64,000 bases of DNA from contig JAZRRE010000031.1 in NCBI GenBank assembly GCA_045650505.1, positions 95,885 through 159,884 of the forward strand. The letters are read 5' to 3'. Positions 1 through 64,000 of this stretch are shown one piece after another (position 1 is the stretch's first letter; each line of letters opens with the position of its first letter). The notes beneath the pieces were generated by a model. That model made no database searches and was not told the DNA's origin. It worked only from the letters and a program-made list of their open reading frames with translations. The position numbers and the translations under genes were made by a program. The DNA comes from Clostridia bacterium (GTDB taxonomy: Bacteria; Bacillota; Clostridia; Christensenellales; UBA1242).

Positions 1-69
1 AAAAAACCAGCAGCTGGAAGTGGTCCAAATGGTGGGGAAGGTCCTGCAGGAAGCGGATTTGGAGAATAA
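1..69 (+). CDS. 3' end of an upstream gene (partial; C-terminus ...KPAAGSGPNGGEGPAGSGFGE*)
   Basis: Frame 1 is open from base 1 to TAA at 67-69. The RBS of the next gene follows directly. Identity unknown. Confidence 0.4.
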   Translation, partial: KKPAAGSGPNGGEGPAGSGFGE

Positions 70-84
70 TGAAAAGGAGTTTTT

Positions 85-444
85 ATGAGCGAAAATATTG
101 TTAGTGGAAAAGACTTTTTAGATAAAATTGTGACTGTTAAAATGGATAGACCATTAGGCACAGCTCACCCAAAACACGGATTCATTTATGAAGTGAATTA
201 TGGCTATATTGAAAACACTGTTTCAGGTGATGGAGAAGAACTTGATGCTTATGTGGTTGGTGAACACAAACCACTTGAAACTTTCGAAGGTAGAGTTGTT
301 GCTGTGATTCACAGAACCAATGACAACGATGACAAACTTGTTGTTATGGAAGATGGCAGAAATTACACAGATGACCAACTTGAAGCACTTTTAGAGTTTC
401 AAGAAAGATTCTTTAAGCATATCATTTTAAGACCAAATAAATAA
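85..444 (+). CDS. small inorganic-pyrophosphatase-like protein (119 aa)
   Basis: RBS AAAGGAG upstream. The motif DRPLGTAHP..NYGYI..DGEELDAYVVG resembles short PPase-like proteins. The family call is from memory, not from a search. Confidence 0.5.
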   Translation: MSENIVSGKDFLDKIVTVKMDRPLGTAHPKHGFIYEVNYGYIENTVSGDGEELDAYVVGEHKPLETFEGRVVAVIHRTNDNDDKLVVMEDGRNYTDDQLEALLEFQERFFKHIILRPNK

Positions 445-452
445 ATTTAAAC

Positions 453-482
453 AAAAAAAACGACCAAATTTGGTCGTTTTTT
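453..482. terminator. bidirectional intrinsic terminator
   Basis: A-run, stem CGACCA/TGGTCG with loop AATT, then a T-run. It sits between convergent genes. Confidence 0.8.
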
Positions 483-491
483 GTTTGCTAA

Positions 492-1139
492 TTATTCATT
501 TGAATTAAGTTTTTGGTTTGTTTCATCTTCATCAGGTTCTTCATTGTCAAGTCTTCGAAGTTCTCTAAATTTAAGTTTTGCTGCAAAAAGACTTTTTCTT
601 GGTTTTTCACGAATGTCTAAAAAGTTTTGCTTGATTGCTGAAAAGTTTCTGCGAATGATAATTTTTGCAACTTCAAACAAAATGTTGATTACCGTGAAAG
701 TGAATGAAACAACTGCCCACATCACTGCTGAAAAATCAGTTGTTCCGGTGATGATAAGTGCGTTAACAGCAGTTGCAATTGAAAGCACAAAGTTGAGTGT
801 TTGAATGAAATATTTTAAAAAGTTGGTTGCACTTTTATAGTTTTTTAGTTGTCTGTTCATTCTTTTTCGATTGCCAAGATTAATCAAAATCAAAAGCAAG
901 AAAGCCACACCATAAATCACAAGAATCCACTTAATGAGTGTGGATAAAAATGTGCTTATCGAAAGGTTGTATATAACAAAGAATGTGTATGCTGAATAAA
1001 TGGTGATTGAAATTAAGTTCCAAAAGAAAAAGAACACTTGAATTTTTGACCATTTCTCTTTTTTTTCAGGAAGTGGCTGTGGCGTGCTTGCGATATTAGA
1101 TTCTTTCTCTATTGGTTTTCTTTTAAATAATTTGAACAT
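492..1139 (-). CDS. multi-pass membrane protein, unknown function (215 aa)
   Basis: Long ORF with several hydrophobic helices (e.g. IQVFFFFWNLISITIYSAYTFFVIY, ILVIYGVAFLLLILI). No family recognised. Confidence 0.7.
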   Translation of the reverse strand: MFKLFKRKPIEKESNIASTPQPLPEKKEKWSKIQVFFFFWNLISITIYSAYTFFVIYNLSISTFLSTLIKWILVIYGVAFLLLILINLGNRKRMNRQLKNYKSATNFLKYFIQTLNFVLSIATAVNALIITGTTDFSAVMWAVVSFTFTVINILFEVAKIIIRRNFSAIKQNFLDIREKPRKSLFAAKLKFRELRRLDNEEPDEDETNQKLNSNE

Positions 1140-1235
1140 AATTAAATTATATTAATTATTTAACTTAAAATCAATTAAAAACATATTGAAAAAAATTAAT
1201 AAATTATATTATAATAGGGATACAAAAGGGGTTTT

Positions 1236-2993
1236 ATGGAAAAATTAGAGCTTAAAGCAAAGAAAATTGACACTCATAATATGAGAAAAATGTTTCCTAT
1301 TTACAAAAAACATAAGGGAATGTTTGCAGTAACAATGATGTTTATGATAATGTCAGGTATCCTTGGCATTTTGCAACCAATTTTTTCTGCAAATGCGCTT
1401 GCAAGTCTTGCAACTGCACAGTTTGAAGAAGCAATTAGATTCACTCTCATAATGTGTGGAATCAGCCTTATCAAAATTGTGATAAATTGTGTTGAAGAAT
1501 ATTGTTATGTGAAACTTGTTTTGAAAATGCAATACACCTTAACCGAAATGGTGATAAATGCAATCAACTCAACAAAAATGAAAATTTTAGACAGTACACA
1601 GCTTGGTGCTCTTGCCGAAAGATTATCAGGTGATGTGAACTCGGTTGCTGATGTGTTTATTGATATGCTTGATTTAATTTTTGGCATAATCACAAACCTT
1701 GTGTTCCTTTTATATATTGCATATTTAAATGTTTATATGTTTTTGATTCTTCTTGGCTATGTTTTGGTGCTTTATATTGTTTGCACCATAAGGTCAAGAA
1801 TTTGGATTCGTGGAAGAAAAATCACAAAGAAAGCCAAAGATATTGCTCGTTCTGCTTATTTTGAGCAAATTAATGGCATTCGTGATGTTAAACTTTTAAA
1901 CATAAAAGAAAATGTTACAAAATTTTCAAATGAGAAGCACAAAGAAGCACTTAAAATTGAAAACAGCATAAGCATCAAGAGAAATATCATTCGAAGAGTT
2001 CAAACAGCTATTTCAACCATTTTTGAACTTACGTTCTTGATTATTGGCATATCGTTTGTTAAAAATGAAATGATTTTACTTGCAGGGCTCTTGGTGGTGT
2101 ATAACTATTATGGTAGAGTCGAAAACCTTGTATCGTTTATGTCAAGGTTTAAAGAGTTCAAAGCAGAGGGCGAAATTTCGGCAACACGAATTTTTGAAAT
2201 TTTGGAAGATTATGAAAAAGAAGAGTTTGGAACAGAAGAACTTGAAAACTTTTCAGGCAGAATCGAACTTAAAAATGTCAAATTTGGTTACACCGAAGAA
2301 GATGAAGTTCTTTCTGGAATTGATATGGTTTTCGAAGAAAATAAAATCACAGCCATTGTTGGAAAGAGTGGCAGTGGAAAAACAACCATTTTGAGTTTGC
2401 TTTCAAAACTTTATGACGCAAAGTCGGGTGAAATTTTGCTTGATGACAAAAACATAAACACGCTCACTGAAAAATCTATTCATTCAAACATTGGTGAAAT
2501 TTCACAGTCGCCTTATATTTTCAACGCAAGCATAAAGCAAAACCTTTTGTTTGTGAAACCCGATGCGACTGATGAAGAACTTGTGAAAGTTTTGAAAGAT
2601 GCAGAAATTTATAAAGATATAAAAAATATGCCGAACGGAATCGACACAGAAATTGGTGAAAATGGCGTTAAACTTTCGGGTGGTCAAAAGCAAAGAGTTG
2701 CAATTGCAAGACTGCTTTTAATGAATAGCAAAGTGATTGTGTTTGATGAAGCCACCAGTGCGCTTGACAATAACAGCCAAAACAAAATTGTTGAAATGCT
2801 TGAAAAATATAAAGAAATAAAAACAATAATCATTGTTGCACACAGGCTATCAACCATTGTTAATGCTGACAAAATTTATATGCTTGATAATGGAAAAATT
2901 ATTGCTAGTGGCACACATAAAGAACTTATGCGACATTCAAAAGAATACCACGACCTTTATAAAATGGAAGAAAAAAGTGCAAAAGTTGAATAA
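1236..2993 (+). CDS. ABC transporter, fused permease/ATP-binding (MsbA/multidrug-exporter type)
   Basis: N-terminal transmembrane domain, Walker A GKSGSGKTT, signature LSGGQKQR, Walker B VIVFDEATSALD. RBS AAAAGGGG. Confidence 0.9.
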   Translation: MEKLELKAKKIDTHNMRKMFPIYKKHKGMFAVTMMFMIMSGILGILQPIFSANALASLATAQFEEAIRFTLIMCGISLIKIVINCVEEYCYVKLVLKMQYTLTEMVINAINSTKMKILDSTQLGALAERLSGDVNSVADVFIDMLDLIFGIITNLVFLLYIAYLNVYMFLILLGYVLVLYIVCTIRSRIWIRGRKITKKAKDIARSAYFEQINGIRDVKLLNIKENVTKFSNEKHKEALKIENSISIKRNIIRRVQTAISTIFELTFLIIGISFVKNEMILLAGLLVVYNYYGRVENLVSFMSRFKEFKAEGEISATRIFEILEDYEKEEFGTEELENFSGRIELKNVKFGYTEEDEVLSGIDMVFEENKITAIVGKSGSGKTTILSLLSKLYDAKSGEILLDDKNINTLTEKSIHSNIGEISQSPYIFNASIKQNLLFVKPDATDEELVKVLKDAEIYKDIKNMPNGIDTEIGENGVKLSGGQKQRVAIARLLLMNSKVIVFDEATSALDNNSQNKIVEMLEKYKEIKTIIIVAHRLSTIVNADKIYMLDNGKIIASGTHKELMRHSKEYHDLYKMEEKSAKVE

Positions 2994-2994
2994 A

Positions 2995-3025
2995 AAAAAG
3001 ACTCATTTATGAGTCTTTTTTATTT
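2995..3025. terminator. bidirectional terminator hairpin, copy 1 of a 31-bp perfect direct repeat
   Basis: AAAAAGACTCATTTATGAGTCTTTTTTATTT, with stem AGACTCA/TGAGTCT. Identical to 3532-3562. Confidence 0.85.
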
Positions 3026-3246
3026 ATAAATTCAAGTACAAATTTGATTAAATCTTCATTATTTTCGTGTTCTATTTGTTTTGATAAAAACAAATATTCT
3101 TCAAAACTTTTTCGTTGTTCAAGCGTAAAACTTTCAAAAAGTTTACTTTCAATATTCATTTTATTTAATTCATTGGAAGATAAGTCGTAATTCTTTTCTC
3201 TAGGTTTAAGGTATTTTTCATATATATCTTTAATTAAAGTATTCAT
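3007..3246 (-). CDS. small hypothetical protein (79 aa from the second ATG; ORF track starts at 3255)
   Basis: The ATG at 3255 lies inside the -10 hexamer of a perfect TTGACA-17-TATAAT promoter. The ATG at 3246 lies 7 nt after that -10, so the mRNA would be leaderless. The last 6 codons and the stop are encoded by repeat copy 1. Confidence 0.55.
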   Translation of the reverse strand: MNTLIKDIYEKYLKPREKNYDLSSNELNKMNIESKLFESFTLEQRKSFEEYLFLSKQIEHENNEDLIKFVLEFINKKDS

Positions 3247-3253
3247 ATTTAAC

Positions 3254-3282
3254 ATTATATAAGTAGATTTCTACTATGTCAA
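3254..3282 (-). promoter_or_regulatory. consensus sigma-70-type promoter for the small minus-strand gene
   Basis: On the minus strand: TTGACA (3282-3277), a 17-nt spacer, then TATAAT (3259-3254). Confidence 0.7.
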
Positions 3283-3306
3283 ATAATTTAAGTATTTTTC
3301 TACTAT
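3261..3306. promoter_or_regulatory. two 17-nt direct repeats (15/17 identical), probable operator sites of the XRE regulator
   Basis: AAGTAGATTTCTACTAT (3261-3277, containing the palindrome GTAGA-tt-TCTAC) and AAGTATTTTTCTACTAT (3290-3306). Repeat 1 fills the spacer of the minus-strand promoter. Repeat 2 overlaps the candidate -10 of the plus-strand gene. Confidence 0.5.
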
Positions 3307-3315
3307 TATAATAGT

Positions 3316-3525
3316 ATGGAAAATAAATTTGCTGAAAGGCTATTTGAATTAAGACAAGAAAGACATTTATCACAAGAATCTGTTGCAAAAGCGATTGGCG
3401 TATCTCAAAAGTCTATTGATTTTTGGGAAAAGGGTGTTAATGAACCAAAGTTAAGTTACATCGTTAAACTTGCAATATTTTTTAATGTATCTTGTGATTT
3501 TTTAACAGGTTTAAAAGATGAATAA
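3316..3525 (+). CDS. XRE-family helix-turn-helix transcriptional regulator (69 aa)
   Basis: LSQESVAKAIGVSQKSIDFWEKGVNEPKLSYIVKLAIFF is a classic HTH_3/XRE signature. There is no SD. TATTAT lies 6 nt upstream of the ATG, which suggests a leaderless mRNA. Confidence 0.85.
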   Translation: MENKFAERLFELRQERHLSQESVAKAIGVSQKSIDFWEKGVNEPKLSYIVKLAIFFNVSCDFLTGLKDE

Positions 3526-3531
3526 AAAAAC

Positions 3532-3562
3532 AAAAAGACTCATTTATGAGTCTTTTTTATTT
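3532..3562. terminator. bidirectional terminator hairpin, copy 2 of the 31-bp direct repeat
   Basis: Base-for-base identical to 2995-3025. Confidence 0.85.
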
Positions 3563-3564
3563 GT

Positions 3565-4044
3565 TTAATTGTTCGAATTTATTAGTTCAGTGTGCTTTTC
3601 ATCGATATATTTAAGGAATGCTTCAAGTTCGGTTTTGTTTTCAGGGTTGTTGATTTTATAGTGTCTTGAAACAAGTGTCTTTAAAAGCTCATAGTTTTCA
3701 TATCTTGAAATGGCAAGGTTTTTGAGCGCAAGTTTGTCGGCAGATAAAAGTGCTGAAAAACTTTCAATCAAGTCTTCAAGTGGTCTGCCGTTTGCGGAAA
3801 GCATATTGTTGCTCATATCTTGAATCAAAAATTCTAAAAACATTTTGAGTTCTGCAACAGGTTGTTCGGTTTCTGCGTATTGTTCTTTAATGAACTTTGA
3901 TTCGAAATCGTTAACCGCATAAATGCCATCACGAAGAAGTTTCTTTTCAAGTTTTTCATCAAAGTTAACTTCATCGACATAAAGCATAAAATAACCAGCG
4001 TTGTCATAAGTGTTTTTAATTTCAATAAGTTCTTCTTTATTCAT
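3565..4044 (-). CDS. hypothetical protein (159 aa)
   Basis: RBS AAAGGAAAG. The gene starts 18 nt after the mnmG stop, so it is probably co-transcribed. No family recognised. Confidence 0.7.
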   Translation of the reverse strand: MNKEELIEIKNTYDNAGYFMLYVDEVNFDEKLEKKLLRDGIYAVNDFESKFIKEQYAETEQPVAELKMFLEFLIQDMSNNMLSANGRPLEDLIESFSALLSADKLALKNLAISRYENYELLKTLVSRHYKINNPENKTELEAFLKYIDEKHTELINSNN

Positions 4045-4062
4045 AAAACTTTCCTTTAAAAT

Positions 4063-5979
4063 TTATTTTAAATACATAAGAAGCACGGTGATGTCTGCAG
4101 GGCTAACGCCTGAAATTCGGCTTGCCATTCCAACAGAAAGTGGCTTGATTTTGTTAAGCTTTTCACGAGCCTCAAGGCGAAGTCCATCAAGTTTTAAATA
4201 ATCAAAATCGGCAGGAATCTTCTTTTCTTCAAGTTTCTTTGCTTGAAGGGCTTGCTCTTGTTGACGAGCAAGATAGCCTGAATATTTGGTGTCTATTTCA
4301 ACAGCGGTAACAACTTCTCTTGAGTATCCCTTGAAAAGTTTAAGAGCCTTGTTAAGTGCTTCAAGGGTAACTGCTGGGCGTTTGATTAAACTTTCAACAG
4401 TTGCACCGTGTTCTGGGAATTTTTCGCCAACACTTTCTAAAAATGCTTTGAGTTCTTTGGTTGGTTTAAGGTTTTGTTTAATTTCGGTTTTAAGTTTTTC
4501 AATATTTCTCATTTTGCGTTTAAACTTGTTATAACGCTTGTCATCAACAAGACCAACTTTTCTTCCAATTTCAGTGAGTCTTTGGTCTGCGTTGTCTTGG
4601 CGAAGAATAAGTCTAAACTCTGCGCGGCTGGTCATCATTCTATATGGTTCGTTTGTGCCTTTTGTGGTAAGGTCATCAATCAAAACGCCGATGTATGCTT
4701 CATCACGTTTTAAAACAATTTGCTCTTTGCCTTGAAGGTAAAGTGAAGCGTTGATTCCGGCAACAATGCCTTGACCTGCGGCTTCTTCATAACCAGAAGT
4801 TCCGTTAATTTGTCCCGCACAGAAAATGCCTTTAACTTTTTTAAACTCAAGTGTTGCATATAAATTAAGTGGGTCAATGCAGTCATATTCAATGGCGTAG
4901 GCATATTTCAAAATTTTGGTTTTTTCCATACCTTCAATAGACTCAACCATTTTGTGTTGAATGTCCATTGGCATACTTGTGCTCATACCTTGAATATAAA
5001 TTGTGTTGTCATCAAGGGTTTCTGGTTCAAGGAAAATTTGGTGTCTGTCTTTATCTGAAAAACGAACAAACTTTGATTCAATTGAAGGGCAATATCTTGG
5101 ACCTTCTCCGGTAATCACACCTGAATACATTGGCGCTTTGTCAAGGTTGTTCATAATGATATCTTTGGTTGCTGGGGAAGTGTATCCAAGCCAGCAAGAA
5201 CGAATATTTTTGTTAGCTTTTTTTGTAAGGAACGAAAAAGTTTGAATGTTTGTGTCGCCTTGTTGTTCGGTGAATTTTGAATAATCAATGGTGTCACCAT
5301 CAACACGAGGAGGGGTTCCCGTTTTGAAACGAAGCACATCAAAACCAATATCGATAAGTGATTTTGTTAAACCTTTTGCATAAGGGAAACCTGATGGACC
5401 TGAATCTTTAATAATTTCACCGGTGATTGTTCTAGCGTTCAAATAAACGCCGGTTGTGAGAACCACTGCTTTGGTGTAAAAAGTTTTTCCATCAGCAGTT
5501 TTAACAGCTTTAAGCTCACCATTTTCAACAACAACTTCGGTGCATTCTCCATCATAAATATAAAGGTTTTCTTGGTTCTCAAGAGTTTTTTGCATTGAGC
5601 GGTGATAGCCGGTTTTGTCAATTTGTGCACGAAGACTTTGAACAGCAGGGCCTTTTCCCATATTGAGCATACGAAGTTGAATGGTGTTTTTATCAGCTTC
5701 AATACCCATTTGACCACCGAGTGCATCGACTTCACAAACAATGTGTCCTTTTGCTGTTCCACCAATGCTTGGGTTGCAAGGAAGGAACGCAATGTTGTCA
5801 CGAACAAGGTTAATGATGAGTGTTTTTTGACCGGTTCTTGCAAGGGCTAAACAAGCCTCACAACCTGCGTGACCAGCACCAACAACAACAGCATCAAAAG
5901 ACTCACCATCAGTGATGGTGTATTCTTTGTTTTCTATATTCTTTTCATAGTCGGTGATGTCGTAATTTTGACTATTCAT
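4063..5979 (-). CDS. mnmG: tRNA uridine 5-carboxymethylaminomethyl modification enzyme MnmG (GidA)
   Basis: FAD motif VVVGAGHAGCEA and length typical of GidA. Start trimmed to the ATG at 5979, which is preceded by AGGAG. The longer ORF would overlap the upstream gene. Confidence 0.95.
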   Translation of the reverse strand: MNSQNYDITDYEKNIENKEYTITDGESFDAVVVGAGHAGCEACLALARTGQKTLIINLVRDNIAFLPCNPSIGGTAKGHIVCEVDALGGQMGIEADKNTIQLRMLNMGKGPAVQSLRAQIDKTGYHRSMQKTLENQENLYIYDGECTEVVVENGELKAVKTADGKTFYTKAVVLTTGVYLNARTITGEIIKDSGPSGFPYAKGLTKSLIDIGFDVLRFKTGTPPRVDGDTIDYSKFTEQQGDTNIQTFSFLTKKANKNIRSCWLGYTSPATKDIIMNNLDKAPMYSGVITGEGPRYCPSIESKFVRFSDKDRHQIFLEPETLDDNTIYIQGMSTSMPMDIQHKMVESIEGMEKTKILKYAYAIEYDCIDPLNLYATLEFKKVKGIFCAGQINGTSGYEEAAGQGIVAGINASLYLQGKEQIVLKRDEAYIGVLIDDLTTKGTNEPYRMMTSRAEFRLILRQDNADQRLTEIGRKVGLVDDKRYNKFKRKMRNIEKLKTEIKQNLKPTKELKAFLESVGEKFPEHGATVESLIKRPAVTLEALNKALKLFKGYSREVVTAVEIDTKYSGYLARQQEQALQAKKLEEKKIPADFDYLKLDGLRLEAREKLNKIKPLSVGMASRISGVSPADITVLLMYLK

Positions 5980-5987
5980 AAGTTCTC

Positions 5988-6548
5988 CTAAATTTTTTCT
6001 TTTTTTGAAGCAATCACGCTTTGAAGTGATTTGTTCAATGTTTTTGCACAAAGATAATCTTCGCTGTTTGTTTGTTCAAGTTCAAAACCGAAGTTTGAAA
6101 ACAAGTGTTTGCTTGCTTCGTTGTCTTTGTGAATATAACAGAAAATGCTTTTTGGTTTAATGCCTGCGTGCTTTTTGAAGTTTCCAAAAAGTTCAGTTAG
6201 CATTTCGTTTCCATAACCCAAGTGTTGATAGTTTGGGTTTAAAACAATGTATTGAAAAAACATTTCTGGGTGAGGGGTGTCGATGTCAAACACATCGAAA
6301 ATAATAAACCCCAAAATTTCGTTTTTGTCAGTTTTTGCAACCAGCATTTTTTTGATTTCACTTTTGCCGATTGAAAAATGTTCATAATTGGTGGCAATAA
6401 GCTCTCCAAGACCAAAAATAAGGTCGTCTTCTAAAATGAAATGTCTGATTGATTCATACTCTGGCTTTCCGCGATAAAGGGTGTCCCAACTTTCAATTTG
6501 AGGCTTGTCAGCTTCAAGATTTATTGGTTCAAGTTTAAAAGTTTTCAT
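5988..6548 (-). CDS. GNAT-family N-acetyltransferase (186 aa)
   Basis: Acetyl-CoA-binding-like segment YIVLNPNYQHLGYGNEMLTELF. Located between mnmE and mnmG. Confidence 0.75.
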   Translation of the reverse strand: MKTFKLEPINLEADKPQIESWDTLYRGKPEYESIRHFILEDDLIFGLGELIATNYEHFSIGKSEIKKMLVAKTDKNEILGFIIFDVFDIDTPHPEMFFQYIVLNPNYQHLGYGNEMLTELFGNFKKHAGIKPKSIFCYIHKDNEASKHLFSNFGFELEQTNSEDYLCAKTLNKSLQSVIASKKEKI

Positions 6549-6565
6549 AAGCGATTCCTTTAGTT

Positions 6566-7921
6566 TTATTTTCCTAAACAGAATTTTTTGAAAATAGCGT
6601 CGATAATTTCTTCACTTGTGGTATTTCCTGTGATTTCGCCGATTGCATTATAAGCCTCTTTGATATCAATCGAAACAAGGTCAAGAGTGTCAGCAGAAAT
6701 ATTTTCTGCTGCTTGGTCAAGTGCTTGTTTTGCACGGGTGAGGGCATCTTTGTGGCGTTCATTTGTGATAACCACACTGTCAGCAGGAATGCTTGAAATT
6801 TGTGTGAGTTCCAAAATTTTAGCTTTAAGTTCGTTAACACCAGAGCCTGTTGCTGTGCTGATTAAAATTTCATTTTCAAAAACCTTGTCATTTTTTGTTT
6901 CAAGGTCGCTCTTTGTTTTCAAAACGATATATTTTGAGTTTTGAATGCTGTCAAAAATTTCAGCATCTTCTTTTGAAAATTCTCTTGATGAGTCAACAAG
7001 AAAAAGCACAATGTCTGCTTGCTTGATTAAATTTTTTGCTTTGTCAACGCCAATTTTTTCAACCTTGTCAGCGGTGTCGTGAATGCCAGCGGTGTCAATA
7101 AGATTAACCTTTACATCATCAAGCAAGAAACTGTCTTCAATGGTGTCACGAGTTGTTCCTGCAACATCGGTAACGATTGCTCTTTCTTTTTGAAGAAGGA
7201 AATTGAGAAGACTAGATTTTCCAACATTAGGTTTTCCAACAATCAAAACATTGATTCCGGATTTGATTAAACTTCCGGCTTTGGCAGTTTTCAAAACTTC
7301 GCCAATTTTTGAAGATAGGGCAGTGAGCCTTTCTTTAACATTTGCTTTTGTGATATATTCAATGGTTTCTTCAGGGTAATCAAAAGAAACTTCAATTTCG
7401 CTTAAGATATCAGTGAGTTCATTAGCAGCATCAAATGCGAGTTTGCTTAAGTTTCCTGAAAGAAGTTTAAATCCTGCACGAACTTCTGCGTCACTTTCAG
7501 CATTAATCATATCAATCATACCTTCGGCAGAAGAAAGTGTCATTTTTCCATTCAAGAATGCACGCTTTGTAAACTCTCCATTAGTTGCAAGTCGTGCACC
7601 AAGTTTTAAGCATTCCTTGGTGATTCCGTTTGCGATTTGTGTTCCACCGTGACATTGAAATTCAACAAGGTCTTCACCGGTGTAAGTGAATGGTGCTTTG
7701 AACACAACGCACATAGCCTGCTCATCAAAAGCACTTGTTTTCACTGTTCCAAGAGTAAGCATTCTTGGGGTGAGCATAGATGCTGTTTTATTTTTTGCAG
7801 TAGAAAAGAGCTGGTCAGCAATTTTGATTGCATTTTCACCAGAAAGTCTAACTATAGAAATCGCACCAGAGCTTGCTCCGGTTGAGATTGCAACGATTGT
7901 TTCTTGATTTAAATTTGCCAT
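6566..7921 (-). CDS. mnmE: tRNA modification GTPase MnmE (TrmE)
   Basis: G1 motif GKPNVGKSS, DTAG, C-terminal ...FCLGK. The only ATG near the start is at 7921; the ORF track begins at a TTG at 7930. Confidence 0.95.
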   Translation of the reverse strand: MANLNQETIVAISTGASSGAISIVRLSGENAIKIADQLFSTAKNKTASMLTPRMLTLGTVKTSAFDEQAMCVVFKAPFTYTGEDLVEFQCHGGTQIANGITKECLKLGARLATNGEFTKRAFLNGKMTLSSAEGMIDMINAESDAEVRAGFKLLSGNLSKLAFDAANELTDILSEIEVSFDYPEETIEYITKANVKERLTALSSKIGEVLKTAKAGSLIKSGINVLIVGKPNVGKSSLLNFLLQKERAIVTDVAGTTRDTIEDSFLLDDVKVNLIDTAGIHDTADKVEKIGVDKAKNLIKQADIVLFLVDSSREFSKEDAEIFDSIQNSKYIVLKTKSDLETKNDKVFENEILISTATGSGVNELKAKILELTQISSIPADSVVITNERHKDALTRAKQALDQAAENISADTLDLVSIDIKEAYNAIGEITGNTTSEEIIDAIFKKFCLGK

Positions 7922-7930
7922 AACAAACAA

Positions 7931-7958
7931 ATTATAACACTTTTTAAAGATTTTTCAA
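7931..7958 (-). promoter_or_regulatory. mnmE promoter (TTGAAA-16-TGtTATAAT) only 9 nt upstream of the ATG
   Basis: The minus strand reads TTGAAAaaatctttaaaaagtgtTATAATttgtttgttATG. There is no SD, so the leader is very short or absent. Confidence 0.6.
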
Positions 7959-8093
7959 TAATATTTTGTTATTTTTTAATAATTTAAATAATTTTTATTT
8001 TTAAGGCAAAGTTTAGAAAATTATATAAATCAAAGATTTGTTTAAATGATTTTAGTTGTGATATAATGAAAAAGTAAAGGAAATGGTGGCAAA

Positions 8094-8693
8094 ATGTTAG
8101 ATTTAGAAGAGATTAGAAAAGAAGATATGGCAAATGGAAGATTCGATATTTATACCGATGATATCGACTTCACTGATGAACAATACACCGAACTTCGATT
8201 GAAAGATAAAGTTAGAGTTTCAAGTATAAATCCTGTTGATATTGAAAATTCAGCAATTTTTGAACATATTAAAAAAGTAACAGATTACATAAAGCGTGTG
8301 GCAGATGCTGTTCTTCCAAACGGATATAGGGTGATTGATAACAAAATTATGTCTTATGTTAAAGTGATTTTAAATGAGGTTCATAAAAACCCTTATGCCC
8401 TAGAAAATGTGAGTGAAGAACTTTTCAAAGAAAATTATTTGCTTGAGGCAATTTTGTTTCGTGATGTTATTACAAGAGCAAATGCTTATAAACTTCAATA
8501 TGGTGATGATGCTGATGATGATGTGCTTGGTGCTCTTTATGCTGAATTTACAATAAGAGAAGAAATTGTTAAGCGCAAAAAATATCGTCAAAGAAATTTT
8601 AGCAAAAACATTGTTGTTAAAAGAACAGATGAAGTTCTTAACCATGATGATAGATATGATGTTTCAAAAATTCATCTTGATGATGAATATTAA
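8094..8693 (+). CDS. hypothetical acidic protein (199 aa)
   Basis: Long ORF with RBS AAGGAA/GGTGG upstream. No family recognised. Confidence 0.7.
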   Translation: MLDLEEIRKEDMANGRFDIYTDDIDFTDEQYTELRLKDKVRVSSINPVDIENSAIFEHIKKVTDYIKRVADAVLPNGYRVIDNKIMSYVKVILNEVHKNPYALENVSEELFKENYLLEAILFRDVITRANAYKLQYGDDADDDVLGALYAEFTIREEIVKRKKYRQRNFSKNIVVKRTDEVLNHDDRYDVSKIHLDDEY

Positions 8694-8730
8694 ACAAAAA
8701 AACACTTGGAAATTTCCAAGTGTTTTTATT
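8694..8730. terminator. bidirectional terminator shared by convergent genes
   Basis: Perfect 22-nt palindrome ACACTTGGAAATTTCCAAGTGT flanked by an A-run and a T-run. The whole intergenic gap is 35 nt. Confidence 0.85.
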
Positions 8731-9451
8731 AGTTGTCATCTGAACGAGATTCGCTTGCTTTGTTATCAGCAGGAATTTCTTTAATTGTTTCGTCTTCAAA
8801 ATAATCATCAGTTTTGTCTGCATTTTTTGGACGAGTGATGTTGCTTTTAAGTTTAACCATAACATATCTGTTTGGTTCGTTGCCATAGCTTTCGGTGATA
8901 ACTTTATCGTGGTCAGCAAGGGCAGAGTGAATGATTCTTCTTTCATAAGAGTTCATTGCTTCAAACTTAAATTCTTTATGTTCACGAATAACTTTGCCTG
9001 CAGTTCTTTTTGCAAGGTTTGTCAAAATTTCTTGACGCTTTTTAGCATAGTTGTTGCTATCTACTGTAACTCTTTTGATTTCTTCTCTTGTTTTTCCATT
9101 GTTATAAATTGCGTTTGCAATAATTTGGAATTCTTCAATAGAGTCACCACGCTTTCCAATAAAGAGTGCTGAATCTTCACCTGTAACGTTAACGAAGAAA
9201 TCACTTTCTCTTTCTTCAACATAAACGTTAAGGTTAAGACCCATAAGATTAATTAATTTTTCAATAAGTTCTTTAACTTTTGCTTCTTCTTCAGATGAAG
9301 TGTTAAGTGAAATTCTAACTCTTGCTTTATTAAAAAGACCAGCTTGTTCAAGAATTTCGATATTAACATCTTCTCTTGAAACTCCGAGTTTATAAAGTCC
9401 AATTTCAATAGCTTGTTCAGCGGTTTTTCCTTGTGTTTCAATACTTTTCAT
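8729..9451 (-). CDS. jag: Jag/KhpB RNA-binding protein (Jag_N, KH, R3H)
   Basis: N-terminus MKSIETQGKTAEQAIEIGL, R3H region ERRIIHSALADHDKVITESYGNEPNRYVMV. Position downstream of yidC. Confidence 0.85.
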   Translation of the reverse strand: MKSIETQGKTAEQAIEIGLYKLGVSREDVNIEILEQAGLFNKARVRISLNTSSEEEAKVKELIEKLINLMGLNLNVYVEERESDFFVNVTGEDSALFIGKRGDSIEEFQIIANAIYNNGKTREEIKRVTVDSNNYAKKRQEILTNLAKRTAGKVIREHKEFKFEAMNSYERRIIHSALADHDKVITESYGNEPNRYVMVKLKSNITRPKNADKTDDYFEDETIKEIPADNKASESRSDDN

Positions 9452-9453
9452 TT

Positions 9454-10632
9454 TTATTTCTCCTGTAGTTTTCCTTTTTTGATTAATCGATTAGCTTCTT
9501 TTTCAAGCACTTCTTCAACTTCTGCTTGTTGTTTTTTGGTGAGCTTATTGATGATAAGCACTGTGATTTCACCTAAAACGATGCCTGCAATTGAGTTTGC
9601 AATAAGGTAAAGACCGAAGCAGGCTGATGATGTGAATGCGAATCCAACCATAATGAGAGGAAGAATAAATTTCATAATCTTCATTGTTCTTTCAGTTTGG
9701 TCAGTTGCTTTAACAAGTTTTTGTGCTTTTTTGTTATGAAGTTTTGTGTGAAGGTCGGTTATCCATTGAGAGAAGAAAGATAACACACCAACAGCAATTG
9801 CGATAATCAAGAAACCGTTTTGTGGTCTTGCAGAATTATCAACAACAGAGTTTGCAATTCTTGTATATTTTTCTTCATTAATTTCTTCTTCGATGTATGT
9901 GGTGTAACTTCCGGTTGAAGAGCTAATAAGTTTTTCATAAGTTGGAAGTGGGGAAGTTGGGGCATCTGCAACCCAAAGGTTTGTTACCCAAAGCCAACTT
10001 TCTTTCTTTTCACTCCAGCAATCAAGCATTGCTTTTTCAGCTTCTGCAGTTGCTTCATAATAATAATTTGAATTTACTTGGAAAATAGGGTCATCTTTGT
10101 CTGCATTGTTTACGTTTGCGTTAATCCAAGCATTTGCTGTGGTTTCATCAACAATGGTTTCATCACCGGTTTTTTCACGAAGTGATGAAACGTATTCACC
10201 AACATAAGTTTGCTCGAGTGTTTCATATTGATTAATCATTTCATAAGCTGCAACTTTTCTGATTGATGAATAGAAAGTGAAGAATACAACCATAGTAACA
10301 ATCATATTTATAGCCATAACAATACAACTTGTGCCGGCTTTGAATCCTTCTCTTTTATAAAGTGATTGTGTTTGTATTCTAATTTGTTCTTGATTAGCAC
10401 CAAACTTCTTTTTAATTTTTGCAATTTGTGGTGATAACTTTTTTTGAACAAGGTTTTGCTTTTTTGATGAATATTTAACGAAAAATTCAAGTGGACTCAT
10501 TATAAGTTTGATAAGAAGTGTAACAAATAAAATTGTCCAACCGAAATTTCCAAAAGCGCCTTGAACAAAGTAAATTAGTTTTGACCAAAGGTCATTTGGT
10601 GCATTAGCTAAAACAAGCGATAAAGCGTTCAT
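9454..10632 (-). CDS. yidC: YidC/Oxa1-family membrane protein insertase (392 aa)
   Basis: Multi-pass membrane protein with a basic C-terminal tail, in the conserved rnpA-yidD-yidC-jag context. Confidence 0.85.
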   Translation of the reverse strand: MNALSLVLANAPNDLWSKLIYFVQGAFGNFGWTILFVTLLIKLIMSPLEFFVKYSSKKQNLVQKKLSPQIAKIKKKFGANQEQIRIQTQSLYKREGFKAGTSCIVMAINMIVTMVVFFTFYSSIRKVAAYEMINQYETLEQTYVGEYVSSLREKTGDETIVDETTANAWINANVNNADKDDPIFQVNSNYYYEATAEAEKAMLDCWSEKKESWLWVTNLWVADAPTSPLPTYEKLISSSTGSYTTYIEEEINEEKYTRIANSVVDNSARPQNGFLIIAIAVGVLSFFSQWITDLHTKLHNKKAQKLVKATDQTERTMKIMKFILPLIMVGFAFTSSACFGLYLIANSIAGIVLGEITVLIINKLTKKQQAEVEEVLEKEANRLIKKGKLQEK

Positions 10633-10641
10633 AAAATCTCC

Positions 10642-10917
10642 TTACATAAAATATTTATATTTTCTTTTTGGGTTGATAGGCACAGGGTCTGTGCCACCTT
10701 TTGATTTAGGATTGCATCTTATAAGTCTTTTTGCTGATAGTTTTAAACCAACAAAAAAACCCCACTCGGCAAAACAACTGCTCGCATAAATCGAGCAAGT
10801 AGGTGTGTATTTGCATGCGTGGGGAATAAATGGTGAGATGCAAAACTTGAATATTGCAACAAGAAATAATGCAATATATTTTGGAATGCTAATAATCACT
10901 TTAAGAATTTTCTTCAT
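10642..10917 (-). CDS. yidD: membrane protein insertion efficiency factor YidD
   Basis: Conserved CKYTPTCSIYASSCF...GLKLSAKRLIRCNP. Overlaps the rnpA stop by 17 nt. Confidence 0.9.
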   Translation of the reverse strand: MKKILKVIISIPKYIALFLVAIFKFCISPFIPHACKYTPTCSIYASSCFAEWGFFVGLKLSAKRLIRCNPKSKGGTDPVPINPKRKYKYFM

Positions 10918-11257
10918 TGACTTTCAAAATGTCTGCCTTTTTAATAAGGTTTGAATATTGATTAGATAATTCTTCAAACGAAAAGTTCAAAATATTTTCT
11001 CTTGCAACTACAATAATATTATAGTTTTGTTTGAGATTTGGCAAACTTTTTCTAACAATTTCACGAAGTCTTCTTTTCACAAGGTTGCGAATGGTTGCTT
11101 TTCCAATTTTCTTTGTTACAGCAAAACCAACTTTGATACTTTTTGTTTTTGAAGGCAAAAAGTATAAGACTATCGCACTTGAAGAAAGGTGTGTGCCATT
11201 TTTATAAATATAATTAAACTGATAACGTTTTTTTAATCTGTTAACCTTATTAAGCAT
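10901..11257 (-). CDS. rnpA: ribonuclease P protein component
   Basis: Basic 118-aa protein with the KKIGKATIRNLVKRRLRE motif, directly downstream of rpmH. Confidence 0.9.
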   Translation of the reverse strand: MLNKVNRLKKRYQFNYIYKNGTHLSSSAIVLYFLPSKTKSIKVGFAVTKKIGKATIRNLVKRRLREIVRKSLPNLKQNYNIIVVARENILNFSFEELSNQYSNLIKKADILKVNEENS

Positions 11258-11271
11258 AACATTCCTTCAAA

Positions 11272-11409
11272 TTATTTTCTAATAAGTTCTTTGCGACCTT
11301 TGTTTCTTCTTCTAGCGAGTACTCTTCTTCCACCTTTAGTTCTCATTTTAGCTCTAAAACCATGAACTTTGTTTTTATGGTTTTTCTTAGGTTGATAAGT
11401 TCTTTTCAT
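11272..11409 (-). CDS. rpmH: 50S ribosomal protein L34
   Basis: [42 protein letters not shown]. Start trimmed to the ATG at 11409, preceded by AGGAG. Confidence 0.95.
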
Positions 11410-11466
11410 AATAAATTTGCTCCTATATATTTTTTGATAAATGCCAAAAGGCATAATTTCTATCAT

Positions 11467-11496
11467 ATTATAAACGAGAGCCTATGGTTTTGTCAA
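11467..11496 (-). promoter_or_regulatory. rpmH operon promoter
   Basis: On the minus strand: TTGACA (11496-11491), an 18-nt spacer, then TATAAT (11472-11467). Confidence 0.65.
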
Positions 11497-11510
11497 GAAC
11501 TAAAAACAAT

Positions 11511-11548
11511 AAAAAAGCTCTGGCAAACCCGCCAGAGCCTAAAATTTT
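11511..11548 (-). terminator. intrinsic terminator after the dnaA-dnaN-membrane gene unit
   Basis: Stem GCTCTGGC/GCCAGAGC followed by a T-run on the minus strand. Confidence 0.8.
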
Positions 11549-11557
11549 AAGTAAATA

Positions 11558-12259
11558 TTATTTTGTTTCTTCAACAGCAGCTTTTTTAACAACGCGAATA
11601 ACACGTTTAACAAGGCAAGCGTTGATGAATTTTTTAGTCTTTTTGAGTGAAACAAGGAATGCAATATAAAGTGCGATATTCACCACAATCATTGCAGACA
11701 TTGAAAGCACAAAATAAGAAAGTGTTGAAGTGATTCCTGATTCAAAGAATAAAATTTTAACAGCAGAAACTACAAATTGAATAACTGTTGAAAACGCAAG
11801 TGAATAGCAAAGAACAGAGAATGTGATAAATTTATTTGATGCTTTAAGTCTGTTCTTTTCATCTTTTTGAACGTTATAGAAGATTGAAACACTCAAAATG
11901 TTGATTAAGAATGCAATGTAAGCATAGAAAATAATGATTCCAATTTTGTTAAGGTAAAGCCCTGCAAGGTAATATGTGTTTGTAAAGAGGAAAAATGCGA
12001 TATAAAACATTATTCGAAGCCAAGAAGGGAACATAATACTCTTAAATTTTGAAATTGAAAATCCAAAAATATAAAGTGCCAAACAGCAAAGTGCTAAAAT
12101 GTATGCTGCCACATAGCTAAACTTTTCAGGAACTGAAAAGCTTGTGATTCCAAAAAGATTAAATGAAATCAAAAGCAAGTGAATAGCAGTGAAAAATAGC
12201 GCAAATGATAAAGTTAAGTTGCAGGCAAATTCGTTTTTAGTAATTTTTTTCATAGTCAT
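11558..12259 (-). CDS. multi-pass membrane protein, unknown function (233 aa)
   Basis: About six hydrophobic helices. Starts 5 nt after the dnaN stop. Not part of the usual origin gene set. Confidence 0.75.
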   Translation of the reverse strand: MTMKKITKNEFACNLTLSFALFFTAIHLLLISFNLFGITSFSVPEKFSYVAAYILALCCLALYIFGFSISKFKSIMFPSWLRIMFYIAFFLFTNTYYLAGLYLNKIGIIIFYAYIAFLINILSVSIFYNVQKDEKNRLKASNKFITFSVLCYSLAFSTVIQFVVSAVKILFFESGITSTLSYFVLSMSAMIVVNIALYIAFLVSLKKTKKFINACLVKRVIRVVKKAAVEETK

Positions 12260-12264
12260 ATCCT

Positions 12265-13368
12265 TTATTCAACGATTCTAACAGGGAGAATTAAATATAA
12301 ATATTTATCTTCTTCAGCAGAGCAAATTGTGCAAGGCGCAATTTGAGAAGTGAAATTCATTTTAATAAATTCATCAGTGATTGTGTGCATACAATCGCTT
12401 AAATATCTTGCGTTGAAAGCAATTTGCAAATCTTTTCCATCAAGAGAGATTGTGATGTTTTCGGTAACATTACCAATGTTTGAAGCAGAGGTGAGTGTTA
12501 AAATTCTATCACGAATATCAAATTTAACAAGATTGTTCTTGTCCATTCTAGCAAGCAAACTTGCTCTCTCTAAACCATCTTCAAGTTGAGCTTTGCTAAC
12601 GAGAATAGTTGTTGTTGTGCTAACAGGAATAACTTTGTGATAGTCAATAAATTCACCCTCTAAAAGTCTAGTGATGATTCTAACAGAACCGTCATCAATC
12701 ATCATATGGTTTGCACCAATCAAGATGTCAATATAATCATCGTTTCCATCAATAAGCTTTGAAATTTCGTTAAGGCTTCTTGCTGGAATGATGCAAGACA
12801 TTTTGTTTGAAGTGCATTTAACTTCTGTTTTAACCATTGCAAGACGATATCCATCAAGAGCAACTGCTGTCATTGTGTTGTTTTCAATTTCAAAAAGGCA
12901 ACCTTTCAAAATTGGTCTAGCATCATCAACAGCAACAGAGAAAATTGTTTTTTCAATAAGCTCTTTAAGGTCAGTTCTTTTGATTGTGATTTTTTCAGGT
13001 GTTGAAAGTTCACGAATGATAGGGAATTCATCAGCTGAAAGGCATTGAAGATAACCCTCACTGTCGGTATATTTAATTTTGATAGTGTTTTGGTCGGTAA
13101 GTGTGAGTTCAATTTGTTCGTTTGAAAGTTTTTTCACAAAGTCAGCAAAGAACTTTCCAGGAACAACCACATCACCAGGAATTTTAACATCTGCAGCAAT
13201 TGTCTTTTCAATAGAAATTTCAAGGTCAGTTGCAGAAAGTGTTAAAGTGTCTTCGCTTGCGTGAAGCTTGATACCTTCAAGTATAGGATTTGTTGTTCTA
13301 ACAGCAGTTGCACGAATAACCTTTAAAACTGCATCGCTTAAATCTAATCCTTCACAAATAAGTTTCAT
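12265..13368 (-). CDS. dnaN: DNA polymerase III beta sliding clamp
   Basis: 367 aa with a three-domain clamp pattern, ending ...LYLILPVRI. Directly downstream of dnaA. Confidence 0.95.
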   Translation of the reverse strand: MKLICEGLDLSDAVLKVIRATAVRTTNPILEGIKLHASEDTLTLSATDLEISIEKTIAADVKIPGDVVVPGKFFADFVKKLSNEQIELTLTDQNTIKIKYTDSEGYLQCLSADEFPIIRELSTPEKITIKRTDLKELIEKTIFSVAVDDARPILKGCLFEIENNTMTAVALDGYRLAMVKTEVKCTSNKMSCIIPARSLNEISKLIDGNDDYIDILIGANHMMIDDGSVRIITRLLEGEFIDYHKVIPVSTTTTILVSKAQLEDGLERASLLARMDKNNLVKFDIRDRILTLTSASNIGNVTENITISLDGKDLQIAFNARYLSDCMHTITDEFIKMNFTSQIAPCTICSAEEDKYLYLILPVRIVE

Positions 13369-13385
13369 AATATTCTCCTTAAATT

Positions 13386-14789
13386 TTATTTTCCTTCAAT
13401 CATTTTTTTGAGGTCGTTTATTTCAACATCAAGTTTTTTTGACTTTTTAATATCATCTTGAACTTTGTTTTTGGCGTAAAGCACTGTTGAGTGGTCTTTT
13501 CCAAAAATGTTTCCAACGGCTTCAAGTGGAATGTTGATAAATTCTGTAATTAAATACATTGCAATTTGTCTTGCTTCGGCAATTTGTTTTGTTCTTTTTC
13601 TAGCAAGAAGCTCTTCTTTTTTAACGTTATAGAATTTGCAAACAATATCAATAATTTTTGTTGCATCAATGGTTTCTTCATCTTCTTTTGCAATATCTTT
13701 AAGTGCTTCTCTTGCAGTTGCAAGTGTCACGATATCTTCTTTTTGAAGAGAAGAGTAGAACACTGCACGAGAAAGATAGCCTTCCATTGTTCTAATGTTT
13801 GATGTTGAAAGTTCAGCAATATATTCAATAACTTCTCTTGAAACATTAAAACGTTCTTGTTGAGCCTTTTTATTGAGTATTGCAATTTTTGTTTCAATAT
13901 CAGGAACACTGATGTCGGCAAGCATACCCCATTCAAGACGAGAACGAAGTCTTTCTTCAAGTGGGTTTAACTCTTTTGGCTGTTTATCAGAAGTAATAAT
14001 GATTTGCTTTCCTTTTTGATGAAGTTCATTGAAAATGTTGAAGAACTGTTCTTGAGTTTGTTCTTTCTTTATTATGTGTTGAATGTCATCAATAATCAAA
14101 ACATCTGCGTTTAAATAAGTTTCTTTAAACTTTGAAGCAGTTTTTGTTTGAAGTGAGTTAACAAAATCATCGGTGAACTTATAAGTTGTGACATAAATAA
14201 CATTAAGTTCTGGGTGATTTTCTGTTATGTGGTTTCCAATCGCGTAGAGAAGGTGAGTTTTTCCAAGACCTGGTCCACCATAAATAAAGAGTGGGTTAAC
14301 TTTCTTTCCAGGTTCTTCTGCAACAGCTTTTGCGATTGCTGCAGCAAACTTGTTGCTTGAACCAATGATAAAGTTGTCGAAATTATATTTAGGGTCAAAC
14401 TTGAAACTTGGGTTTTCGATTGCAGGTGACGGATTGTTCTCATCAACATAAACACGCTCTTTCACTGTTTCAGGTTCTTTTTCAATTTCTTTTGTTGATT
14501 CTGCTTCACTATCATCTTTAACAACAATTTCAACATTTGTGATTGCCTTGTAAACTTTGTTTGAAGCATTTGTGATAATCTTTTTGTAATTCTTGTTAAG
14601 CATATCTTTTGCACTTTTTGTTGATGTTGCAAGAACAATAGTGTTTTCTTTAATGTCAATTACATCAAGTGTTCGAATCCAAACATCAAAGGCAAACATA
14701 GAAGTTTCTTTAACGATTTCTTCTTTAATGCTTTCCCAAAGAGTGAGAATGTCAATGTTTGTTGATGAAATAAAGTCGTTATTTTCCAA
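13386..14789 (-). CDS. dnaA: chromosomal replication initiator DnaA (TTG start)
   Basis: Walker A GGPGLGKTHL, box VII, C-terminal DNA-binding segment DHSTVLYA. The start codon is TTG, 6 nt after GGAGG. Confidence 0.97.
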   Translation of the reverse strand: MENNDFISSTNIDILTLWESIKEEIVKETSMFAFDVWIRTLDVIDIKENTIVLATSTKSAKDMLNKNYKKIITNASNKVYKAITNVEIVVKDDSEAESTKEIEKEPETVKERVYVDENNPSPAIENPSFKFDPKYNFDNFIIGSSNKFAAAIAKAVAEEPGKKVNPLFIYGGPGLGKTHLLYAIGNHITENHPELNVIYVTTYKFTDDFVNSLQTKTASKFKETYLNADVLIIDDIQHIIKKEQTQEQFFNIFNELHQKGKQIIITSDKQPKELNPLEERLRSRLEWGMLADISVPDIETKIAILNKKAQQERFNVSREVIEYIAELSTSNIRTMEGYLSRAVFYSSLQKEDIVTLATAREALKDIAKEDEETIDATKIIDIVCKFYNVKKEELLARKRTKQIAEARQIAMYLITEFINIPLEAVGNIFGKDHSTVLYAKNKVQDDIKKSKKLDVEINDLKKMIEGK

Positions 14790-14822
14790 AAGAAACCTCC
14801 AAGGTGTAATAATTCATTTTTA

Positions 14823-14851
14823 ATTATATAAGTTAATAAATTAAAAATCAA
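14823..14851 (-). promoter_or_regulatory. dnaA promoter
   Basis: On the minus strand: TTGATT, a 17-nt spacer, then TATAAT. Confidence 0.6.
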
Positions 14852-14911
14852 GGAGTTTCTCTGGACTTTGTTAAAAAGTTACAAACGAAATCTTGAAACT
14901 TTGAGATTTGC

Positions 14912-14940
14912 TCGACAATTCTCTTAAAAATTTATATAAT
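14912..14940 (+). promoter_or_regulatory. recF promoter
   Basis: TCGACA (14912-14917), a 17-nt spacer, then TATAAT (14935-14940). Confidence 0.55.
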
Positions 14941-14975
14941 AATGCTAGAAAAAATTAAGCATTTAGTGAGAATTT

Positions 14976-16082
14976 ATGCAGGTTAAATGGGTGAAACTTA
15001 AAAACTTTAGAAACTACAACGAAGCCGTTGTGGAATTTTTTCCACGCATAAATTTAATTTCTGGTCAAAATGGTCAAGGCAAAACCAACCTTGTTGAGGC
15101 TGTAATGCTAAACGCACTTTCAAAAAGCCCAAGAACTTCGCACGATGAAGACCTTAAACTGCAGGGTGAAACCCACACTGAAGCCGAAGTTTGTGTTTCA
15201 AGAAATTATGGTGATGTGACTATTAAATGTGTGCTTGACAGTGAGTGTGGAAAAAAGTTTTTTATCAACTCAAACGAAGTTAAAAAAGTGAGTGAAATTT
15301 TTGGAAGTTTGGTGGCTGTTTATTTTTCTCCAAACGACCTTAAAATTGTCAGTGAATCACCGGCAGAACGTCGTGATTTTATGGATACTGACATTTCTCA
15401 ACTTTCAGGCTCTTATTATAATCTTTTGCAAAGATACAATAAAATTCTCTTTCAAAGAAACAAACTTTTAAAAACTGTGCACGATAGAGCGCTTCTTGCT
15501 GACCAGATTGATATTTGGAATGAGCAACTTGCAAGCGTTGCGGGCTATATTGTTAAAACCAGAAAAAACTTTATTGAAAAACTTAAAGAGCCAGCAAAAG
15601 CCACAATGAAATATATGACCAAAGAAGCCGACAATCTTGACATTATTTATGTTGGGGCACAAGGTGAAACCGCTGAAGAAATCAAAGCCGAAATTTTGAA
15701 ATCTTTAAAATTTAATTTTGAAAAAGATATTGAACTTGGTTACACAAGTGTTGGTCCACATCGTGATGACATTAAATTTGCCCTTAATGGAAAAGATGCA
15801 AAAGTGTTTGCAAGTCAGGGTCAACAACGAAGCATTGTGCTTGCTTTAAAACTTGCAGAGATTGAAGTTTTTGAAAAAGAAATCGGTGAGAAACCAATTC
15901 TTGTTTTAGATGATGTGTTCAGTGAACTTGACTCATCAAGGCAAAAGAAATTATATGACAAATTTGAGGGTGGGCAGGTGCTTATGACAGGTACTGCATT
16001 TAAGTTTAAACCGGCTGAAGATTATTTGGCACTCACCGTTAAAAATGGGGTTGTTAAATCAAAAATCGTTTCAAAAAAATAA
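14976..16082 (+). CDS. recF: DNA replication and repair protein RecF
   Basis: Walker A GQNGQGKTN, signature-like FASQGQQRS, Walker B ILVLDDVFSELD. Confidence 0.95.
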   Translation: MQVKWVKLKNFRNYNEAVVEFFPRINLISGQNGQGKTNLVEAVMLNALSKSPRTSHDEDLKLQGETHTEAEVCVSRNYGDVTIKCVLDSECGKKFFINSNEVKKVSEIFGSLVAVYFSPNDLKIVSESPAERRDFMDTDISQLSGSYYNLLQRYNKILFQRNKLLKTVHDRALLADQIDIWNEQLASVAGYIVKTRKNFIEKLKEPAKATMKYMTKEADNLDIIYVGAQGETAEEIKAEILKSLKFNFEKDIELGYTSVGPHRDDIKFALNGKDAKVFASQGQQRSIVLALKLAEIEVFEKEIGEKPILVLDDVFSELDSSRQKKLYDKFEGGQVLMTGTAFKFKPAEDYLALTVKNGVVKSKIVSKK

Positions 16083-16089
16083 AGCAAAT

Positions 16090-16121
16090 AAAAAACACAC
16101 CAAATTCGGTGTGTTTTTTTG
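16090..16121. terminator. bidirectional terminator
   Basis: Stem ACACACC/GGTGTGT flanked by an A-run and a T-run. Confidence 0.8.
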
Positions 16122-16448
16122 TTATTGATTTGATGGTCCACTTTGAGAATTTCCATTAGCGAGATTTCTAAAAATGTTATCAATTCTGTCAATCAAGTCA
16201 TATGCTTTTCTGATTTTTACTTGCGTGTCAGTGATTTTATCTATTCTTTTCATAGCGTCTTCAAAAGAATTAACAACCATAAGTCTTGGAGTTTCTCTTA
16301 TTCTTTTTTCGCCACTCTCAATAAACTTCAAACATTCATTTCGATAATATTTAAGTGCTTCAACAATGAATCTTGTTCGGGTGTAAACCACAGAGCCGTC
16401 ATCAAGTTTTGCTTCATAGTATTTATCTTCAATAAAAAAACTCGCCAT
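16122..16448 (-). CDS. hypothetical protein (108 aa from the ATG at 16448)
   Basis: The ORF track starts at a TTG that sits inside the GGAG. The ATG GCG at 16448 lies 6 nt after GGAG. No family recognised. Confidence 0.6.
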   Translation of the reverse strand: MASFFIEDKYYEAKLDDGSVVYTRTRFIVEALKYYRNECLKFIESGEKRIRETPRLMVVNSFEDAMKRIDKITDTQVKIRKAYDLIDRIDNIFRNLANGNSQSGPSNQ

Positions 16449-16522
16449 AAACATCTCCAATTAATATGGTTTTATTATAAACCAACAAATTAGATTTGTA
16501 AATAGCAAGTTTTTTGTTTTTA

Positions 16523-17257
16523 TTAACCAGCAGAGAAGGTGAATCCTTCTTGAGTTCTTTCAACTTCGTCACCGGTTCCATTAATCATATCATCAATCAT
16601 ATTTCCAGCTTGCATACCGGTGTTTGATGCGGTTCCCATATTTTGTTCACACGCACCTTTAACTTGGTCAGGATTCATTTCTTGAGCAACACTCACATAA
16701 ATGATTTCAGTGAGAGCTTCAAGAAGGGTGTGTCCGGTGGTTTTGATTGCAGCTGTTCTTGAACCAAAGTTTTTAAAGTTAACTCCGGCTTGACCTCTGT
16801 CTAATTCACTCAAATCAATGTTGGCTTGTCTAACAGCAGACTTAATTTTTTCGCGAATATAGTTTTTTGCAGATTCGCCTTGACCCTTTAATGATTCAAG
16901 TTCTCCCGGACCAAAAGGAACAGTGAATTTGATTCGTTTAGAGCTTCCGCCCTCTTGTGATTTATCTTTTCCTTGTGAAATTTCATTTGCGGTGGCACGG
17001 AGTGCATCATCTAAACTTTCTTTAACAATTCCGCCATTTTTCTTATTCCAAGGCTCTGCATCGTTTTCTTCTGGCATAACAACTTTAACAATTGTTGAAT
17101 TTTCAGAAAGTTTCTTCCATTCTTTTTCAGGAATGTGTTTGCTTACAGCACTTTTAAGCACTTGATAAACCGCTTCTGGGTCTTGACCTTTAAGTTCTTG
17201 AAGGTTGATATCTTCTTTAATATTTTTAACAGTATCTTTTGATGTATTTTCAGCCAT
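16523..17257 (-). CDS. hypothetical protein (244 aa)
   Basis: RBS AAGGAAAC. Charged N-terminal half, Gly/Met/Asn-rich C-terminus. No family recognised. Confidence 0.7.
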   Translation of the reverse strand: MAENTSKDTVKNIKEDINLQELKGQDPEAVYQVLKSAVSKHIPEKEWKKLSENSTIVKVVMPEENDAEPWNKKNGGIVKESLDDALRATANEISQGKDKSQEGGSSKRIKFTVPFGPGELESLKGQGESAKNYIREKIKSAVRQANIDLSELDRGQAGVNFKNFGSRTAAIKTTGHTLLEALTEIIYVSVAQEMNPDQVKGACEQNMGTASNTGMQAGNMIDDMINGTGDEVERTQEGFTFSAG

Positions 17258-17433
17258 AATTTTGTTTCCTTATATCTTGATAATTTCATTATAGCTAAAA
17301 ATTTAAAAAAGTAAAACAAATTAAAAATTTAACTTTTTTATTTTAAAGTGTCAAATTTCGGCAAAAAAATGGCATATTTTTGCTATAAATATATATATAT
17401 TATAATATAATTATATATATAGGGCAAAATCGT

Positions 17434-17463
17434 TTGTTTTAAGGCTATTTTTTGTGCTATAAT
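17434..17463 (+). promoter_or_regulatory. gyrB promoter with extended -10 (TGcTATAAT)
   Basis: TTGTTT-like -35, then TGCTATAAT at 17455-17463, about 35 nt upstream of the ATG. Confidence 0.5.
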
Positions 17464-17494
17464 ACAGCTGTGTTAAAATAAATTTAAAGGGTGA

Positions 17495-19414
<1,920 letters not shown>

Positions 19415-19423
19415 GGGGAAATT

Positions 19424-21955
19424 ATGGCAAAGAAAAGAGATTATAGTTTAGAACATGAAAAAATCATTGACAACACAGTCATTCATCCTGTTGAAATCAA
19501 TGATGAAATGAAAAAAAGTTTCATTGCTTATGCAATGGCTGTTAACGTTTCAAGAGCCATTCCTGATGTTAGAGATGGTTTGAAACCGGTTCACAGAAGA
19601 ATTTTATATTCAATGAATGAAGTGGGAATCACTTCTGATAAACCACATAAAAAATGTGCGAGAATCGTCGGTGACGTTCTTGGAAAATATCACCCACATG
19701 GTGACAGTTCAGTTTATGGCGCACTTGTTAGACTTGCGCAAGATTTTGCAATTCGTTATCAACTTGTTGAAGGTCACGGAAACTTCGGTTCTGTTGATGG
19801 TGACCCACCAGCAGCTTATCGTTACACTGAAGCAAGACTTTCAAAGCTTGCAGGTGAAATGCTTCGAGATATCGACAAAGAAACCGTTGATTTCTCACCA
19901 AACTTCGATGCAACTTTAAAGCAACCTGATGTGCTTCCAGCAAGATTCCCAAACCTTCTTGTTAATGGTTCAGATGGTATCGCGGTTGGTATGGCAACAA
20001 ACATTCCACCACACAACCTTAACGAAGTTGTCAACGCAACAATCGCAGTACTTAATAACCCAGAAATCACAATCGAAGAAATTATGGAAATTATGCCAGC
20101 ACCTGATTATCCAACAGGTGGCGTGATTATGGGCACTGATGCACTCCGTCAAGCATACCTCACAGGTAAAGGCGGTGTGGTTATTCGTTCAAAAACCGAA
20201 ATTGAAGAAGATAATGATGGCAAATCAAGAATCGTAGTAACCGAAATTCCTTATCAAGTGAATAAGGCTGAAATGATTAAGCAAATCGCTGAAATGGTTA
20301 AAAATAAGCGTATTGAAGGCATTAGTGATATCAAAGAAGAATCTGATAGACACGGTATGCGTTTGGTGTTTGATGTTAAGCGTGATGCAAATGCACAAGT
20401 TGTGCTTAACACACTCTTTAAAAAGACACAACTTCAATGCTCTTATGGCATTAATTTCTTGGCTCTTGTTGATGGTTATCCAAGAGTTTTAAACATTAAG
20501 CAAATTTTAGAAAATTATATTGCTCACCAAAAAGAAGTTATTTATAGAAGAACAAAGTTTGATTTAAACAAAGCTGAAGAAAGAGAACATATCATTGAAG
20601 GCTTGGTTGTGGCTCTTGCAAATATTGATGAAGTTATCAAAATCATCAAGGCTTCAAAAGATAGAGAAGAGGCTTCAAACAGTCTTCAATCAGCATTTAT
20701 GCTTTCAGCAGTTCAAGCTGGTGCTATTCTTGATATGCGTCTTCAAAGACTCACAAGCCTTGAAGTTGAAAAACTCAACAACGAACTTGCTGACCTTCGA
20801 GCACTCATCATTGAACTTAAAGGCATTCTTGCTAGCGAAGAAAAAATTAAAGGCGTTATTGCTAAAGAACTTGGTGAAGTTTGTGAACAATATGGTGATG
20901 AAAGAAAGACAGAAGTTGATTACACTTCTTCAACTGACATCAATATTGAAGACCTCATTGAAAAAGAAGATGTTGTTATTTCAATGACACACTTTGGATA
21001 TGTTAAACGTATCCCTGTGACTGAATATAAACAACAACACCGTGGTGGAATGGGCACAACAACCCACAAGCCAAAAGAAGAAGACTTTGTTGAACATATG
21101 TTCATTTGCTCAACACATGACACACTTATGTTCTTCACAAATAAAGGTAAGGTTTATTCACTCAAAGGTTATGATATTCCTGAAGAGCAAAAGACAGCAA
21201 GGGGAAGAAACCTTGTGAATCTTTTAGAGCTTGAAAAAGAAGAAAGAGTTCAAGCAATTCTTCCAAAAATGCCAGAAAATAAAGGCTTTATTATGATGGC
21301 AACCCGTGATGGTCTTGTGAAGAAAACTCCTGCTGAAGAATTTGAAAGCATTAGAAAAACCGGAAAAATCGCTATCGCACTTGGTGGTAGTGATGAACTT
21401 GTGAATGTTGAATACACCGCTGGTGAAGACACTGTTATGGTTGCAACATTTAACGGAAAATGTATAAGATTCCCAGAAACCGATTGCAGACCTCTTGGTC
21501 GTGACACAATGGGTGTTAAGGCTATTGACCTTGAGCGTGGTGATTATATTGTTGATATGCTTGTTTACAAAGAAGGCAAAGACATTTTAACAATCACAGA
21601 AAAAGGCTATGGCAAGAGAACTGATGTTAGTGAATATAAAGTTCAAAACAGAAACGGAAAGGGTATTAAAGCCGGCATTTTCAACGAAAAAACCGGAAGA
21701 CTTGTTGGTCTTAAACAAGTTAGTGAAGATGAAGATGTAATGATTATTGCAAACAACGGAATCATCATTAGAACTCCAGCAAATGCAATTTCAAGAATCA
21801 CTCGTGACACCATTGGTGTTAAGGTTATGCGTCTTAAAGAGGGCGACAGCGTTTCTTGCGTTGCTATTGCAGACACCGTTGCTGAAGACATCACTGGTGA
21901 AACCGATGAAGACCCAATCATTATTGATGAACCAATCGTGACTGATGCAGAATAA
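19424..21955 (+). CDS. gyrA: DNA gyrase subunit A
   Basis: [12 protein letters not shown] and the active-site region [10 protein letters not shown] (the quinolone-resistance-determining region in other species). GyrA-box-like QQHRGGMG. Confidence 0.98.
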
Positions 21956-21965
21956 TAAATAAAAC

Positions 21966-22015
21966 AAAAAGAATGGCAACCCCCAATCAAGCGGGCTTCA
22001 GCCATTCTTTTTTTA
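21966..22015 (+). terminator. gyrA terminator
   Basis: Stem AAGAATGGC/GCCATTCTT with a structured loop, then T7. Confidence 0.75.
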
Positions 22016-22073
22016 TGCAGTCATAAATATAAAAAAATAATCAAAAAATAAAAATAAAATGAAAAAAATACAT

Positions 22074-22104
22074 AAAAAAAGAACAGGCAAAACCTGTTCT
22101 TTTA
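22074..22104 (-). terminator. terminator of the minus-strand 506-aa/148-aa unit
   Basis: Stem GAACAGG/CCTGTTC followed by T7 on the minus strand. Confidence 0.8.
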
Positions 22105-22113
22105 TGTTTTAAA

Positions 22114-22560
22114 CTATTTATCTTCTTTTGCTAATTGTTTAAGAATAGCATCAATTTCTGCAAATTTAGCCTTTTGAGCCTCATTAAGAACTGCAGATTT
22201 TTCTTTTTCGATATCAGCAATAGAAACTTTTTCAGTTCCAGCTGGTGGAACTTCATCAATAGTGTCAAGAAGGGCACTCATTGAAACAATTTGGTCAAAG
22301 AATTTTGGGTCTGTTTTTTGAAGATTCATAAACTTATTGAAAGTTCCTTCAAGGTCTTCTGATGGTGCAAAAACAGCATCAAATTTTTCAAAGAAAGCAT
22401 CAATTTCTTTTTCATCATCAGGCATAACATCACTTGCTTGGCAAATTGCTTCAGCGGTTTCAACAATTTCAAGTTCTTCAGGTGTAAAATCAAGTTCAGC
22501 AAGTTCTTTTTCTGTGAATACTGTTGAAAGTATTGATTTATTTTCATTATTCTTTTTCAT
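22114..22560 (-). CDS. hypothetical acidic protein (148 aa)
   Basis: Start trimmed to the ATG at 22560, preceded by TAGGAGAAAATAT. The longer ORF would overlap the upstream gene by 65 nt. No family recognised. Confidence 0.7.
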   Translation of the reverse strand: MKKNNENKSILSTVFTEKELAELDFTPEELEIVETAEAICQASDVMPDDEKEIDAFFEKFDAVFAPSEDLEGTFNKFMNLQKTDPKFFDQIVSMSALLDTIDEVPPAGTEKVSIADIEKEKSAVLNEAQKAKFAEIDAILKQLAKEDK

Positions 22561-22585
22561 ATATTTTCTCCTAATTTCTTTAAAA

Positions 22586-24106
22586 TTATTTAACCATACC
22601 GGTTCTTGCGGCATTTCTTTCAGCAAGAATACCAGCTTTTCCAGCTTCAATTAAAACTGAATATTTGTGGCAAAGTTGTTCGCCATCTAATTCATTACCA
22701 GCATTATCTTTGTTGATATCAATTGCTTTACAAGCTTTTTCAATAGCTTCTCTATATTCGCTCAATCCATTTAAATCATTTGTTTCATCGTTTAAATCAT
22801 ATTTAGAACCATCGATTTCAAGTTCATCACCAGTAATTTTAAATTCACCAGCAAGCTCTCTATCTTTCAATTCTTTTTTAGCATTGTTGATTTCTTGGTT
22901 ATGTTTCTTTGCAGATAAAAGTTGATACATTTCTGTAAGTTCAGTAGAGAATGTGGTGTAATCAGCAGCAGCAATTCCTGCTTTTGGTGTTGCAGAAGGG
23001 CCGATGATTGATTCAACAAATTCAGTTGCACCTTTTGAGCCAACCAATTTACTAATAGCCTCTAAATTACCTGATTTCATAGCATCATAAGCTGTTTTAA
23101 GGTCAATAATTTCAGGAATAGAAGTTACTGCAAAAACAGTTTCTCCTGGGGTTGGTTCAGCTTTAGGAGGTTGTTTTGATTTATCACTCAATTTTCTAAT
23201 TTCTTCATAAGCAGCATATTTTGAAATAGCTTCCACACAGTCTGCACTGCCCATTGCAGTTACCAAAAGAGCTTGAAGTGCTTGAGTTTCATTAGCTTTA
23301 ATTTGAGCTCTTGCAGCTGAAAGAATTTTATTTGCTTGAGTAATAGTTGCTGGGTCGTTATTAGGATTCATAGCAACTTCTGATAAATATTCAAAAGTTG
23401 ATAAATCTGTTGTTGCACTAGCAACAAGTTTTTTGAATGCAGCTGCATTTGTTGCACTGCTTGCCACGTGTTCGTGGTCATAAGCTGTTCCTTTGTTCAT
23501 TTCATTTTCAGCTTCTTGTTTAGCTGCAGCATTTTGTTCTAATTTTCTTCTAATAGCCTTTTTAGCAATAACACCAGCAATCACAGCTGCGCCACCCAAA
23601 CCAGCGGCAGCTGCTGGATTTGCAACAATCCAACCAGGAACGGTTTCGAATAAGAAACTTCCAATATGAGCAATAACAGCTTTTTCTGCGCCTTTTTCTC
23701 CAACTTTTAAAGCCAAAAGTCCGCTCATAGAAATAGCACCGCCAAGCATAGCCACGCCATTTTCTGCACCGTTTTTAAATATCCAGTTCATAACATTTTG
23801 TTTATCTGTTGTAATTTGGTCAGTATTTCTTCCAAGAGCGGTCCAAATTTTACGAACTGAAACTGTGCTATCAGAAAGACTTTTCAAACGACTATCTTTC
23901 TTATATTTTCTAAAGAGTTTCAAGGTTTTTTCTTTTTGAACTTGAAGTCTTTTAACTTGTTTTTCTGTTGATTTTCTTGTTTTTTCAGAGAGTTTACCTT
24001 TTTCAATTTTCTCATTCAAAACTTTGATAGCTTGGTCAATATCGCCAACGGTTCTATTGTCAAGTTCAGTTAATAAAGCATCTCTTTGTGGCACTTTTTT
24101 TACCAT
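22586..24106 (-). CDS. hypothetical protein (506 aa): coiled-coil N-terminus, Gly/Ala-rich hydrophobic core, long Ala-rich helical C-terminus
   Basis: AAGGAG lies 12 nt upstream. Hydrophobic stretch VAMLGGAISMSGLLALKV...GWIVANPAAAAGLGGAAVIAGVIA. Codon style matches the core genes (GCT/CTT rich). No family recognised. Confidence 0.75.
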   Translation of the reverse strand: MVKKVPQRDALLTELDNRTVGDIDQAIKVLNEKIEKGKLSEKTRKSTEKQVKRLQVQKEKTLKLFRKYKKDSRLKSLSDSTVSVRKIWTALGRNTDQITTDKQNVMNWIFKNGAENGVAMLGGAISMSGLLALKVGEKGAEKAVIAHIGSFLFETVPGWIVANPAAAAGLGGAAVIAGVIAKKAIRRKLEQNAAAKQEAENEMNKGTAYDHEHVASSATNAAAFKKLVASATTDLSTFEYLSEVAMNPNNDPATITQANKILSAARAQIKANETQALQALLVTAMGSADCVEAISKYAAYEEIRKLSDKSKQPPKAEPTPGETVFAVTSIPEIIDLKTAYDAMKSGNLEAISKLVGSKGATEFVESIIGPSATPKAGIAAADYTTFSTELTEMYQLLSAKKHNQEINNAKKELKDRELAGEFKITGDELEIDGSKYDLNDETNDLNGLSEYREAIEKACKAIDINKDNAGNELDGEQLCHKYSVLIEAGKAGILAERNAARTGMVK

Positions 24107-24291
24107 AATTTATATAATCTCCTTAATTTTAATTATTAACAATATTTGTCACTATGATTATTTTGGAATATTTTTTGTGATTAGTCAACAAAAATAGGGG
24201 TTATTTGCCATTTTTAATTATATTTGTATAATAAAAAGTTCCCAAAATAACCAATTTTTAAATAGTTTGGAAAATTTTTAACAAAATTTAA

Positions 24292-24330
24292 CCAAAAAAC
24301 AAAATCACCCCATAAGAATTGGGGTGATTT
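24292..24330 (-). terminator. terminator after the 43-aa ORF
   Basis: Stem ATCACCCC/GGGGTGAT followed by a T-run on the minus strand. Confidence 0.8.
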
Positions 24331-24334
24331 TATT

Positions 24335-24466
24335 TTATTTTGTTTCTCCATATTTTTTGTCAAGCTCATCAAGTGATTTTTTGTAATCTTCACAAATCTT
24401 GTTTACAGTTTTGCGAAAATTTTCTGTGATTCTTTCAAATTCTTTCATAATTTCTTTATTTTCCAT
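24335..24466 (-). CDS. small ORF missing from the ORF track (43 aa: MENKEIMKEFERITENFRKTVNKICEDYKKSLDELDKKYGETK)
   Basis: GGAGGA lies 4 nt upstream of the ATG. The ORF starts 18 nt after the 398-aa gene stop and is followed by a terminator. Confidence 0.5.
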   Translation of the reverse strand: MENKEIMKEFERITENFRKTVNKICEDYKKSLDELDKKYGETK

Positions 24467-24484
24467 AATATCCTCCAAACAAGA

Positions 24485-25681
24485 TTATTCATCACCTGGT
24501 TCAGGTTCTTTTGCGCCTTTCAAAATTTCGGCTTTAATTTTCTTTGCATCTGCTATAACTTTGTGATATAAAGCAGAAATTTCTTTTTTTGTAGGGTTTT
24601 TGAGCTTCAATGAAGCAGGGATTTTTCCACTTGTTAAAAATTCTGCAATTTCTGCTTCTGGAACATCAATACCAGATAAAACCATTTGTCTGAAAAGCAT
24701 TTGAACTTTTGTTTCATTTAAACCATTTAAAACTTGAGTCATTGCATCAGAGAATGCTTTAGCATCAATAAGTTTTTCAGCTGTTTCATCATGTTTAGCA
24801 GTTGCTTCACCAAGTTCACCTGTTTTTGCAACAACTTCTTCCATACGTCCAGAAATCATTTCGCCAACAGCACCATCTTTAGCTTTTTTAGAATCTCTCA
24901 TTGATTGTTTAAATCTATTAATAACCCCAAGGGCATCTTGAGCTTTAGTTCTGTGTGATGTTGCAAGTTCTTTTAATTCAGCAATCTTTGCTTCCATTTC
25001 AGCAGTTTTTGTTTTAGTTGATTCAATTTCTGCTGCCAAAGACTCAATTTTATTAGCAAGAAGTGTGTCAATGCATGCTGAAATTTCTGCTACAAACAAA
25101 CCAGCATTTGCTTCATAATTTTTCGTAATTTTAGCTTTTCTTAAAGGGTCACCTTCAGCAAATGACAAAGCTGATTGATATCTTCTAATAATAGCATCAG
25201 ATGATTTGCCAATAATTTCCATCAAGAAAGCATAACCTTTTGAATCTTGAACTCTTTCATCTTCAGCGATTTCAAGAGGGAATTCAATGAGGTCTTCAGA
25301 AATAAGTGCAGCCATTTTCTTGTGGTCATAATCACCAGCTTCAGCATTACCTTTTTTAGCAAGGTCAACAAAAGCACTTACAGTATCTTTCTTTTTTGCT
25401 TCAAATTCAGCTGATTCAATAGCTTTAGTAAGTCTTTCTTTTACATCTTCAGCTAAAAGACCAAGAGCGGCTTTTTTGCCTGGATAAGTTGAGCTTATAG
25501 CAAAAGCTTCAGCATTTGGTGCAGCTGCAAGGTCAGCTAAAAATTCAGCTTCTTCAATAGAGGCACTATTTTCAAAGAATGTAGGTTGAGTTTTATATTC
25601 TTTTCCTTTTTTAGGACCATCAACAAAGAAATATACTTTTTTGCTTTTTAATAGTCCTTTAGATTTTAATTCAATAGCCAT
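24485..25681 (-). CDS. hypothetical helical/coiled-coil protein (398 aa)
   Basis: Long ORF behind a perfect consensus promoter. GGAGGA lies 14 nt upstream of the ATG. Ala/Lys/Glu-rich. No family recognised. Confidence 0.75.
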   Translation of the reverse strand: MAIELKSKGLLKSKKVYFFVDGPKKGKEYKTQPTFFENSASIEEAEFLADLAAAPNAEAFAISSTYPGKKAALGLLAEDVKERLTKAIESAEFEAKKKDTVSAFVDLAKKGNAEAGDYDHKKMAALISEDLIEFPLEIAEDERVQDSKGYAFLMEIIGKSSDAIIRRYQSALSFAEGDPLRKAKITKNYEANAGLFVAEISACIDTLLANKIESLAAEIESTKTKTAEMEAKIAELKELATSHRTKAQDALGVINRFKQSMRDSKKAKDGAVGEMISGRMEEVVAKTGELGEATAKHDETAEKLIDAKAFSDAMTQVLNGLNETKVQMLFRQMVLSGIDVPEAEIAEFLTSGKIPASLKLKNPTKKEISALYHKVIADAKKIKAEILKGAKEPEPGDE

Positions 25682-25717
25682 AATTTATTAATTTTTCCTC
25701 CTTTATGGTATGGCTTA

Positions 25718-25746
25718 ATTATATAACTTTTTGGGGTGCAAGTCAA
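25718..25746 (-). promoter_or_regulatory. consensus promoter of the 398-aa gene
   Basis: On the minus strand: TTGACT (25746-25741), a 17-nt spacer, then TATAAT (25723-25718). Confidence 0.7.
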
Positions 25747-25892
25747 TAAATTTAAGAAAATAATTATAAAGTTAGAACTATTCGGCGTGTAAAAGTGCTA
25801 TTTTTCAGGGTTTATGCGTTTAAATATTTTATGAAATATTTAAAAATTTTTGCTTAATGTCACAAAAAACGACAAAATTTTATTCAAAAAAG

Positions 25893-25921
25893 AAAAAATC
25901 TACCGAAAATGGTAGATTTTT
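25893..25921. terminator. terminator after dnaI (palindromic, bidirectional form)
   Basis: Stem ATCTACC/GGTAGAT flanked by an A-run and a T-run. Confidence 0.8.
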
Positions 25922-25955
25922 GAGTATGTTCAAATTAACCAAAAATTATTTGGAC

Positions 25956-26903
25956 TTAAGAATTTATTCCTCTAAGGTCGTCGCCGTCAAGGTGGAAAAC
26001 ATTGCAGGTTTTCTTGCTGGTGAGTCTTGAATAAATGCGTTCGCCATATCTGTCTAAAATGTCTTCTGGCATTAGGTTTGTTGTGATAATAACAGGCTTG
26101 TTAAATCTTTCACGCTCTGAAAGAACTAAAAAGAGATAGTTCAAGGTCACATTGTTGATAAGTGGCTCTGTGCCAAGGTCATCAATAAACAAAAAGTCGC
26201 TTTCAAGAAGTGGAATCAAATGTGAGTTTTTTGTTTCATTAAAAGTGGTGTGATAAGCAAGCATCATATTGTTCATATCAAAAGCAGACACAAAACAAAC
26301 TGAATGATTTTTTTGAATCATAAAACTTGCAAGGCACTCTGTGATGAAAGTTTTTCCAACACCAACTTTTCCTGAAAAAACAAGATTGCGTTTTTTAACA
26401 TTAGGGTAGGTATTTGCCCATTTTTCTATCAAAGTTTTAAGTTTTTCAAGATTTTTTGATTGAGTTTTATCCTTGCAAATATTTGTATCAAATTTGTCAA
26501 AGGTCGCAAGTTTAGAAGCATCGATTCCAGATGCTTTCACAAGTTCTGCGTTTCTTCTTCTAACAAAGCAAGAGCAAAGTCTTCCTGAAAAAACACCTGT
26601 GTCGTTGCAGTCTTTGCAATCGAACTGCGGAAGAAGGTCGTCAGGTGTCATTTTTGCGGCTTTCAAAAGGTCAAGTTTTTGCTTTCTTATTGTTTTCAAA
26701 ACCTTTGAAAGTTCAGCAGTTTTTTTGTTTGCTGATTCTGCTTTTGCAAGTTCAAAAATAACTTCTTTTTCAAGTTTGATAAGATGCATAAAAGCAGGGA
26801 TTTTTGTGAGTTTATCCCTGTTATCGTTTGCTTTTTTTTCAGCTTTAATGCGTTTTCTTGCAAACTCATTTTGAATTTTTTTGTTTATTTCTTGATAGTT
26901 CAT
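25956..26903 (-). CDS. dnaI: primosomal helicase loader DnaI/DnaC-like AAA+ ATPase
   Basis: Walker A GKVGVGKTF, Walker B FLFIDDLG, N-terminal Cys cluster CKDCNDTG...CSC as in DnaI. Confidence 0.85.
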   Translation of the reverse strand: MNYQEINKKIQNEFARKRIKAEKKANDNRDKLTKIPAFMHLIKLEKEVIFELAKAESANKKTAELSKVLKTIRKQKLDLLKAAKMTPDDLLPQFDCKDCNDTGVFSGRLCSCFVRRRNAELVKASGIDASKLATFDKFDTNICKDKTQSKNLEKLKTLIEKWANTYPNVKKRNLVFSGKVGVGKTFITECLASFMIQKNHSVCFVSAFDMNNMMLAYHTTFNETKNSHLIPLLESDFLFIDDLGTEPLINNVTLNYLFLVLSERERFNKPVIITTNLMPEDILDRYGERIYSRLTSKKTCNVFHLDGDDLRGINS

Positions 26904-26926
26904 AATTTTCCTTAAAACATTATATT

Positions 26927-28387
26927 TTAAATTTCAATATCTTCAAGAGAAGTGAATACTGCAGAGAGTTGTTCTCTTGAATAATTGTGCTTTTCAAAGC
27001 TTTCTTGTTTTGCCGGTTTCGATGTTGTTTTTCTTGATTCCGGTTTAACTTCTTTAAGTTTTTCTTTGATGGTTTTTGTATCATTTGCACTTTGCTCATT
27101 AAGGTTTGCAATAACTTTGTTGAGATAGGTCATAGGGTTAGTTTTGTCTTTGGCTGTTTCAGCTGCAAGCAAAATTTGTTCGTGAGTGAACCCCCAACTA
27201 TCTGTCCAAGTTTTATAAAATTCTCTGTCTAAACTTGAAATGTTACGAATAAGACCGGTGGTGTCAATCACTTCTCTCACAAGTTCATCAGTCTTTAAAA
27301 TTCCTGAAATATATTGCTCAATTGAAGCAAGTGAAATAAGCCCAAGCTTAAAGAATTTTTGAACTGTGTTATTCATAGAACCAAGAGTTCTCAAATCTTG
27401 AGAAAAACAATAGTTGCTTATAAAAATAAGGGTGTCACTTTCATAGCCTTTATTTGTCCAATCAGCAATATATGTGTCAACAATGTTTTCAACATTTTGA
27501 TAGTAAAGCCCAAGTGTTTTTGAAACAGTTTTTGCAAGTTCAAACATAGAATCACGTTTTTCACTGAATGATAAAACTTCTTCCATTGTGAAAAGTTTTT
27601 GTTCGTAGTATTTAGACAAAAGTTCATCAAGTTTGGTGAATCCACCGTGTTTTTTTTGTGATTTTGCAACTTCAACAATAACTCCGTGAGTGAAACCAAA
27701 GCTGTTTTTCCATTTAAGATATAAGTTGCGTTCATCAATGTCAGCTTCACGTTTAAGCCCAAGAGCAGTTAAAATATGTTTGATTTCAATAGCAGACTTT
27801 TCTTGTTCAATAAGCTTTGCATCAACCGCGCTAACGGTTTTGATTCCTTGACTTTCAAAGTCGCGTGCCACTTTCATAATATAAGGATAACCAATTGAAG
27901 GACCGTGTATTGAAACACAATATTGTGCAATCAAAACAACTGCTTCTGGTTCAAAATGGTCAACTTCAATAAGTGTGTAATAGTTGTTATATTCTGTTGG
28001 GGTAATCATTCTGCCAGAAAGAACACCTTGAATTTGTTCATTAAAATCAGTGTATTTGTCTTTATTTCTAATTTTCATACTTCCAGAGTGAGCACGAACA
28101 GGAAGGTATCTCACTTCATAAGGATTTCTTGAAACCACTTGAACAAGCCCCACCATCTGCCAATAGTCAAAAGCTTTGAGCACTTGGTCTTCGGTGAGTG
28201 AAAGCATTTTGCAAATGGTGTTTAGTGAGTTTTCATCACTAGAAAGAGTGTTACAAAGAGTGAGCCCATAAAGATATACTTTCACATCATCACCGGTTGC
28301 TTGTGGCAAAAATTCATTAAAAAAATTATTGTCGATAACGGTATAGCCTTCGGTGTTAAGTTTGCTAGAGTATGAGCAAAGTGCCAT
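26927..28387 (-). CDS. DnaD-domain replication initiation/membrane attachment protein (B. subtilis DnaB-like)
   Basis: Two DnaD-type repeats (YLKWKNSFGFTHGVI and YKTWTDSWGFTHEQI). Start trimmed to MALCSY at 28387, preceded by AAGGAGA. Forms an operon with dnaI. Confidence 0.8.
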   Translation of the reverse strand: MALCSYSSKLNTEGYTVIDNNFFNEFLPQATGDDVKVYLYGLTLCNTLSSDENSLNTICKMLSLTEDQVLKAFDYWQMVGLVQVVSRNPYEVRYLPVRAHSGSMKIRNKDKYTDFNEQIQGVLSGRMITPTEYNNYYTLIEVDHFEPEAVVLIAQYCVSIHGPSIGYPYIMKVARDFESQGIKTVSAVDAKLIEQEKSAIEIKHILTALGLKREADIDERNLYLKWKNSFGFTHGVIVEVAKSQKKHGGFTKLDELLSKYYEQKLFTMEEVLSFSEKRDSMFELAKTVSKTLGLYYQNVENIVDTYIADWTNKGYESDTLIFISNYCFSQDLRTLGSMNNTVQKFFKLGLISLASIEQYISGILKTDELVREVIDTTGLIRNISSLDREFYKTWTDSWGFTHEQILLAAETAKDKTNPMTYLNKVIANLNEQSANDTKTIKEKLKEVKPESRKTTSKPAKQESFEKHNYSREQLSAVFTSLEDIEI

Positions 28388-28575
28388 TTTCTTTCTCCTT
28401 ATGAGTAGTTTTATGTTCAAGAGCAAAAACTAAAGCTAACATAACTTTGGTTTTATTGACTCTAAAATTAATTGCAATATTTTATAAACAAGTTTATAAT
28501 AACACTAATAGAGTGAAAATTCAACAACAAAATAAGACATTATTTTAAATTTAGTTGTTTTGCAGGAGATTTTAA

Positions 28576-29745
28576 ATGAAATTTTTACACACTGCCGATT
28601 GGCACTTGGGCGTTAAAACAAATGGTAGAGATAGGCTTATCGAACAAAAAAGAGTTATTGATGAAATTGTGTCGATTGCAACTTATGAAAATATTGACTG
28701 TGTTATTTTAGCAGGAGATATTTTCAACACAGCAAGCCCTTCTGCTGATGCTGAAGAATTATTTTTTGATGCAATTGAAAGGCTTTCTGCTGGTGGCGAA
28801 AGATTTGTTTTTGTGCTTGCGGGAAATCATGATGACCCAACCAGACTTGCAGCTGGTCTTCCTCTTGCAAGTAAGCATAATATTGCTATTGCAAGCGACC
28901 TTGAAAAGCTTAACGAAAAATCATTCAATAAAAATGGTGCGGTTAAACTTATTGAAACCGGAAAAGGTCATTTAAAAATTCAAAAAAATGAAGAGATTAT
29001 AACAATAGCATACCTTCCATATCCAAGTGAGTCAAGAATCAGTGTCAAATTAGACAGTGAGCTTTCTTATGCTGAAAAAGTTCAAAAATGGGCAGAAATT
29101 TCAGCAAGTGCATTTAGCAAAAACACATTCAATATTTTTGTTTCACATCTTTTTATGGTTGGTTCAAAAACCACAAGTGGAGAGGTTCGTGTGGGTGACA
29201 TTTTAGCAGTTCCAAAAAATTATCTTCCAAAAGCTGATTATACTGCACTTGGACACATTCATAAACCTCAAGCATTAGGAAATGATGCTTATTATTCAGG
29301 TGCAATCACTGCGCTTAATGCCGGTCAAAAAGATTTAAGTGTAAATGTATTTGAAACCGAAAATGGCAAGATGATTGATTTTAAAAATATCAAACTTCAA
29401 AATATTGCAAAATATGAAAAGGTGACAGTAAATTCAATTGCTGAAGCTGAAGAAAAACTTTTGGCATTTGATGATAAAGATATTGTTGAGCTTGAAATTG
29501 TGCAAAATGAACCACTTTCCGCTTCTGAAGTTAAATCACTTCGAAAAGCATTTTCTTGCATACTCACCATTTCGCTTGTGAGAAAGTTTGAAGAAAATGA
29601 AGGTGAAACTTATTCAAATAGAAGACATTTGACCGATGAGGAACTTTTTAAAGAATTTTATAAGTCAGTCAAAGGTATTGAGCCAGCAGCTGACTTAACT
29701 GAATTATTCATTTTATGCAAAGGAGAGGAAGATGAAGCCAATTAA
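28576..29745 (+). CDS. sbcD: exonuclease SbcD (Mre11 family)
   Basis: Phosphoesterase motifs HTADWHLG, LAGDIF, LAGNHD, GHIH. Confidence 0.9.
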   Translation: MKFLHTADWHLGVKTNGRDRLIEQKRVIDEIVSIATYENIDCVILAGDIFNTASPSADAEELFFDAIERLSAGGERFVFVLAGNHDDPTRLAAGLPLASKHNIAIASDLEKLNEKSFNKNGAVKLIETGKGHLKIQKNEEIITIAYLPYPSESRISVKLDSELSYAEKVQKWAEISASAFSKNTFNIFVSHLFMVGSKTTSGEVRVGDILAVPKNYLPKADYTALGHIHKPQALGNDAYYSGAITALNAGQKDLSVNVFETENGKMIDFKNIKLQNIAKYEKVTVNSIAEAEEKLLAFDDKDIVELEIVQNEPLSASEVKSLRKAFSCILTISLVRKFEENEGETYSNRRHLTDEELFKEFYKSVKGIEPAADLTELFILCKGEEDEAN

Positions 29746-32700
29746 ACTAACAATTGATGGTCTTAACAGCTTTGAAACTGAACAAACATTAGATTTCAGC
29801 AAGCTTTCAGGCGGAGTGTTTGGCATCTTTGGAAAAACCGGTAGTGGAAAATCAACCATTTTAGATGCAATCACATTAAGTCTTTATGGCGAAGTTGAAA
29901 GAAGTAAGCAAAAAGTTGACTTTATAAACACCAAGTGTCAAAAAGCTGTGGTGAGTTTAGAGTTTGAAATTTTCTCTGCTGGCAAAAACAGAAGGTTTTT
30001 GGTGGTTAGAACTTTCTCTAAAAAGAAAAATGGAATCGAATCGACCGCCGAACTTTACGAACTTGATGGCATAGTGAAAAATATGGTTACCGAAGGTGTG
30101 ACCAAAGTTGATAATAAAATCTTTGAAATTGTTGGTCTTGGTGCAAACGAATTTGCAAAATGTATCGCACTTCCACAAGGTGAATTTTCAGCCTTTTTGA
30201 AAGCACGCCCAGCAGAGCGAACTGAAATAATGAGCAATATTTTCGACCTTTCAAGATATGGTGAAAAACTCACTGCTTCGGTAAAAAATAAACTTAATGA
30301 ATACGACAAGCAGGTGCTTGCGTTGTCTTCAAGTTTAGAACTTGTGAAGTTTGCAACCGATGAACTTTTAGCGGACGCAAAACTTCAAATGGAAACTGCT
30401 AAAAAAGAGTATGATAAAACAAGTGAAGAACTCAAACTTTTAGCTGAAGATTATGCAAAGCAAAACACTGCTTATGAGAAACAAGTTAAACTTGATGAGA
30501 TTTTAAAAACTCTTTCTAAACTTGAAACACAAAAAGAAGAAATTGAAAGACTTAAAACAGAAGTTGAAAAAAATAAAGTTGCAAACGAAATAAAACCAGC
30601 TTATGATAAACTTCAAAAAGATAAGGTTGATGAAAAGGAACTCACCGAAAAGATTGCGGGTTTAAATGAGATTAAACTTCAAAAACAAACAGAACTTCAC
30701 GAAGCCAAAACAGAATTTGAAGACTTTAAAGTAGTTTATGAATCAAAAATTATTGAGCTTAATTCAAAACTTGCAAGACTTGATAATCTTTTAAAGTTTG
30801 AAAATGATTTAAAGCAAACTGAAACTGAAAAAGAAAAAGTTTTAGAAAAACAAAAAGAAACAGAAAAAACTTTAAATGAAAAATATGAAGGTTTAAATTA
30901 TCTTCTTTCAGATGCTTCAAAAATTGAAGAAGAAATTGAAAAGATTGATGACTTTATTGAAGCAAACAAGCCTGATGTTGATTTAAGCTATGCACTTGAA
31001 CAAACAAAGGGAATTGAAAGTGAAATTATTTTAATTGATGATTTCTATTCAGAAATTGAAAAGCTTGTTGACAAAACAAACTATGAGCTTGAAATTGAAA
31101 GACAAGCATATAATGATGCAATAAGAGCAGAAAAAGATTACAACAAAAAAGCGGAGCAAATCCAAAACTCAATAGAAGTTGCTTTTGAAGATGCAGACAC
31201 AACTAATTTTGCAAAACTTCGTAGTTGCGATAAACAAATTGAAGATATGAAAGAAGTTCAAACACTTTGTCTTTCTATTGATAGTGTGCTTTCAAAACTA
31301 GATTTAGATTCTGAAAATCGAATGGCAACAATTATCGCAATTGGCAGTCAAATTGAAGCAGAACAATTGGCTTATGGCAAGCTTGAAAGAGAAATTGAAT
31401 CAGAAGAAAGAGAAATTGCTGTGCTTCGAGAAGAAAGAGAAGCGATGCTTGGTGATAATGTTATCTCTCTCATTTCTGAACACTTGAATATTGGTGAAGA
31501 ATGTCCGGTATGCTCAAATAAAGTTCTTCAAAAAGTTTATGGTGAAAAAATTGATTTAAAATCAATTGAAAACCAAATTAAAGTTGAAAATGAAAAACTT
31601 AAAACCCTTCGTTATGATAGAGATAAATCATTTGCAAATGTAATCACACTCAAGGCAAGAATTGAGTTTGAAAAGGCACAAATTGAAGTTAATAAAGCTG
31701 AAATGGAAAGTCTTTTAGCCGATAAACATTTGCTTTATAAGAGATTTATTGAAGAAGATGACGGGGTTGAAGAAAAATTTAACAAACTTCAAACACTCAT
31801 TGAAAACACATCAAACAGTTTAGAAAGTTTGATTGCACTTCAAGGCGAAGTTCGAACTGCTCACGAAAGGGTGGTTATCAGCAAAACTGAAGCCGGAACA
31901 AAAATCACAATTTATCAAAAACAACTTGAAGATTTGCTTGAGGTTTTATATAGCTTTCAAAGAAAGAAAGCTGAAAGAGAATTTGCAATTTTAAATATGC
32001 AAGAAAAATATGAAAATCTCAAAGAATATAAAAAGCAAATTGCAGAAGGCAAAAACATTGAACTTTTAATTGATAAAAAGAAAGATGAAAAATATAAACT
32101 TCGTGAACGCCAAAATGAAATAAATAATGAACGAATCGCAAAAGAAAAAGAGATTGCTGAAACCAAATCAGCTCTTGAAGTTCTCTATGAAAAAGAGGCA
32201 AATTGCGACAAACAAATCACAAACCTTAAAGCTGAAATTATTGCAAGTGGTGTTCCTGAAAATACTTCGGTTGAAGATGAAAAACAAGAAACACAAAAAC
32301 AGCTTTCAAAACTTAAATTTGACCACGAAAATACAACCATAAAATTTGAGTCAGCAAAAGACAATTTAAAGCGTGTTGAAAATGAGTATGATGTCAAGTT
32401 TATGGTTTTAGATGAAAAGAGAAAAGAAATCAAAGAACTTGAAGCAGAAGTTGTTGAAAAAATGCTTAAAGCTGAATTTGCAAATAATGAAGACCTTGAA
32501 AAATGTTTTGCTGAAAGCTATGAGCTTAAAGTTAAACAGTCAAGAATTGATGAGTATGAAGATGCGTTCAGATTTGCAAATCTTCAAAAAGAAGAACTTG
32601 AAAAAGATGTAGTTGTTTCTCTTGATGAAAAAGAAATTGCAGGTCTTAAAGCACAAATTGATGAGCTTGATGAAAAGGTTAAATCACTTTCAGAAGCAGT

Positions 32701-33292
32701 TGGAAAAACAAGTGCAGAATATAACAGAATTGCAGATGCAAATGAGAAGAACAATGAAATCTCAAAAAATCTCAAAGAATACACTCACAAACTTGACCTT
32801 GCAAAAGAACTTTCTAGTGTGCTTAAAGGTAAAGCTCTTGCAGAGTATGTTGCTGAAGAATATTTGAACGAAATTACCAACAGTGCAAACCAAAAACTTG
32901 GAATTTTGATGGATGGCAGATACACTTTGAAATTTGAAAACAAAGAGTTCTTCGTTGAAGATAATTTCAACGATGCAAAAGTGCGTCCAGCAAGCACACT
33001 TTCTGGTGGTGAAACCTTCCTTGTGAGTTTGAGTTTAGCACTTTCAATTTCAAATGAAATCACAATGCTTTCTGAAAAGAGTATGGATTTCTTCTTCCTT
33101 GATGAGGGTTTTGGAACTCTTGATGCAGAGCTTTGTGAAGCGGTTATTTCAGCGCTTTATAAACTTGAAAGTCAAAACTTAAACATCGGTTTAATTTCTC
33201 ACGTTGGAGAGCTTGAAGAATCAATCAAAAACAAAGTTTTAGTTGAGAAAACAACCGGTGGTTCAAAACTTAAAATTGTGCATAGTTTATAA
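29732..33292 (+). CDS. sbcC: exonuclease SbcC (Rad50/SMC-like ATPase)
   Basis: Walker A GKTGSGKST, long coiled coil with zinc hook CPVC, signature LSGGETF, Walker B FFFLDEGFGTLD. Overlaps sbcD by 14 nt. Confidence 0.9.
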   Translation: MKPIKLTIDGLNSFETEQTLDFSKLSGGVFGIFGKTGSGKSTILDAITLSLYGEVERSKQKVDFINTKCQKAVVSLEFEIFSAGKNRRFLVVRTFSKKKNGIESTAELYELDGIVKNMVTEGVTKVDNKIFEIVGLGANEFAKCIALPQGEFSAFLKARPAERTEIMSNIFDLSRYGEKLTASVKNKLNEYDKQVLALSSSLELVKFATDELLADAKLQMETAKKEYDKTSEELKLLAEDYAKQNTAYEKQVKLDEILKTLSKLETQKEEIERLKTEVEKNKVANEIKPAYDKLQKDKVDEKELTEKIAGLNEIKLQKQTELHEAKTEFEDFKVVYESKIIELNSKLARLDNLLKFENDLKQTETEKEKVLEKQKETEKTLNEKYEGLNYLLSDASKIEEEIEKIDDFIEANKPDVDLSYALEQTKGIESEIILIDDFYSEIEKLVDKTNYELEIERQAYNDAIRAEKDYNKKAEQIQNSIEVAFEDADTTNFAKLRSCDKQIEDMKEVQTLCLSIDSVLSKLDLDSENRMATIIAIGSQIEAEQLAYGKLEREIESEEREIAVLREEREAMLGDNVISLISEHLNIGEECPVCSNKVLQKVYGEKIDLKSIENQIKVENEKLKTLRYDRDKSFANVITLKARIEFEKAQIEVNKAEMESLLADKHLLYKRFIEEDDGVEEKFNKLQTLIENTSNSLESLIALQGEVRTAHERVVISKTEAGTKITIYQKQLEDLLEVLYSFQRKKAEREFAILNMQEKYENLKEYKKQIAEGKNIELLIDKKKDEKYKLRERQNEINNERIAKEKEIAETKSALEVLYEKEANCDKQITNLKAEIIASGVPENTSVEDEKQETQKQLSKLKFDHENTTIKFESAKDNLKRVENEYDVKFMVLDEKRKEIKELEAEVVEKMLKAEFANNEDLEKCFAESYELKVKQSRIDEYEDAFRFANLQKEELEKDVVVSLDEKEIAGLKAQIDELDEKVKSLSEAVGKTSAEYNRIADANEKNNEISKNLKEYTHKLDLAKELSSVLKGKALAEYVAEEYLNEITNSANQKLGILMDGRYTLKFENKEFFVEDNFNDAKVRPASTLSGGETFLVSLSLALSISNEITMLSEKSMDFFFLDEGFGTLDAELCEAVISALYKLESQNLNIGLISHVGELEESIKNKVLVEKTTGGSKLKIVHSL

Positions 33293-33335
33293 AATTAATT
33301 ACGCATAAAATTGTTAAAACTTAAAATTTTGCAAA

Positions 33336-33369
33336 ATAAAAACATCACCAAATCGGTGATGTTTTTTTG
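33336..33369. terminator. bidirectional terminator
   Basis: Stem ACATCACC/GGTGATGT flanked by an A-run and a T-run. Confidence 0.8.
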
Positions 33370-33371
33370 TT

Positions 33372-34286
33372 TTAATCATTTGGTTCAAGGGCTTTAAGCT
33401 CATCTAAAAATGGAGTGGATTCAGCATATTTCCAGAAATATTTATTGAACTTTGAGTCAATCTTAATCCAAGGTTTTCTGCTTCCTGAATAGTGAATAAT
33501 TTTTGGGTGTTTTTCACTTTCCAAAAATTCGTTAAAAAGTGGTTTTGGAAGTGAGTGATATGTTCCATAAATATCTTCCATAAAGTTCCAGCCAGCATCA
33601 ATAATTGTGGTTGAATCTTGACATAAAACATTCAATAAGTCTTGGTCATATTGTTTCCAATTTTTTGAAACCGCAAGGTTTAAAAGGTCTTTAACATCAA
33701 ACTTTTCATTGAACTTTTGTGGATTCATAACAAGCACTGCTGAAAGCACATAGTTATCAAAGTTTTTGATATTAAGTTCACTTATTCTATATTTAGTTCT
33801 TTCATAGTTTTTATTGTAGCAATTTGAAATGCCTTCATAGTCACGAACTGCACCAATGAGTGAGTTTGAATAGTCATAATTTAAAATGTTTGCAATATCT
33901 TCCAAAACAACCACATCAGCATCTAAAAAGATTACCTCTTTATAAGATGGCATAAGTGCAGGAACAAGTACACGATAATAAATTTCATCAGAAAATTTTG
34001 TGTTGGTTGGGTCTGACTCTGTGTAGAAACTATATCCAAAAACATAAGGACCAACATTAATAAATCTAATTGAAAAATTGGGTTTATCGGCAATAAGTTT
34101 ACGAAGATTCACTTGATTTTCATCATTAATGCTTGTCATTAAAATAACAATGTCATAGTTATTTTCAGGATTGCTGTTCTCAATGATAGATTGAATTGTA
34201 ACCGCCATAAGTGGAACATATTTATCATTTGCAGCAAAACAAATAGGTACATTATTATTTTTAAAAGCTGGTTTAATTTCTTCCAT
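33372..34286 (-). CDS. glycosyltransferase family 8
   Basis: ICFAANDKYVP..., DxD motif FLDADVVVL, IIHYSGSRKPW. Confidence 0.8.
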   Translation of the reverse strand: MEEIKPAFKNNNVPICFAANDKYVPLMAVTIQSIIENSNPENNYDIVILMTSINDENQVNLRKLIADKPNFSIRFINVGPYVFGYSFYTESDPTNTKFSDEIYYRVLVPALMPSYKEVIFLDADVVVLEDIANILNYDYSNSLIGAVRDYEGISNCYNKNYERTKYRISELNIKNFDNYVLSAVLVMNPQKFNEKFDVKDLLNLAVSKNWKQYDQDLLNVLCQDSTTIIDAGWNFMEDIYGTYHSLPKPLFNEFLESEKHPKIIHYSGSRKPWIKIDSKFNKYFWKYAESTPFLDELKALEPND

Positions 34287-34411
34287 AAGTCACCTCTAAT
34301 TTAATTTTATCAAATTAAATTATATAAAGCAAATAATATGTTAAAAACTCGAAAAAAAATGCATAAAAAATAAAAATAATTAATATAAACAAAATTAATA
34401 ATAAAACGCAT

Positions 34412-34439
34412 AAAAAAACAAGCCACTCGGCTTGTTTTT
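34412..34439 (-). terminator. terminator after the LOG-family gene
   Basis: Stem CAAGCC/GGCTTG with flanking A-run and T-run. Confidence 0.75.
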
Positions 34440-34447
34440 GGATTTTA

Positions 34448-35011
34448 TTAATTGTTACCTTCATTTAAAAGTTTTTCACGATTTTTGTTAAGAACAGCAA
34501 TAACTTCTTCAGGTGTGTTGCACCATGTAAAGAATTTATATTGTGTTTCGTTCAAAACACCTGCTTCAAGCATAAAATCATTCATATCTTTAATATGATT
34601 ATAGAAACCATTGATATTATAAACAATAACTTCATCGGTGTCAAACTTGCTCTTGATTGAATCGGTAATCATATAAAGTTCAGCAAGTGTACCGTTTCCA
34701 CCTGGAAGCACAATTGTAATATTTGTATTTCGAAGTGCAACTTGTTGAAGCATAAAAAGTGTGTCAACAGCAGTGATTGAGTTTGCAATCATACCTTTTG
34801 CTTCGTGTGCGTAAGGTGTTGGAACAATAATATCAACAAAGCCATCTCCTTCAATCATTTTGCTATACATTGCACCGATTGAACCGGTTTGTGCACCAAC
34901 GCACATAACACCATCATGATTTTCTAAAAGATTGCTAGCAATCTTGTCAATTCCTTCTAAATATTCTGGTTTAATTCTTGGGTCAACTGAACCACAAACA
35001 AAAACTTTCAT
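34448..35011 (-). CDS. LOG-family (TIGR00730-type) nucleotide phosphoribohydrolase
   Basis: PGGxGTxxE motif (LPGGNGTLAEL) and an N-terminal Gly-rich loop. Confidence 0.65.
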   Translation of the reverse strand: MKVFVCGSVDPRIKPEYLEGIDKIASNLLENHDGVMCVGAQTGSIGAMYSKMIEGDGFVDIIVPTPYAHEAKGMIANSITAVDTLFMLQQVALRNTNITIVLPGGNGTLAELYMITDSIKSKFDTDEVIVYNINGFYNHIKDMNDFMLEAGVLNETQYKFFTWCNTPEEVIAVLNKNREKLLNEGNN

Positions 35012-35166
35012 AAGCTCTCCTTAAAATGTAAGTCTATTTATCATAGTATTTCCAATTTATCATAATGTTACGATTTTTGCAAACAAAAAATCACAAAACA
35101 AATAAATTGCCTATTGAAAAATAAAAATAGTTATGTTATAATCATATTTGGGAGACAAAATAGTAT

Positions 35167-35748
35167 ATGAAAAAATTTGAAAATCCAACCACTGCAGAAG
35201 AAATGATTGAAGCAGAAGTGCAAAAAATTGGTGCAGGAAATAGAAATGAATCAAACTTATTAAAATTTGTATTTTTAAGTGAATTAAAGAAAGAGATTGA
35301 AAATAGTTGGGCAAGAATAAATAGCAGCCGTGATAAAGAAGAATCACAATATATTTGGAGAGCGGTTTCAAATCAAATAAAATGGCTTAAAACACTTCTT
35401 CTTCAAGGCAAATCAATTTCTATGACTGATGATGTTGATGCTTTAACAAAAATGAAAGCAAGTGAAGAACAAATAGCAACTTTAACATTTCAAAGAGATG
35501 AAGCAAAGGCTGACTATTATAAAGGCGTTGGTGATTATGACAGAATTATGAAAGAACAAGCAGAGTTTAAAAGAGATGGTCTTTATGATTCAAAAATTGA
35601 TATGAGTGCAAAAGAAATTTTAGAAATTGTTAAAACATTTAATGAAGAAGAAAAACTTGCTTTCTGGCTTGAATATTTCAAAAACGCAGACCAACTTATT
35701 TATGTTTCACAACTTGAAACAAATAACAAAGGTCAAATGGGAGAATAA
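35167..35748 (+). CDS. hypothetical protein (193 aa)
   Basis: Long ORF with a promoter (TTGAAA..TGtTATAAT) and GGGAGA upstream. No family recognised. Confidence 0.65.
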   Translation: MKKFENPTTAEEMIEAEVQKIGAGNRNESNLLKFVFLSELKKEIENSWARINSSRDKEESQYIWRAVSNQIKWLKTLLLQGKSISMTDDVDALTKMKASEEQIATLTFQRDEAKADYYKGVGDYDRIMKEQAEFKRDGLYDSKIDMSAKEILEIVKTFNEEEKLAFWLEYFKNADQLIYVSQLETNNKGQMGE

Positions 35749-35780
35749 AAAAACGACTAAATTTTAGTCGTTTTTTTTTG
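35747..35780. terminator. bidirectional terminator
   Basis: Stem CGACTAA/TTAGTCG, A-run upstream, T9 downstream. Confidence 0.8.
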
Positions 35781-35787
35781 TTGCATT

Positions 35788-36696
35788 TTAAAATTTAAAA
35801 TCATCAGTTTGTTCATTAAAGTCTGGTGTGTAAATGGTTTCAGCACTTTCAAAGCCTTGTGTGAAAACATTGTTAAACCCAAGTTTGAGCAAGTGATTAA
35901 CAACCATTTTATATTCAAGTGGCTTGATTTTTTGGTTAAGTTCTTCAAATTCTGTTGCTCTTGCCATCGGCACATATTGACTCATTAAACTAACATAAGT
36001 TTTGTTTCCAAGATTTTCGTTTATCCAATCTATAATTTTAATGCTGTCAGCAGAGTGGGTTGGAAGCACTAAATGCCTGATAATCATTCCTTTTTTCATT
36101 AAACCATTTTCAAAAATGTCTTCTCTTTGATTTTTTCGCATTTCCAAAGTGGCTTTTTTGCAGGTTTCGGGATAGTTTTCAGCAAGCGAATATTTTTTTG
36201 AAAGGTTAGAATCAAAATATTTAAAGTCAGTTAGATAAACATCAACATAATTTTTAAGCATTTTGATAGTTTCTGGCTTTTCATAGCCCGAAGTGTTCCA
36301 AACAATAGGAATATTTGGGCGATAAATTTCAAGTGCTTCAATGATTTCATTTGTATAATGGGTTGGGGTCACAAGGTTGATATTGTTTGCACCTTTTTCT
36401 TCAAGTTGTTTGAAAAGATTTGCAAGTGTGTTTGTGTCAATTTCTTTGCCCTGACCACCAGCAGAAATTTCTGCGTTTTGGCAATAACAACATTTAAGCG
36501 TGCAGTTTGAAAAGAAAATAGCACCGCTTCCGTTTGCTTGTTTGGTTTCAGTGTCTTCACCAGAAATTGGTGGTTCTTCGAAGTAGTGGAGCATAACCTT
36601 GCTGATTTTAACTTTGCTTGTGCCTTTGCAAAAACCAACCGATGTTTCTCGGTCTGCGTTGCAGTTTCTTGGGCAGATATTACATAAATTTTTCAT
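35788..36696 (-). CDS. radical SAM protein (PflX / pyruvate formate-lyase activase-related type)
   Basis: CX3CX2C motif in FFSNCTLKCCYCQN and an N-terminal Cys cluster CNICPRNC. No SD upstream. Confidence 0.75.
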   Translation of the reverse strand: MKNLCNICPRNCNADRETSVGFCKGTSKVKISKVMLHYFEEPPISGEDTETKQANGSGAIFFSNCTLKCCYCQNAEISAGGQGKEIDTNTLANLFKQLEEKGANNINLVTPTHYTNEIIEALEIYRPNIPIVWNTSGYEKPETIKMLKNYVDVYLTDFKYFDSNLSKKYSLAENYPETCKKATLEMRKNQREDIFENGLMKKGMIIRHLVLPTHSADSIKIIDWINENLGNKTYVSLMSQYVPMARATEFEELNQKIKPLEYKMVVNHLLKLGFNNVFTQGFESAETIYTPDFNEQTDDFKF

Positions 36697-36702
36697 AAAA
36701 CA

Positions 36703-36731
36703 AATATATAACCAAAAGTTACACTTGTCAA
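36703..36731 (-). promoter_or_regulatory. promoter giving a leaderless radical-SAM mRNA
   Basis: The minus strand reads TTGACA-17-TATATT-tgtttt-ATG. The -10 ends 6 nt before the start codon. Confidence 0.6.
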
Positions 36732-36745
36732 ATATTGTTAGTTTA

Positions 36746-36774
36746 TTGAAAAAAAATATTGACTATGTTATAAT
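36746..36774 (+). promoter_or_regulatory. promoter of the rRNA methyltransferase gene
   Basis: TTGAAA, a 17-nt spacer, then TGtTATAAT (extended -10). Confidence 0.6.
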
Positions 36775-36799
36775 CAAATTAGATAAGGAAGTTAAGCAT

Positions 36800-38152
36800 A
36801 TGGAACAAAAGTTAAAGAAAAATGATAGAGTTGTTGTTAAAATTGAAAGGCTAGGCGCCAATGGTGAAGGTGTTGCGATTCATAATGGCGTTGTTATTTT
36901 TGTGCCTTTTGCCCTCGTTGGTGATGAAGTTTTAGTTCACATAATTAATGATAAAAATAAATTTTTAATTGCAAAAATAATCGAAATAAAAAAGCCAAGC
37001 CCAAAGAGAATTCAACCAATGTGTCCTTATTTTTCAAAATGTGGCGGTTGTGATTTGCAACATATAAGCTATGCTGATCAACTTTTGTTCAAAAAACAAC
37101 TTATTATTGACACGCTCAAAAAATACGCAGGAATCGAAACACAAGTTGAAGATGTTGTTCCAAGTTCAAAAGTGTTTAGATATAGAAACAAATTTGCTTT
37201 TCCGGTTCAAGATGTTGGTGGTGAAGTTAAGATTGGAATGTTTAGAAAAAACAGCCACCAAATTATTGAGGTTGATGACTGTATGCTTCAAAGTGAAAGA
37301 ACAAAAATAATCATTAAATTGTTCAAAGAATATATGACTGAAAACAAAATTTCAGCATATAACGAAACCACAAAAACCGGAGTGGTTAAACACATTGTTG
37401 TTCGCGAAGCAGAAGAAGACTTCATTATGACAGTGGTTGTGACTGATGAAAAATTCAATAAATTTTCTCCACTTGTTGAGAAATTGAAAAAGCATTTTTC
37501 ATCATTTGGATTATTCAAAAATGTAAATAAATTGAATAATAATGTAATTTTTGGCAACTTAGACAAGAAAATTTATGGAATATATGAACTTTCAAAAAAT
37601 GAATTTGGCGTTCAATATTTTGTGAATAACAGAAGTTTTATGCAAGTGAATGATGAAATCAAAAACATCATTTATCAAAAAATATTAAATACTCTTGGCA
37701 GTCAAAAAAATGTCATTGATGCATACAGTGGTGCAGGGTTACTCTCTAGCATTATTGCAAAAAATGGCTCAAGAGTTTATGGTGTTGAAATTGTAAAAGA
37801 AGCAACTGAAAATGCAAATAAACTTAAAGTTTTAAATAATTTATACAATTTAACAAATAAAAATGGTGACTGTGCAAAAATTATTCCAGAACTTGCAAAA
37901 GAACTTGAAGGCGATTTTGCAGTGGTGGTTGACCCTCCAAGAAAGGGGCTTGAAAATGAGGTTGTTGAAGCATTTTTAAAAGCCGAACCAAAGATGATAG
38001 TTTATCTTTCTTGTGGCCCTTCAACACTTGCCCGTGACCTTAAAAAACTTACAGAAAAATATGACATCAGTTTCGTTCAACCATACGACATGTTTCCACA
38101 AACAGCAAATGTTGAAACACTCGTTTGCTTAAGAATTAAAGGAGAAAAATAG
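36800..38152 (+). CDS. 23S rRNA/tRNA (uracil-C5)-methyltransferase, RumA/TrmA family
   Basis: TRAM-like N-terminus, Fe-S Cys cluster CPYFSKCGGCDLQH, SAM-binding motif DAYSGAG, C-terminal DMFPQTANVETL. Start trimmed to MEQKLKK, preceded by AAGGAAG. Confidence 0.85.
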   Translation: MEQKLKKNDRVVVKIERLGANGEGVAIHNGVVIFVPFALVGDEVLVHIINDKNKFLIAKIIEIKKPSPKRIQPMCPYFSKCGGCDLQHISYADQLLFKKQLIIDTLKKYAGIETQVEDVVPSSKVFRYRNKFAFPVQDVGGEVKIGMFRKNSHQIIEVDDCMLQSERTKIIIKLFKEYMTENKISAYNETTKTGVVKHIVVREAEEDFIMTVVVTDEKFNKFSPLVEKLKKHFSSFGLFKNVNKLNNNVIFGNLDKKIYGIYELSKNEFGVQYFVNNRSFMQVNDEIKNIIYQKILNTLGSQKNVIDAYSGAGLLSSIIAKNGSRVYGVEIVKEATENANKLKVLNNLYNLTNKNGDCAKIIPELAKELEGDFAVVVDPPRKGLENEVVEAFLKAEPKMIVYLSCGPSTLARDLKKLTEKYDISFVQPYDMFPQTANVETLVCLRIKGEK

Positions 38153-38153
38153 A

Positions 38154-38873
38154 ATGTCATGCGAAAATGAAAAAAGATTTTTAATATTATTTTCTTCTTA
38201 TTGTCTTGGTAATAATGCAACTAAAAAGAATGTATTAGATTATATTGAACAAATGGGTTGGATTGTTTTTTCAAAAGATGATTTAGAAGTTAGACAAAAT
38301 AGAAACGAGTTAATATGGCGTAACGACTTTGCTTTTGTCAGAAAACATCTTGTTATGCATGGATTATTAGAAAATAAAAGAAATTTCTGGACAATAACAC
38401 ATAAAGGAAGGAGCGAACTTTTTAATATTTATAAGCAAATTCTTCGTGATAAAACCATTCGTAAAATTACACAAAAAGCACTTAATGATTTTTTAGAATT
38501 TTCTTCACAAGAGGAGATATTTGAAGATATATTTGAAGACAAAACTGGGTTTTTAGAGGGAAAAATAAAAACAATTCAACATATTACGCATGAAAGAAAT
38601 AATAAATTAATTGAATTGGCAAAGTTGAAATTTAAACAATCGCATAAAGGTAAAATATACTGTGAAGTTTGTGGATTTGATTTTGGTTGTGTTTATGGTA
38701 AAAGAGGTGAATATTATATCGAGGCACATCATAAAAAACCAATATCTGAATTAAATGAAAATACAGAAACTAACATTGAAGATATTATTATGTTGTGTTC
38801 TAATTGTCATAGAATGATACATAGAAATAAACCTTGGTTAACTATTGAAGAATTAAAAAACATTGTTAAATAA
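38154..38873 (+). CDS. HNH endonuclease with an N-terminal Mrr_N-like winged-helix domain (239 aa)
   Basis: The C-terminal segment CEVCGFDF...EAHHKKP...CSNCHRMIH is an HNH motif. The N-terminal segment IWRNDFAFVRKHLVMHGLLENKRNFWTITHKG resembles the Mrr N-terminal winged helix. TTA/ATA-rich codons differ from the neighbours. Confidence 0.75.
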   Translation: MSCENEKRFLILFSSYCLGNNATKKNVLDYIEQMGWIVFSKDDLEVRQNRNELIWRNDFAFVRKHLVMHGLLENKRNFWTITHKGRSELFNIYKQILRDKTIRKITQKALNDFLEFSSQEEIFEDIFEDKTGFLEGKIKTIQHITHERNNKLIELAKLKFKQSHKGKIYCEVCGFDFGCVYGKRGEYYIEAHHKKPISELNENTETNIEDIIMLCSNCHRMIHRNKPWLTIEELKNIVK

Positions 38874-38938
38874 AAACGCAAAACGGTGCATTAAAACTAT
38901 AAAAAATTACGCAAAAAATTCAAAAAGCAGGGATTTTT

Positions 38939-39577
38939 ATGGAAATTTGGGATTTATATGATGAAAATCAATGCCTTACTGACAGAACTCATATAAGGGG
39001 AAATGAAATCCCTGAAGGGTTCTATCATTTGGTTGTTCATATTTGGATTCGAAATAAAGAAGGTAAATATTTAATCACAAAAAGAGCCGAAAATAGAAAA
39101 ACATATCCACTTATGTTTGAATGTGTTTCTGGTTCAGTGCTTCAAGGTGAAACCAGCAAAGAGGGTGCCATTCGTGAAGTGCTTGAAGAGGTTGGGTTAG
39201 ATTTCAAAAACAAAAAGGGCAAACTTGTTAAAAGTGAAGTTCGAAAAGAATTTAATGGCAAACCATTTAACGACATTTTGAATGTTTGGTTTTATGAGTT
39301 TGATGGTGAGATTGACCTTTCAAAGGCAACCACTGACGAAGTGTGTGAAGCAAAATGGGTTACACTTGATGAAATTAAAGAAATTGAAGAAGCAGGGCTT
39401 TTTGTTCCTTCTCTTGGATATATTTTTGAACTTGATAAAAAATTGAAAGAAAAAAAAGAAAAACAAAAAAAATTAAATAAAAATAAACAAAAGTCGAAAT
39501 ATAATAGTGACAAAAACAAATATTTTGCTTATTATGATGACATTAAACATTCATCACACAAAGTGATTGATTGGTAG
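38939..39577 (+). CDS. NUDIX hydrolase with a Lys-rich C-terminal tail
   Basis: Nudix box GSVLQGETSKEGAIREVLEEVGL. Tail KKLKEKKEKQKKLNKNKQKSK. Confidence 0.85.
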   Translation: MEIWDLYDENQCLTDRTHIRGNEIPEGFYHLVVHIWIRNKEGKYLITKRAENRKTYPLMFECVSGSVLQGETSKEGAIREVLEEVGLDFKNKKGKLVKSEVRKEFNGKPFNDILNVWFYEFDGEIDLSKATTDEVCEAKWVTLDEIKEIEEAGLFVPSLGYIFELDKKLKEKKEKQKKLNKNKQKSKYNSDKNKYFAYYDDIKHSSHKVIDW

Positions 39578-39586
39578 GATAATTTT

Positions 39587-40459
39587 ATGGAAAAACTTAT
39601 TGCTATTGTTGGACAAACTTCATCAGGAAAAAGTTCGCTTGGAATCGCCCTTGCGAAGTTTTTTGATGGCGAAATTGTTTCAGCCGATTCAAGACAGGTT
39701 TATAAGGGTCTTGATTGGTGCTCTGGAAAAGTGACCAAAGAAGAAATGGCAGAAGTTAAACATCATTTAATTGATATCACAACTCTTGGCAATCAGTTTT
39801 CACTTTTTGATTTTCAAACAAAAGCATACGAAGCGATTGATGACATTTTAAAAAGAGGCAAAGTTCCATTTTTAGTTGGTGGCACAGGGCTTTACTCAAG
39901 GTCGGTTATTGAAGGGTATGGTTTAGAGCCTTCAAAACCAGATGAAACCTTGCGAACTTCACTTGAAGGTTTAAGTCTTGAAGAACTCAAACAAATGGCA
40001 AGTGAAAAAGGCTTTGATGTGGAAGGGGAAACCACTTGCAGAAGGCTCATTCGTTTGCTTGAGAAAAACCCTGAAGAAAAACAAGAAAATAAACCTCGTT
40101 ATGATGTGCTTCAAATAGGAATTGCTTTTTCAAGAGAAGAAATTTATGAAAGAATTAGGGTTCGTCTTGAAATGCGTATGCCAAATATGATTGAAGAAAT
40201 TAAAGGGCTTCTTTCTAGTGGTGTTAGCCCTGAATTTTTAAATACTCTTGGGCTTGAAGCAAAATATGTTCAAAAATATTTAAATGGTGAATTTGAAAGT
40301 TATGAAGCCTTTTTTGAAGAACTTTTCAAAGAAGAGCGACATTTTGCCAAAAGGCAAAAAACATGGTATAACAAAGAAAAAAATATCGTTTGGCTTGATG
40401 CAAATGATAATTTAGAAGAAAACGCTAAAAAACTTATTAAAGAATTTTTGAAAAAATAA
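39587..40459 (+). CDS. miaA: tRNA dimethylallyltransferase
   Basis: P-loop GQTSSGKS, SADSRQVYKGLD. Confidence 0.9.
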   Translation: MEKLIAIVGQTSSGKSSLGIALAKFFDGEIVSADSRQVYKGLDWCSGKVTKEEMAEVKHHLIDITTLGNQFSLFDFQTKAYEAIDDILKRGKVPFLVGGTGLYSRSVIEGYGLEPSKPDETLRTSLEGLSLEELKQMASEKGFDVEGETTCRRLIRLLEKNPEEKQENKPRYDVLQIGIAFSREEIYERIRVRLEMRMPNMIEEIKGLLSSGVSPEFLNTLGLEAKYVQKYLNGEFESYEAFFEELFKEERHFAKRQKTWYNKEKNIVWLDANDNLEENAKKLIKEFLKK

Positions 40460-40576
40460 AAATAAAATAGATAAAAATTAAAAATAAATACACATAAAAA
40501 CACTTTGCAATCTTGAAGCAAGGGTTTATAATGAATTTATGTTAATTTAAGATTTTATCTTAAAAGTGAGGATATT

Positions 40577-41836
40577 ATGAAAATTTCGACTAATCCTGTT
40601 CGTGGCACAGTTGATTATCTTCCAGCAGAAATGGATGTTAGAAGTTATGCCGAACAGATTATTTTACAAACCTATAAACAAAACGGATTTTTGCAAATCA
40701 AAACCCCAATTTTAGAAAGTTTAGACTTGCTCACCAGTGGTGACTCTGGTGACAATCAAAAACTTATGTTTAAAACAATCAAGCGTGGCGACAAACTTGA
40801 CCTTACAAAACCAGACCTTAAAGAAAGTGATATTGTTGAAGAAGGTCTTCGTTATGACTTAACCGTTCCGCTTGTTAGATTTTTCTTGAACAACAAAGAA
40901 AAATTGCCAACCCCATTTAAAGCAATTCAAATTGATGAATCGTTTAGAGCAGAACGCCCACAACGTGGTCGTGTTCGCCAATTCACTCAATGTGATATTG
41001 ATATTTTGGGTGACAGTTCTCCACTTTGCGAAGTTGAACTTTTATATTCATATATGTGTGCGTACGCGAGGTTAGGCTTTAAAAATGTGACCATTAAAGT
41101 TAATGACAGAAGAGCACTTAACGAAATCATCACAAGTTGTGGTTTTGACTCTAGCAAAGTGATTGATGTTTGTGTGAGTTTAGACAAACTTGACAAGATT
41201 GGTTATGAAGCCGTTGCAAACGAACTTGTTTCAAATGGTTTTGAAGCAGGTGCCGTTCAAAAACTTATGCAAGCAATCGAAAAAATTAAAACAGCAAAAA
41301 CAAACGCTGAAAGTTTTGAACTTTTACTTGCAGCAGGTGTTTCAAACGCTGTTGTTGATTCACTTAAAACAATCATTGACACAGCAACAAAATTTAAAGT
41401 TAACGAAACATTTAAAGTTGTTTACGATGTGACAATCATTCGTGGTCAAGGTTATTACACCGGCACTGTGTTTGAAGTTTATGATGAAGAGTTCGGCAGA
41501 GCAATCGGCGGTGGTGGAAGATATGACAAGATGATTGAAAAATTTGCTGGTGTGTCTATTCCTGCTGTTGGTGCAAGCATTGGGCTTTATTCAGTTGTAA
41601 TGCTTATGGTTGAAAGAAAAGCAAAAACTTCAAGCAAAAAACTTGCACTTGTTTATGATAAAAATGCTTCATTTGAAGACATTATGAAAGCAAAAATTGA
41701 ACTTATGCAAAAAGGCTATGATGTTTCAACTTTTGCTTTTCCAAAAAACTTCAATAATTTTGCTGACAAAATAAAACAAAATGGCTATAATCAAATTGTG
41801 AAGATTGCAGACACAAGCAAAATCATTGATTTATAA
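40577..41836 (+). CDS. hisS: histidine--tRNA ligase
   Basis: Class II motif 2 FRAERPQRGRVRQFTQCD, motif 3 GGGGRYD. Promoter TTGCAA-16-TATAAT at 40505-40532. Confidence 0.9.
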   Translation: MKISTNPVRGTVDYLPAEMDVRSYAEQIILQTYKQNGFLQIKTPILESLDLLTSGDSGDNQKLMFKTIKRGDKLDLTKPDLKESDIVEEGLRYDLTVPLVRFFLNNKEKLPTPFKAIQIDESFRAERPQRGRVRQFTQCDIDILGDSSPLCEVELLYSYMCAYARLGFKNVTIKVNDRRALNEIITSCGFDSSKVIDVCVSLDKLDKIGYEAVANELVSNGFEAGAVQKLMQAIEKIKTAKTNAESFELLLAAGVSNAVVDSLKTIIDTATKFKVNETFKVVYDVTIIRGQGYYTGTVFEVYDEEFGRAIGGGGRYDKMIEKFAGVSIPAVGASIGLYSVVMLMVERKAKTSSKKLALVYDKNASFEDIMKAKIELMQKGYDVSTFAFPKNFNNFADKIKQNGYNQIVKIADTSKIIDL

Positions 41837-41847
41837 GCAGGTGAATA

Positions 41848-42420
41848 ATGGACTTTCAAGTTGCAAATTGGTTTTATCACACATTTGGAAACAACAAAGT
41901 TATTTTAACCATTGCAAAAATTATCACACACATTGGCGACTTTTGGTCAATTGTTGCAATTCTTGCCGTTTTGCTTGCCATCAAAAAAACTCGAAAACTT
42001 GGTGTTTATGCGATGATTACCGTGCTTATAACATTTTTGTTTAATGAGTATTTTTTGAAACTTGTTATCGGCAGGGCAAGACCATTTGAATCGCACCCTG
42101 AATTTATGTCAGCGTTAGAACTTGCGAATTATGATATTCCAAGTGGTTCATCAATGGCGTCAGGTCATTCAACTGTTTCAATGTGTCTTGCTGTTTCTGT
42201 GTTTATGTTCCATAAAAAAATTGGAATTGGTGCAATTTCAGTATCTGTTATTTGTGGGCTTACAAGAATGATACTTTGTGTTCATTATTTAACAGATGTT
42301 TTGGTGGGGTTTGCTGTTGGCATAATTTTTGCAATAGCAATGCACTACTTAATTAAATTCGTTCAAAATAAAATAGAAAGGAAGGTTTTAGAAAATGAAA
42401 ACAATCGTGCTCGCAACTAA
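41848..42420 (+). CDS. PAP2-family membrane phosphatase (BcrC/PgpB-like)
   Basis: Motifs KLVIGRARPF, PSGSSMASGHS, TRMILCVHYLTD. Confidence 0.8.
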   Translation: MDFQVANWFYHTFGNNKVILTIAKIITHIGDFWSIVAILAVLLAIKKTRKLGVYAMITVLITFLFNEYFLKLVIGRARPFESHPEFMSALELANYDIPSGSSMASGHSTVSMCLAVSVFMFHKKIGIGAISVSVICGLTRMILCVHYLTDVLVGFAVGIIFAIAMHYLIKFVQNKIERKVLENENNRARN

Positions 42421-43021
42421 TAATGCACACAAACTTCAAGAAATTAAAGATATGATGCAAGGTTATAGCATTGTGTCACTTCAAGACATTGGTTTTGTTG
42501 GTGATATTGCTGAAACAGGCACAACAATGGAAGCAAATGCAAAAATCAAAGCAACAACAATTGCTGAATTTTGCAGAGAAAAAGGTCTTGATTATGCAGT
42601 TATGGCAGATGACTCTGGTCTTTGCGTAAATGCTCTTGGAGGGGCTCCTGGTGTTAACTCTGCAAGATATGCAGGTGACCATAATGATGAAGCAAACAGA
42701 AAGAAACTTCTTGAAGAACTTGATGGAAGATTTGACAGAATGGCAAACTATGAATGCGTTATTTGTTATGTTGATGGCAGCGTTGTTAGAACATTTGTGG
42801 GCAGAACTTATGGTGAAATCACAACAGAAAAAATTGGTGATGAATCATTCTGCTATGATTGTTTATTCTATTCAGCAGACCTTAAAAAGACATTTGGTCA
42901 GGCAACTGAAGAAGAAAAGAATGCTGTTTCTCACAGGGGCAGAGCTGTTGAAAAATTAAAACTCTATTTAAGAGAAAAGAACCCTAATTTCGATAGAACT
43001 TTGGTTTTCAATAAAAAGTAA
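42395..43021 (+). CDS. rdgB: dITP/XTP pyrophosphatase (RdgB/HAM1 family)
   Basis: N-terminus IVLATNNAHKLQE, SHRGRA near the C-terminus. Overlaps the upstream gene by 26 nt. Confidence 0.85.
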   Translation: MKTIVLATNNAHKLQEIKDMMQGYSIVSLQDIGFVGDIAETGTTMEANAKIKATTIAEFCREKGLDYAVMADDSGLCVNALGGAPGVNSARYAGDHNDEANRKKLLEELDGRFDRMANYECVICYVDGSVVRTFVGRTYGEITTEKIGDESFCYDCLFYSADLKKTFGQATEEEKNAVSHRGRAVEKLKLYLREKNPNFDRTLVFNKK

Positions 43022-43032
43022 AATGAAAAAAT

Positions 43033-43060
43033 AAAACGAGCAAATTTTGCTCGTTTTTAT
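43033..43060. terminator. bidirectional terminator
   Basis: Palindrome ACGAGCAAATTTTGCTCGT flanked by an A-run and a T-run. Confidence 0.8.
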
Positions 43061-43064
43061 TTTG

Positions 43065-43859
43065 TTAAAAATATGTTTTTGTTGCGTTTTTAATGCGTTC
43101 GCATTCGGCATTAGAAACACAAACTTTTCCGCGATTAAGAATTGCAAATGCTGGAAAATTGTTGTCATAAACAGCATCATAACCAAGAAGAATTGCCGTT
43201 ATTGATGGGTCATTTAAAAGAGTGTAGAAGAATGCTGTTTGATGTTTTGGTTCGGGAATTGCAAGTGTGAAATTTTTAATTTCTTCTAAAATTTGTTTAT
43301 GGCTTTCAACTGATGGTTCTTCACCATTAAAAATTCTTGATAAATCAATTTTTAAAGTGAAATCATCAATAATTTTTAAGTCTGGGGCTTTGAATTTGAG
43401 CACACAGTCGTGTTTAGAATTTTTGCTGCTATAAAGGTTTGCTTTGTCATAAATGTCTGATGCAAACAAACCATTGCAAGCGTCACCAACACCTTTATGA
43501 TAATGTTCATCAAACAAAAGATTTGCGTGATGTTCAATTTCACGAACTCCACGATAAAGTTCTTTGCCTTTAATGTGATGACCAAGATAGTTAAAATGAA
43601 ATCCGTCAAGTTTTGCATATTTTTCATTTGAAATGATTTGTGGAAGGTCGGTGTAACCAACGGCCTCAACCATTTGTGCAAAAGCTTGAATTCGAAATTC
43701 TTGTTCGGCAAGTTTTTTGTAATAGTCATCAAGGTTTGGATTTTGTGGGTCAGGGAAAACATTTATAGATGGCAAAACGCCAAGTTCGGCTTCTAAATTT
43801 ATCATTATTTCATAAAGCTTATTTAGTTTTTGTGATGTTGTTAAATTTTTCATAATCAT
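43065..43859 (-). CDS. hypothetical protein (about 264 aa)
   Basis: An extended -10 (TGaTATAAT at 43878-43870) lies 10 nt upstream of the ATG at 43859, so the upstream part of the ORF-track call is untranscribed. No family recognised. Confidence 0.65.
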   Translation of the reverse strand: MIMKNLTTSQKLNKLYEIMINLEAELGVLPSINVFPDPQNPNLDDYYKKLAEQEFRIQAFAQMVEAVGYTDLPQIISNEKYAKLDGFHFNYLGHHIKGKELYRGVREIEHHANLLFDEHYHKGVGDACNGLFASDIYDKANLYSSKNSKHDCVLKFKAPDLKIIDDFTLKIDLSRIFNGEEPSVESHKQILEEIKNFTLAIPEPKHQTAFFYTLLNDPSITAILLGYDAVYDNNFPAFAILNRGKVCVSNAECERIKNATKTYF

Positions 43860-43954
43860 ACCAAAAAAAATTATATCACAGCAAAAGAAATTCGTAAATA
43901 CCAAAACTTAAAATAGCTGCATAAAAATAGATTTTAACGATTTTTAAAAAAACA

Positions 43955-43983
43955 TTGACATTTTCATAAAAAGTTATTAGAAT
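43955..43983 (+). promoter_or_regulatory. distal promoter upstream of rpmG
   Basis: TTGACA, a 17-nt spacer, then TAGAAT. Confidence 0.5.
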
Positions 43984-44045
43984 ATAGTCAAGCTTAATAT
44001 CACAAGAGTAATTTAATGTTTCGCAGGAAATATTAAATTTTTCTA

Positions 44046-44074
44046 TTGACAGCAAAAGTTTGTTGTGATATTAT
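44046..44074 (+). promoter_or_regulatory. proximal rpmG-secE-nusG promoter
   Basis: TTGACA, a 17-nt spacer, then TGaTATTAT (extended -10). Confidence 0.65.
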
Positions 44075-44125
44075 ATCATAGCACCGAACCAAATGGTAGG
44101 TGTTAATTTTTTGAGGAGAAAAATT

Positions 44126-44275
44126 ATGAGAAATAGAATTACTTTGGAATGCACAGAATGTAAGAATCGTAACTACGAAAGCTTCAAAAACAAGAAGAAT
44201 GACCCAGACAGATTAACATTCAATAAATATTGTCCAACATGCAAAAAACACACAGCACATAAAGAATCTAAATAG
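44126..44275 (+). CDS. rpmG: 50S ribosomal protein L33 (zinc-ribbon form)
   Basis: [17 protein letters not shown]...[13 protein letters not shown]. Start trimmed to the ATG after GAGGAG. Confidence 0.95.
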
Positions 44276-44287
44276 TGGGAGAGGACT

Positions 44288-44635
44288 ATGGCAAAAAATA
44301 AAAAAATGCCTACAAAAGAGAATGCAGAGATTGAAAAATCTGATGAAGTTTTAACTGAAGTTAGCAAGAAAGATTTAAAGGCTAAAGCAAAAGCTGAAAA
44401 AACAGCAAAAACTTCAAAGCAAACAAAAACTCAAAAGAAAGCAAAGGTTGAAAAGCAAAAAAGAAGCCGCATAAAAGAAACAGTTTCAGAACTTAAAAAA
44501 GTTTCTTGGCCTTCATTTGGAAAAGCTTGCAAACAAACAGGAACAGTTTTAGCAGTTGTTGCTGTTTTTCTGCTCGTTGTTTTGGGTATTGATTCTCTTC
44601 TTACATGGATTATAAATTTGATTGTTAATATTTAA
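44288..44635 (+). CDS. secE: preprotein translocase subunit SecE with a long Lys-rich N-terminal extension
   Basis: C-terminal segment ELKKVSWPS...TVLAVVAVFLLVVLGIDSLL is the SecE transmembrane core. Position between rpmG and nusG. Confidence 0.85.
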   Translation: MAKNKKMPTKENAEIEKSDEVLTEVSKKDLKAKAKAEKTAKTSKQTKTQKKAKVEKQKRSRIKETVSELKKVSWPSFGKACKQTGTVLAVVAVFLLVVLGIDSLLTWIINLIVNI

Positions 44636-44682
44636 TATGGCTTATGCCCCAAAAAATATTAAGGCATAGAAGGAAAGATTAT

Positions 44683-45222
44683 ATGATTGATACATCTAAA
44701 TTAGAAGAACCTAAATGGTATGTGCTTCACACATTCACAGGTTATGAGGCTATGGCTGTTGATAACCTTAATAAATGTGTAATTAAAAACAATCTTCAAG
44801 ACTATATTTTGGAAGTTAAAATTCCAATGGAAACAGTTATTGAAGAAGGTAAAAATGGCAAAAAGAATGCAGTTGAAAGAAAACTCTTTCCTTGCTACAT
44901 TTTAATTAAGATGAGATACACTGACAGTTTGTGGCACACAATTGTTAACTCTCGTGGTGTAACCGGATTTGTAGGCCCACAAGGTCGTCCACTTCCTCTT
45001 ACAGATGAAGAAGTTAAGAAAATGAAACTTGAACCTGTTGTTGTTGACATCAAGGTTGAAGTGGGTCAAAAAGTTAAAATGACTGATGGTGCGCTTGACG
45101 GTTTTGTTGGAACTGTTATGTCAGTTGATGAAAATGAACAAAAGTGCAGAGTAGAAGTTGAGATGTTTGGAAGACCAACACCAATCGATGTTGATTTTTC
45201 ACAAATCGAAATTATAGATTAA
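44683..45222 (+). CDS. nusG: transcription termination/antitermination factor NusG
   Basis: WYVLHTFTGYE, GVTGFVG, KOW region. Start trimmed to the ATG after GAAGGAAAG. Confidence 0.93.
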   Translation: MIDTSKLEEPKWYVLHTFTGYEAMAVDNLNKCVIKNNLQDYILEVKIPMETVIEEGKNGKKNAVERKLFPCYILIKMRYTDSLWHTIVNSRGVTGFVGPQGRPLPLTDEEVKKMKLEPVVVDIKVEVGQKVKMTDGALDGFVGTVMSVDENEQKCRVEVEMFGRPTPIDVDFSQIEIID

Positions 45223-45231
45223 TTTGGTATA

Positions 45232-45333
45232 TTCAGGCTTGCCAGCCTGTCTATATATAGGTGGGAGAAGTAAATTTTTCATGCTTCAATATAAACCACA
45301 ATTATTCGAATGAATCGAATAAAGGAGATTATT
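45232..45333 (+). promoter_or_regulatory. rplK-rplA leader with a GC-rich hairpin (possible L1-binding autoregulatory leader)
   Basis: Stem CAGGCT/AGCCTG (45234-45249) with no U-run, followed by GGGAGAAG. The function is inferred from position only. Confidence 0.3.
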
Positions 45334-45765
45334 ATGGCAGCAAAAAAGAAAATTAAAGCAACCGTAAAAATCCAAATTCCTGCTGCAAAAGCAACTGCAG
45401 GTCCTCCAATCGGCTCAAGCCTTGGACCTCATGGAATTAACATTGGTCAATTTGTTAAGGATTTTAACGCAAAAACTGCAGACAAAGAAGGCTTAATCAT
45501 TCCTGTTATCATGACAATTTATGAAGACAGAAGTTTTGACTTCGTATTAAAGACACCTCCTGCAGCAGTTCTTATTATGAAAGAACTTGGTCTTTCAAAG
45601 GCTTCAGGTGTTCCAAACAAAACAAAGGTCGGAAAATTAACACTTGCTCAAGTTGAAAAGATTGCTAAAATCAAATTACCTGATTTAAACGCAACATCTC
45701 TTGAATCAGCAATGAGCATGGTTAAGGGAACAGCACGCTCAATGGGCGTTACTGTTGAAGAATAA
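45334..45765 (+). CDS. rplK: 50S ribosomal protein L11
   Basis: [26 protein letters not shown]. Start trimmed to the ATG after AAAGGAG. Confidence 0.97.
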
Positions 45766-45779
45766 AGGAGGCAGAGATT

Positions 45780-46472
45780 ATGAAGAAATTTGGTAAGAAT
45801 TATAGAAATGCTTCTGAAAAAATCGAAGCCGGAAAACTTTATGAAGTTGCTGATGCTTTAGCACTTGCTATCGACACTGCAACAGCAAAATTTGATGAAA
45901 CAATCGAAATTCACATTCGTCTTGGTGTTGACCCAAGAAGTGCTGACCAACAAGTTCGTGGAAGCGTTGTTCTTCCTAACGGAACTGGTAAAACAGCAAA
46001 AGTTGTTGTTATCGCTAAAGGTGACAAAGCTGATGCAGCTAAAGCAGCTGGTGCTGATGTTGTTGGTGCAGAAGAAATCGTTGACAAGATTATGAAAGAA
46101 AACTGGCTTGATTTCGACGTATGTATCACAACTCCTGATATGATGGGTGTTGTAGGTAGATGTGCTCGTGTTCTTGGACCTCGTGGTTTAATGCCAAACC
46201 CAAAGAGCGGCACAGTTACTATGGACGTTGAAAAGGCTATCAAAGATGTTAAAGCTGGTAAAGTTGAATACAGAGTTGACAAATTTGGTATCGTTCACGC
46301 TGCAATCGGTAAAAAGAGCTTTGGCGTTGAAAAACTTATGGAAAACTATGATACATTTGTTGATGCTATCGTTAAAGCTAAACCACAAGCTGCTAAAGGA
46401 ACATACATTAAGTCTGTTAACCTTGCAAGCACAATGGGACCTGGCGTTAAAGTTATGTACAGAGCAAAATAG
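45780..46472 (+). CDS. rplA: 50S ribosomal protein L1
   Basis: [40 protein letters not shown]. Confidence 0.97.
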
Positions 46473-46487
46473 TTTAATAAACAATTT

Positions 46488-46518
46488 AAGTCTTAACCTA
46501 AAGGTTAAGGCTTTTTTC
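46488..46518 (+). terminator. terminator after rplA
   Basis: Stem AGTCTTAACC/GGTTAAGGCT (one G-U pair), then T6. Confidence 0.8.
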
Positions 46519-46648
46519 TTGCAAATTTTTAAAATATGGTCAAATTGCACAAAAAAATTTATACATTTATTACTTAATCTTATGTTTAATTTGACTAATA
46601 AAAAATATAAATGTTACTATCAAATTGGATAATTATTTGAGGTGTGAT

Positions 46649-49600
46649 ATGGCTGATTCAATAAGCTTAAAAGATAAAAAGTTACAAAGAAAACAAAATC
46701 AATTAAAAGGCAAAGAATTTAAGCAAGAACAACAGGCAAATGCTGAAAAAGAAATAAAAGAAATGTCTGCTGATGTTCAAAAAGATTCTCGTTCTTCAAG
46801 ATTGAAAAGTTTATCTGAAGCAAAAAAGAAAGAAATGCTTGAAGAGTATGAAAGGGTTGTAAAAAAACTTAAAGAACTTGAACTTCGCAACAAAAAGAAA
46901 GAAGACTTTAAGTATAAATTTAAAAACCTTAATTATTTTCCAACTTTGAATGGTCATTCAGTGTATAGTGAAAGTATGCAGTCTCAAGCAAAAGCAGATA
47001 AAGATTCAATTTCTGCCATGATGGCTTATGGTCAACTTGGCGCAGGTTTTGAAGTTACTTTCGAACAAATGACACAATATATCCGCCCAGAAAGAAAACA
47101 AGAATTTCTTGCTCTTTGCAAAAATAACCCAGAACTTTCGCATAACCTTATGGGTATGACAAAGGTGCTTCAATTTTATAATCAAAGAGATTTCACTAGA
47201 GCCTATGCTGCGATGGTGTTTTTTGGTCTTGAAAACAATATGGACCTTATGGAAACCTTTTTAAAGGTTAAGTTTAATGCTGACTTCAAACAACAAGTTG
47301 ATAAATTTAAATTGCAAATTGCAATGGCTTCATCTTATGAAGAAAAAGAAATTAGAACTGAAGCGGGAACAAATGTTTTCAGCCAACACGATGCCGCAAC
47401 AACAGCAATACTTTCTTCTTATACCGGAAAAGAAGTTGATTTTACTTCAAAAGAAGTTCGAGTTAAGATGTTTTCAAGTAATAAACAAGAGAAATCTGAA
47501 ACAAAAAAAATAAAAGAAGGTCAAATACAAGTGTTATCAGACATTTGTAAGGCAGCAAAAGAAGCAAGTGGAGGAGATGTTGAAAAATTTAAAAAAGAAG
47601 CACATAAAATGCTTCGTACTGTAGTTGATGCTGAAAAAACGGAAAAAAGGTTAGATATTGTAACAAAAGAAAATAAGGTAGTAGAGGGGATAAAGAGCGG
47701 AAAAATAACATCAGTGGGTTTATTTGGAACAACAATGGATACTGAAACCACTTTGGATACTTATACTTTAATTACAGGTGCGGAAAAGGCAAAATTAGAT
47801 GCAAAAGTTGAAGAAGATTTTCAGGATATAATGTTTGTAAGCTTAACAGAGGAAATAGAAAAACGAAAGAAGGCAATGGATGAAAATCCTACACCTGAAA
47901 ATATTGCAGCATATAAACAAATAATGGGAGTTGTAAAAGCAAGAAATGCTGCTAGAGCAGAAGAACTTAAAAGGCCAGACAAATTGTTAAAAAAGGCAAG
48001 AGAAAAATTATCAAAAGCTGAAACAGAAGAAGAAAAAGAAAGTTTAGAAATAGAGATTGCAGAACTTGAATTTGAGTGTAAATTAGATGTATTTTTAGAT
48101 AGAAAAGAACTAGAGAACATCAAAGAAAGACAAGATAGTGAAAAAGATAATTTTACACATATGTTGCAATTGAAAAAAATGATTACAGAAAGAGAGATGT
48201 TTTTAAACGAAGCAAAAAAAGCGGGTAGATATAAAGAGGGTTATGCTCTTTATCCTAAACTTGTTCAACTTGAACAAATGATTGGAGAAATGAAAGAGCT
48301 CAATAGAAAAAAAGCATCGGCAAATTTGGGTGCAATTAAGGATTATAAGGTAAATGAGAAAACTTCAGAATGGTTTTCAAGTTTTTCAGTTGAAAACCAT
48401 TTTAATATACTGAATAAAACAGAAATTGTACAAGGCGTTCCTGATTCAACCTTTGAAGTAATAAAAGATGGCTTGATAAATGGTCTATCAGGACAGGGAA
48501 CTGTTGATATAGGTTCTTCTGAAATTAAAGAATCAACATTAGAACAAAGTGAAGGTGGTTTAGATATATCAACACTTTTAAAAGGTATAGGACCTCAAAT
48601 AAGATATTATGAAAACAATCATCCAAATGGATTTTCTGGATGGATTGATGTTGAAATAAGTAAATTTGAAACATTAATAGAGCAAGCATTAAGTCAAATA
48701 AAAAGTTTACCAAGTGAAAATATAAGTGAAATACAGTCTTTAACTGCCGACATTGAAAAATATAGAAGACAGATAGATATTCGTTTAGTGTATAAATCAA
48801 AATATGTTGAATATATAGAAAATGAAGAAAAATTAAAGCCTTCTAAAGGAAAAACACCAGAAGAAAAAATACAAGTTGCATTAAAAAAAATAGATTCGAA
48901 ATTAAGAACTCCAATTGATGGTAGACAAGAGTATATTGATGAGTTGAAACCAGAAGAAGTTCCGGCTAGAATAACAGATAAAACTATTAAAAATATTGTA
49001 AATATGGTTTTAGATTTATTGAGTGAAATCAATGAACTTGAATTGTCAAATATAAATGAAGAAACTTTATCAAAAATTAATATTTATTTAAACAAGACTT
49101 CAAATTTATTAGAACAATTACAAGGAAAAATTTCAGAAGAAGAATTTAATGCTTTAAAAGGAAGAAAAGAATTATTATCTGAAAACTTCAAAAAATTATC
49201 TGAAAAATCTTCAAAACCAAACGCAGGAGAAGAATTAGGAAGTGAATCTAGAGTAGAAAGTCCACAAGAATTAGTTAGTTTAAATATAAATTCAATAAAA
49301 ATATTGAAAAGAGAAGCTGTGATAAGAGTATTAGAAAGAAAAAATATTTCATTAGAAACTAAATTTTCAAGAGTTGCAACTTCTGAAACTAACGGATTTG
49401 ATGATACTTTTGAAGAATTTAAATATAGCAAAAAAGGAATGCGAAGATTTTTAGCAAACCAAAGAAAAAATCTTGAAAACGCAATAGCTGCTGGAGAAAA
49501 TGCTGAAAAAATTGAAGAACTTCAAGCTAAAATAAAGAGAATAGAAGACAGAATTCGTGAGTTAGAAATAGAACATAAACATTTATCAAGTATAAGAATG

Positions 49601-49762
49601 GAATTTGATAATTCACCTTCAGGAACAGGAGCAGATGCTTTATTTGCAGAAACGGAATTTCCGCCAAGTGAACCAGCAGGACAAACTGGATTGACCGCTG
49701 AAAAAGCAAAAGAAGAGGCTGAAATTGAAATAGCATTACTTGGAAAACAACCTCCAAAATAA
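46649..49762 (+). CDS. very large charged coiled-coil protein, unknown function (1037 aa)
   Basis: Uninterrupted ORF. Start trimmed to the ATG after GAGGTG. Lys/Glu-rich, no transmembrane segment, no recognisable enzymatic motif. Codon style changes near 47.5 kb. Confidence 0.8.
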   Translation: MADSISLKDKKLQRKQNQLKGKEFKQEQQANAEKEIKEMSADVQKDSRSSRLKSLSEAKKKEMLEEYERVVKKLKELELRNKKKEDFKYKFKNLNYFPTLNGHSVYSESMQSQAKADKDSISAMMAYGQLGAGFEVTFEQMTQYIRPERKQEFLALCKNNPELSHNLMGMTKVLQFYNQRDFTRAYAAMVFFGLENNMDLMETFLKVKFNADFKQQVDKFKLQIAMASSYEEKEIRTEAGTNVFSQHDAATTAILSSYTGKEVDFTSKEVRVKMFSSNKQEKSETKKIKEGQIQVLSDICKAAKEASGGDVEKFKKEAHKMLRTVVDAEKTEKRLDIVTKENKVVEGIKSGKITSVGLFGTTMDTETTLDTYTLITGAEKAKLDAKVEEDFQDIMFVSLTEEIEKRKKAMDENPTPENIAAYKQIMGVVKARNAARAEELKRPDKLLKKAREKLSKAETEEEKESLEIEIAELEFECKLDVFLDRKELENIKERQDSEKDNFTHMLQLKKMITEREMFLNEAKKAGRYKEGYALYPKLVQLEQMIGEMKELNRKKASANLGAIKDYKVNEKTSEWFSSFSVENHFNILNKTEIVQGVPDSTFEVIKDGLINGLSGQGTVDIGSSEIKESTLEQSEGGLDISTLLKGIGPQIRYYENNHPNGFSGWIDVEISKFETLIEQALSQIKSLPSENISEIQSLTADIEKYRRQIDIRLVYKSKYVEYIENEEKLKPSKGKTPEEKIQVALKKIDSKLRTPIDGRQEYIDELKPEEVPARITDKTIKNIVNMVLDLLSEINELELSNINEETLSKINIYLNKTSNLLEQLQGKISEEEFNALKGRKELLSENFKKLSEKSSKPNAGEELGSESRVESPQELVSLNINSIKILKREAVIRVLERKNISLETKFSRVATSETNGFDDTFEEFKYSKKGMRRFLANQRKNLENAIAAGENAEKIEELQAKIKRIEDRIRELEIEHKHLSSIRMEFDNSPSGTGADALFAETEFPPSEPAGQTGLTAEKAKEEAEIEIALLGKQPPK

Positions 49763-49764
49763 AA

Positions 49765-49800
49765 CAAAAACACACAGAATTTTCTGTGTGTTTTATTTTT
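49765..49800 (+). terminator. terminator after the 1037-aa gene
   Basis: Stem CACACAGAA/TTCTGTGTG followed by a T-run. Confidence 0.8.
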
Positions 49801-49843
49801 GACAAAATTCGAAGTTTGAAATTTCAAATAAAGAAATTGACTA

Positions 49844-49872
49844 TTGACATTAGAGTTTTTATTTTTTATAAT
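49844..49872 (+). promoter_or_regulatory. consensus promoter of the 212-aa gene
   Basis: TTGACA, a 17-nt spacer, then TATAAT. Confidence 0.65.
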
Positions 49873-49898
49873 GAAATTGTTTAGAGGGGAGGTGTGTG

Positions 49899-50537
49899 AT
49901 GGAAGACCAACTTACAGTTTCTGAAAAATTGGGGATTATTGACAATTTATTAGAAAATATTGTGTTTGATATTGGACATAAGGGGGCTAAATTTTACAAT
50001 ATTACCATAGAAGAAGAATTAGTAGATGGAATTAGCAGCCATACAGGAAAAGCTTTTTCGACTGATGGTGTTAATATTTTTGGTTTCACTTATGATGACA
50101 ATGGAGAAAGAAGTGGAATTGTTAGCAGGCTTTTGTCTGGAACTTATATAAAAGATAAAGGGGTTTCTCTTTACACAATACCTTTTGATGCCTTTTTTAT
50201 TCAAAACAATATTATGGATACGGTTGTTGATGCAACACATAGACCAGATTATACAAAAATGCATGGTAGATTTTGGAATACTTTAGCAAGAGTTACCATT
50301 ACTCCAGAAACAGATGTAATCGCTGCGGAAACACACGTGCAACCTTTTATTGATTGTTGTAATTTATGGAAAGATATGGATGATGAATTTACTGACAGGT
50401 TTATGTCGTTAACAACAAAAGCATATCAACAAGATATGAATATTGCATTTATTAATAAACTTTATGATTTTGCTAAAGATATGCCAATTCCGGCGTGTTT
50501 TGCAGATGATGGGGTTGCACCTAAAACAAAAATGTAA
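49899..50537 (+). CDS. hypothetical protein (212 aa)
   Basis: ATG at 49899 after AGAGGGGAGGTG (the ORF track uses the GTG at 49896). ATA/TTA/GGA-rich codons. No family recognised. Confidence 0.7.
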   Translation: MEDQLTVSEKLGIIDNLLENIVFDIGHKGAKFYNITIEEELVDGISSHTGKAFSTDGVNIFGFTYDDNGERSGIVSRLLSGTYIKDKGVSLYTIPFDAFFIQNNIMDTVVDATHRPDYTKMHGRFWNTLARVTITPETDVIAAETHVQPFIDCCNLWKDMDDEFTDRFMSLTTKAYQQDMNIAFINKLYDFAKDMPIPACFADDGVAPKTKM

Positions 50538-50541
50538 GAAT

Positions 50542-50572
50542 AAAAACTAGCAAGAAATTGCTAGTTTTTTTT
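50542..50572 (+). terminator. terminator after the 212-aa gene
   Basis: Stem CTAGCAA/TTGCTAG, then T8. Confidence 0.8.
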
Positions 50573-50619
50573 GTTGCATAAAATTGAGAAAGTTTGGATT
50601 GTTATTGAGAAATTGAGTA

Positions 50620-50656
50620 AAAAATAAAGAAAACCTCACACTAAATTGTGTGAGGT
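50620..50656 (-). terminator. terminator after the 211-aa minus-strand gene
   Basis: Stem CCTCACAC/GTGTGAGG followed by a T-rich run on the minus strand. Confidence 0.75.
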
Positions 50657-50665
50657 GATTTGTTT

Positions 50666-51301
50666 TTATTGACCTTCGCCATAAGTTGTTTTTAAATATT
50701 CTTCAGCATTGAAAGCACCATATCTGCCTTTGTTTTCCATAAGAGCATTTTCGGCAACAACTTTTTCGTTTAATGATTTAAGTTTGATTTTCATTGATTT
50801 TGGAAGTGCTGCATAAGCATTTCTAGCTTGTTCATCTTTATGTTTTCTTCTTTTTTCTGCATAAGATGGGAATCTTGGAGTTAAAAGGTCTGATGTGATG
50901 ATATCGGCAATTGCTTCTTCAGGAGCTTTGTCAATTGAATCACAGTATGTTACAAATGCAGGGTAGTCAAAAGTTGAACCTGTTGCACCCTCTTTTGGAT
51001 TGCAAATAACAGCAAAATCAAAGTCATTAAAAATTACTTCAAAGTTTTCGCAAACAACATTGGTGAAATCAACACCATTTTCATCTTGATATTTTTCGTG
51101 AGCAAGATAGCCAAAATCTGTGAAGAAATCAACAATTTCTTTATTTGAAAGTTTTGAAAGAAATGTGCGTTGTTTTGGTTTTCCATCAGCTTGAATAGGA
51201 ACTGATTTTTTTTGTGGAACGCCAAAAAGACTAGCACTTGCACGCGCTAATTCTTCTTTAGACACTTTAGACACTTTAGACACATTTCTAGAATTTGCCA
51301 T
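50666..51301 (-). CDS. hypothetical protein (211 aa) with an N-terminal VSKVSKVSK repeat
   Basis: RBS AAGAGGAGTG. No family recognised. Confidence 0.7.
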   Translation of the reverse strand: MANSRNVSKVSKVSKEELARASASLFGVPQKKSVPIQADGKPKQRTFLSKLSNKEIVDFFTDFGYLAHEKYQDENGVDFTNVVCENFEVIFNDFDFAVICNPKEGATGSTFDYPAFVTYCDSIDKAPEEAIADIITSDLLTPRFPSYAEKRRKHKDEQARNAYAALPKSMKIKLKSLNEKVVAENALMENKGRYGAFNAEEYLKTTYGEGQ

Positions 51302-51391
51302 AGAAAAAAATCACTCCTCTTAAAACTGTTATTATTATAACATATAAAATATGCTATTTCAAGATGGTTTTTTAAATTTTTATAAAAACTA

Positions 51392-51419
51392 TTGACAAAA
51401 CTTTTATAATGGTTATAAT
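51392..51419 (+). promoter_or_regulatory. rplJ-rplL promoter
   Basis: TTGACA, a 16-nt spacer, then TATAAT. Confidence 0.65.
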
Positions 51420-51425
51420 ATGTTT

Positions 51426-51577
51426 TGTTAAAAAGATTAGTGCCGAAGACAGCAAGTGAAGGGCAATCGCCATTCTTAATATCTTGCCGAGGAATATATG
51501 AGATAAAATGGTATCCTTATGTTCCTATGAGCATAAGGTTTTTTTAATGCTTCACACAAAAAATTTAGGAGGAAAAT
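51426..51577 (+). promoter_or_regulatory. ribosomal protein L10 leader-like 5' UTR with a terminator/attenuator hairpin
   Basis: About 150 nt of structured leader (…GTGCCGAAGACAGCAAGTGAAGGGCAATCGCC…). A hairpin CCTTATG/CATAAGG plus T7 lies at 51513-51546, just before the rplJ RBS. This matches the layout of the Firmicutes L10 leader as I recall it; no covariance model was run. Confidence 0.55.
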
Positions 51578-52069
51578 ATGTCAGCAAATTTTGAAAATAA
51601 GAAAGTAGTTGTAAGCGAAATCGAAGCTCTTGCTAAAGATGCTAAATCTATTGTGCTTGTTGACTATCGTGGTCTTTCAGTTGCTAATGCAACTGCACTT
51701 AGAAACGAAGTTAGAAATGCTGGTGGTGTTTACAAAGTTTACAAAAACCGACTCATGAAGATTGCTTTTGAAAAACTTGGTATTGCTTTCCCAGAATCTG
51801 ATTTTGAAGGCACAACAGCTGTTATATTCCATAACACTGACGAAGTTGCTCCTGCTAAAATTGCACTTGATGGTTTCACAAAATATGAAAAGAAATTAAA
51901 ATTAAAATCAGGTTTTGTAAGTGGAAAATACTTCAACACAGAAGAAATCACAGCACTTGCAAACATTCCATCAAGAGAAGTTTTGGTTGCTCAACTTCTT
52001 GGTTTGCTTACAAACCCTATGCGTTCTCTTGCTGTTGCTATCAGCGAAGTTGCTAAAAAGAATGCATAA
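51578..52069 (+). CDS. rplJ: 50S ribosomal protein L10
   Basis: VLVDYRGLSVANATALRNEVR. Position upstream of rplL. Confidence 0.95.
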   Translation: MSANFENKKVVVSEIEALAKDAKSIVLVDYRGLSVANATALRNEVRNAGGVYKVYKNRLMKIAFEKLGIAFPESDFEGTTAVIFHNTDEVAPAKIALDGFTKYEKKLKLKSGFVSGKYFNTEEITALANIPSREVLVAQLLGLLTNPMRSLAVAISEVAKKNA

Positions 52070-52136
52070 TTAAACAAATTAAAAACAAAAATTTAAATTA
52101 AAAAATAAAAAACAAAGTTTTAAGGAGAAAATTAAA

Positions 52137-52511
52137 ATGGCAGATATTAAAAAAATTATTGAAGATGTTAAAGCTATGACAGTTGTTGAACTTAACGACC
52201 TTGTTAAAGCTATTGAAGAAGAATTTGGAGTTTCTGCTGCAGCTATGGCTGTTGCTGCTCCAGCTGCTGGTGGCGCTGCTGCCGCTGCAGAAGAAGAAAA
52301 AACAGAATTCAACGTAGTTCTTACAGACGTTGGTGCAAACAAAATTGCAGTTATCAAAGTTGTTAGAGAAATCACAGGACTTGGTCTTGCTGAATCTAAA
52401 GCTATGGCTGAAACACCAAATTCAGTTATCAAAGAAGCTGTTGCTAAAGAAGCTGCAGAAGAAATGGTTAAGAAATTCGCTGAAGCTGGCGCTAAAGCTG
52501 AACTTAAGTAA
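52137..52511 (+). CDS. rplL: 50S ribosomal protein L7/L12
   Basis: Ala-rich hinge, then [19 protein letters not shown]. Confidence 0.97.
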
Positions 52512-52540
52512 TTTTAGCTATACAAACAAAAGTGTGAAGG

Positions 52541-52572
52541 CAAAGAGTGAACAATTTGTTCACTCTTTTTTG
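52541..52572 (+). terminator. terminator after rplL
   Basis: Stem AGAGTGAACA/TGTTCACTCT, then T6. Confidence 0.85.
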
Positions 52573-52630
52573 TTGCCAAAATAAATTAGAAAGGTTAATA
52601 TATAATTATAATTGATTAAAGTGAGGGGAT

Positions 52631-53332
52631 ATGGACTTTATTGAAGAAATGTTGAATGATGAAGAAATTTTGTCACAGTATAGGTCGATTGATGCAACAA
52701 ATCATTATCCATCAAGCCACGGAATGAGGCATATTATGGGTGTTGTATCGCTTGCTGATAGACTTGGCAAACTTTTTAACTTCACTGAAAGAGAAATGCT
52801 TATTTTAAAGACCATTGAAATTTTGCATGACATTGGTCAAGTTGGTGGTGTTCGTGCAGGGCATTGGTTTAAGTCTGCTGATTTTGCAAGAGAGTATCTT
52901 CCAAAGAAAAATATTTTCACAAACGCAGAACTTGAAATGATTTATTCTGCAATTTCAACTCACGATGAATTTTTAGATTACACCAAGTTTGAAAATAAAT
53001 ATTCATGGTTTACTGCGTTTATTGACAAACTTGACATTTCAAAAACAAGACTTGAAGATAATGCTGAAGAAAAATTTGGTTATATTAATTCGGCAGACAT
53101 CGAACGACTTGATTTTTATTTAGAAAATGGTGTGTTTAAGATTGTGATTAGAACAATAGAGAACCCAAAAGTGATTGCTCCTGAAAACCTTTACAGCAGA
53201 AACTTAATCTGCAAAACAATGACTTTATTTAAGGGTTTTAGCGAACATTTTGGGCTTATTCCAAAGTTGTTTTTAGAAGATGAAGAACTTGATTTAGATA
53301 AATTTGACCACAATGCTATGATTGACAGATAG
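52631..53332 (+). CDS. HD-domain phosphohydrolase (233 aa)
   Basis: H...HD motif: HGMRHIMGV...ILHDIGQ. Confidence 0.7.
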   Translation: MDFIEEMLNDEEILSQYRSIDATNHYPSSHGMRHIMGVVSLADRLGKLFNFTEREMLILKTIEILHDIGQVGGVRAGHWFKSADFAREYLPKKNIFTNAELEMIYSAISTHDEFLDYTKFENKYSWFTAFIDKLDISKTRLEDNAEEKFGYINSADIERLDFYLENGVFKIVIRTIENPKVIAPENLYSRNLICKTMTLFKGFSEHFGLIPKLFLEDEELDLDKFDHNAMIDR

Positions 53333-53340
53333 GGGATTTT

Positions 53341-54204
53341 ATGAGAGATAATGATAAATGTTGGTGCAAAAGTGAAATAGAATATGCTTTGTGCCATAAA
53401 GAGTTTGATTTAAAACTTGAAGAATTGAAAAAAAGAGGAAAAATTGTTCCTCCAAGAAAACTTATTAAAACAAAAGAGCAGATTGAAGGAATTCGTGAAG
53501 CCGGAAGAATCAACTCACTCATTTTAGATAAGGTGGCAGAAAACATTCACGAAGGAATGTCAACTGAAGAAATTGACAAAATTGTTTTTGAAGAAACAAA
53601 AAGACTTGGTGGTCGTCCTGCTCCACTTGGTTATTGTGGGTTTCCAAAGTCCGTTTGCACATCAGTTAACGGTGTTGTTTGTCACGGCATTCCAAGCAAA
53701 AAGCAAATTTTGAAAGCCGGTGACATTGTTAATGTTGATTGCACAACCGAAGTTAATGGTTATTATGGCGACGCTTCAAGAATGTTTATTATTGGAGAAG
53801 CAAGTGAAGAAGCGAAAAAACTTGTTAGAGTAACAAAGGAATGTTTAGACTTTGCTTTTTCAAAACTTACTCCTTTTATGAATGTTGGTGATATTGGTCA
53901 TTATGTAAACAAAATGGCAAGGGCAAATGGCTATTCAGTAGTTAAAGAACTTGGTGGACATGGCGTTGGTCTTGCAATGCATGAAGACCCATTTGTTAAT
54001 CACACAGCAAAAATTGGAACAGGAATGGTGCTTGCACCGGGAATGGTGTTCACAATCGAGCCAATGATTAATGCTGGAAAAGCCGGTGTTTATATTGATG
54101 CAGATGATGGCTGGACAGTTCGAACACAAGACGGTTCACTTTCTGCTCAATGGGAATATACAATTTTAATGACTGAAACCGGTGCAGAAATTTTGTCTAA
54201 ATAG
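53341..54204 (+). CDS. map: type I methionine aminopeptidase with an N-terminal SEC-C-like zinc motif
   Basis: CWCKSEIEYALCH at the N-terminus. Metal-binding motifs VNVDCT..YYGDASRMF, GHGVGLAMHE, FTIEPM. Confidence 0.92.
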   Translation: MRDNDKCWCKSEIEYALCHKEFDLKLEELKKRGKIVPPRKLIKTKEQIEGIREAGRINSLILDKVAENIHEGMSTEEIDKIVFEETKRLGGRPAPLGYCGFPKSVCTSVNGVVCHGIPSKKQILKAGDIVNVDCTTEVNGYYGDASRMFIIGEASEEAKKLVRVTKECLDFAFSKLTPFMNVGDIGHYVNKMARANGYSVVKELGGHGVGLAMHEDPFVNHTAKIGTGMVLAPGMVFTIEPMINAGKAGVYIDADDGWTVRTQDGSLSAQWEYTILMTETGAEILSK

Positions 54205-54220
54205 CAAAAATGGGTCGGTA

Positions 54221-54249
54221 TTGATTATTCACTTTAATAGTGATATAAT
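54221..54249 (+). promoter_or_regulatory. promoter of the 130-aa / MazG-like / 97-aa unit
   Basis: TTGATT, a 17-nt spacer, then TGaTATAAT. Confidence 0.6.
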
Positions 54250-54274
54250 ATAGTTGCGATAAGGAGATAAAAAT

Positions 54275-54667
54275 ATGGCAATGATAATGAAAAAGGTTAA
54301 AGAATTCTTTTTTGGAAAAAAAGAAATAAAAACCACACCTGCAGAACTTAATCAAAAATTAAAAGAAATTCAAGATATGGTTGCAGCTTCGGCTGATATT
54401 GAGGAAATTAAAGCAAAAGTTACTTCTTTAGTTGCTGAATTAGACGCTCTTGACGCTCAAGTTGCTGATAATATTAAAGATTTGAATGGAAGAACAGGTT
54501 GGCTTGATAGAGAAGCTGTTAATATGGATTTGGCTCGTTTGCAAAAAGGTAAAAACCATTTAATAAAAGTGAGAACAAGTCTTGCAGAAACTGTTAAACC
54601 TTTAGGAATTGAAGTTAATGCTCCAACTTCTGGTGAAAATCAAAATGAAATTCATTTTGGGGGTTAA
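54275..54667 (+). CDS. hypothetical coiled-coil protein (130 aa)
   Basis: RBS AAGGAGA 7 nt upstream. No family recognised. Confidence 0.65.
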   Translation: MAMIMKKVKEFFFGKKEIKTTPAELNQKLKEIQDMVAASADIEEIKAKVTSLVAELDALDAQVADNIKDLNGRTGWLDREAVNMDLARLQKGKNHLIKVRTSLAETVKPLGIEVNAPTSGENQNEIHFGG

Positions 54668-54669
54668 TT

Positions 54670-54981
54670 ATGGAACTTAAAGAAATGCAAAAAAGGGTTT
54701 ATGAAAATAAACTTAAACATGGTTTTAACACCACAAATGTTGAGCGTGAGTTTTGCTTTTTAGAAGGCGAACTTTCAGAGGCATTTGAGGCTTATATCAA
54801 AAAGCACGATAATCTTGGTGAAGAACTTGCAGACACTGCAATTTATTTGCTTGGGCTTTCACAAATGCTTGGAATCGACCTTCAAGAAGAAGTTGAAAAA
54901 AAGATGAAAATTAACGAAAATCGTGAGTATGTTATGGTGAATGGTGTGCTTGTTAAAAAGGGCAGCAAAGACGACATTTAA
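54670..54981 (+). CDS. MazG-like all-alpha nucleotide pyrophosphohydrolase (103 aa)
   Basis: EGELSEAFEAY...LGEELADTAIYLLGL matches the EExxE...ExxD MazG-type metal-binding helices. Confidence 0.7.
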   Translation: MELKEMQKRVYENKLKHGFNTTNVEREFCFLEGELSEAFEAYIKKHDNLGEELADTAIYLLGLSQMLGIDLQEEVEKKMKINENREYVMVNGVLVKKGSKDDI

Positions 54982-54990
54982 AGGATAATT

Positions 54991-55284
54991 ATGGCAAAAA
55001 TTATATATAAAGAGTTGAGTGATGAAGTGCTTTTAGTTGAGTCACAAAACTTAATGAATGAAATTAAAGCATTTATGAATCATGATATTATTTCAACAAG
55101 AAAAATCAATGAACTTTCTAGCAAAGTTTATGAAATTTCTGGAGAACTTAATGTAAGAGGTGGCAGGTCTGCAGATGAAGAACTTGCACTTACAATGTTA
55201 TCAAGAAGAATTGACCTTGCTGAAGTGTTAATGAAATTAAAAAACAAGTGCAAAGAATCAAAATCTCAACCACAACCACAATAA
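54991..55284 (+). CDS. hypothetical helical protein (97 aa)
   Basis: RBS AAAGGA. Tightly packed after the MazG-like gene. No family recognised. Confidence 0.6.
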   Translation: MAKIIYKELSDEVLLVESQNLMNEIKAFMNHDIISTRKINELSSKVYEISGELNVRGGRSADEELALTMLSRRIDLAEVLMKLKNKCKESKSQPQPQ

Positions 55285-55320
55285 AAAAAGAAGATGGAAT
55301 TTTTCCATCTTCTTTTTTTG
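55283..55320. terminator. bidirectional terminator
   Basis: Stem AGAAGATGGAA/TTCCATCTTCT flanked by A7 and T7. Confidence 0.85.
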
Positions 55321-55346
55321 TGAGAGTTTTTTGAGTTTAATGAATA

Positions 55347-56258
55347 TTAAACACCTTCAACAAGCTTGATTGCGTGAGCAACTTGTTCTTTAACATTTGC
55401 TTTGCCGGCTTTGTTGTAATCTCTTTGGTCGAAATGTCCTGGGTTTTCAGCAAGGTCTTTTCTAACACCTGCTGTGTGAGCGAGTCGAAGGTCAGTGTCC
55501 ATATTGATTTTGCAGATTGCAGATTTGCTCATTTTAACAATATCTTCTTCGCTGATGCCTTGGCTCTTTTTGATTTCGCCACCATATTTAATGATTTCTT
55601 CAACCCATTTTGCTGGAACTGTTGAACTTCCGTGAGCAACGAGTGGAAGAGCAGGGAGTGCGTTGTGAACGCTTTCAATAACTGAATATTGAATAACAGG
55701 TGTTTTGATTGATTTGTTAACGCCGTGTGCTGTTCCAATAGAAATTGCAAGGCTGTCAACACCTGTTCTTGTTACGAAATCTTTTGCTTCATCTGGGTCT
55801 GTGAAACTTTCAGTGTCACTGTGAACCATATCTTCTGTTCCAATAATTTTTCCAAGTTCTGCTTCAACGGTAACATTTCTTGCGTGAGCGTAATCAACAA
55901 CTTGTTTTGTTACAGCAATATTTTCTTCATAAGAGAGATGTGAACCATCAATCATAACGCTGGTGAATCCTGCATCGATTGCTGCTTTGCAAGCCTCGAA
56001 AGTTTTTCCGTGGTCTAAATGAAGTGCAATATCATTTGAAGATTTTTTGCTTGCTGTTTCAACGATTGCACGAATGTAATCATAGCCAGCATATTTTCCT
56101 GCACCTTCAGAAACTGAAATGATTACAGGAACATTTTTTTCTGCTGCAACTTCAGCAACTGCTTGTGCAGACTCCATATTACAAATATTGAATGCTGGAA
56201 TAGCATAACCTTCAGCAAGTGCTTTTTCGAGCATTTTTTTGGTATTTACAAGTGCCAT
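55347..56258 (-). CDS. fba: class II fructose-1,6-bisphosphate aldolase
   Basis: MALVNTKKMLEKALAEGYAIPAFN, LHLDHG. Start trimmed to the ATG at 56258, preceded by AAGGAAGGA. Confidence 0.93.
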   Translation of the reverse strand: MALVNTKKMLEKALAEGYAIPAFNICNMESAQAVAEVAAEKNVPVIISVSEGAGKYAGYDYIRAIVETASKKSSNDIALHLDHGKTFEACKAAIDAGFTSVMIDGSHLSYEENIAVTKQVVDYAHARNVTVEAELGKIIGTEDMVHSDTESFTDPDEAKDFVTRTGVDSLAISIGTAHGVNKSIKTPVIQYSVIESVHNALPALPLVAHGSSTVPAKWVEEIIKYGGEIKKSQGISEEDIVKMSKSAICKINMDTDLRLAHTAGVRKDLAENPGHFDQRDYNKAGKANVKEQVAHAIKLVEGV

Positions 56259-56431
56259 AAATAATCCTTCCTTACATAAAATATAGATGTGCGAATTTAT
56301 TTTTGAAATTATACACAATATTATTATAGAATTTTCACAAAAATTTGCAAACAAATATTCAAACATTTGCTTTATTTAGATGATTAGTATAAAATCGAAA
56401 ATGTAAACAATAATATAAAAAGGAGATTATT

Positions 56432-57463
56432 ATGGCAAATATTAAAGTTGCAATTAACGGATTTGGTAGAATTGGTAGACTTGCATTCAGACAAATGTTT
56501 GGTGCTAAAGGCTATGAAATCGTTGCAATCAACGACCTCACAAGTCCAAAAATGCTTGCTCATCTTTTAAAATATGATTCTGCTCAAGGACCATATGCAC
56601 TTGCAAGCAAAGTTCAATCATCAGAAGAAGGCGCTGCTGAAGGCTGGATTTCAGTTGATGGACACAAAATTAGAATCTATGCAGAAAAAGACGCAGTTAA
56701 CTGCCCATGGAAAGCACTTGGCGTTGATGTAGTTTTAGAGTGCACAGGTTTCTATTGCTCAAAAGAAAAATCAATGGCTCACATTCAAGCTGGTGCTAAA
56801 AAGGTTATCATTTCTGCTCCTGCTGGAAAAGACCTTCCAACAATCGTTTATTCAGTTAACGAAAAAACATTAAAGAAAACAGACACAATCATTTCTGCTG
56901 CAAGCTGCACAACAAACTGCTTGGCTCCAATGGCAAAAGCACTTAACGATGCTTTCCCAATTCAATCAGGCATTATGACAACTGTTCACGCTTACACAGG
57001 TGACCAAATGGTTCTTGATGGTCCACACAGAAAAGGGGATTTAAGAAGAGCTAGAGCTGCTGCTGTTAACATTGTTCCAAACTCAACAGGTGCTGCAAAA
57101 GCTATTGGTCTTGTTATTCCTGAACTTGATGGCAAACTCATCGGTTCTGCACAACGTGTTCCTGTTCCAACAGGTTCAACAACACTTTTAGTTGCTGTTG
57201 TTAAAGGCAAAGATGTTACTGCTGAAGCAATCAATGCTGCAATGAAGAAGCAAGCTTCTCCATCATTCGGCTACAACACAGACCCAATCGTTTCTTGTGA
57301 TATCATTGGAAGCACATATGGTTCTATCTTCGATGCAACTCAAACAATGGTTACAAAAGTTGCTGAAGACCTTTATCAAGTTCAAGTTGTTGCTTGGTAT
57401 GACAACGAAAACTCTTACACATCACAAATGGTAAGAACAATTAAATATTTTGCTGAATTATAA
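56432..57463 (+). CDS. gap: glyceraldehyde-3-phosphate dehydrogenase
   Basis: INGFGRIGR, active site [17 protein letters not shown]. Confidence 0.97.
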
Positions 57464-57482
57464 TAAATTCAAACAAATAATT

Positions 57483-57509
57483 AAGCCGCCTTATGGGTGG
57501 CTTTTTTTA
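57483..57509 (+). terminator. terminator after gap
   Basis: Stem AAGCCGCC/GGTGGCTT (one G-U pair), then T7. Confidence 0.75.
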
Positions 57510-57574
57510 GTTGTCAAAATATTGATAATAATTTAGAATTATGGTATAATACAAATGTTCAAAAGAGGAGTATT

Positions 57575-58732
57575 ATGATTGAAAATTATAAAATTGAAAT
57601 TGATGAAACTACAAAAATTAAGAAAATCAAAAAAAGTAATTTAATTGTTAGACTTTCTATTCTTGGTGCGTTTTTGCTTACTGTTTTAATCACAGCGATA
57701 GTGATTTTTGCTGGGGCAAAAGTTTCGACTGTTGGAATTACGGGAGAAGGTGGTGTTCGAAGCCGAAATGGAAAAGTTTACACTTATAAAGAATTTGAGT
57801 TTGTTAATATAAAAGATGATAATTCAATAGAGATTATCAATGCTGAAGATTTTGTGCTTGAAAGAAATGGAAACAGAGTTCACGGTTCGCTTATCTCAAC
57901 AGGAAATTTAGAAAATGCATCAGATGAATATAAGTTGATTTATGATGGAAAAGATAAATATATAAAAGTATATTTTGAAGGTTCTTATTACGGCTCACTC
58001 AATTTTTATTTCAAGGGTGAATTGTTAGATTATGTATCAAATTCAAATGATGCAGGTGGTACTTTTGGTGGTGCCTTAATTATTGAATTTTTAATTTTCG
58101 GCTTTATTTTTGCATTTGTTAGTGCAAAATTAAGCGGCAGATTATTTGCTAAAAATGGCGAAAGATATAAAGCTATCAATGAAAAAATTGTGCTTAAATT
58201 AAAGGAAATTGATTTTAAAACAACAAAAACATTTGCATTATCTGGCAGACAATCAGGTTCAACAGAAATTGAAAAAATGCTCATTTTTGTCGATGGAAAG
58301 AATAAAAAATTTGCATTTGTTGATTATTCTAAAAAACTTTTCAAGGTTGTTGATTATAAAGATTTAGTTAATTATAAACTTATTGAGAAGAATGGCACAG
58401 ATATTGGTTCACAACTTCATTATAGCATTATTTTAGATTCAGCTTACACTACAACCTCAAGTAGAGATGTTTGCAAAAAATTGCAACTTGTGCTTGTGCT
58501 TAATGATGAAGAAGATTCAACAATAATTTATGAACTTGTTAAGTCAAGTCTTGGAATGGATACAGATAGATATAAAAGACTTTCAAATGAAATGATAGAA
58601 CTTACTGCATTTTTAGACATTGTTGAAAAGAACACGCCAAAAGATAAACGCTTTATTTATTGCAAACATTGTGGAACTAAAAATGATTATGATGCAAAAA
58701 AATGCTCGTCTTGTGGTGCTGCAATTGATTAA
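57575..58732 (+). CDS. membrane protein with a C-terminal zinc ribbon (385 aa)
   Basis: Start trimmed to MIENYK after AGAGGAG (the ORF-track GTG start lies inside the gap terminator). Transmembrane helices LSILGAFLLTVLITAIVIF and ALIIEFLIFGFIFAFV. Zinc ribbon CKHCG...CSSCG. Confidence 0.7.
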   Translation: MIENYKIEIDETTKIKKIKKSNLIVRLSILGAFLLTVLITAIVIFAGAKVSTVGITGEGGVRSRNGKVYTYKEFEFVNIKDDNSIEIINAEDFVLERNGNRVHGSLISTGNLENASDEYKLIYDGKDKYIKVYFEGSYYGSLNFYFKGELLDYVSNSNDAGGTFGGALIIEFLIFGFIFAFVSAKLSGRLFAKNGERYKAINEKIVLKLKEIDFKTTKTFALSGRQSGSTEIEKMLIFVDGKNKKFAFVDYSKKLFKVVDYKDLVNYKLIEKNGTDIGSQLHYSIILDSAYTTTSSRDVCKKLQLVLVLNDEEDSTIIYELVKSSLGMDTDRYKRLSNEMIELTAFLDIVEKNTPKDKRFIYCKHCGTKNDYDAKKCSSCGAAID

Positions 58733-58736
58733 AAAT

Positions 58737-58765
58737 GAAAGGGTTTCAAGCCCTTTCTTTTTTTG
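58737..58765 (+). terminator. intrinsic terminator
   Basis: Stem GAAAGGG/CCCTTTC, then T7. Confidence 0.8.
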
Positions 58766-58801
58766 TGCATAATTTTAAAACTTAATTTTTAAAATTTTTT
58801 A

Positions 58802-58830
58802 TTGACAATTAAAAACAGTTGTTGTATCAT
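58802..58830 (+). promoter_or_regulatory. promoter of the GntR-ABC operon
   Basis: TTGACA, a 17-nt spacer, then TATCAT. Confidence 0.6.
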
Positions 58831-58850
58831 TGTATTAGTTAAGTAATACA
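58831..58850. promoter_or_regulatory. perfect inverted repeat TGTATTA-n6-TAATACA, probable GntR/YtrA operator
   Basis: It directly abuts the -10 hexamer and covers the expected transcription start. Confidence 0.6.
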
Positions 58851-58882
58851 GTGAAATATAAATTGTATCAAAGGAAACAGAT

Positions 58883-59242
58883 ATGGGATATAATTTTTCA
58901 AATGATAAACCGATATTTTTACAACTTGCTGATGTGATTAAAAGTGATATCGTGAGTGGCAAATTTAAAATAACAGAAAAACTTCCATCAGTTCGTGACT
59001 TTGCATTTTTGTATGGGGTGAATCCAAACACCGTTCAAAAGGCACTTCAAATTTTGGAAGATGAGGGACTTATTGTAACCGATAGAACAAATGGAAAATT
59101 TGTTGCAGGAAGCACCGAAAAAATTGAAGCACAAAAATCAAAAACAATAACGCAAGAAATTGATTTATTTATTGAAAAAATGAAATCACTCGGGCTTGGG
59201 CTTGATGAAATTAAAAATTTAATAAATAACAGGGGAGAGTAA
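58883..59242 (+). CDS. GntR-family transcriptional regulator, YtrA subfamily (119 aa)
   Basis: KLPSVRDFAFLYGVNPNTVQKALQILEDEGLI. The short effector domain is typical of YtrA-type regulators. Confidence 0.85.
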   Translation: MGYNFSNDKPIFLQLADVIKSDIVSGKFKITEKLPSVRDFAFLYGVNPNTVQKALQILEDEGLIVTDRTNGKFVAGSTEKIEAQKSKTITQEIDLFIEKMKSLGLGLDEIKNLINNRGE

Positions 59243-59244
59243 AA

Positions 59245-59946
59245 ATGAGCATTATTTTAGAATATAAAAATGTAAACAAAAACTTTGATGAAAAAGAAGT
59301 TTTGAAAGATGTGAACTTAAAAATTGAATCGAATAAAATTGTTGGGCTTCTTGGCAAAAATGGAAGTGGAAAATCAACACTTTTCAAACTTGCAAATGAT
59401 TTGCTTGTGCCAACAAGTGGAGAAGTTTTGATTGATGGCAAACCTGTTTCGGTGGAAAGCAAAAATATGGTTTCATATCTTCCAGAACGTTCATATTTAG
59501 AACCTAATTTAAAGGTTAGTGATGCAATTAAATTGTTTGAAACTTTTTATGAGGATTTTGACAGCAAAAAAGCAGAAAAACTTTTAAAAGACCTTGAACT
59601 TGACCGTGAAATGCGTCTTTCAAAAATGAGCAAGGGTATGAAAGAAAAAGTTCAACTTGTGCTTGTTATGAGCAGAAAGGCAAAAATCTACATTTTAGAC
59701 GAACCTCTTGGTGGTGTTGACCCAGCAAGCAGAGATTACATTTTGCAAACAATCCTCAAAAACTTTGATGAAAATGCAACTCTTTTAATTTCAACACATA
59801 TGGTTGCTGATATTGAAAAGATTTTAGATGAAGTTATTTTCATTGATAATGGCAAAATTGTGCTTCAAGAAAATGCTGATGAACTTCGCGGCAAAGAAAA
59901 GGGTTCAATCGATGAAATTTTCAGGAGGAAATTTTATGTTAAGTAA
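59245..59946 (+). CDS. ABC transporter ATP-binding protein
   Basis: Walker A GKNGSGKST, degenerate signature MSKGMKEK, Walker B IYILDEPLGGVD. Confidence 0.88.
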   Translation: MSIILEYKNVNKNFDEKEVLKDVNLKIESNKIVGLLGKNGSGKSTLFKLANDLLVPTSGEVLIDGKPVSVESKNMVSYLPERSYLEPNLKVSDAIKLFETFYEDFDSKKAEKLLKDLELDREMRLSKMSKGMKEKVQLVLVMSRKAKIYILDEPLGGVDPASRDYILQTILKNFDENATLLISTHMVADIEKILDEVIFIDNGKIVLQENADELRGKEKGSIDEIFRRKFYVK

Positions 59947-60721
59947 ACTTTTAAAAAGAGATTTAAAAAAGAATATGCGCTGGATGTGGATTTTGTTTGT
60001 GGGCACAATTGTGTTTGCAGCAGTGTCAAGAGGCGCAAAAGAACTTGGCGAAAATGTTGCATTTTTCAAAATGATAGGTATTTTTCTTGAAGGCGTGTTT
60101 TATGGCCTTGCAATCAACCTTATTATTCAACCATTTTTGAGAAATTTTTTAAATTTTCATAAATCGTTTTACAGTGATGAGTCTTATTTAACTCACACAC
60201 TACCGGTTACCAAAAATGCACTTATAAATTCGAAATATTTAACAGCACTCATTGAAATTTTGGCTGGTTTTGGTTCACTTATTGTTTCACTTTTGATTAT
60301 GTATGCTGGTCCAAACTTTACACAAGTTTTAAAACTTTTATTCTCAACTTTAATCACAGGTGAGTTTTCACTTTCACTTGCACTTATTGGCGTTGTTGTG
60401 CTTATTATTGTTGAATTTTTAATGTTTATTTCTATTATTGATTTTGCGATTGTTGTTGGTTTTAAATCAAAAGAAAAAAGAATTTTAAAATCATTTTTAA
60501 TCACAGCTGGCTGTGCGTTTGCAGCAATCACAGTGCTTGCAATTTCATTGGTAATTGTTTTGGCGATAAACGGAATCAAATTCACAACAACTTCGCTTGT
60601 GCTTTCAGCAACAGCATTTTATAGTGTGATTGTCACAGCAATTATTATTTATTCAGCTATTTCAATTTTATTTTATTTCTTGGCTAAAAAAGAATTTAAC
60701 AAAGGCGTTAATGTTGACTAA
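59936..60721 (+). CDS. ABC-2-type transporter permease (261 aa)
   Basis: Start trimmed to the ATG after CAGGAGGAA, overlapping the ATPase stop by 11 nt. About six transmembrane helices. Confidence 0.7.
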   Translation: MLSKLLKRDLKKNMRWMWILFVGTIVFAAVSRGAKELGENVAFFKMIGIFLEGVFYGLAINLIIQPFLRNFLNFHKSFYSDESYLTHTLPVTKNALINSKYLTALIEILAGFGSLIVSLLIMYAGPNFTQVLKLLFSTLITGEFSLSLALIGVVVLIIVEFLMFISIIDFAIVVGFKSKEKRILKSFLITAGCAFAAITVLAISLVIVLAINGIKFTTTSLVLSATAFYSVIVTAIIIYSAISILFYFLAKKEFNKGVNVD

Positions 60722-60744
60722 TTTAACAATATTTATTAATTAAG

Positions 60745-60778
60745 AGAATTAGAGCAGAAATGTTCTAATTCTTTTTTT
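60745..60778 (+). terminator. operon terminator
   Basis: Stem AGAATTAGA/TCTAATTCT, then T7. Confidence 0.8.
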
Positions 60779-60844
60779 AAAGGTTAGACAAATTTTAAAA
60801 TTAAGTGTTATAATGGTATTGTTATAAAAACAAAGGAGATAAAA

Positions 60845-61615
60845 ATGAAAAAGATTTTTAATTTAATGATTGCATTTATTTGCGTATTATGTACTACTAT
60901 GTTTGTTGGTTGTGATAATGCTAAATGTGAGCATACTGCAAGTGAAGATTGGGTAATGAATAACACACACCATTGGCATGAGTGTATTGAGTGTAATGAA
61001 AAGATGGATATGGCAAAACATGATTGGGAAGAAATTGTAATAGAAAACATTTCATCACAAAAGGACTTGGTATTATATGTATGCAAGGGTTGTGGTATGA
61101 AAGAATTTGATATATTTACCGTAACTGAACAAGAGTGGAATTTTGCACTCAATTTAAGTAGCTTTGATAAAGTTCAAGTGAATGCTCAAGGTAAAGACGA
61201 AAGTGGAAATGTTGTAGAAGCAACTATAACAAGAATCAAAGATGGCGATATTTTGTTAGAAACAATTATAGAAGATAGTGTAGAAACTAATGAATACTTT
61301 TCAAAAGAAAGTGATAAATATTATTCATATACTAAATCTGGTAATGATTGGATTAAGACAGAAATTGAGCAAGTTGACTATGAAGAAAAACTAAATCTTT
61401 TAAATGTAACTTGGAGGTATTCTGATTTTTCTTATAACAAATATACAAAAGCTTATGAGTATAATTATGAAGTTAATAATACTTCAGCGTTACTTCAAAT
61501 TTATTTTAAAAATGGAAGATTTACACAATTTAAAGTTACTTTATCTGATGGTTCTTCTGAAATATATACCATTGAATATGATAATGTTGAACTAGAATTA
61601 CCGATTGTTGATTAA
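60845..61615 (+). CDS. lipoprotein with a Cys/His-rich N-terminal module (256 aa)
   Basis: Signal peptide plus lipobox MFVGC. The mature N-terminus CDNAKCEH...HHWHECIEC...CKGCG looks like a zinc-binding module. GTA/TTA/ATA-rich codons. Confidence 0.75.
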   Translation: MKKIFNLMIAFICVLCTTMFVGCDNAKCEHTASEDWVMNNTHHWHECIECNEKMDMAKHDWEEIVIENISSQKDLVLYVCKGCGMKEFDIFTVTEQEWNFALNLSSFDKVQVNAQGKDESGNVVEATITRIKDGDILLETIIEDSVETNEYFSKESDKYYSYTKSGNDWIKTEIEQVDYEEKLNLLNVTWRYSDFSYNKYTKAYEYNYEVNNTSALLQIYFKNGRFTQFKVTLSDGSSEIYTIEYDNVELELPIVD

Positions 61616-61640
61616 TAGATTTTGTTTCACTAGTTTCAAA

Positions 61641-61673
61641 AATAAAAACCACCAAATTTTGGTGGTTTTTTTG
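61641..61673. terminator. bidirectional terminator
   Basis: Stem CCACCAA/TTGGTGG flanked by an A-run and T7. Confidence 0.8.
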
Positions 61674-61683
61674 TGTTTGTTGA

Positions 61684-62484
61684 TTATGGGCGAAGACCAA
61701 GTCCACCTTCAAGGGTAACTGTTTCACCGGTCATAAACTTGAAGTCTGGTGATGCAAGTTGAACGCAAACTCTTCCAATTTCAAGTTCGCTATCGCCGAA
61801 GTGGCCGATTGGTGGAGTTTTTACATTTGCTTTGAATGCATCTGGATATTCATTTGCAAACTTTTCAAGTTGAGCTGTCCAAGCAAGAGGGCAAACAACA
61901 TTAACATTGATGTTATCTTTAGCCCATTCAGTTGCAGCAACACGAGTTAAGCCGCGAATGCCTTCTTTTGCAGCAGCATAAGCACATTGACCATAGTTTC
62001 CAAAAAGACCAGCGCCTGAAGCAAAGTTGATAACAGAACCTTGTGTTTCTTTAAGGTGAGGGTAGCAAGCCTTCATATAATAGAAACTTGCATAAAGTCC
62101 TGAATACATTGCAAGGTTAAATTGGTCTGTTGTGTGGTTTTCAAGTGTAATGCCTGAAGCTGATGCTTGTGCATTGTTGATGAGAACGTCAATTCTTCCA
62201 AACTTTTTCATTGTCTCTTGCACAACCATATTTGCAACTGCTTCATTGTCAGCACCAGCATTGATGTCTGCAACAAGTGTTAAAACTTTAATTTTATAAT
62301 TCTTTTCAAGTTCTGCTTTTGCATCAAGAAGTTTTTGTTCATTTCTTCCTGTGATTACAAGGTTTGCACCTTCTTTTGCGTAAGCTGTTGCGATTCCATA
62401 GCCAATAGAACCACATTTTCCATCAGATAGCACGGCTCTGCCTGCACCTGTGATAATGGCGGTTTTTCCTTTTAAAAATCCCAT
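61684..62484 (-). CDS. short-chain dehydrogenase/reductase (SDR) family oxidoreductase
   Basis: TGAGRA...GSIG cofactor loop, catalytic YAAAK. Start trimmed to MGFLKGK after AAAGGAGAA. Confidence 0.85.
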   Translation of the reverse strand: MGFLKGKTAIITGAGRAVLSDGKCGSIGYGIATAYAKEGANLVITGRNEQKLLDAKAELEKNYKIKVLTLVADINAGADNEAVANMVVQETMKKFGRIDVLINNAQASASGITLENHTTDQFNLAMYSGLYASFYYMKACYPHLKETQGSVINFASGAGLFGNYGQCAYAAAKEGIRGLTRVAATEWAKDNINVNVVCPLAWTAQLEKFANEYPDAFKANVKTPPIGHFGDSELEIGRVCVQLASPDFKFMTGETVTLEGGLGLRP

Positions 62485-62644
62485 AATAAATTCTCCTTTT
62501 TTATTATTTACAATTTTGATTATAAACAAAATGGTAAATACTAGCAAATAAATTACGCACGAAAGTAACTTATTTTAATATTTTATTGAAAACAAAAAAG
62601 TTTTGTGATATAATTATATTATTAAAACTATGGGGAGTTAAATC

Positions 62645-64000
62645 ATGAAAGAAGGATTAAATCTTGACGGCATTAAACTTGCACTTAAATTGAAGTTTGA
62701 AAAAGTTAAACCATTTGTTGAAAAAGAATACAAAAGACCGGCTGAAGCAAAAGCACCTTATGTGTCTGCAGAGTGTCCTGAAAAACTTAAATCTCTTGCT
62801 GAAAGACTTGTGGCTATTCAAACTTTAAATGGTGAAATTAAAACTGAAGACATTGAAAAGAATGATGTTTATAAAATCAAAGATATGTCGAGAGAGCCAT
62901 ACAAGTTATCATTTAGAGATGCAATTTCATTTATGGTTGAAAATGCTTACTTTGTTGATTTTGATGTGGTTAACGCACGACACATTTTAAGATTTTTAAA
63001 TGAGTTTGAAGAAATATATAATAAATTTTATGCACAAAATGGGGCGGTTCCATTAAATGCATTCAGCACTGAAACTAGACTATTTATTAAAAACTTAAAA
63101 TCAGGGCTTTCAAAAGAAGAAGTTATGAGAACTATTTTAGAAGTCTATGCACCTGAACACGCTGATGTGAAAATGGAACATCATAATTATGAACTTGTTC
63201 CAAAGTCGCCACTCACTGAAGAAGAAATTGATAGAATTGTTGCTGAACTTTCTTCGATTGCAAAAGATGGTAATATTGATGCTTTGTTTTCAAATAAATA
63301 TGAGCCATATTTCAAAAAACTTTGTGAAAGACTTAAGATGTCGGGTTACACATTCAACTCATTTATCACAAGGCACACAAATTTTGATTACACAATGTGT
63401 TTTAAGTGTGACATTGTTAAAGCAACAAAACAAATGTGTGAAAGTTATTATGACCAATTTGGCACAACGGTTGGTATTCAATATAAAGACCCTTATCTTT
63501 ATAACAAAATTGAGCTTGCAAAAGAAATTTTGGGTGTTTACACAATAAGTGAAGTGCTTCAAGAAATGGGTATAGAAAGTGATAACTATGACACTTCAAA
63601 ACATACACTTTCAGAAGAAATTATTTTAAAGCGTGAAAAGGCTCTTTTTGCAAAACTTGGAGAAATTTATCCAGACAAGTTCATAACTTTAAAGTCAAGC
63701 ATTAATGAAAGTGAACTTTATGAAGAATTATTGTTTTTGGCAAGGCGTAGAAAATTTGCAAATGTAAATGACTATCTTGCAACAAAGGGTTTTTCAAGAG
63801 ATATGAATTACAATGCAAAAGTTAACAGAAATATGTATTTAAGTGAAAGAGATATTGTTCATTATGGATTTTTAAAATATGCTAAAACACCTGAAGATGT
63901 TGAAAAGAAACTTGCAGACAAAGGTGTGGAACTTGCAGACCCTTATGTGAGTCTTGGTGTGTATAGAAAACTTGCATTTGATGGTATTGATAGTGAAGTA
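62645..64000 (+). CDS. hypothetical protein, 3'-partial (at least 452 aa, runs off the window)
   Basis: Not in the ORF track because no stop is reached. I translated it by eye from the ATG at 62645 (after GGGGAG and a TTGAAA-17-TGaTATAAT promoter) and found no stop through base 64000. No family recognised. Confidence 0.7.
   Translation, partial: MKEGLNLDGIKLALKLKFEKVKPFVEKEYKRPAEAKAPYVSAECPEKLKSLAERLVAIQTLNGEIKTEDIEKNDVYKIKDMSREPYKLSFRDAISFMVENAYFVDFDVVNARHILRFLNEFEEIYNKFYAQNGAVPLNAFSTETRLFIKNLKSGLSKEEVMRTILEVYAPEHADVKMEHHNYELVPKSPLTEEEIDRIVAELSSIAKDGNIDALFSNKYEPYFKKLCERLKMSGYTFNSFITRHTNFDYTMCFKCDIVKATKQMCESYYDQFGTTVGIQYKDPYLYNKIELAKEILGVYTISEVLQEMGIESDNYDTSKHTLSEEIILKREKALFAKLGEIYPDKFITLKSSINESELYEELLFLARRRKFANVNDYLATKGFSRDMNYNAKVNRNMYLSERDIVHYGFLKYAKTPEDVEKKLADKGVELADPYVSLGVYRKLAFDGIDSEV

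What the first reader, a model, noticed from the sequence alone, without database searches (positions are those of the whole stretch)
1..64000. TGA is never used as a stop codon at about 68 gene ends (TAA about 59, TAG 9, TGA 0) and never occurs in-frame
I read the terminal codon of every coding region listed here, on both strands. All end in TAA or TAG. The TAG set is gyrB, the GNAT gene, the 148-aa gene, the m5U methyltransferase, the Nudix gene, rpmG, rplA, the HD gene and map. In low-GC bacteria that use the standard code, TGA usually terminates an appreciable minority of genes; as an approximate recollection, on the order of a tenth or more. If the true share were 10 percent, zero in 68 would have a probability of about 1e-3. 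Conserved proteins are full length under the standard table, and Trp in conserved contexts is TGG (for example GyrB ...DQLWDT...). So TGA is not a common sense codon here either. A codon absent both as stop and as sense is what the codon-capture route to TGA reassignment predicts, which is the route taken in Mycoplasmatales (code 4) and in code-25 lineages. It could also reflect weak or lost RF2.
Basis: partly seen in the sequence, partly recalled or inferred. Interest (0 to 1): 0.65.

Follow-up and report, generated by a model that had tools for sequence, protein, structure and literature searches.

The report
Gut Clostridia lineage that almost never uses TGA
In this window no gene ends in TGA and none contains it in frame, and relatives show the same avoidance at about 2% of gene ends against about 11% in comparable bacteria, but I could not determine whether the cell has lost the factor that reads TGA as stop.

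Summary
There is no in-frame TGA, and all 94 Trp codons are TGG.

Composition does not explain it. TGA is frequent off-frame and in intergenic DNA.

It is also not a fluke of this window. The organism is an uncultured gut 'Clostridia bacterium' MAG lineage. Across 13 dereplicated loci of that lineage, 241 gene ends are TAA 201, TAG 35 and TGA 5 (2.1%). In AT-rich outgroup loci called the same way the TGA share is 10.6% (Fisher p = 2.5e-5).

TGA is therefore not strictly absent from the lineage. Five genes in relatives end in TGA. All five overlap the next gene's ATG, and four have a TAA or TAG within 1-4 codons.

No TGA is used as a sense codon, so codes 4 and 25 are excluded.

I could not reach prfB or tRNA-Trp, so 'weak or lost RF2' remains untested. 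The likeliest reading is the standard code with TGA kept as a rare, strongly disfavoured stop. An RF2-less state with TGA unassigned remains a live minority possibility.

The parts
1..64000 (.). Census region: 65 complete genes (90% coding). Stops are TAA 56, TAG 9, TGA 0. There is no in-frame TGA, and Trp is TGG in all 94 cases.
17498..19414 (+). gyrB, ends in TAG. The in-frame TGA at 17492 lies in the ribosome-binding region upstream of the ATG.
5988..6548 (-). GNAT acetyltransferase between mnmE and mnmG, ends in TAG. Its ortholog in relative L011 ends in TGA inside an ATGA overlap with mnmG, followed at once by TAG.
22114..22560 (-). 148-aa gene, ends in TAG.
36809..38152 (+). TRAM / m5U methyltransferase, ends in TAG. 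The start was placed by comparison with the 447-aa call in L001.
38939..39577 (+). Nudix hydrolase, ends in TAG.
44126..44275 (+). rpmG (L33), ends in TAG.
45780..46472 (+). rplA (L1), ends in TAG.
52631..53332 (+). HD-domain protein, ends in TAG.
53341..54204 (+). Methionine aminopeptidase (map), ends in TAG.
58883..59242 (+). GntR regulator, ends in TAA two bases before the ABC ATPase ATG (59245). The homolog in relative L139 (56% identity) ends in TGA inside an ATGA overlap, followed by GTG TAA.
22326..22547 (-). 73-aa TGA-ending ORF, out of frame inside the 148-aa gene. Not a gene.
36369..36638 (-). 89-aa TGA-ending ORF, out of frame inside the radical-SAM gene 35788-36696. Not a gene.
43876..44055 (-). 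59-aa TTG-started TGA-ending ORF in the spacer upstream of rpmG. Its sequence is implausible for a protein, so it is probably not a gene.
63189..63548 (+). Spurious ORF. It overlaps, out of frame, a P-type ATPase gene that starts near 62.7 kb and runs off the window end. It holds the window's only two CGG codons.

Best explanation
The window comes from an uncultured, cell-walled, AT-rich (33% GC) gut Clostridia lineage that uses the standard bacterial code. TGA has been pushed down to a very rare stop codon, roughly 2% of gene ends across the lineage, which is about five times lower than in comparably AT-rich gut Firmicutes. A 64-kb stretch with no TGA stop is then the expected outcome.

Shown:
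- TGA is not a sense codon.
- TGA is common off-frame and in spacers, so the deficit results from selection on termination codons, not from composition.
- In relatives, TGA survives only where it overlaps the start codon of the next gene, usually with a TAA or TAG a few codons downstream.

Inferred:
- RF2 is still present, so TGA still terminates.
- Termination at TGA is costly in this lineage. Possible reasons are low RF2 activity or abundance, or high near-cognate read-through by tRNA-Trp. Mutations from TAA to TGA would then be purged, except where ATGA coupling or a nearby back-up stop makes them harmless.
For: Window census: 0 TGA in 65 gene ends and no in-frame TGA.

Lineage identity: DnaA is 98% identical to MAG RGIG1681 from goat cecum and 63-72% identical to seven other 'Clostridia bacterium' MAG species.

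Lineage census: 241 gene ends give TAA 201, TAG 35, TGA 5. Outgroup loci at GC 0.25-0.38 give 46/432 TGA. The odds ratio is 0.18 and Fisher p = 2.5e-5.

TGA is not compositionally rare. There are 349 + 1444 off-frame TGAs inside genes. Intergenic counts are TAA 570, TGA 212, TAG 119, a neutral TGA:TAG ratio of 1.8:1. The observed ratio is 0:9 in the window and 5:35 in the lineage.

Credible genes in relatives do end at TGA: a Pfam-supported cytidylyltransferase, a GntR regulator and a GNAT. This is what a functioning but rare stop codon looks like.

All known RF2-less bacterial lineages have reassigned TGA to a sense codon (PMC8629427; bioRxiv 10.64898/2026.05.24.727570; mBio PMC12421855), and this lineage has not. 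A 7% TGA share in F. johnsoniae is already called unusually low for a species that retains prfB (bioRxiv 10.1101/2024.09.24.614795).
Against: prfB was never seen, so retention of RF2 is an inference. A share of about 2% lies below anything I could document for a standard-code bacterium with RF2.

Four of the five TGA ends have TAA or TAG within 1-4 codons. In outgroup TGA-ending genes this holds for 25% (P = 0.016), and among NTGA starts in this lineage for 11.5% (P = 8e-4). That pattern is what one expects if TGA is not read efficiently as stop.

The sample is small (five TGA ends) and this test was devised after seeing the data. Orthologous loci in relatives are not fully independent.
Confidence: 0.55

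Rival explanations
1. RF2 has been lost, or is effectively inactive on UGA, in this lineage, and no tRNA has captured the codon. TGA would then be an unassigned codon, the intermediate stage predicted by the codon-capture and unassigned-codon models. The few TGA 'ends' would be read through or stalled at, and tolerated only because a TAA or TAG follows within a few codons.
For: TGA is near-absent both as stop and as sense codon across about 240 genes and 13 loci.

Selection against TGA is far stronger than against TAG, despite the neutral abundance of TGA.

Four of five TGA ends have a back-up TAA or TAG within 4 codons, giving P = 0.016 to 8e-4 depending on the null.

All five sit on the next gene's start codon.
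Against: There is no direct evidence on prfB. The lineage is free-living, cell-walled (mraY, mur ligase and ftsW in L162) and not extremely AT-rich, unlike most RF2-less bacteria.

One TGA-ending ORF, L155 14394-14717, has no back-up stop for 21 codons. It lies in an apparent insert between the 16S and 23S genes.

Every documented RF2-less bacterium uses TGA as a sense codon (PMC8629427, PMC12421855, PMC13462651), and here there are none among about 370 Trp codons.
Confidence: 0.3
2. Sampling or regional bias. The genome has an ordinary TGA share (about 7-12%), and this origin-proximal window, rich in housekeeping and ribosomal genes that prefer TAA, simply happens to have none.
For: The window holds dnaA, gyrAB, ribosomal proteins and glycolytic genes. 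Highly expressed genes favour TAA (PMC6006363).
Against: P(0/65) is 7e-4 to 0.009 at 10.6-7%. Outgroup loci were centred on the same genes (dnaA, GAPDH) and still show 6-20% TGA.

Independent loci of eight or more related species show the same deficit, including non-housekeeping regions such as L162, L139 and L155.
Confidence: 0.08
3. TGA has been reassigned to an amino acid (code 4, Trp; or code 25, Gly) but is used rarely.
For: No gene ends in TGA in the window. The GC content is in the range of some code-4 lineages.
Against: There is no in-frame TGA in 19,118 codons, and all 94 Trp codons are TGG. Coding density under table 11 is 85-92%, whereas the two code-25-like 'Peribacteria' loci collapse to 6-21% with the same caller.

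The homology screen of all TGA-containing frames found only antisense shadow ORFs and upstream TGAs.
Confidence: 0.02

Closest known systems
Mycoplasmatota that retain prfB (Acholeplasmataceae, phytoplasmas) and other standard-code bacteria with low TGA use, such as Flavobacterium johnsoniae at 7% TGA
   Same: AT-rich genomes, standard code, TGA a minority stop, TAA dominant (mBio PMC12421855 / bioRxiv 10.1101/2024.09.24.614795).
   Different: The share here is lower still, about 2% in the lineage and 0 of 65 in the window. The organism is a cell-walled gut Clostridia lineage at 33-37% GC. prfB status is unknown here but documented there.
Code 4 lineages (Mycoplasmatales/Entomoplasmatales, Hodgkinia, Zinderia, Nasuia, Stammera, some Eggerthellaceae and Minisyncoccia)
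   Same: TGA is not used to end genes. Stops are TAA and TAG only. Both are Bacillota-affiliated or gut-associated with reduced GC.
   Different: Those lineages use TGA abundantly as Trp, lack prfB and usually carry tRNA-Trp(UCA) (PMC8629427, PMC13462651, 10.64898/2026.05.24.727570). Here there is no sense TGA at all, and some relatives' genes do end in TGA.
Codon-capture (Osawa-Jukes) and unassigned-codon models of UGA reassignment
   Same: The window shows exactly the predicted intermediate phenotype: the codon is absent from both stop and sense positions.
   Different: These are models, not a family. The defining molecular state (no RF2, no cognate tRNA) is untested here. GC is not extreme, and the codon is not fully extinct in the lineage.

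Membership tests
Genetic code 4 (TGA = Trp) | In-frame TGA at conserved Trp positions of conserved proteins | tested here: not met
   0 in-frame TGA in 65 genes and 94 TGG. No homology-supported in-frame TGA in lineage loci.
Genetic code 4 (TGA = Trp) | tRNA-Trp with UCA anticodon | not testable with these tools
   No tRNA gene in the window or in any lineage locus. The rest of the genome was unreachable.
Genetic code 4 / 25 | Loss of prfB (RF2) | not testable with these tools
   No release-factor GGQ motif in 2.2 Mb of held loci. That sequence covers only a small part of any one genome.
Genetic code 25 (TGA = Gly) | Coding density collapses under table 11, with TGA at Gly columns | tested here: not met
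   Coding fraction is 0.85-0.92 under table 11 in the window and relatives. It is 0.06-0.21 in the two 'Peribacteria' control loci L048 and L051.
Standard code 11 with TGA as a working stop | Genuine genes terminate at TGA at the expected C-terminus | tested here: inconclusive
   None in this window. Five such genes occur in relatives (cytidylyltransferase, GntR, GNAT and two hypotheticals), but four have TAA or TAG 1-4 codons later, so read-through would be nearly indistinguishable.
Standard code 11 with TGA as a working stop | Intact prfB | not testable with these tools
Unassigned-codon / codon-capture intermediate | Codon absent from both sense and stop positions | tested here: inconclusive
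   Met in the window (0 of 19,118 sense codons and 0 of 65 stops). In the lineage, TGA is 2.1% of stops and 0 of the sense codons.
Unassigned-codon / codon-capture intermediate | No release factor and no tRNA for the codon | not testable with these tools
   Same limitation as above.

The most novel reading that the evidence does not exclude
This gut Clostridia lineage has lost RF2 function without acquiring a UGA-decoding tRNA. It would be a living, free-living example of the 'unassigned UGA' stage that codon-capture theory postulates but that has not been documented in bacteria outside already-reassigned clades. The rare TGA at ATGA junctions would be read through to a nearby TAA or TAG.
Probability: 0.27. 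Interest if true: 0.8.

Novelty: new member of a known kind. Interest (0 to 1): 0.45.

Why it matters
If the low TGA use simply reflects a rare stop codon, this is an extreme but ordinary point on the known trend of stop-codon usage with GC. Its practical value would be small: table 11 is the right table for gene calling in these MAGs.

If RF2 is really missing or crippled, the lineage would make the first step of UGA reassignment directly observable. That step is the codon going out of use before it is captured. It would be observable in abundant, free-living gut bacteria rather than in reduced endosymbionts.

It would also predict a barrier to phages and mobile elements that end genes in TGA. 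The question can be settled cheaply from public MAGs.

Tried and rejected
1. Exact-protein look-ups for gyrB, dnaN and both window-edge genes found nothing. Only rplA matched, on short metagenome contigs. The window's own genome is therefore not walkable.

2. The single metagenome scan, with GAPDH as query, returned 80 loci at 76-84% identity. None belongs to the lineage, because GAPDH is too conserved. I used them only as a GC-matched background.

3. I walked outward through the SDR gene and a lineage-specific 579-aa family. This added about 90 gene ends and reached an rRNA operon, but no prfA, prfB, secA or tRNA.

4. A regex scan for the release-factor GGQ motif in all six frames of 2.2 Mb found nothing.

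5. The screen for sense TGA gave only antisense shadow ORFs and a TGA upstream of the L012 gyrB start.

6. The phage angle failed. The window proteins tested have no PHROG signal beyond DnaC-like and HNH. Two IMG/VR scans with candidate mobile proteins found nothing. There is no CRISPR array.

7. Table S2 of the prfB survey (per-genome stop usage) was cut off in the stored supplement.

8. I ran no further search on RF2. A generic RF2 query cannot rank this lineage's copy among thousands of equally distant hits, and no look-ups remained to check context.

9. CGG is also virtually absent, but it is nearly as rare in the AT-rich outgroups. I did not pursue it as a code change.
Full report
**What is in the window.**
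The window is 64 kb, 33% GC and about 90% coding. It covers the following genes:
- mnmG, mnmE, jag, yidC, yidD, rnpA and rpmH on the minus strand;
- dnaN and dnaA on the minus strand, divergent from recF, gyrB and gyrA;
- DnaC-like and DnaD-like genes, sbcCD and hisS;
- rpmG, secE, nusG, rplK and rplA, then an L10 leader with rplJ and rplL;
- map, fba, gap, a GntR-ABC module and an SDR.

There is no tRNA.

**Check of the observation.**
A greedy non-overlapping ORF set gave 49 TAA, 7 TAG and 0 TGA for ORFs of at least 100 aa. After curating starts, restoring four genes displaced by over-extended neighbours and removing shadow ORFs, 65 genes gave TAA 56, TAG 9 and TGA 0. They hold 19,118 sense codons, no in-frame stop, and 94 TGG against 0 TGA for Trp.

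ORF 63189-63548 is spurious: a P-type ATPase gene runs off the right end in another frame.

The three TGA-ending ORFs of 59-89 aa are not credible genes. With only TAA and TAG as stops, every TGA in the extended frame of a real gene lies upstream of its start. NCBIfam and Pfam alignments show the conserved proteins are full length.

**Is it more than chance and composition?**
TGA is not rare as a triplet. It occurs 349 and 1444 times in the two off-frames of genes. In spacers it makes up 23.5% of stop-like triplets, against 13% for TAG. Yet TAG ends nine genes and TGA none.

As background I used 120 non-lineage loci fetched around dnaA and GAPDH and called with the same script. Their TGA share is 6-7% below 30% GC, 10.6% at 25-38% GC, and 12% predicted at 33% GC by logistic fit. 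P(0/65) is therefore between 2e-4 and 0.009.

Two 'Peribacteria' loci served as an unplanned positive control. Their coding density collapses to 6-21% under table 11.

**Who it is, and whether relatives share the trait.**
DnaA is 98% identical to MAG 'Clostridia bacterium RGIG1681' from goat cecum. It is 63-72% identical to seven further 'Clostridia bacterium' species-representative MAGs from ruminant and human guts. The next hits drop to 40% or less.

The exact rplA protein occurs only on gut metagenome contigs. Further lineage loci were reached through the SDR gene and a lineage-specific 579-aa family. One distant member carries mraY, a Mur ligase and ftsW, so the group is cell-walled.

The dereplicated census of ORFs of at least 100 aa, with rRNA masked, gives 241 gene ends: TAA 201, TAG 35, TGA 5 (2.1%, 95% CI 0.7-4.8%). 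The GC-matched outgroups give 46/432. The odds ratio is 0.18 and Fisher p = 2.5e-5. Given the relatives' share of 2.7%, P(0/65) is 0.17.

The window's zero is thus the expected draw from a lineage in which TGA is about five times rarer than usual. It is not a fluke, but it is also not proof of total absence.

**The few TGA ends.**
All five are in relatives. Four have a TAA or TAG within 1-4 codons.

| Gene | Locus | Sequence after TGA |
|---|---|---|
| GNAT | L011 | TGA TAG |
| Cytidylyltransferase | L014 | TGA AAA GAT TAA |
| 105-aa ORF | L010 | TGA AAA CAA TTT TAA |
| GntR | L139 | TGA GTG TAA |
| 107-aa ORF, in a 3-kb insert between 16S and 23S | L155 | next TAA/TAG 21 codons away |

All five overlap an ATG of the next ORF, four as ATGA and one as ATGGCTGA. 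For comparison, 24 of 68 outgroup TGA ends are NTGA overlaps.

In outgroup TGA-ending genes below 40% GC, the next in-frame TAA or TAG lies within 4 codons in only 25% of cases. For NTGA starts in this lineage the figure is 11.5%. That gives P = 0.016 and 8e-4 respectively for four or more of five. The test is post hoc and small. Still, it points the same way as the depletion: TGA is tolerated mainly where failing to stop at it would cost little.

**No sense use.**
I screened every TGA-containing TAA/TAG-bounded frame in the lineage against all called proteins. The screen produced only antisense shadow ORFs and a TGA in the ribosome-binding region upstream of gyrB. Codes 4 and 25 are excluded for practical purposes.

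**What could not be done.**
No prfB, prfA, secA or tRNA gene lies in any reachable sequence.

The literature I could search reports RF2 loss only in lineages that have reassigned TGA, and none in Clostridia (PMC8629427; 10.64898/2026.05.24.727570; PMC12421855; PMC13462651). The unassigned-codon model is discussed there as a hypothesis.

**Verdict.**

- Most likely (about 0.55): standard code, with TGA still a stop but strongly counter-selected. The cause may be weak or scarce RF2, or leaky decoding.
- Live alternative (about 0.3): RF2 lost or inactive and TGA unassigned. This would be a notable natural intermediate.
- Regional sampling bias (about 0.08) and reassignment (about 0.02) are poorly supported.

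A prfB, tRNA and stop-codon census on the named public MAGs would settle it within minutes.

Noticed in passing
window 46625-51301; L001 10247-16886: Between rplA and the L10 leader/rplJ sits a block of unknown genes with no Pfam or PHROG hit. It comprises a 1045-aa coiled-coil-like protein (962 aa as called in L001) plus 211-213-aa proteins. In strain contig L001 the 962-aa gene is followed by five tandem genes of 210-216 aa. This is an unusual interruption of the conserved rplKA-rplJL cluster.
   Followed up: partly
window 52511-54204: rplJ-rplL is not followed by rpoB/rpoC. An HD-domain gene, map and small unknown genes follow instead. The same order occurs in relatives L139 and L153.
   Followed up: no
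window 4063-21955: dnaA-dnaN lie on the minus strand, co-oriented with rpmH-rnpA-yidD-yidC-jag-mnmE-GNAT-mnmG, and divergent from recF-gyrB-gyrA. Only 186 bp separates dnaA from recF. GC skew stays positive across the whole window. The order is conserved in L008-L014 and L158.
   Followed up: no
window-wide; ORF 63189-63548: CGG is absent from all credible genes: the only two CGG codons are in a spurious ORF. It occurs at most once per locus across the lineage. It is also rare (0-3 per about 5,500 codons; 6 in L054) in AT-rich outgroups, so this is probably ordinary AT-driven rarity rather than a code change.
   Followed up: partly
L155 13476-16511: In one relative, a 3-kb stretch with four plausible protein-coding ORFs (119, 107, 67 and 290 aa; no Pfam or PHROG hit) lies between the 16S and 23S rRNA genes. 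There is no tRNA in this spacer. It contains the only lineage TGA-ending ORF without a nearby back-up stop.
   Followed up: partly
window 38154-38873 and 43065-43904: An HNH/Mrr_N endonuclease gene and a 279-aa unknown gene are present in the window but absent from the otherwise collinear same-species contig L001. They appear to be strain-variable insertions.
   Followed up: no
window 61684-62547: The SDR oxidoreductase is 83-85% identical to Lachnospiraceae (Acetatifactor) proteins. The lineage's DnaA is 40% identical or less to anything outside the lineage. This suggests either extreme conservation or horizontal transfer.
   Followed up: no
window 59245-59946 / 59828-60721: The ABC ATPase ORF and the downstream permease ORF overlap by 119 nt as called. 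The permease start is probably an internal ATG.
   Followed up: no
L048, L051: Two 'Candidatus Peribacteria' loci fetched by the DnaA scan have almost no long ORFs under table 11 (coding fraction 0.06 and 0.21). This is consistent with a TGA-recoded genome and was useful as a control.
   Followed up: no
L147 12243-13767: A complete 16S rRNA gene of a lineage member lies about 11 kb beyond where the window ends. The order past the window's right end is ATPase, a 474-aa gene, TM2, mnmA, a tRNA-synt_1b gene, the 579-aa gene, then 16S. It could be used to place the lineage taxonomically.
   Followed up: no

Follow-up and report, generated by a model that had tools for sequence, protein, structure and literature searches.

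A codon-usage switch inside a clostridial gene probably marks the border of a recombining allelic cassette

In a 64,000-nucleotide stretch of DNA from a Clostridia bacterium (hereafter, the window), a 1037-aa open reading frame (ORF) changes its codon usage abruptly behind a conserved N-terminal module. Our analyses indicate that this gene is probably inherited vertically, that its C-terminal tail and the small gene downstream form a recombining cassette of about 3 kb, and that the codon switch is the footprint of the cassette border.

Organization and inheritance of the locus

The 1037-aa ORF (46,649 to 49,762) and the 212-aa ORF that follows it (49,899 to 50,537) are both encoded as originally predicted on the plus strand, to which all coordinates below refer unless stated otherwise. 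The large gene starts with an ATG preceded by a GAGGTG ribosome-binding site, belongs to an uncharacterized lineage-specific family, and is divided from the rplK-rplA operon by a terminator-like hairpin 3′ of rplA (46,488 to 46,513). Its conserved N-terminal module of about 258 aa (46,649 to 47,422) has the native codon style, and its hypervariable, K/E-rich C part of about 780 aa (47,423 to 49,759) has a codon usage typical of mutation bias. A bidirectional terminator-like hairpin (49,767 to 49,794, no strand assigned) lies 3′ of the gene, a perfect TTGACA-17-TATAAT promoter-like site (49,844 to 49,872) lies 5′ of the 212-aa gene, and a further terminator-like hairpin (50,542 to 50,569) lies 3′ of it. 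Next comes a conserved 211-aa gene on the minus strand (50,666 to 51,301), with native codon style and outside the cassette, which adjoins the locus of the big gene in every relative. The right edge of this inserted three-gene block is the L10 leader RNA 5′ of rplJ (51,425 to 51,554), itself preceded by a perfect promoter-like site (51,392 to 51,419). A position between the rplKA and rplJL operons is unusual.

The order rplA, big gene, small gene(s), 208-aa gene on the minus strand and rplJ is kept in the relatives L001, L002, L004 and L008, and five others (L005, L007, L009, L011 and L013) agree with it as far as their contigs cover the locus. Because the placement between rplA and rplJ recurs in every relative found, gene order argues that the three-gene block is inherited vertically. 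The family has 23 representatives among 1.84 billion proteins and is confined to one small clade of Clostridia, uncultured and from the gut; the collections searched, including PHROGs, BFVD, INPHARED and IMG/VR, yielded no phage, plasmid or viral relatives. No flanking repeats or mobility genes were found at the block, and both borders of the cassette are intragenic. As for a diversity-generating retroelement, there was no TR/VR-like repeat between 46.0 and 51.7 kb and no reverse-transcriptase gene in the block. The cassette is atypical in composition, as genomic islands are, but the block is not absent from the same site in relatives.

Codon usage within the 1037-aa gene

The original prediction, made by reading the codons by eye, placed a switch from core to foreign style inside the 1037-aa ORF, and codon counts, a permutation test and a window-wide index all confirmed that the switch is real. 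CTT accounts for 55% of the leucine codons in the window background, 64% in the N-terminal part and 16% in the C part, and TTA for 23%, 23% and 63%, respectively. In the same order, GTA makes up 8%, 8% and 41% of valine codons, GGA 27%, 22% and 62% of glycine codons, and AGA 57%, 55% and 78% of arginine codons, while ATA goes from 10% of isoleucine codons in the background to 58% in the C part, the N-terminal part having 3 of 7, too few to judge. A synonymous-only change-point test, in which codons were shuffled among positions with identical amino acids, gave a maximum at nucleotide 47,423 on a plateau from 47,280 to 47,550; only 2 of 300 permutations reached this maximum. On a combined index of TTA, ATA, GTA and GGA, the C part was top of the 53 gene segments in the window (0.57), with the N-terminal part at 0.21.

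The core style is matched by the N-terminal part, by the 211-aa gene, at which the altered style ends, and by an SbcC-like gene that is itself K/E-rich. The style had been said to continue through the 212-aa gene; a shift is present there, but it is milder (TTA 50%, GGA plus GGG high, ATA 16%, GTA 17%). A native-like patch noticed inside the C part proved real, at about 48,150 to 48,330, and it coincides in part with a stretch that shows weak conservation with the P0002 allele. The switch had also been tied to an A8 homopolymer (ACA AAA AAA ATA). The tract is indeed at 47,503 to 47,510, but the border is about 50 to 100 nt upstream, which leaves the tract inside the cassette, and A8 at the junction is not conserved in 11 other alleles. 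With nine A8 tracts on this strand of the window, two of them in the C part, the tract is probably incidental and its coincidence with the switch due to chance.

When leave-one-out likelihoods under window codon usage and under mutation-bias usage were compared, the mutational model was better in four segments only: the segment at 60,845, the C part, the segment at 38,154 and the 212-aa gene. The segment at 60,845 is a lipoprotein-like gene, and the one at 38,154 to 38,873 is a strain-specific HNH insertion with a codon style like that of the C part. The C-part style equals the expectation from the intergenic base composition of this genome. In orthologues, the shift falls at codon 243 to 258, and all 11 alleles examined have it. 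Since the style is the mutation-bias expectation of the genome itself and the shift is in all 11 alleles, the switch points to poor codon adaptation and not to an outside donor. Codon class did not track per-site conservation in the C part (p = 0.65), so the version of this explanation based on selection for accuracy is unsupported.

A recent horizontal import would instead have brought in the C-terminal 750 aa together with the gene behind it, both from a donor whose codon usage is A-ending, and fused them to a native N-terminus. The abrupt onset of atypical usage inside the gene would suit such an event, as would the HNH endonuclease insertion, which is strain-specific and has the same style. 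However, every orthologue in every background has the same shift at the same border, the C parts are collinear homologues across the clade to which the family is confined, the locus is syntenic throughout, and all carrier lineages have the CTT-type core style. Along with the match to the genome's own mutational expectation and the lack of mobile relatives, mobility genes and flanking repeats in the searches above, this evidence largely refutes the predicted acquisition of a foreign C-terminus, which we now consider highly improbable.

Exchange of the tail and the small gene among strains

Strain comparisons bore out the prediction of a mosaic gene in which an N-terminal module is conserved and the C-terminal part, of about 780 aa, can be replaced. 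These comparisons place the cassette at 47,420 to 50,450, with borders good to about 60 nt, so that it contains the C part, the intergenic region and the 212-aa gene minus its last 60 to 100 nt or so. The span first read by eye, 47,500 to 50,540, had come within about 100 nt of both borders. Border positions on the contigs of relatives are given here as window-equivalent coordinates. Near-conspecific contigs are 95 to 98% identical in their flanks, lose DNA similarity from about 47,420-47,480 to about 50,430-50,480, and are 97 to 100% identical thereafter. Between L001 and L008, identity is 98.1% across the 8.8 kb that end at codon ~280 of the big gene; their cassettes have essentially no blastn match except one 140-nt stretch at 74% at the 3′ end of the big gene, and identity recovers to 97.5% over the last 100 nt or so of the small gene and beyond. 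For the pair L004 and L007, 96.7% identity gives way to unmatched sequence and then to 94.8%. The identity step across these two pairs is from 95-100% to 20-55% and back to 97-100%, and in both the 212-aa gene was exchanged along with the tail, which supports the predicted inclusion of the downstream gene through most of its length. The DNA of the N-terminal module and the conserved 3′ end of the 212-aa gene (50,450 to 50,537) would serve as the left and right recombination anchors.

The two parts of the big protein have incongruent relationships, as a check proposed with the original prediction found: identity is 96% in the N-terminal part and 24% in the C part for P0002 and P0006, 98% and 26% for P0005 and P0007, and 97% and 34% for P0008 and P0009, and P0004 and P0005 share 90% and 81%. 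The dS between L001 and L013 is lower in the C part (0.20) than in the N-terminal part (0.53) and the 208-aa gene (0.75), and one tail type occurs in the different species backgrounds of L007 and L008. Step-like loss and recovery of identity at recurrent borders, incongruence between the N- and C-terminal parts, and low cassette dS together indicate a hypervariable allelic cassette exchanged by homologous recombination. For the window itself, no conspecific relative (>95%) was found; its sequence is 89% identical to L004 up to nucleotide 47,391 and 66 to 71% in patches beyond, and its C part is a mosaic of P0002-, P0010- and P0003-like segments. From the relatives and from this mosaic tail, we infer that cassette replacement also took place in the window strain.

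Selective constraint differs sharply between the parts. The N-terminal module has 48 to 75% identity to the window protein across family members (alignment A2), 96 to 98% where the members compared belong to one species or to sister species, 79 invariant columns and a dN/dS of 0.12 to 0.23. The C part has 14 to 36% identity between types and a dN/dS of 0.51 to 0.65; in same-type pairs, the values are 0.51 to 0.52 in the C part versus 0.12 in the N-terminal module. Averaged along the tail, a dN/dS of about 0.5 is as compatible with relaxed constraint as with diversifying selection. This value, along with the low-complexity K/E-rich sequence, the lack of domain matches and the codon usage at mutational equilibrium, would also agree with a weakly constrained linker that diverges fast in place, with the codon shift reflecting relaxed constraint and no recombination involved. 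Yet flanks at 98% next to tails at 26% protein identity are incompatible with clock-like divergence, and the same tail type in two species backgrounds, a cassette dS below that of the flanks, and sharp borders recurring at the same two places make divergence in place very hard to sustain.

The comparison sequences all come from metagenome-assembled genomes or metagenome contigs, and each border coincides with the margin of highly conserved sequence, a place at which an assembler can jump from one strain to another, so the mosaics could formally be chimeric contigs joined at conserved sequence. Such joins would need a double switch per contig in several assemblies, whereas separate assemblies contain the same combinations of flank and cassette: L003 matches L008 at 99.92% identity through both junctions, L011 matches L012 at 100%, and the P0002 allele is carried by five contigs. 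Moreover, the N-domain DNA is only about 85 to 93% identical between the species involved, and the codon switch is visible in the window sequence with no comparison needed. We therefore give an assembly artefact scant credence.

We favor recombination of the cassette within a vertically inherited gene and propose the following mechanism. The 1037-aa ORF would be a single lineage-specific gene, fixed with the minus-strand 211-aa gene between the rplK-rplA and rplJ-rplL operons, and evolving under two regimes: a strongly constrained helical N domain of about 258 aa and a charged, fast-evolving tail of about 780 aa. Homologous recombination, anchored on the left in conserved N-domain DNA and on the right in the conserved end of the small gene, would move the tail and the intergenic region, along with most of the 212-aa gene, between strains and between sister species. 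Deeply diverged cassette types would thereby coexist in near-identical backgrounds, the window tail being a patchwork of several types. Synonymous sites within the cassette would stand near the AT-rich mutational equilibrium of the genome (TTA, ATA, GTA, GGA), and those outside would carry the selected core style (CTT, ATT, GTT, GGT), possibly because weak codon selection is ineffective where amino acids turn over at a high rate and where recombination, or selection on linked sites, keeps recurring. Codon style at this locus would thus mark a region where adaptation lags behind protein evolution and allele shuffling. Codon usage that looks foreign need not imply a foreign donor, and an intragenic break seen by eye can place a recombining hypervariable cassette within about 100 nt. 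With N domains that are near-identical, tails at about 25% identity, a partner gene that is swapped or amplified with them, and proteins that have no known relatives, the locus offers a clean and compact case of allelic diversity that has persisted within one lineage of uncultured gut bacteria.

Candidate functions of the tail and the small gene

The layout had prompted the speculation of a polymorphic toxin/immunity locus, in which the N domain would be a trafficking module for an unrecognized secretion route, the tail a toxin and the 212-aa protein its immunity protein. The resemblance holds: the N-terminus is conserved, the C-terminus varies and is swapped jointly with the small gene next to it, the small gene has its own perfect promoter-like site, L005 carries five tandem paralogues of it (two at 99.5% identity) that resemble an immunity-gene array, and L006 has other uncharacterized genes in its place. 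No toxin, secretion, phage, immunity or defence domain was detected at the locus, however. The 1037-aa protein had no match in Pfam, NCBIfam, PHROGs or PADLOC; in a test for trafficking or secretion domains (LXG, WXG100-like, TPS, PAAR/Rhs, MafB-N and the like), neither the window protein nor 14 distant members had any Pfam or NCBIfam hit; and LXG, Rhs, CdiA, WXG or any other trafficking or toxin domain was found in 0 of 26 family members. A profile of the N domain found nothing among PDB sequences, and Foldseek gave no match with E<1. The AF2 model of the N domain is all-helical and weak (pLDDT 59 overall, with a core at residues 140 to 245 of 80 to 90). The one Pesticin match, at 14 to 18 bits, was under the 25.8 cut-off and came from one of nine members.

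The tails are collinear homologues, not unrelated C-terminal domains, L009 and L011, which are deeper relatives, carry the big gene with no small gene after it, and no orphan C-terminal fragments were found in the L005 array. No signal peptide, transmembrane segment or cell-wall anchor was seen on reading the translations, and the 64-kb window and the short contigs hold no secretion-system genes near the locus. The 212-aa protein, which ends in a conserved KDIPIPACFADDGxAPKTKM tail, has an AF2 model (pLDDT 71) with a helix, an eight-stranded sheet and then helices, for which the fold search returned weak LolA/GrlR-like matches only. In light of these results, a toxin/immunity function seems rather unlikely. 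PADLOC, used for anti-phage defence, matched no gene of the locus, its sole match being a Type IV restriction enzyme/HNH-like hit to the unrelated insertion at 38,154 to 38,873.

Among other roles, the tail and its small partner may tentatively be viewed as a specificity module under diversifying or balancing selection against an external antagonist (phage, competitor or host); if true, such a module would represent a new family. A narrower and more doubtful idea is that the big protein and the 212-aa protein form an unrecognized two-component specificity system, either effector and immunity or a phage-facing sensor and adaptor, with a new N-terminal domain and balancing selection across species.

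Several known systems share parts of this architecture. In Pseudomonas aeruginosa, type IV pilin (pilA) allele groups are linked to accessory genes of the tfpO/tfpY type, and, as here, they occupy a fixed chromosomal locus, pair a conserved N-terminal with a divergent C-terminal part, link each allele type to its own small downstream gene and exchange types by recombination between conserved flanks. The protein studied here, however, is about 1000 aa long and has no pilin/prepilin signature or leader peptide, its accessory gene is absent from deeper relatives, and the two systems are unrelated in sequence and fold. Hypervariable surface-protein cassettes, such as Clostridioides difficile slpA/S-layer, the central regions of flagellins and streptococcal M proteins, likewise have deep allelic lineages within species, recombination at conserved borders, and a variable segment with atypical composition and codon usage and elevated dN/dS, but our protein has no visible signal peptide or cell-wall anchor and no flagellin domains, and most of its tail is not canonical coiled coil. 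Polymorphic toxins (LXG/T7SS, CdiA-CT/CdiI, Rhs) share the layout and, in L005, the tandem small-gene paralogues, but differ in having trafficking and toxin domains; at the present locus, which is core and syntenic, the C parts are homologues of one another from end to end, and related lineages do without the partner gene. Phage tail-fibre or receptor-binding modules with their downstream chaperones also combine a conserved N-terminal part for attachment with a mosaic C-terminal part for specificity, which is swapped jointly with a small downstream gene, but no phage genes lie near this locus, which has no relatives in the phage collections and sits between ribosomal-protein operons in all carriers.

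Features of the hypervariable tail

The C parts of all alleles have common islands and a common C-terminal motif. The window protein also has a C-terminal extension (49,349 to 49,759) that is common only to the P0003 allele, at 48 to 62% identity. BLASTP gave no self-match for a repeated end module in this extension; by eye, in alignment A1, the extension looks like the NGF...helical...GxDALFxE..AGxTG end module in a second copy.

Locus layout and the protein family

The window is a chromosome segment of 32% GC surrounding a replication origin, and the genes studied here lie within its ribosomal-protein cluster (rpmG-secE-nusG-rplK-rplA ... rplJ-rplL). Between rplA (45780-46472) and rplJ (51578-52069) are three ORFs, of 1037 aa (46649-49762, +), 212 aa (49899-50537, +) and 211 aa (50666-51301, -), none of which had a match in Pfam, NCBIfam, PHROGs or PADLOC. 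Each has promoter-like and terminator-like sites of its own, including a perfect TTGACA-17-TATAAT upstream of the 212-aa gene, and rplJ retains its own promoter as well as its L10 leader (51425-51554).

Several other features of this neighborhood were recorded. In the rplJ promoter and L10-leader region (51286-51665; Rfam RF00557, 70 bits), DNA identity between species is 93-100%, against only ~80-90% in their neighboring genes. A 21-nt inverted repeat (49819-49839 and 51133-51153, 20 of 21 bases complementary) has one arm in the spacer that precedes the promoter of the 212-aa gene and its second arm within the 211-aa gene; a comparable pair occurred in none of 30 block shuffles, and the intergenic arm is missing from all relatives. 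The divergence point between dnaN-dnaA (-) and recF-gyrB-gyrA (+) (12265-21955), at ~14.8-15.0 kb, is the likely origin, and the studied genes are probably on the leading strand because GC skew is positive over the profiled 42-55 kb.

The 1037-aa protein belongs to an entirely uncharacterized family with a fixed and unusual position inside the ribosomal-protein cluster. Only 12 related proteins were found among 5.8 billion clusters, and 23 related representatives among 1.84 billion; the carriers are uncultured gut Clostridia; a single relative was found among GTDB species representatives (a goat-caecum MAG) and none in JGI metagenomes. All members (575-1156 aa) begin with the conserved domain and lack Pfam domains, and the closer ones are all collinear across nearly their full length. 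Residues 1-258 (the N part) show extreme conservation (79 columns are invariant), and after residue 258 (the C part, or tail) identity between types is 14-36%, apart from a few conserved islands; a C-terminal motif, GSDxLFxE...AGxTG, is common to tails of different types.

In all relatives examined, the large gene directly follows rplA. The locus as a whole is vertically inherited and not recently inserted from a foreign source, the origin that the original prediction had proposed for the C part and its neighbor; vertical inheritance was among the outcomes that it had named as speaking against it. A conserved 206-208-aa gene (-) and rplJ lie downstream wherever the contig extends far enough. 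The interval between the large gene and this (-) gene holds a single 209-215-aa gene in most relatives. In one related contig (L005, 10973-14640, which ends just beyond) the 212-aa gene is represented by five paralogues in tandem; copies 2 and 3 share 99.5% identity, and none but the last is similar to the canonical partner (52% identical to that of the window). Another contig (L006, 3450-6731) carries three unrelated genes (274, 444, and 264 aa, without Pfam hits) in place of the 212-aa gene, ahead of the conserved 206-aa (-) gene, and two deeper relatives (L009 and L011) have no gene at all there. Upstream of rpmG, a 279-aa gene (43065-43904, -) without a family match is a further lineage-specific gene adjoining the ribosomal cluster; its position is kept in most relatives (256-268 aa), and it is missing in L005.

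Codon usage switches at the conservation border

The predicted switch of codon usage inside the 1037-aa ORF was confirmed by codon counts and by a synonymous-only G test in which codons were permuted between sites encoding the same amino acid. In the window background, the N part, and the C part, respectively, CTT accounts for 55%, 64%, and 16% of Leu codons and TTA for 23%, 23%, and 63%; the corresponding values are 10%, 3 of 7 codons, and 58% for Ile ATA, 8%, 8%, and 41% for Val GTA, and 27%, 22%, and 62% for Gly GGA. The change point peaks at nt 47423 (plateau 47,280-47,550; reached by 2 of 300 permutations), coinciding exactly with the conservation border at residue ~258 (nt ~47,423). No significant change point had emerged from a first, crude "nativeness" score computed per codon, in which K/E codons weigh too heavily. 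The combined usage of TTA, ATA, GTA, and GGA (A-ending index) is 0.57 in the C part, the highest among 53 gene segments of the window, and 0.21 in the N part. As predicted, the style continues across the 212-aa gene, but it is weaker there and then stops, the 211-aa (-) gene being fully native in its codon usage, and the native-like patch noted earlier in the C part lies at about 48,150-48,330.

The A8 tract at 47503-47510, originally taken as the switch point, proved incidental, as it lies 50-100 nt inside the codon-shifted region and is one of nine A8 runs on the same strand of the window. Nor is it conserved at this position in 11 other alleles, and it is therefore probably meaningless. The tract reads ACA AAA AAA ATA, an in-frame X_XXY_YYZ slippery pattern at which a -1 shift would lead to a stop 13 codons on, just past the conserved domain. 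Frameshifting or phase variation was rejected on the same lack of conservation and on how common such runs are in the window; strain-specific phase variation is conceivable but unlikely.

The C part and its partner probably form an exchangeable cassette

Two related contigs, L001 and L008, match at 98.1% identity across 8.8 kb, a stretch that takes in the upstream DNA and the first ~280 codons. Beyond it, blastn shows essentially no similarity apart from a single 140-nt stretch (74%), and identity returns, at 97.5%, from ~100 nt ahead of the small gene's end. Likewise, L004 and L007 pass from 96.7% identity to no similarity and back to 94.8%. Mapped onto the window, similarity is lost at 47,420-47,480 and regained at 50,430-50,480.

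The two parts are incongruent in the orthologues, as the original prediction would lead one to expect: identities of the N and C parts are 96% and 24% for the protein alleles P0002/P0006, 98% and 26% for P0005/P0007, and 97% and 34% for P0008/P0009. P0004/P0005 (90% and 81%) and P0006/P0007 (85% and 50%) carry the same tail type on different backgrounds. Between L001 and L013, dS is 0.20 in the tail, 0.53 in the N part, and 0.75 in the 208-aa gene, so the cassette was shared more recently than its flanks. The window's own tail is a patchwork of allele types, with residues 281-540 and 720-800 nearest P0002, residues 401-440 nearest P0010, and residues 900-1037 common to P0003 only. Identical pairings of flank and cassette recur in separate assemblies (L003 and L008 at 99.92%, L011 and L012 at 100%), which argues against chimeric contigs.

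The large gene is a mosaic in which the C-terminal part and the partner are probably exchanged as a cassette. The original interpretation is supported in part: the mosaic stands and its foreign source does not, as exchange takes place among alleles inside the clade, to the exclusion of a foreign donor. The phenomenon is of a known kind, that of recombining hypervariable loci. Variation by a DGR, shufflon, or invertible or tandem repeats was rejected, no suitable repeats having been found, and a search for a phage, plasmid, or defence origin returned no relatives, IMG/VR included.

Possible function of the tail and its partner

No signal peptide or membrane segment was seen in translations read by eye. 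The AF2 model of the N-domain has low confidence (pLDDT 59; helical core at residues 140-245), and no significant PDB match was found for it; a likeness to T4 lysozyme was discarded, as the Foldseek matches had E>2. The 212-aa protein was modeled better (pLDDT 71) as a helix, an eight-stranded sheet, and then helices. It had no viral fold match, and its LolA/GrlR-like matches were low-scoring (TM 0.2-0.33 query-normalized; target-normalized up to 0.55, for GrlR). A canonical long coiled coil in the tail was rejected, most 56-aa windows being without 3.5-residue periodicity.

The layout had been likened to polymorphic toxin/immunity loci, with a replaceable C-terminus next to a small gene. No positive support for a toxin emerged, the Pesticin/lysozyme-like match being sub-threshold and confined to one of nine alleles, and we regard a toxin/immunity role of the tail and the 212-aa partner as improbable. 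Because of the deep allele types, the co-swapped and sometimes amplified partner, and the conserved partner tail, we tentatively propose that the tail and its cognate partner could be a specificity module under diversifying or balancing selection.

Origin of the codon style

The N/C codon shift lies at the same border in 11 of 11 alleles, among them orthologues already saturated for synonymous change with respect to the window. Flanking genes of all sampled carrier lineages have low A-ending usage, and their Leu usage is CTT-type where tabulated (L001 and L002). A one-off import from a donor of differing style, as originally suggested, therefore cannot explain the shift. The selected style is that of the core genes (CTT over TTA, ATT/ATC over ATA), and C-part frequencies are near those predicted from the base composition of intergenic DNA in the window, with some extra A: 0.63 observed against 0.44 predicted for TTA, 0.16 against 0.15 for CTT, 0.58 against 0.43 for ATA, and 0.37 in both for GTA. 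dN/dS is 0.51-0.65 in the tail, 0.12-0.23 in the N part, and ~0.01 in rplA and nusG. We propose that weak selection on codon choice would be ineffective in the tail, where amino-acid turnover is rapid and recombination or linked selection is repeated. K/E richness was rejected as the source of A-ending codons, as it did not correlate with the index (rho 0.15, p 0.30) and a K/E-rich SbcC-like gene has native codons. Akashi-type per-site accuracy selection within the tail was also rejected, codon class being independent of per-site conservation.

The mutation-bias model, based on intergenic composition, fits better than window codon usage in four segments only: the C part, the 212-aa gene, an HNH insertion (38154-38873), and a lipoprotein-like gene (60845-61615). 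The HNH insertion is a 239-aa gene (+), ~720 bp long, found in this genome only and absent from L001, L004, and L008, between a TRAM/tRNA-U5-methyltransferase gene and a NUDIX gene; it matches Type IV methyl-directed restriction/HNH endonuclease models (E 3e-7) and shares the unadapted A-ending style of the cassette. Within the window, codons are least adapted of all in the lipoprotein-like gene (+; MKKIFNLMIAFICVLCTTMFVGC...), possibly a further accessory or fast-evolving gene.
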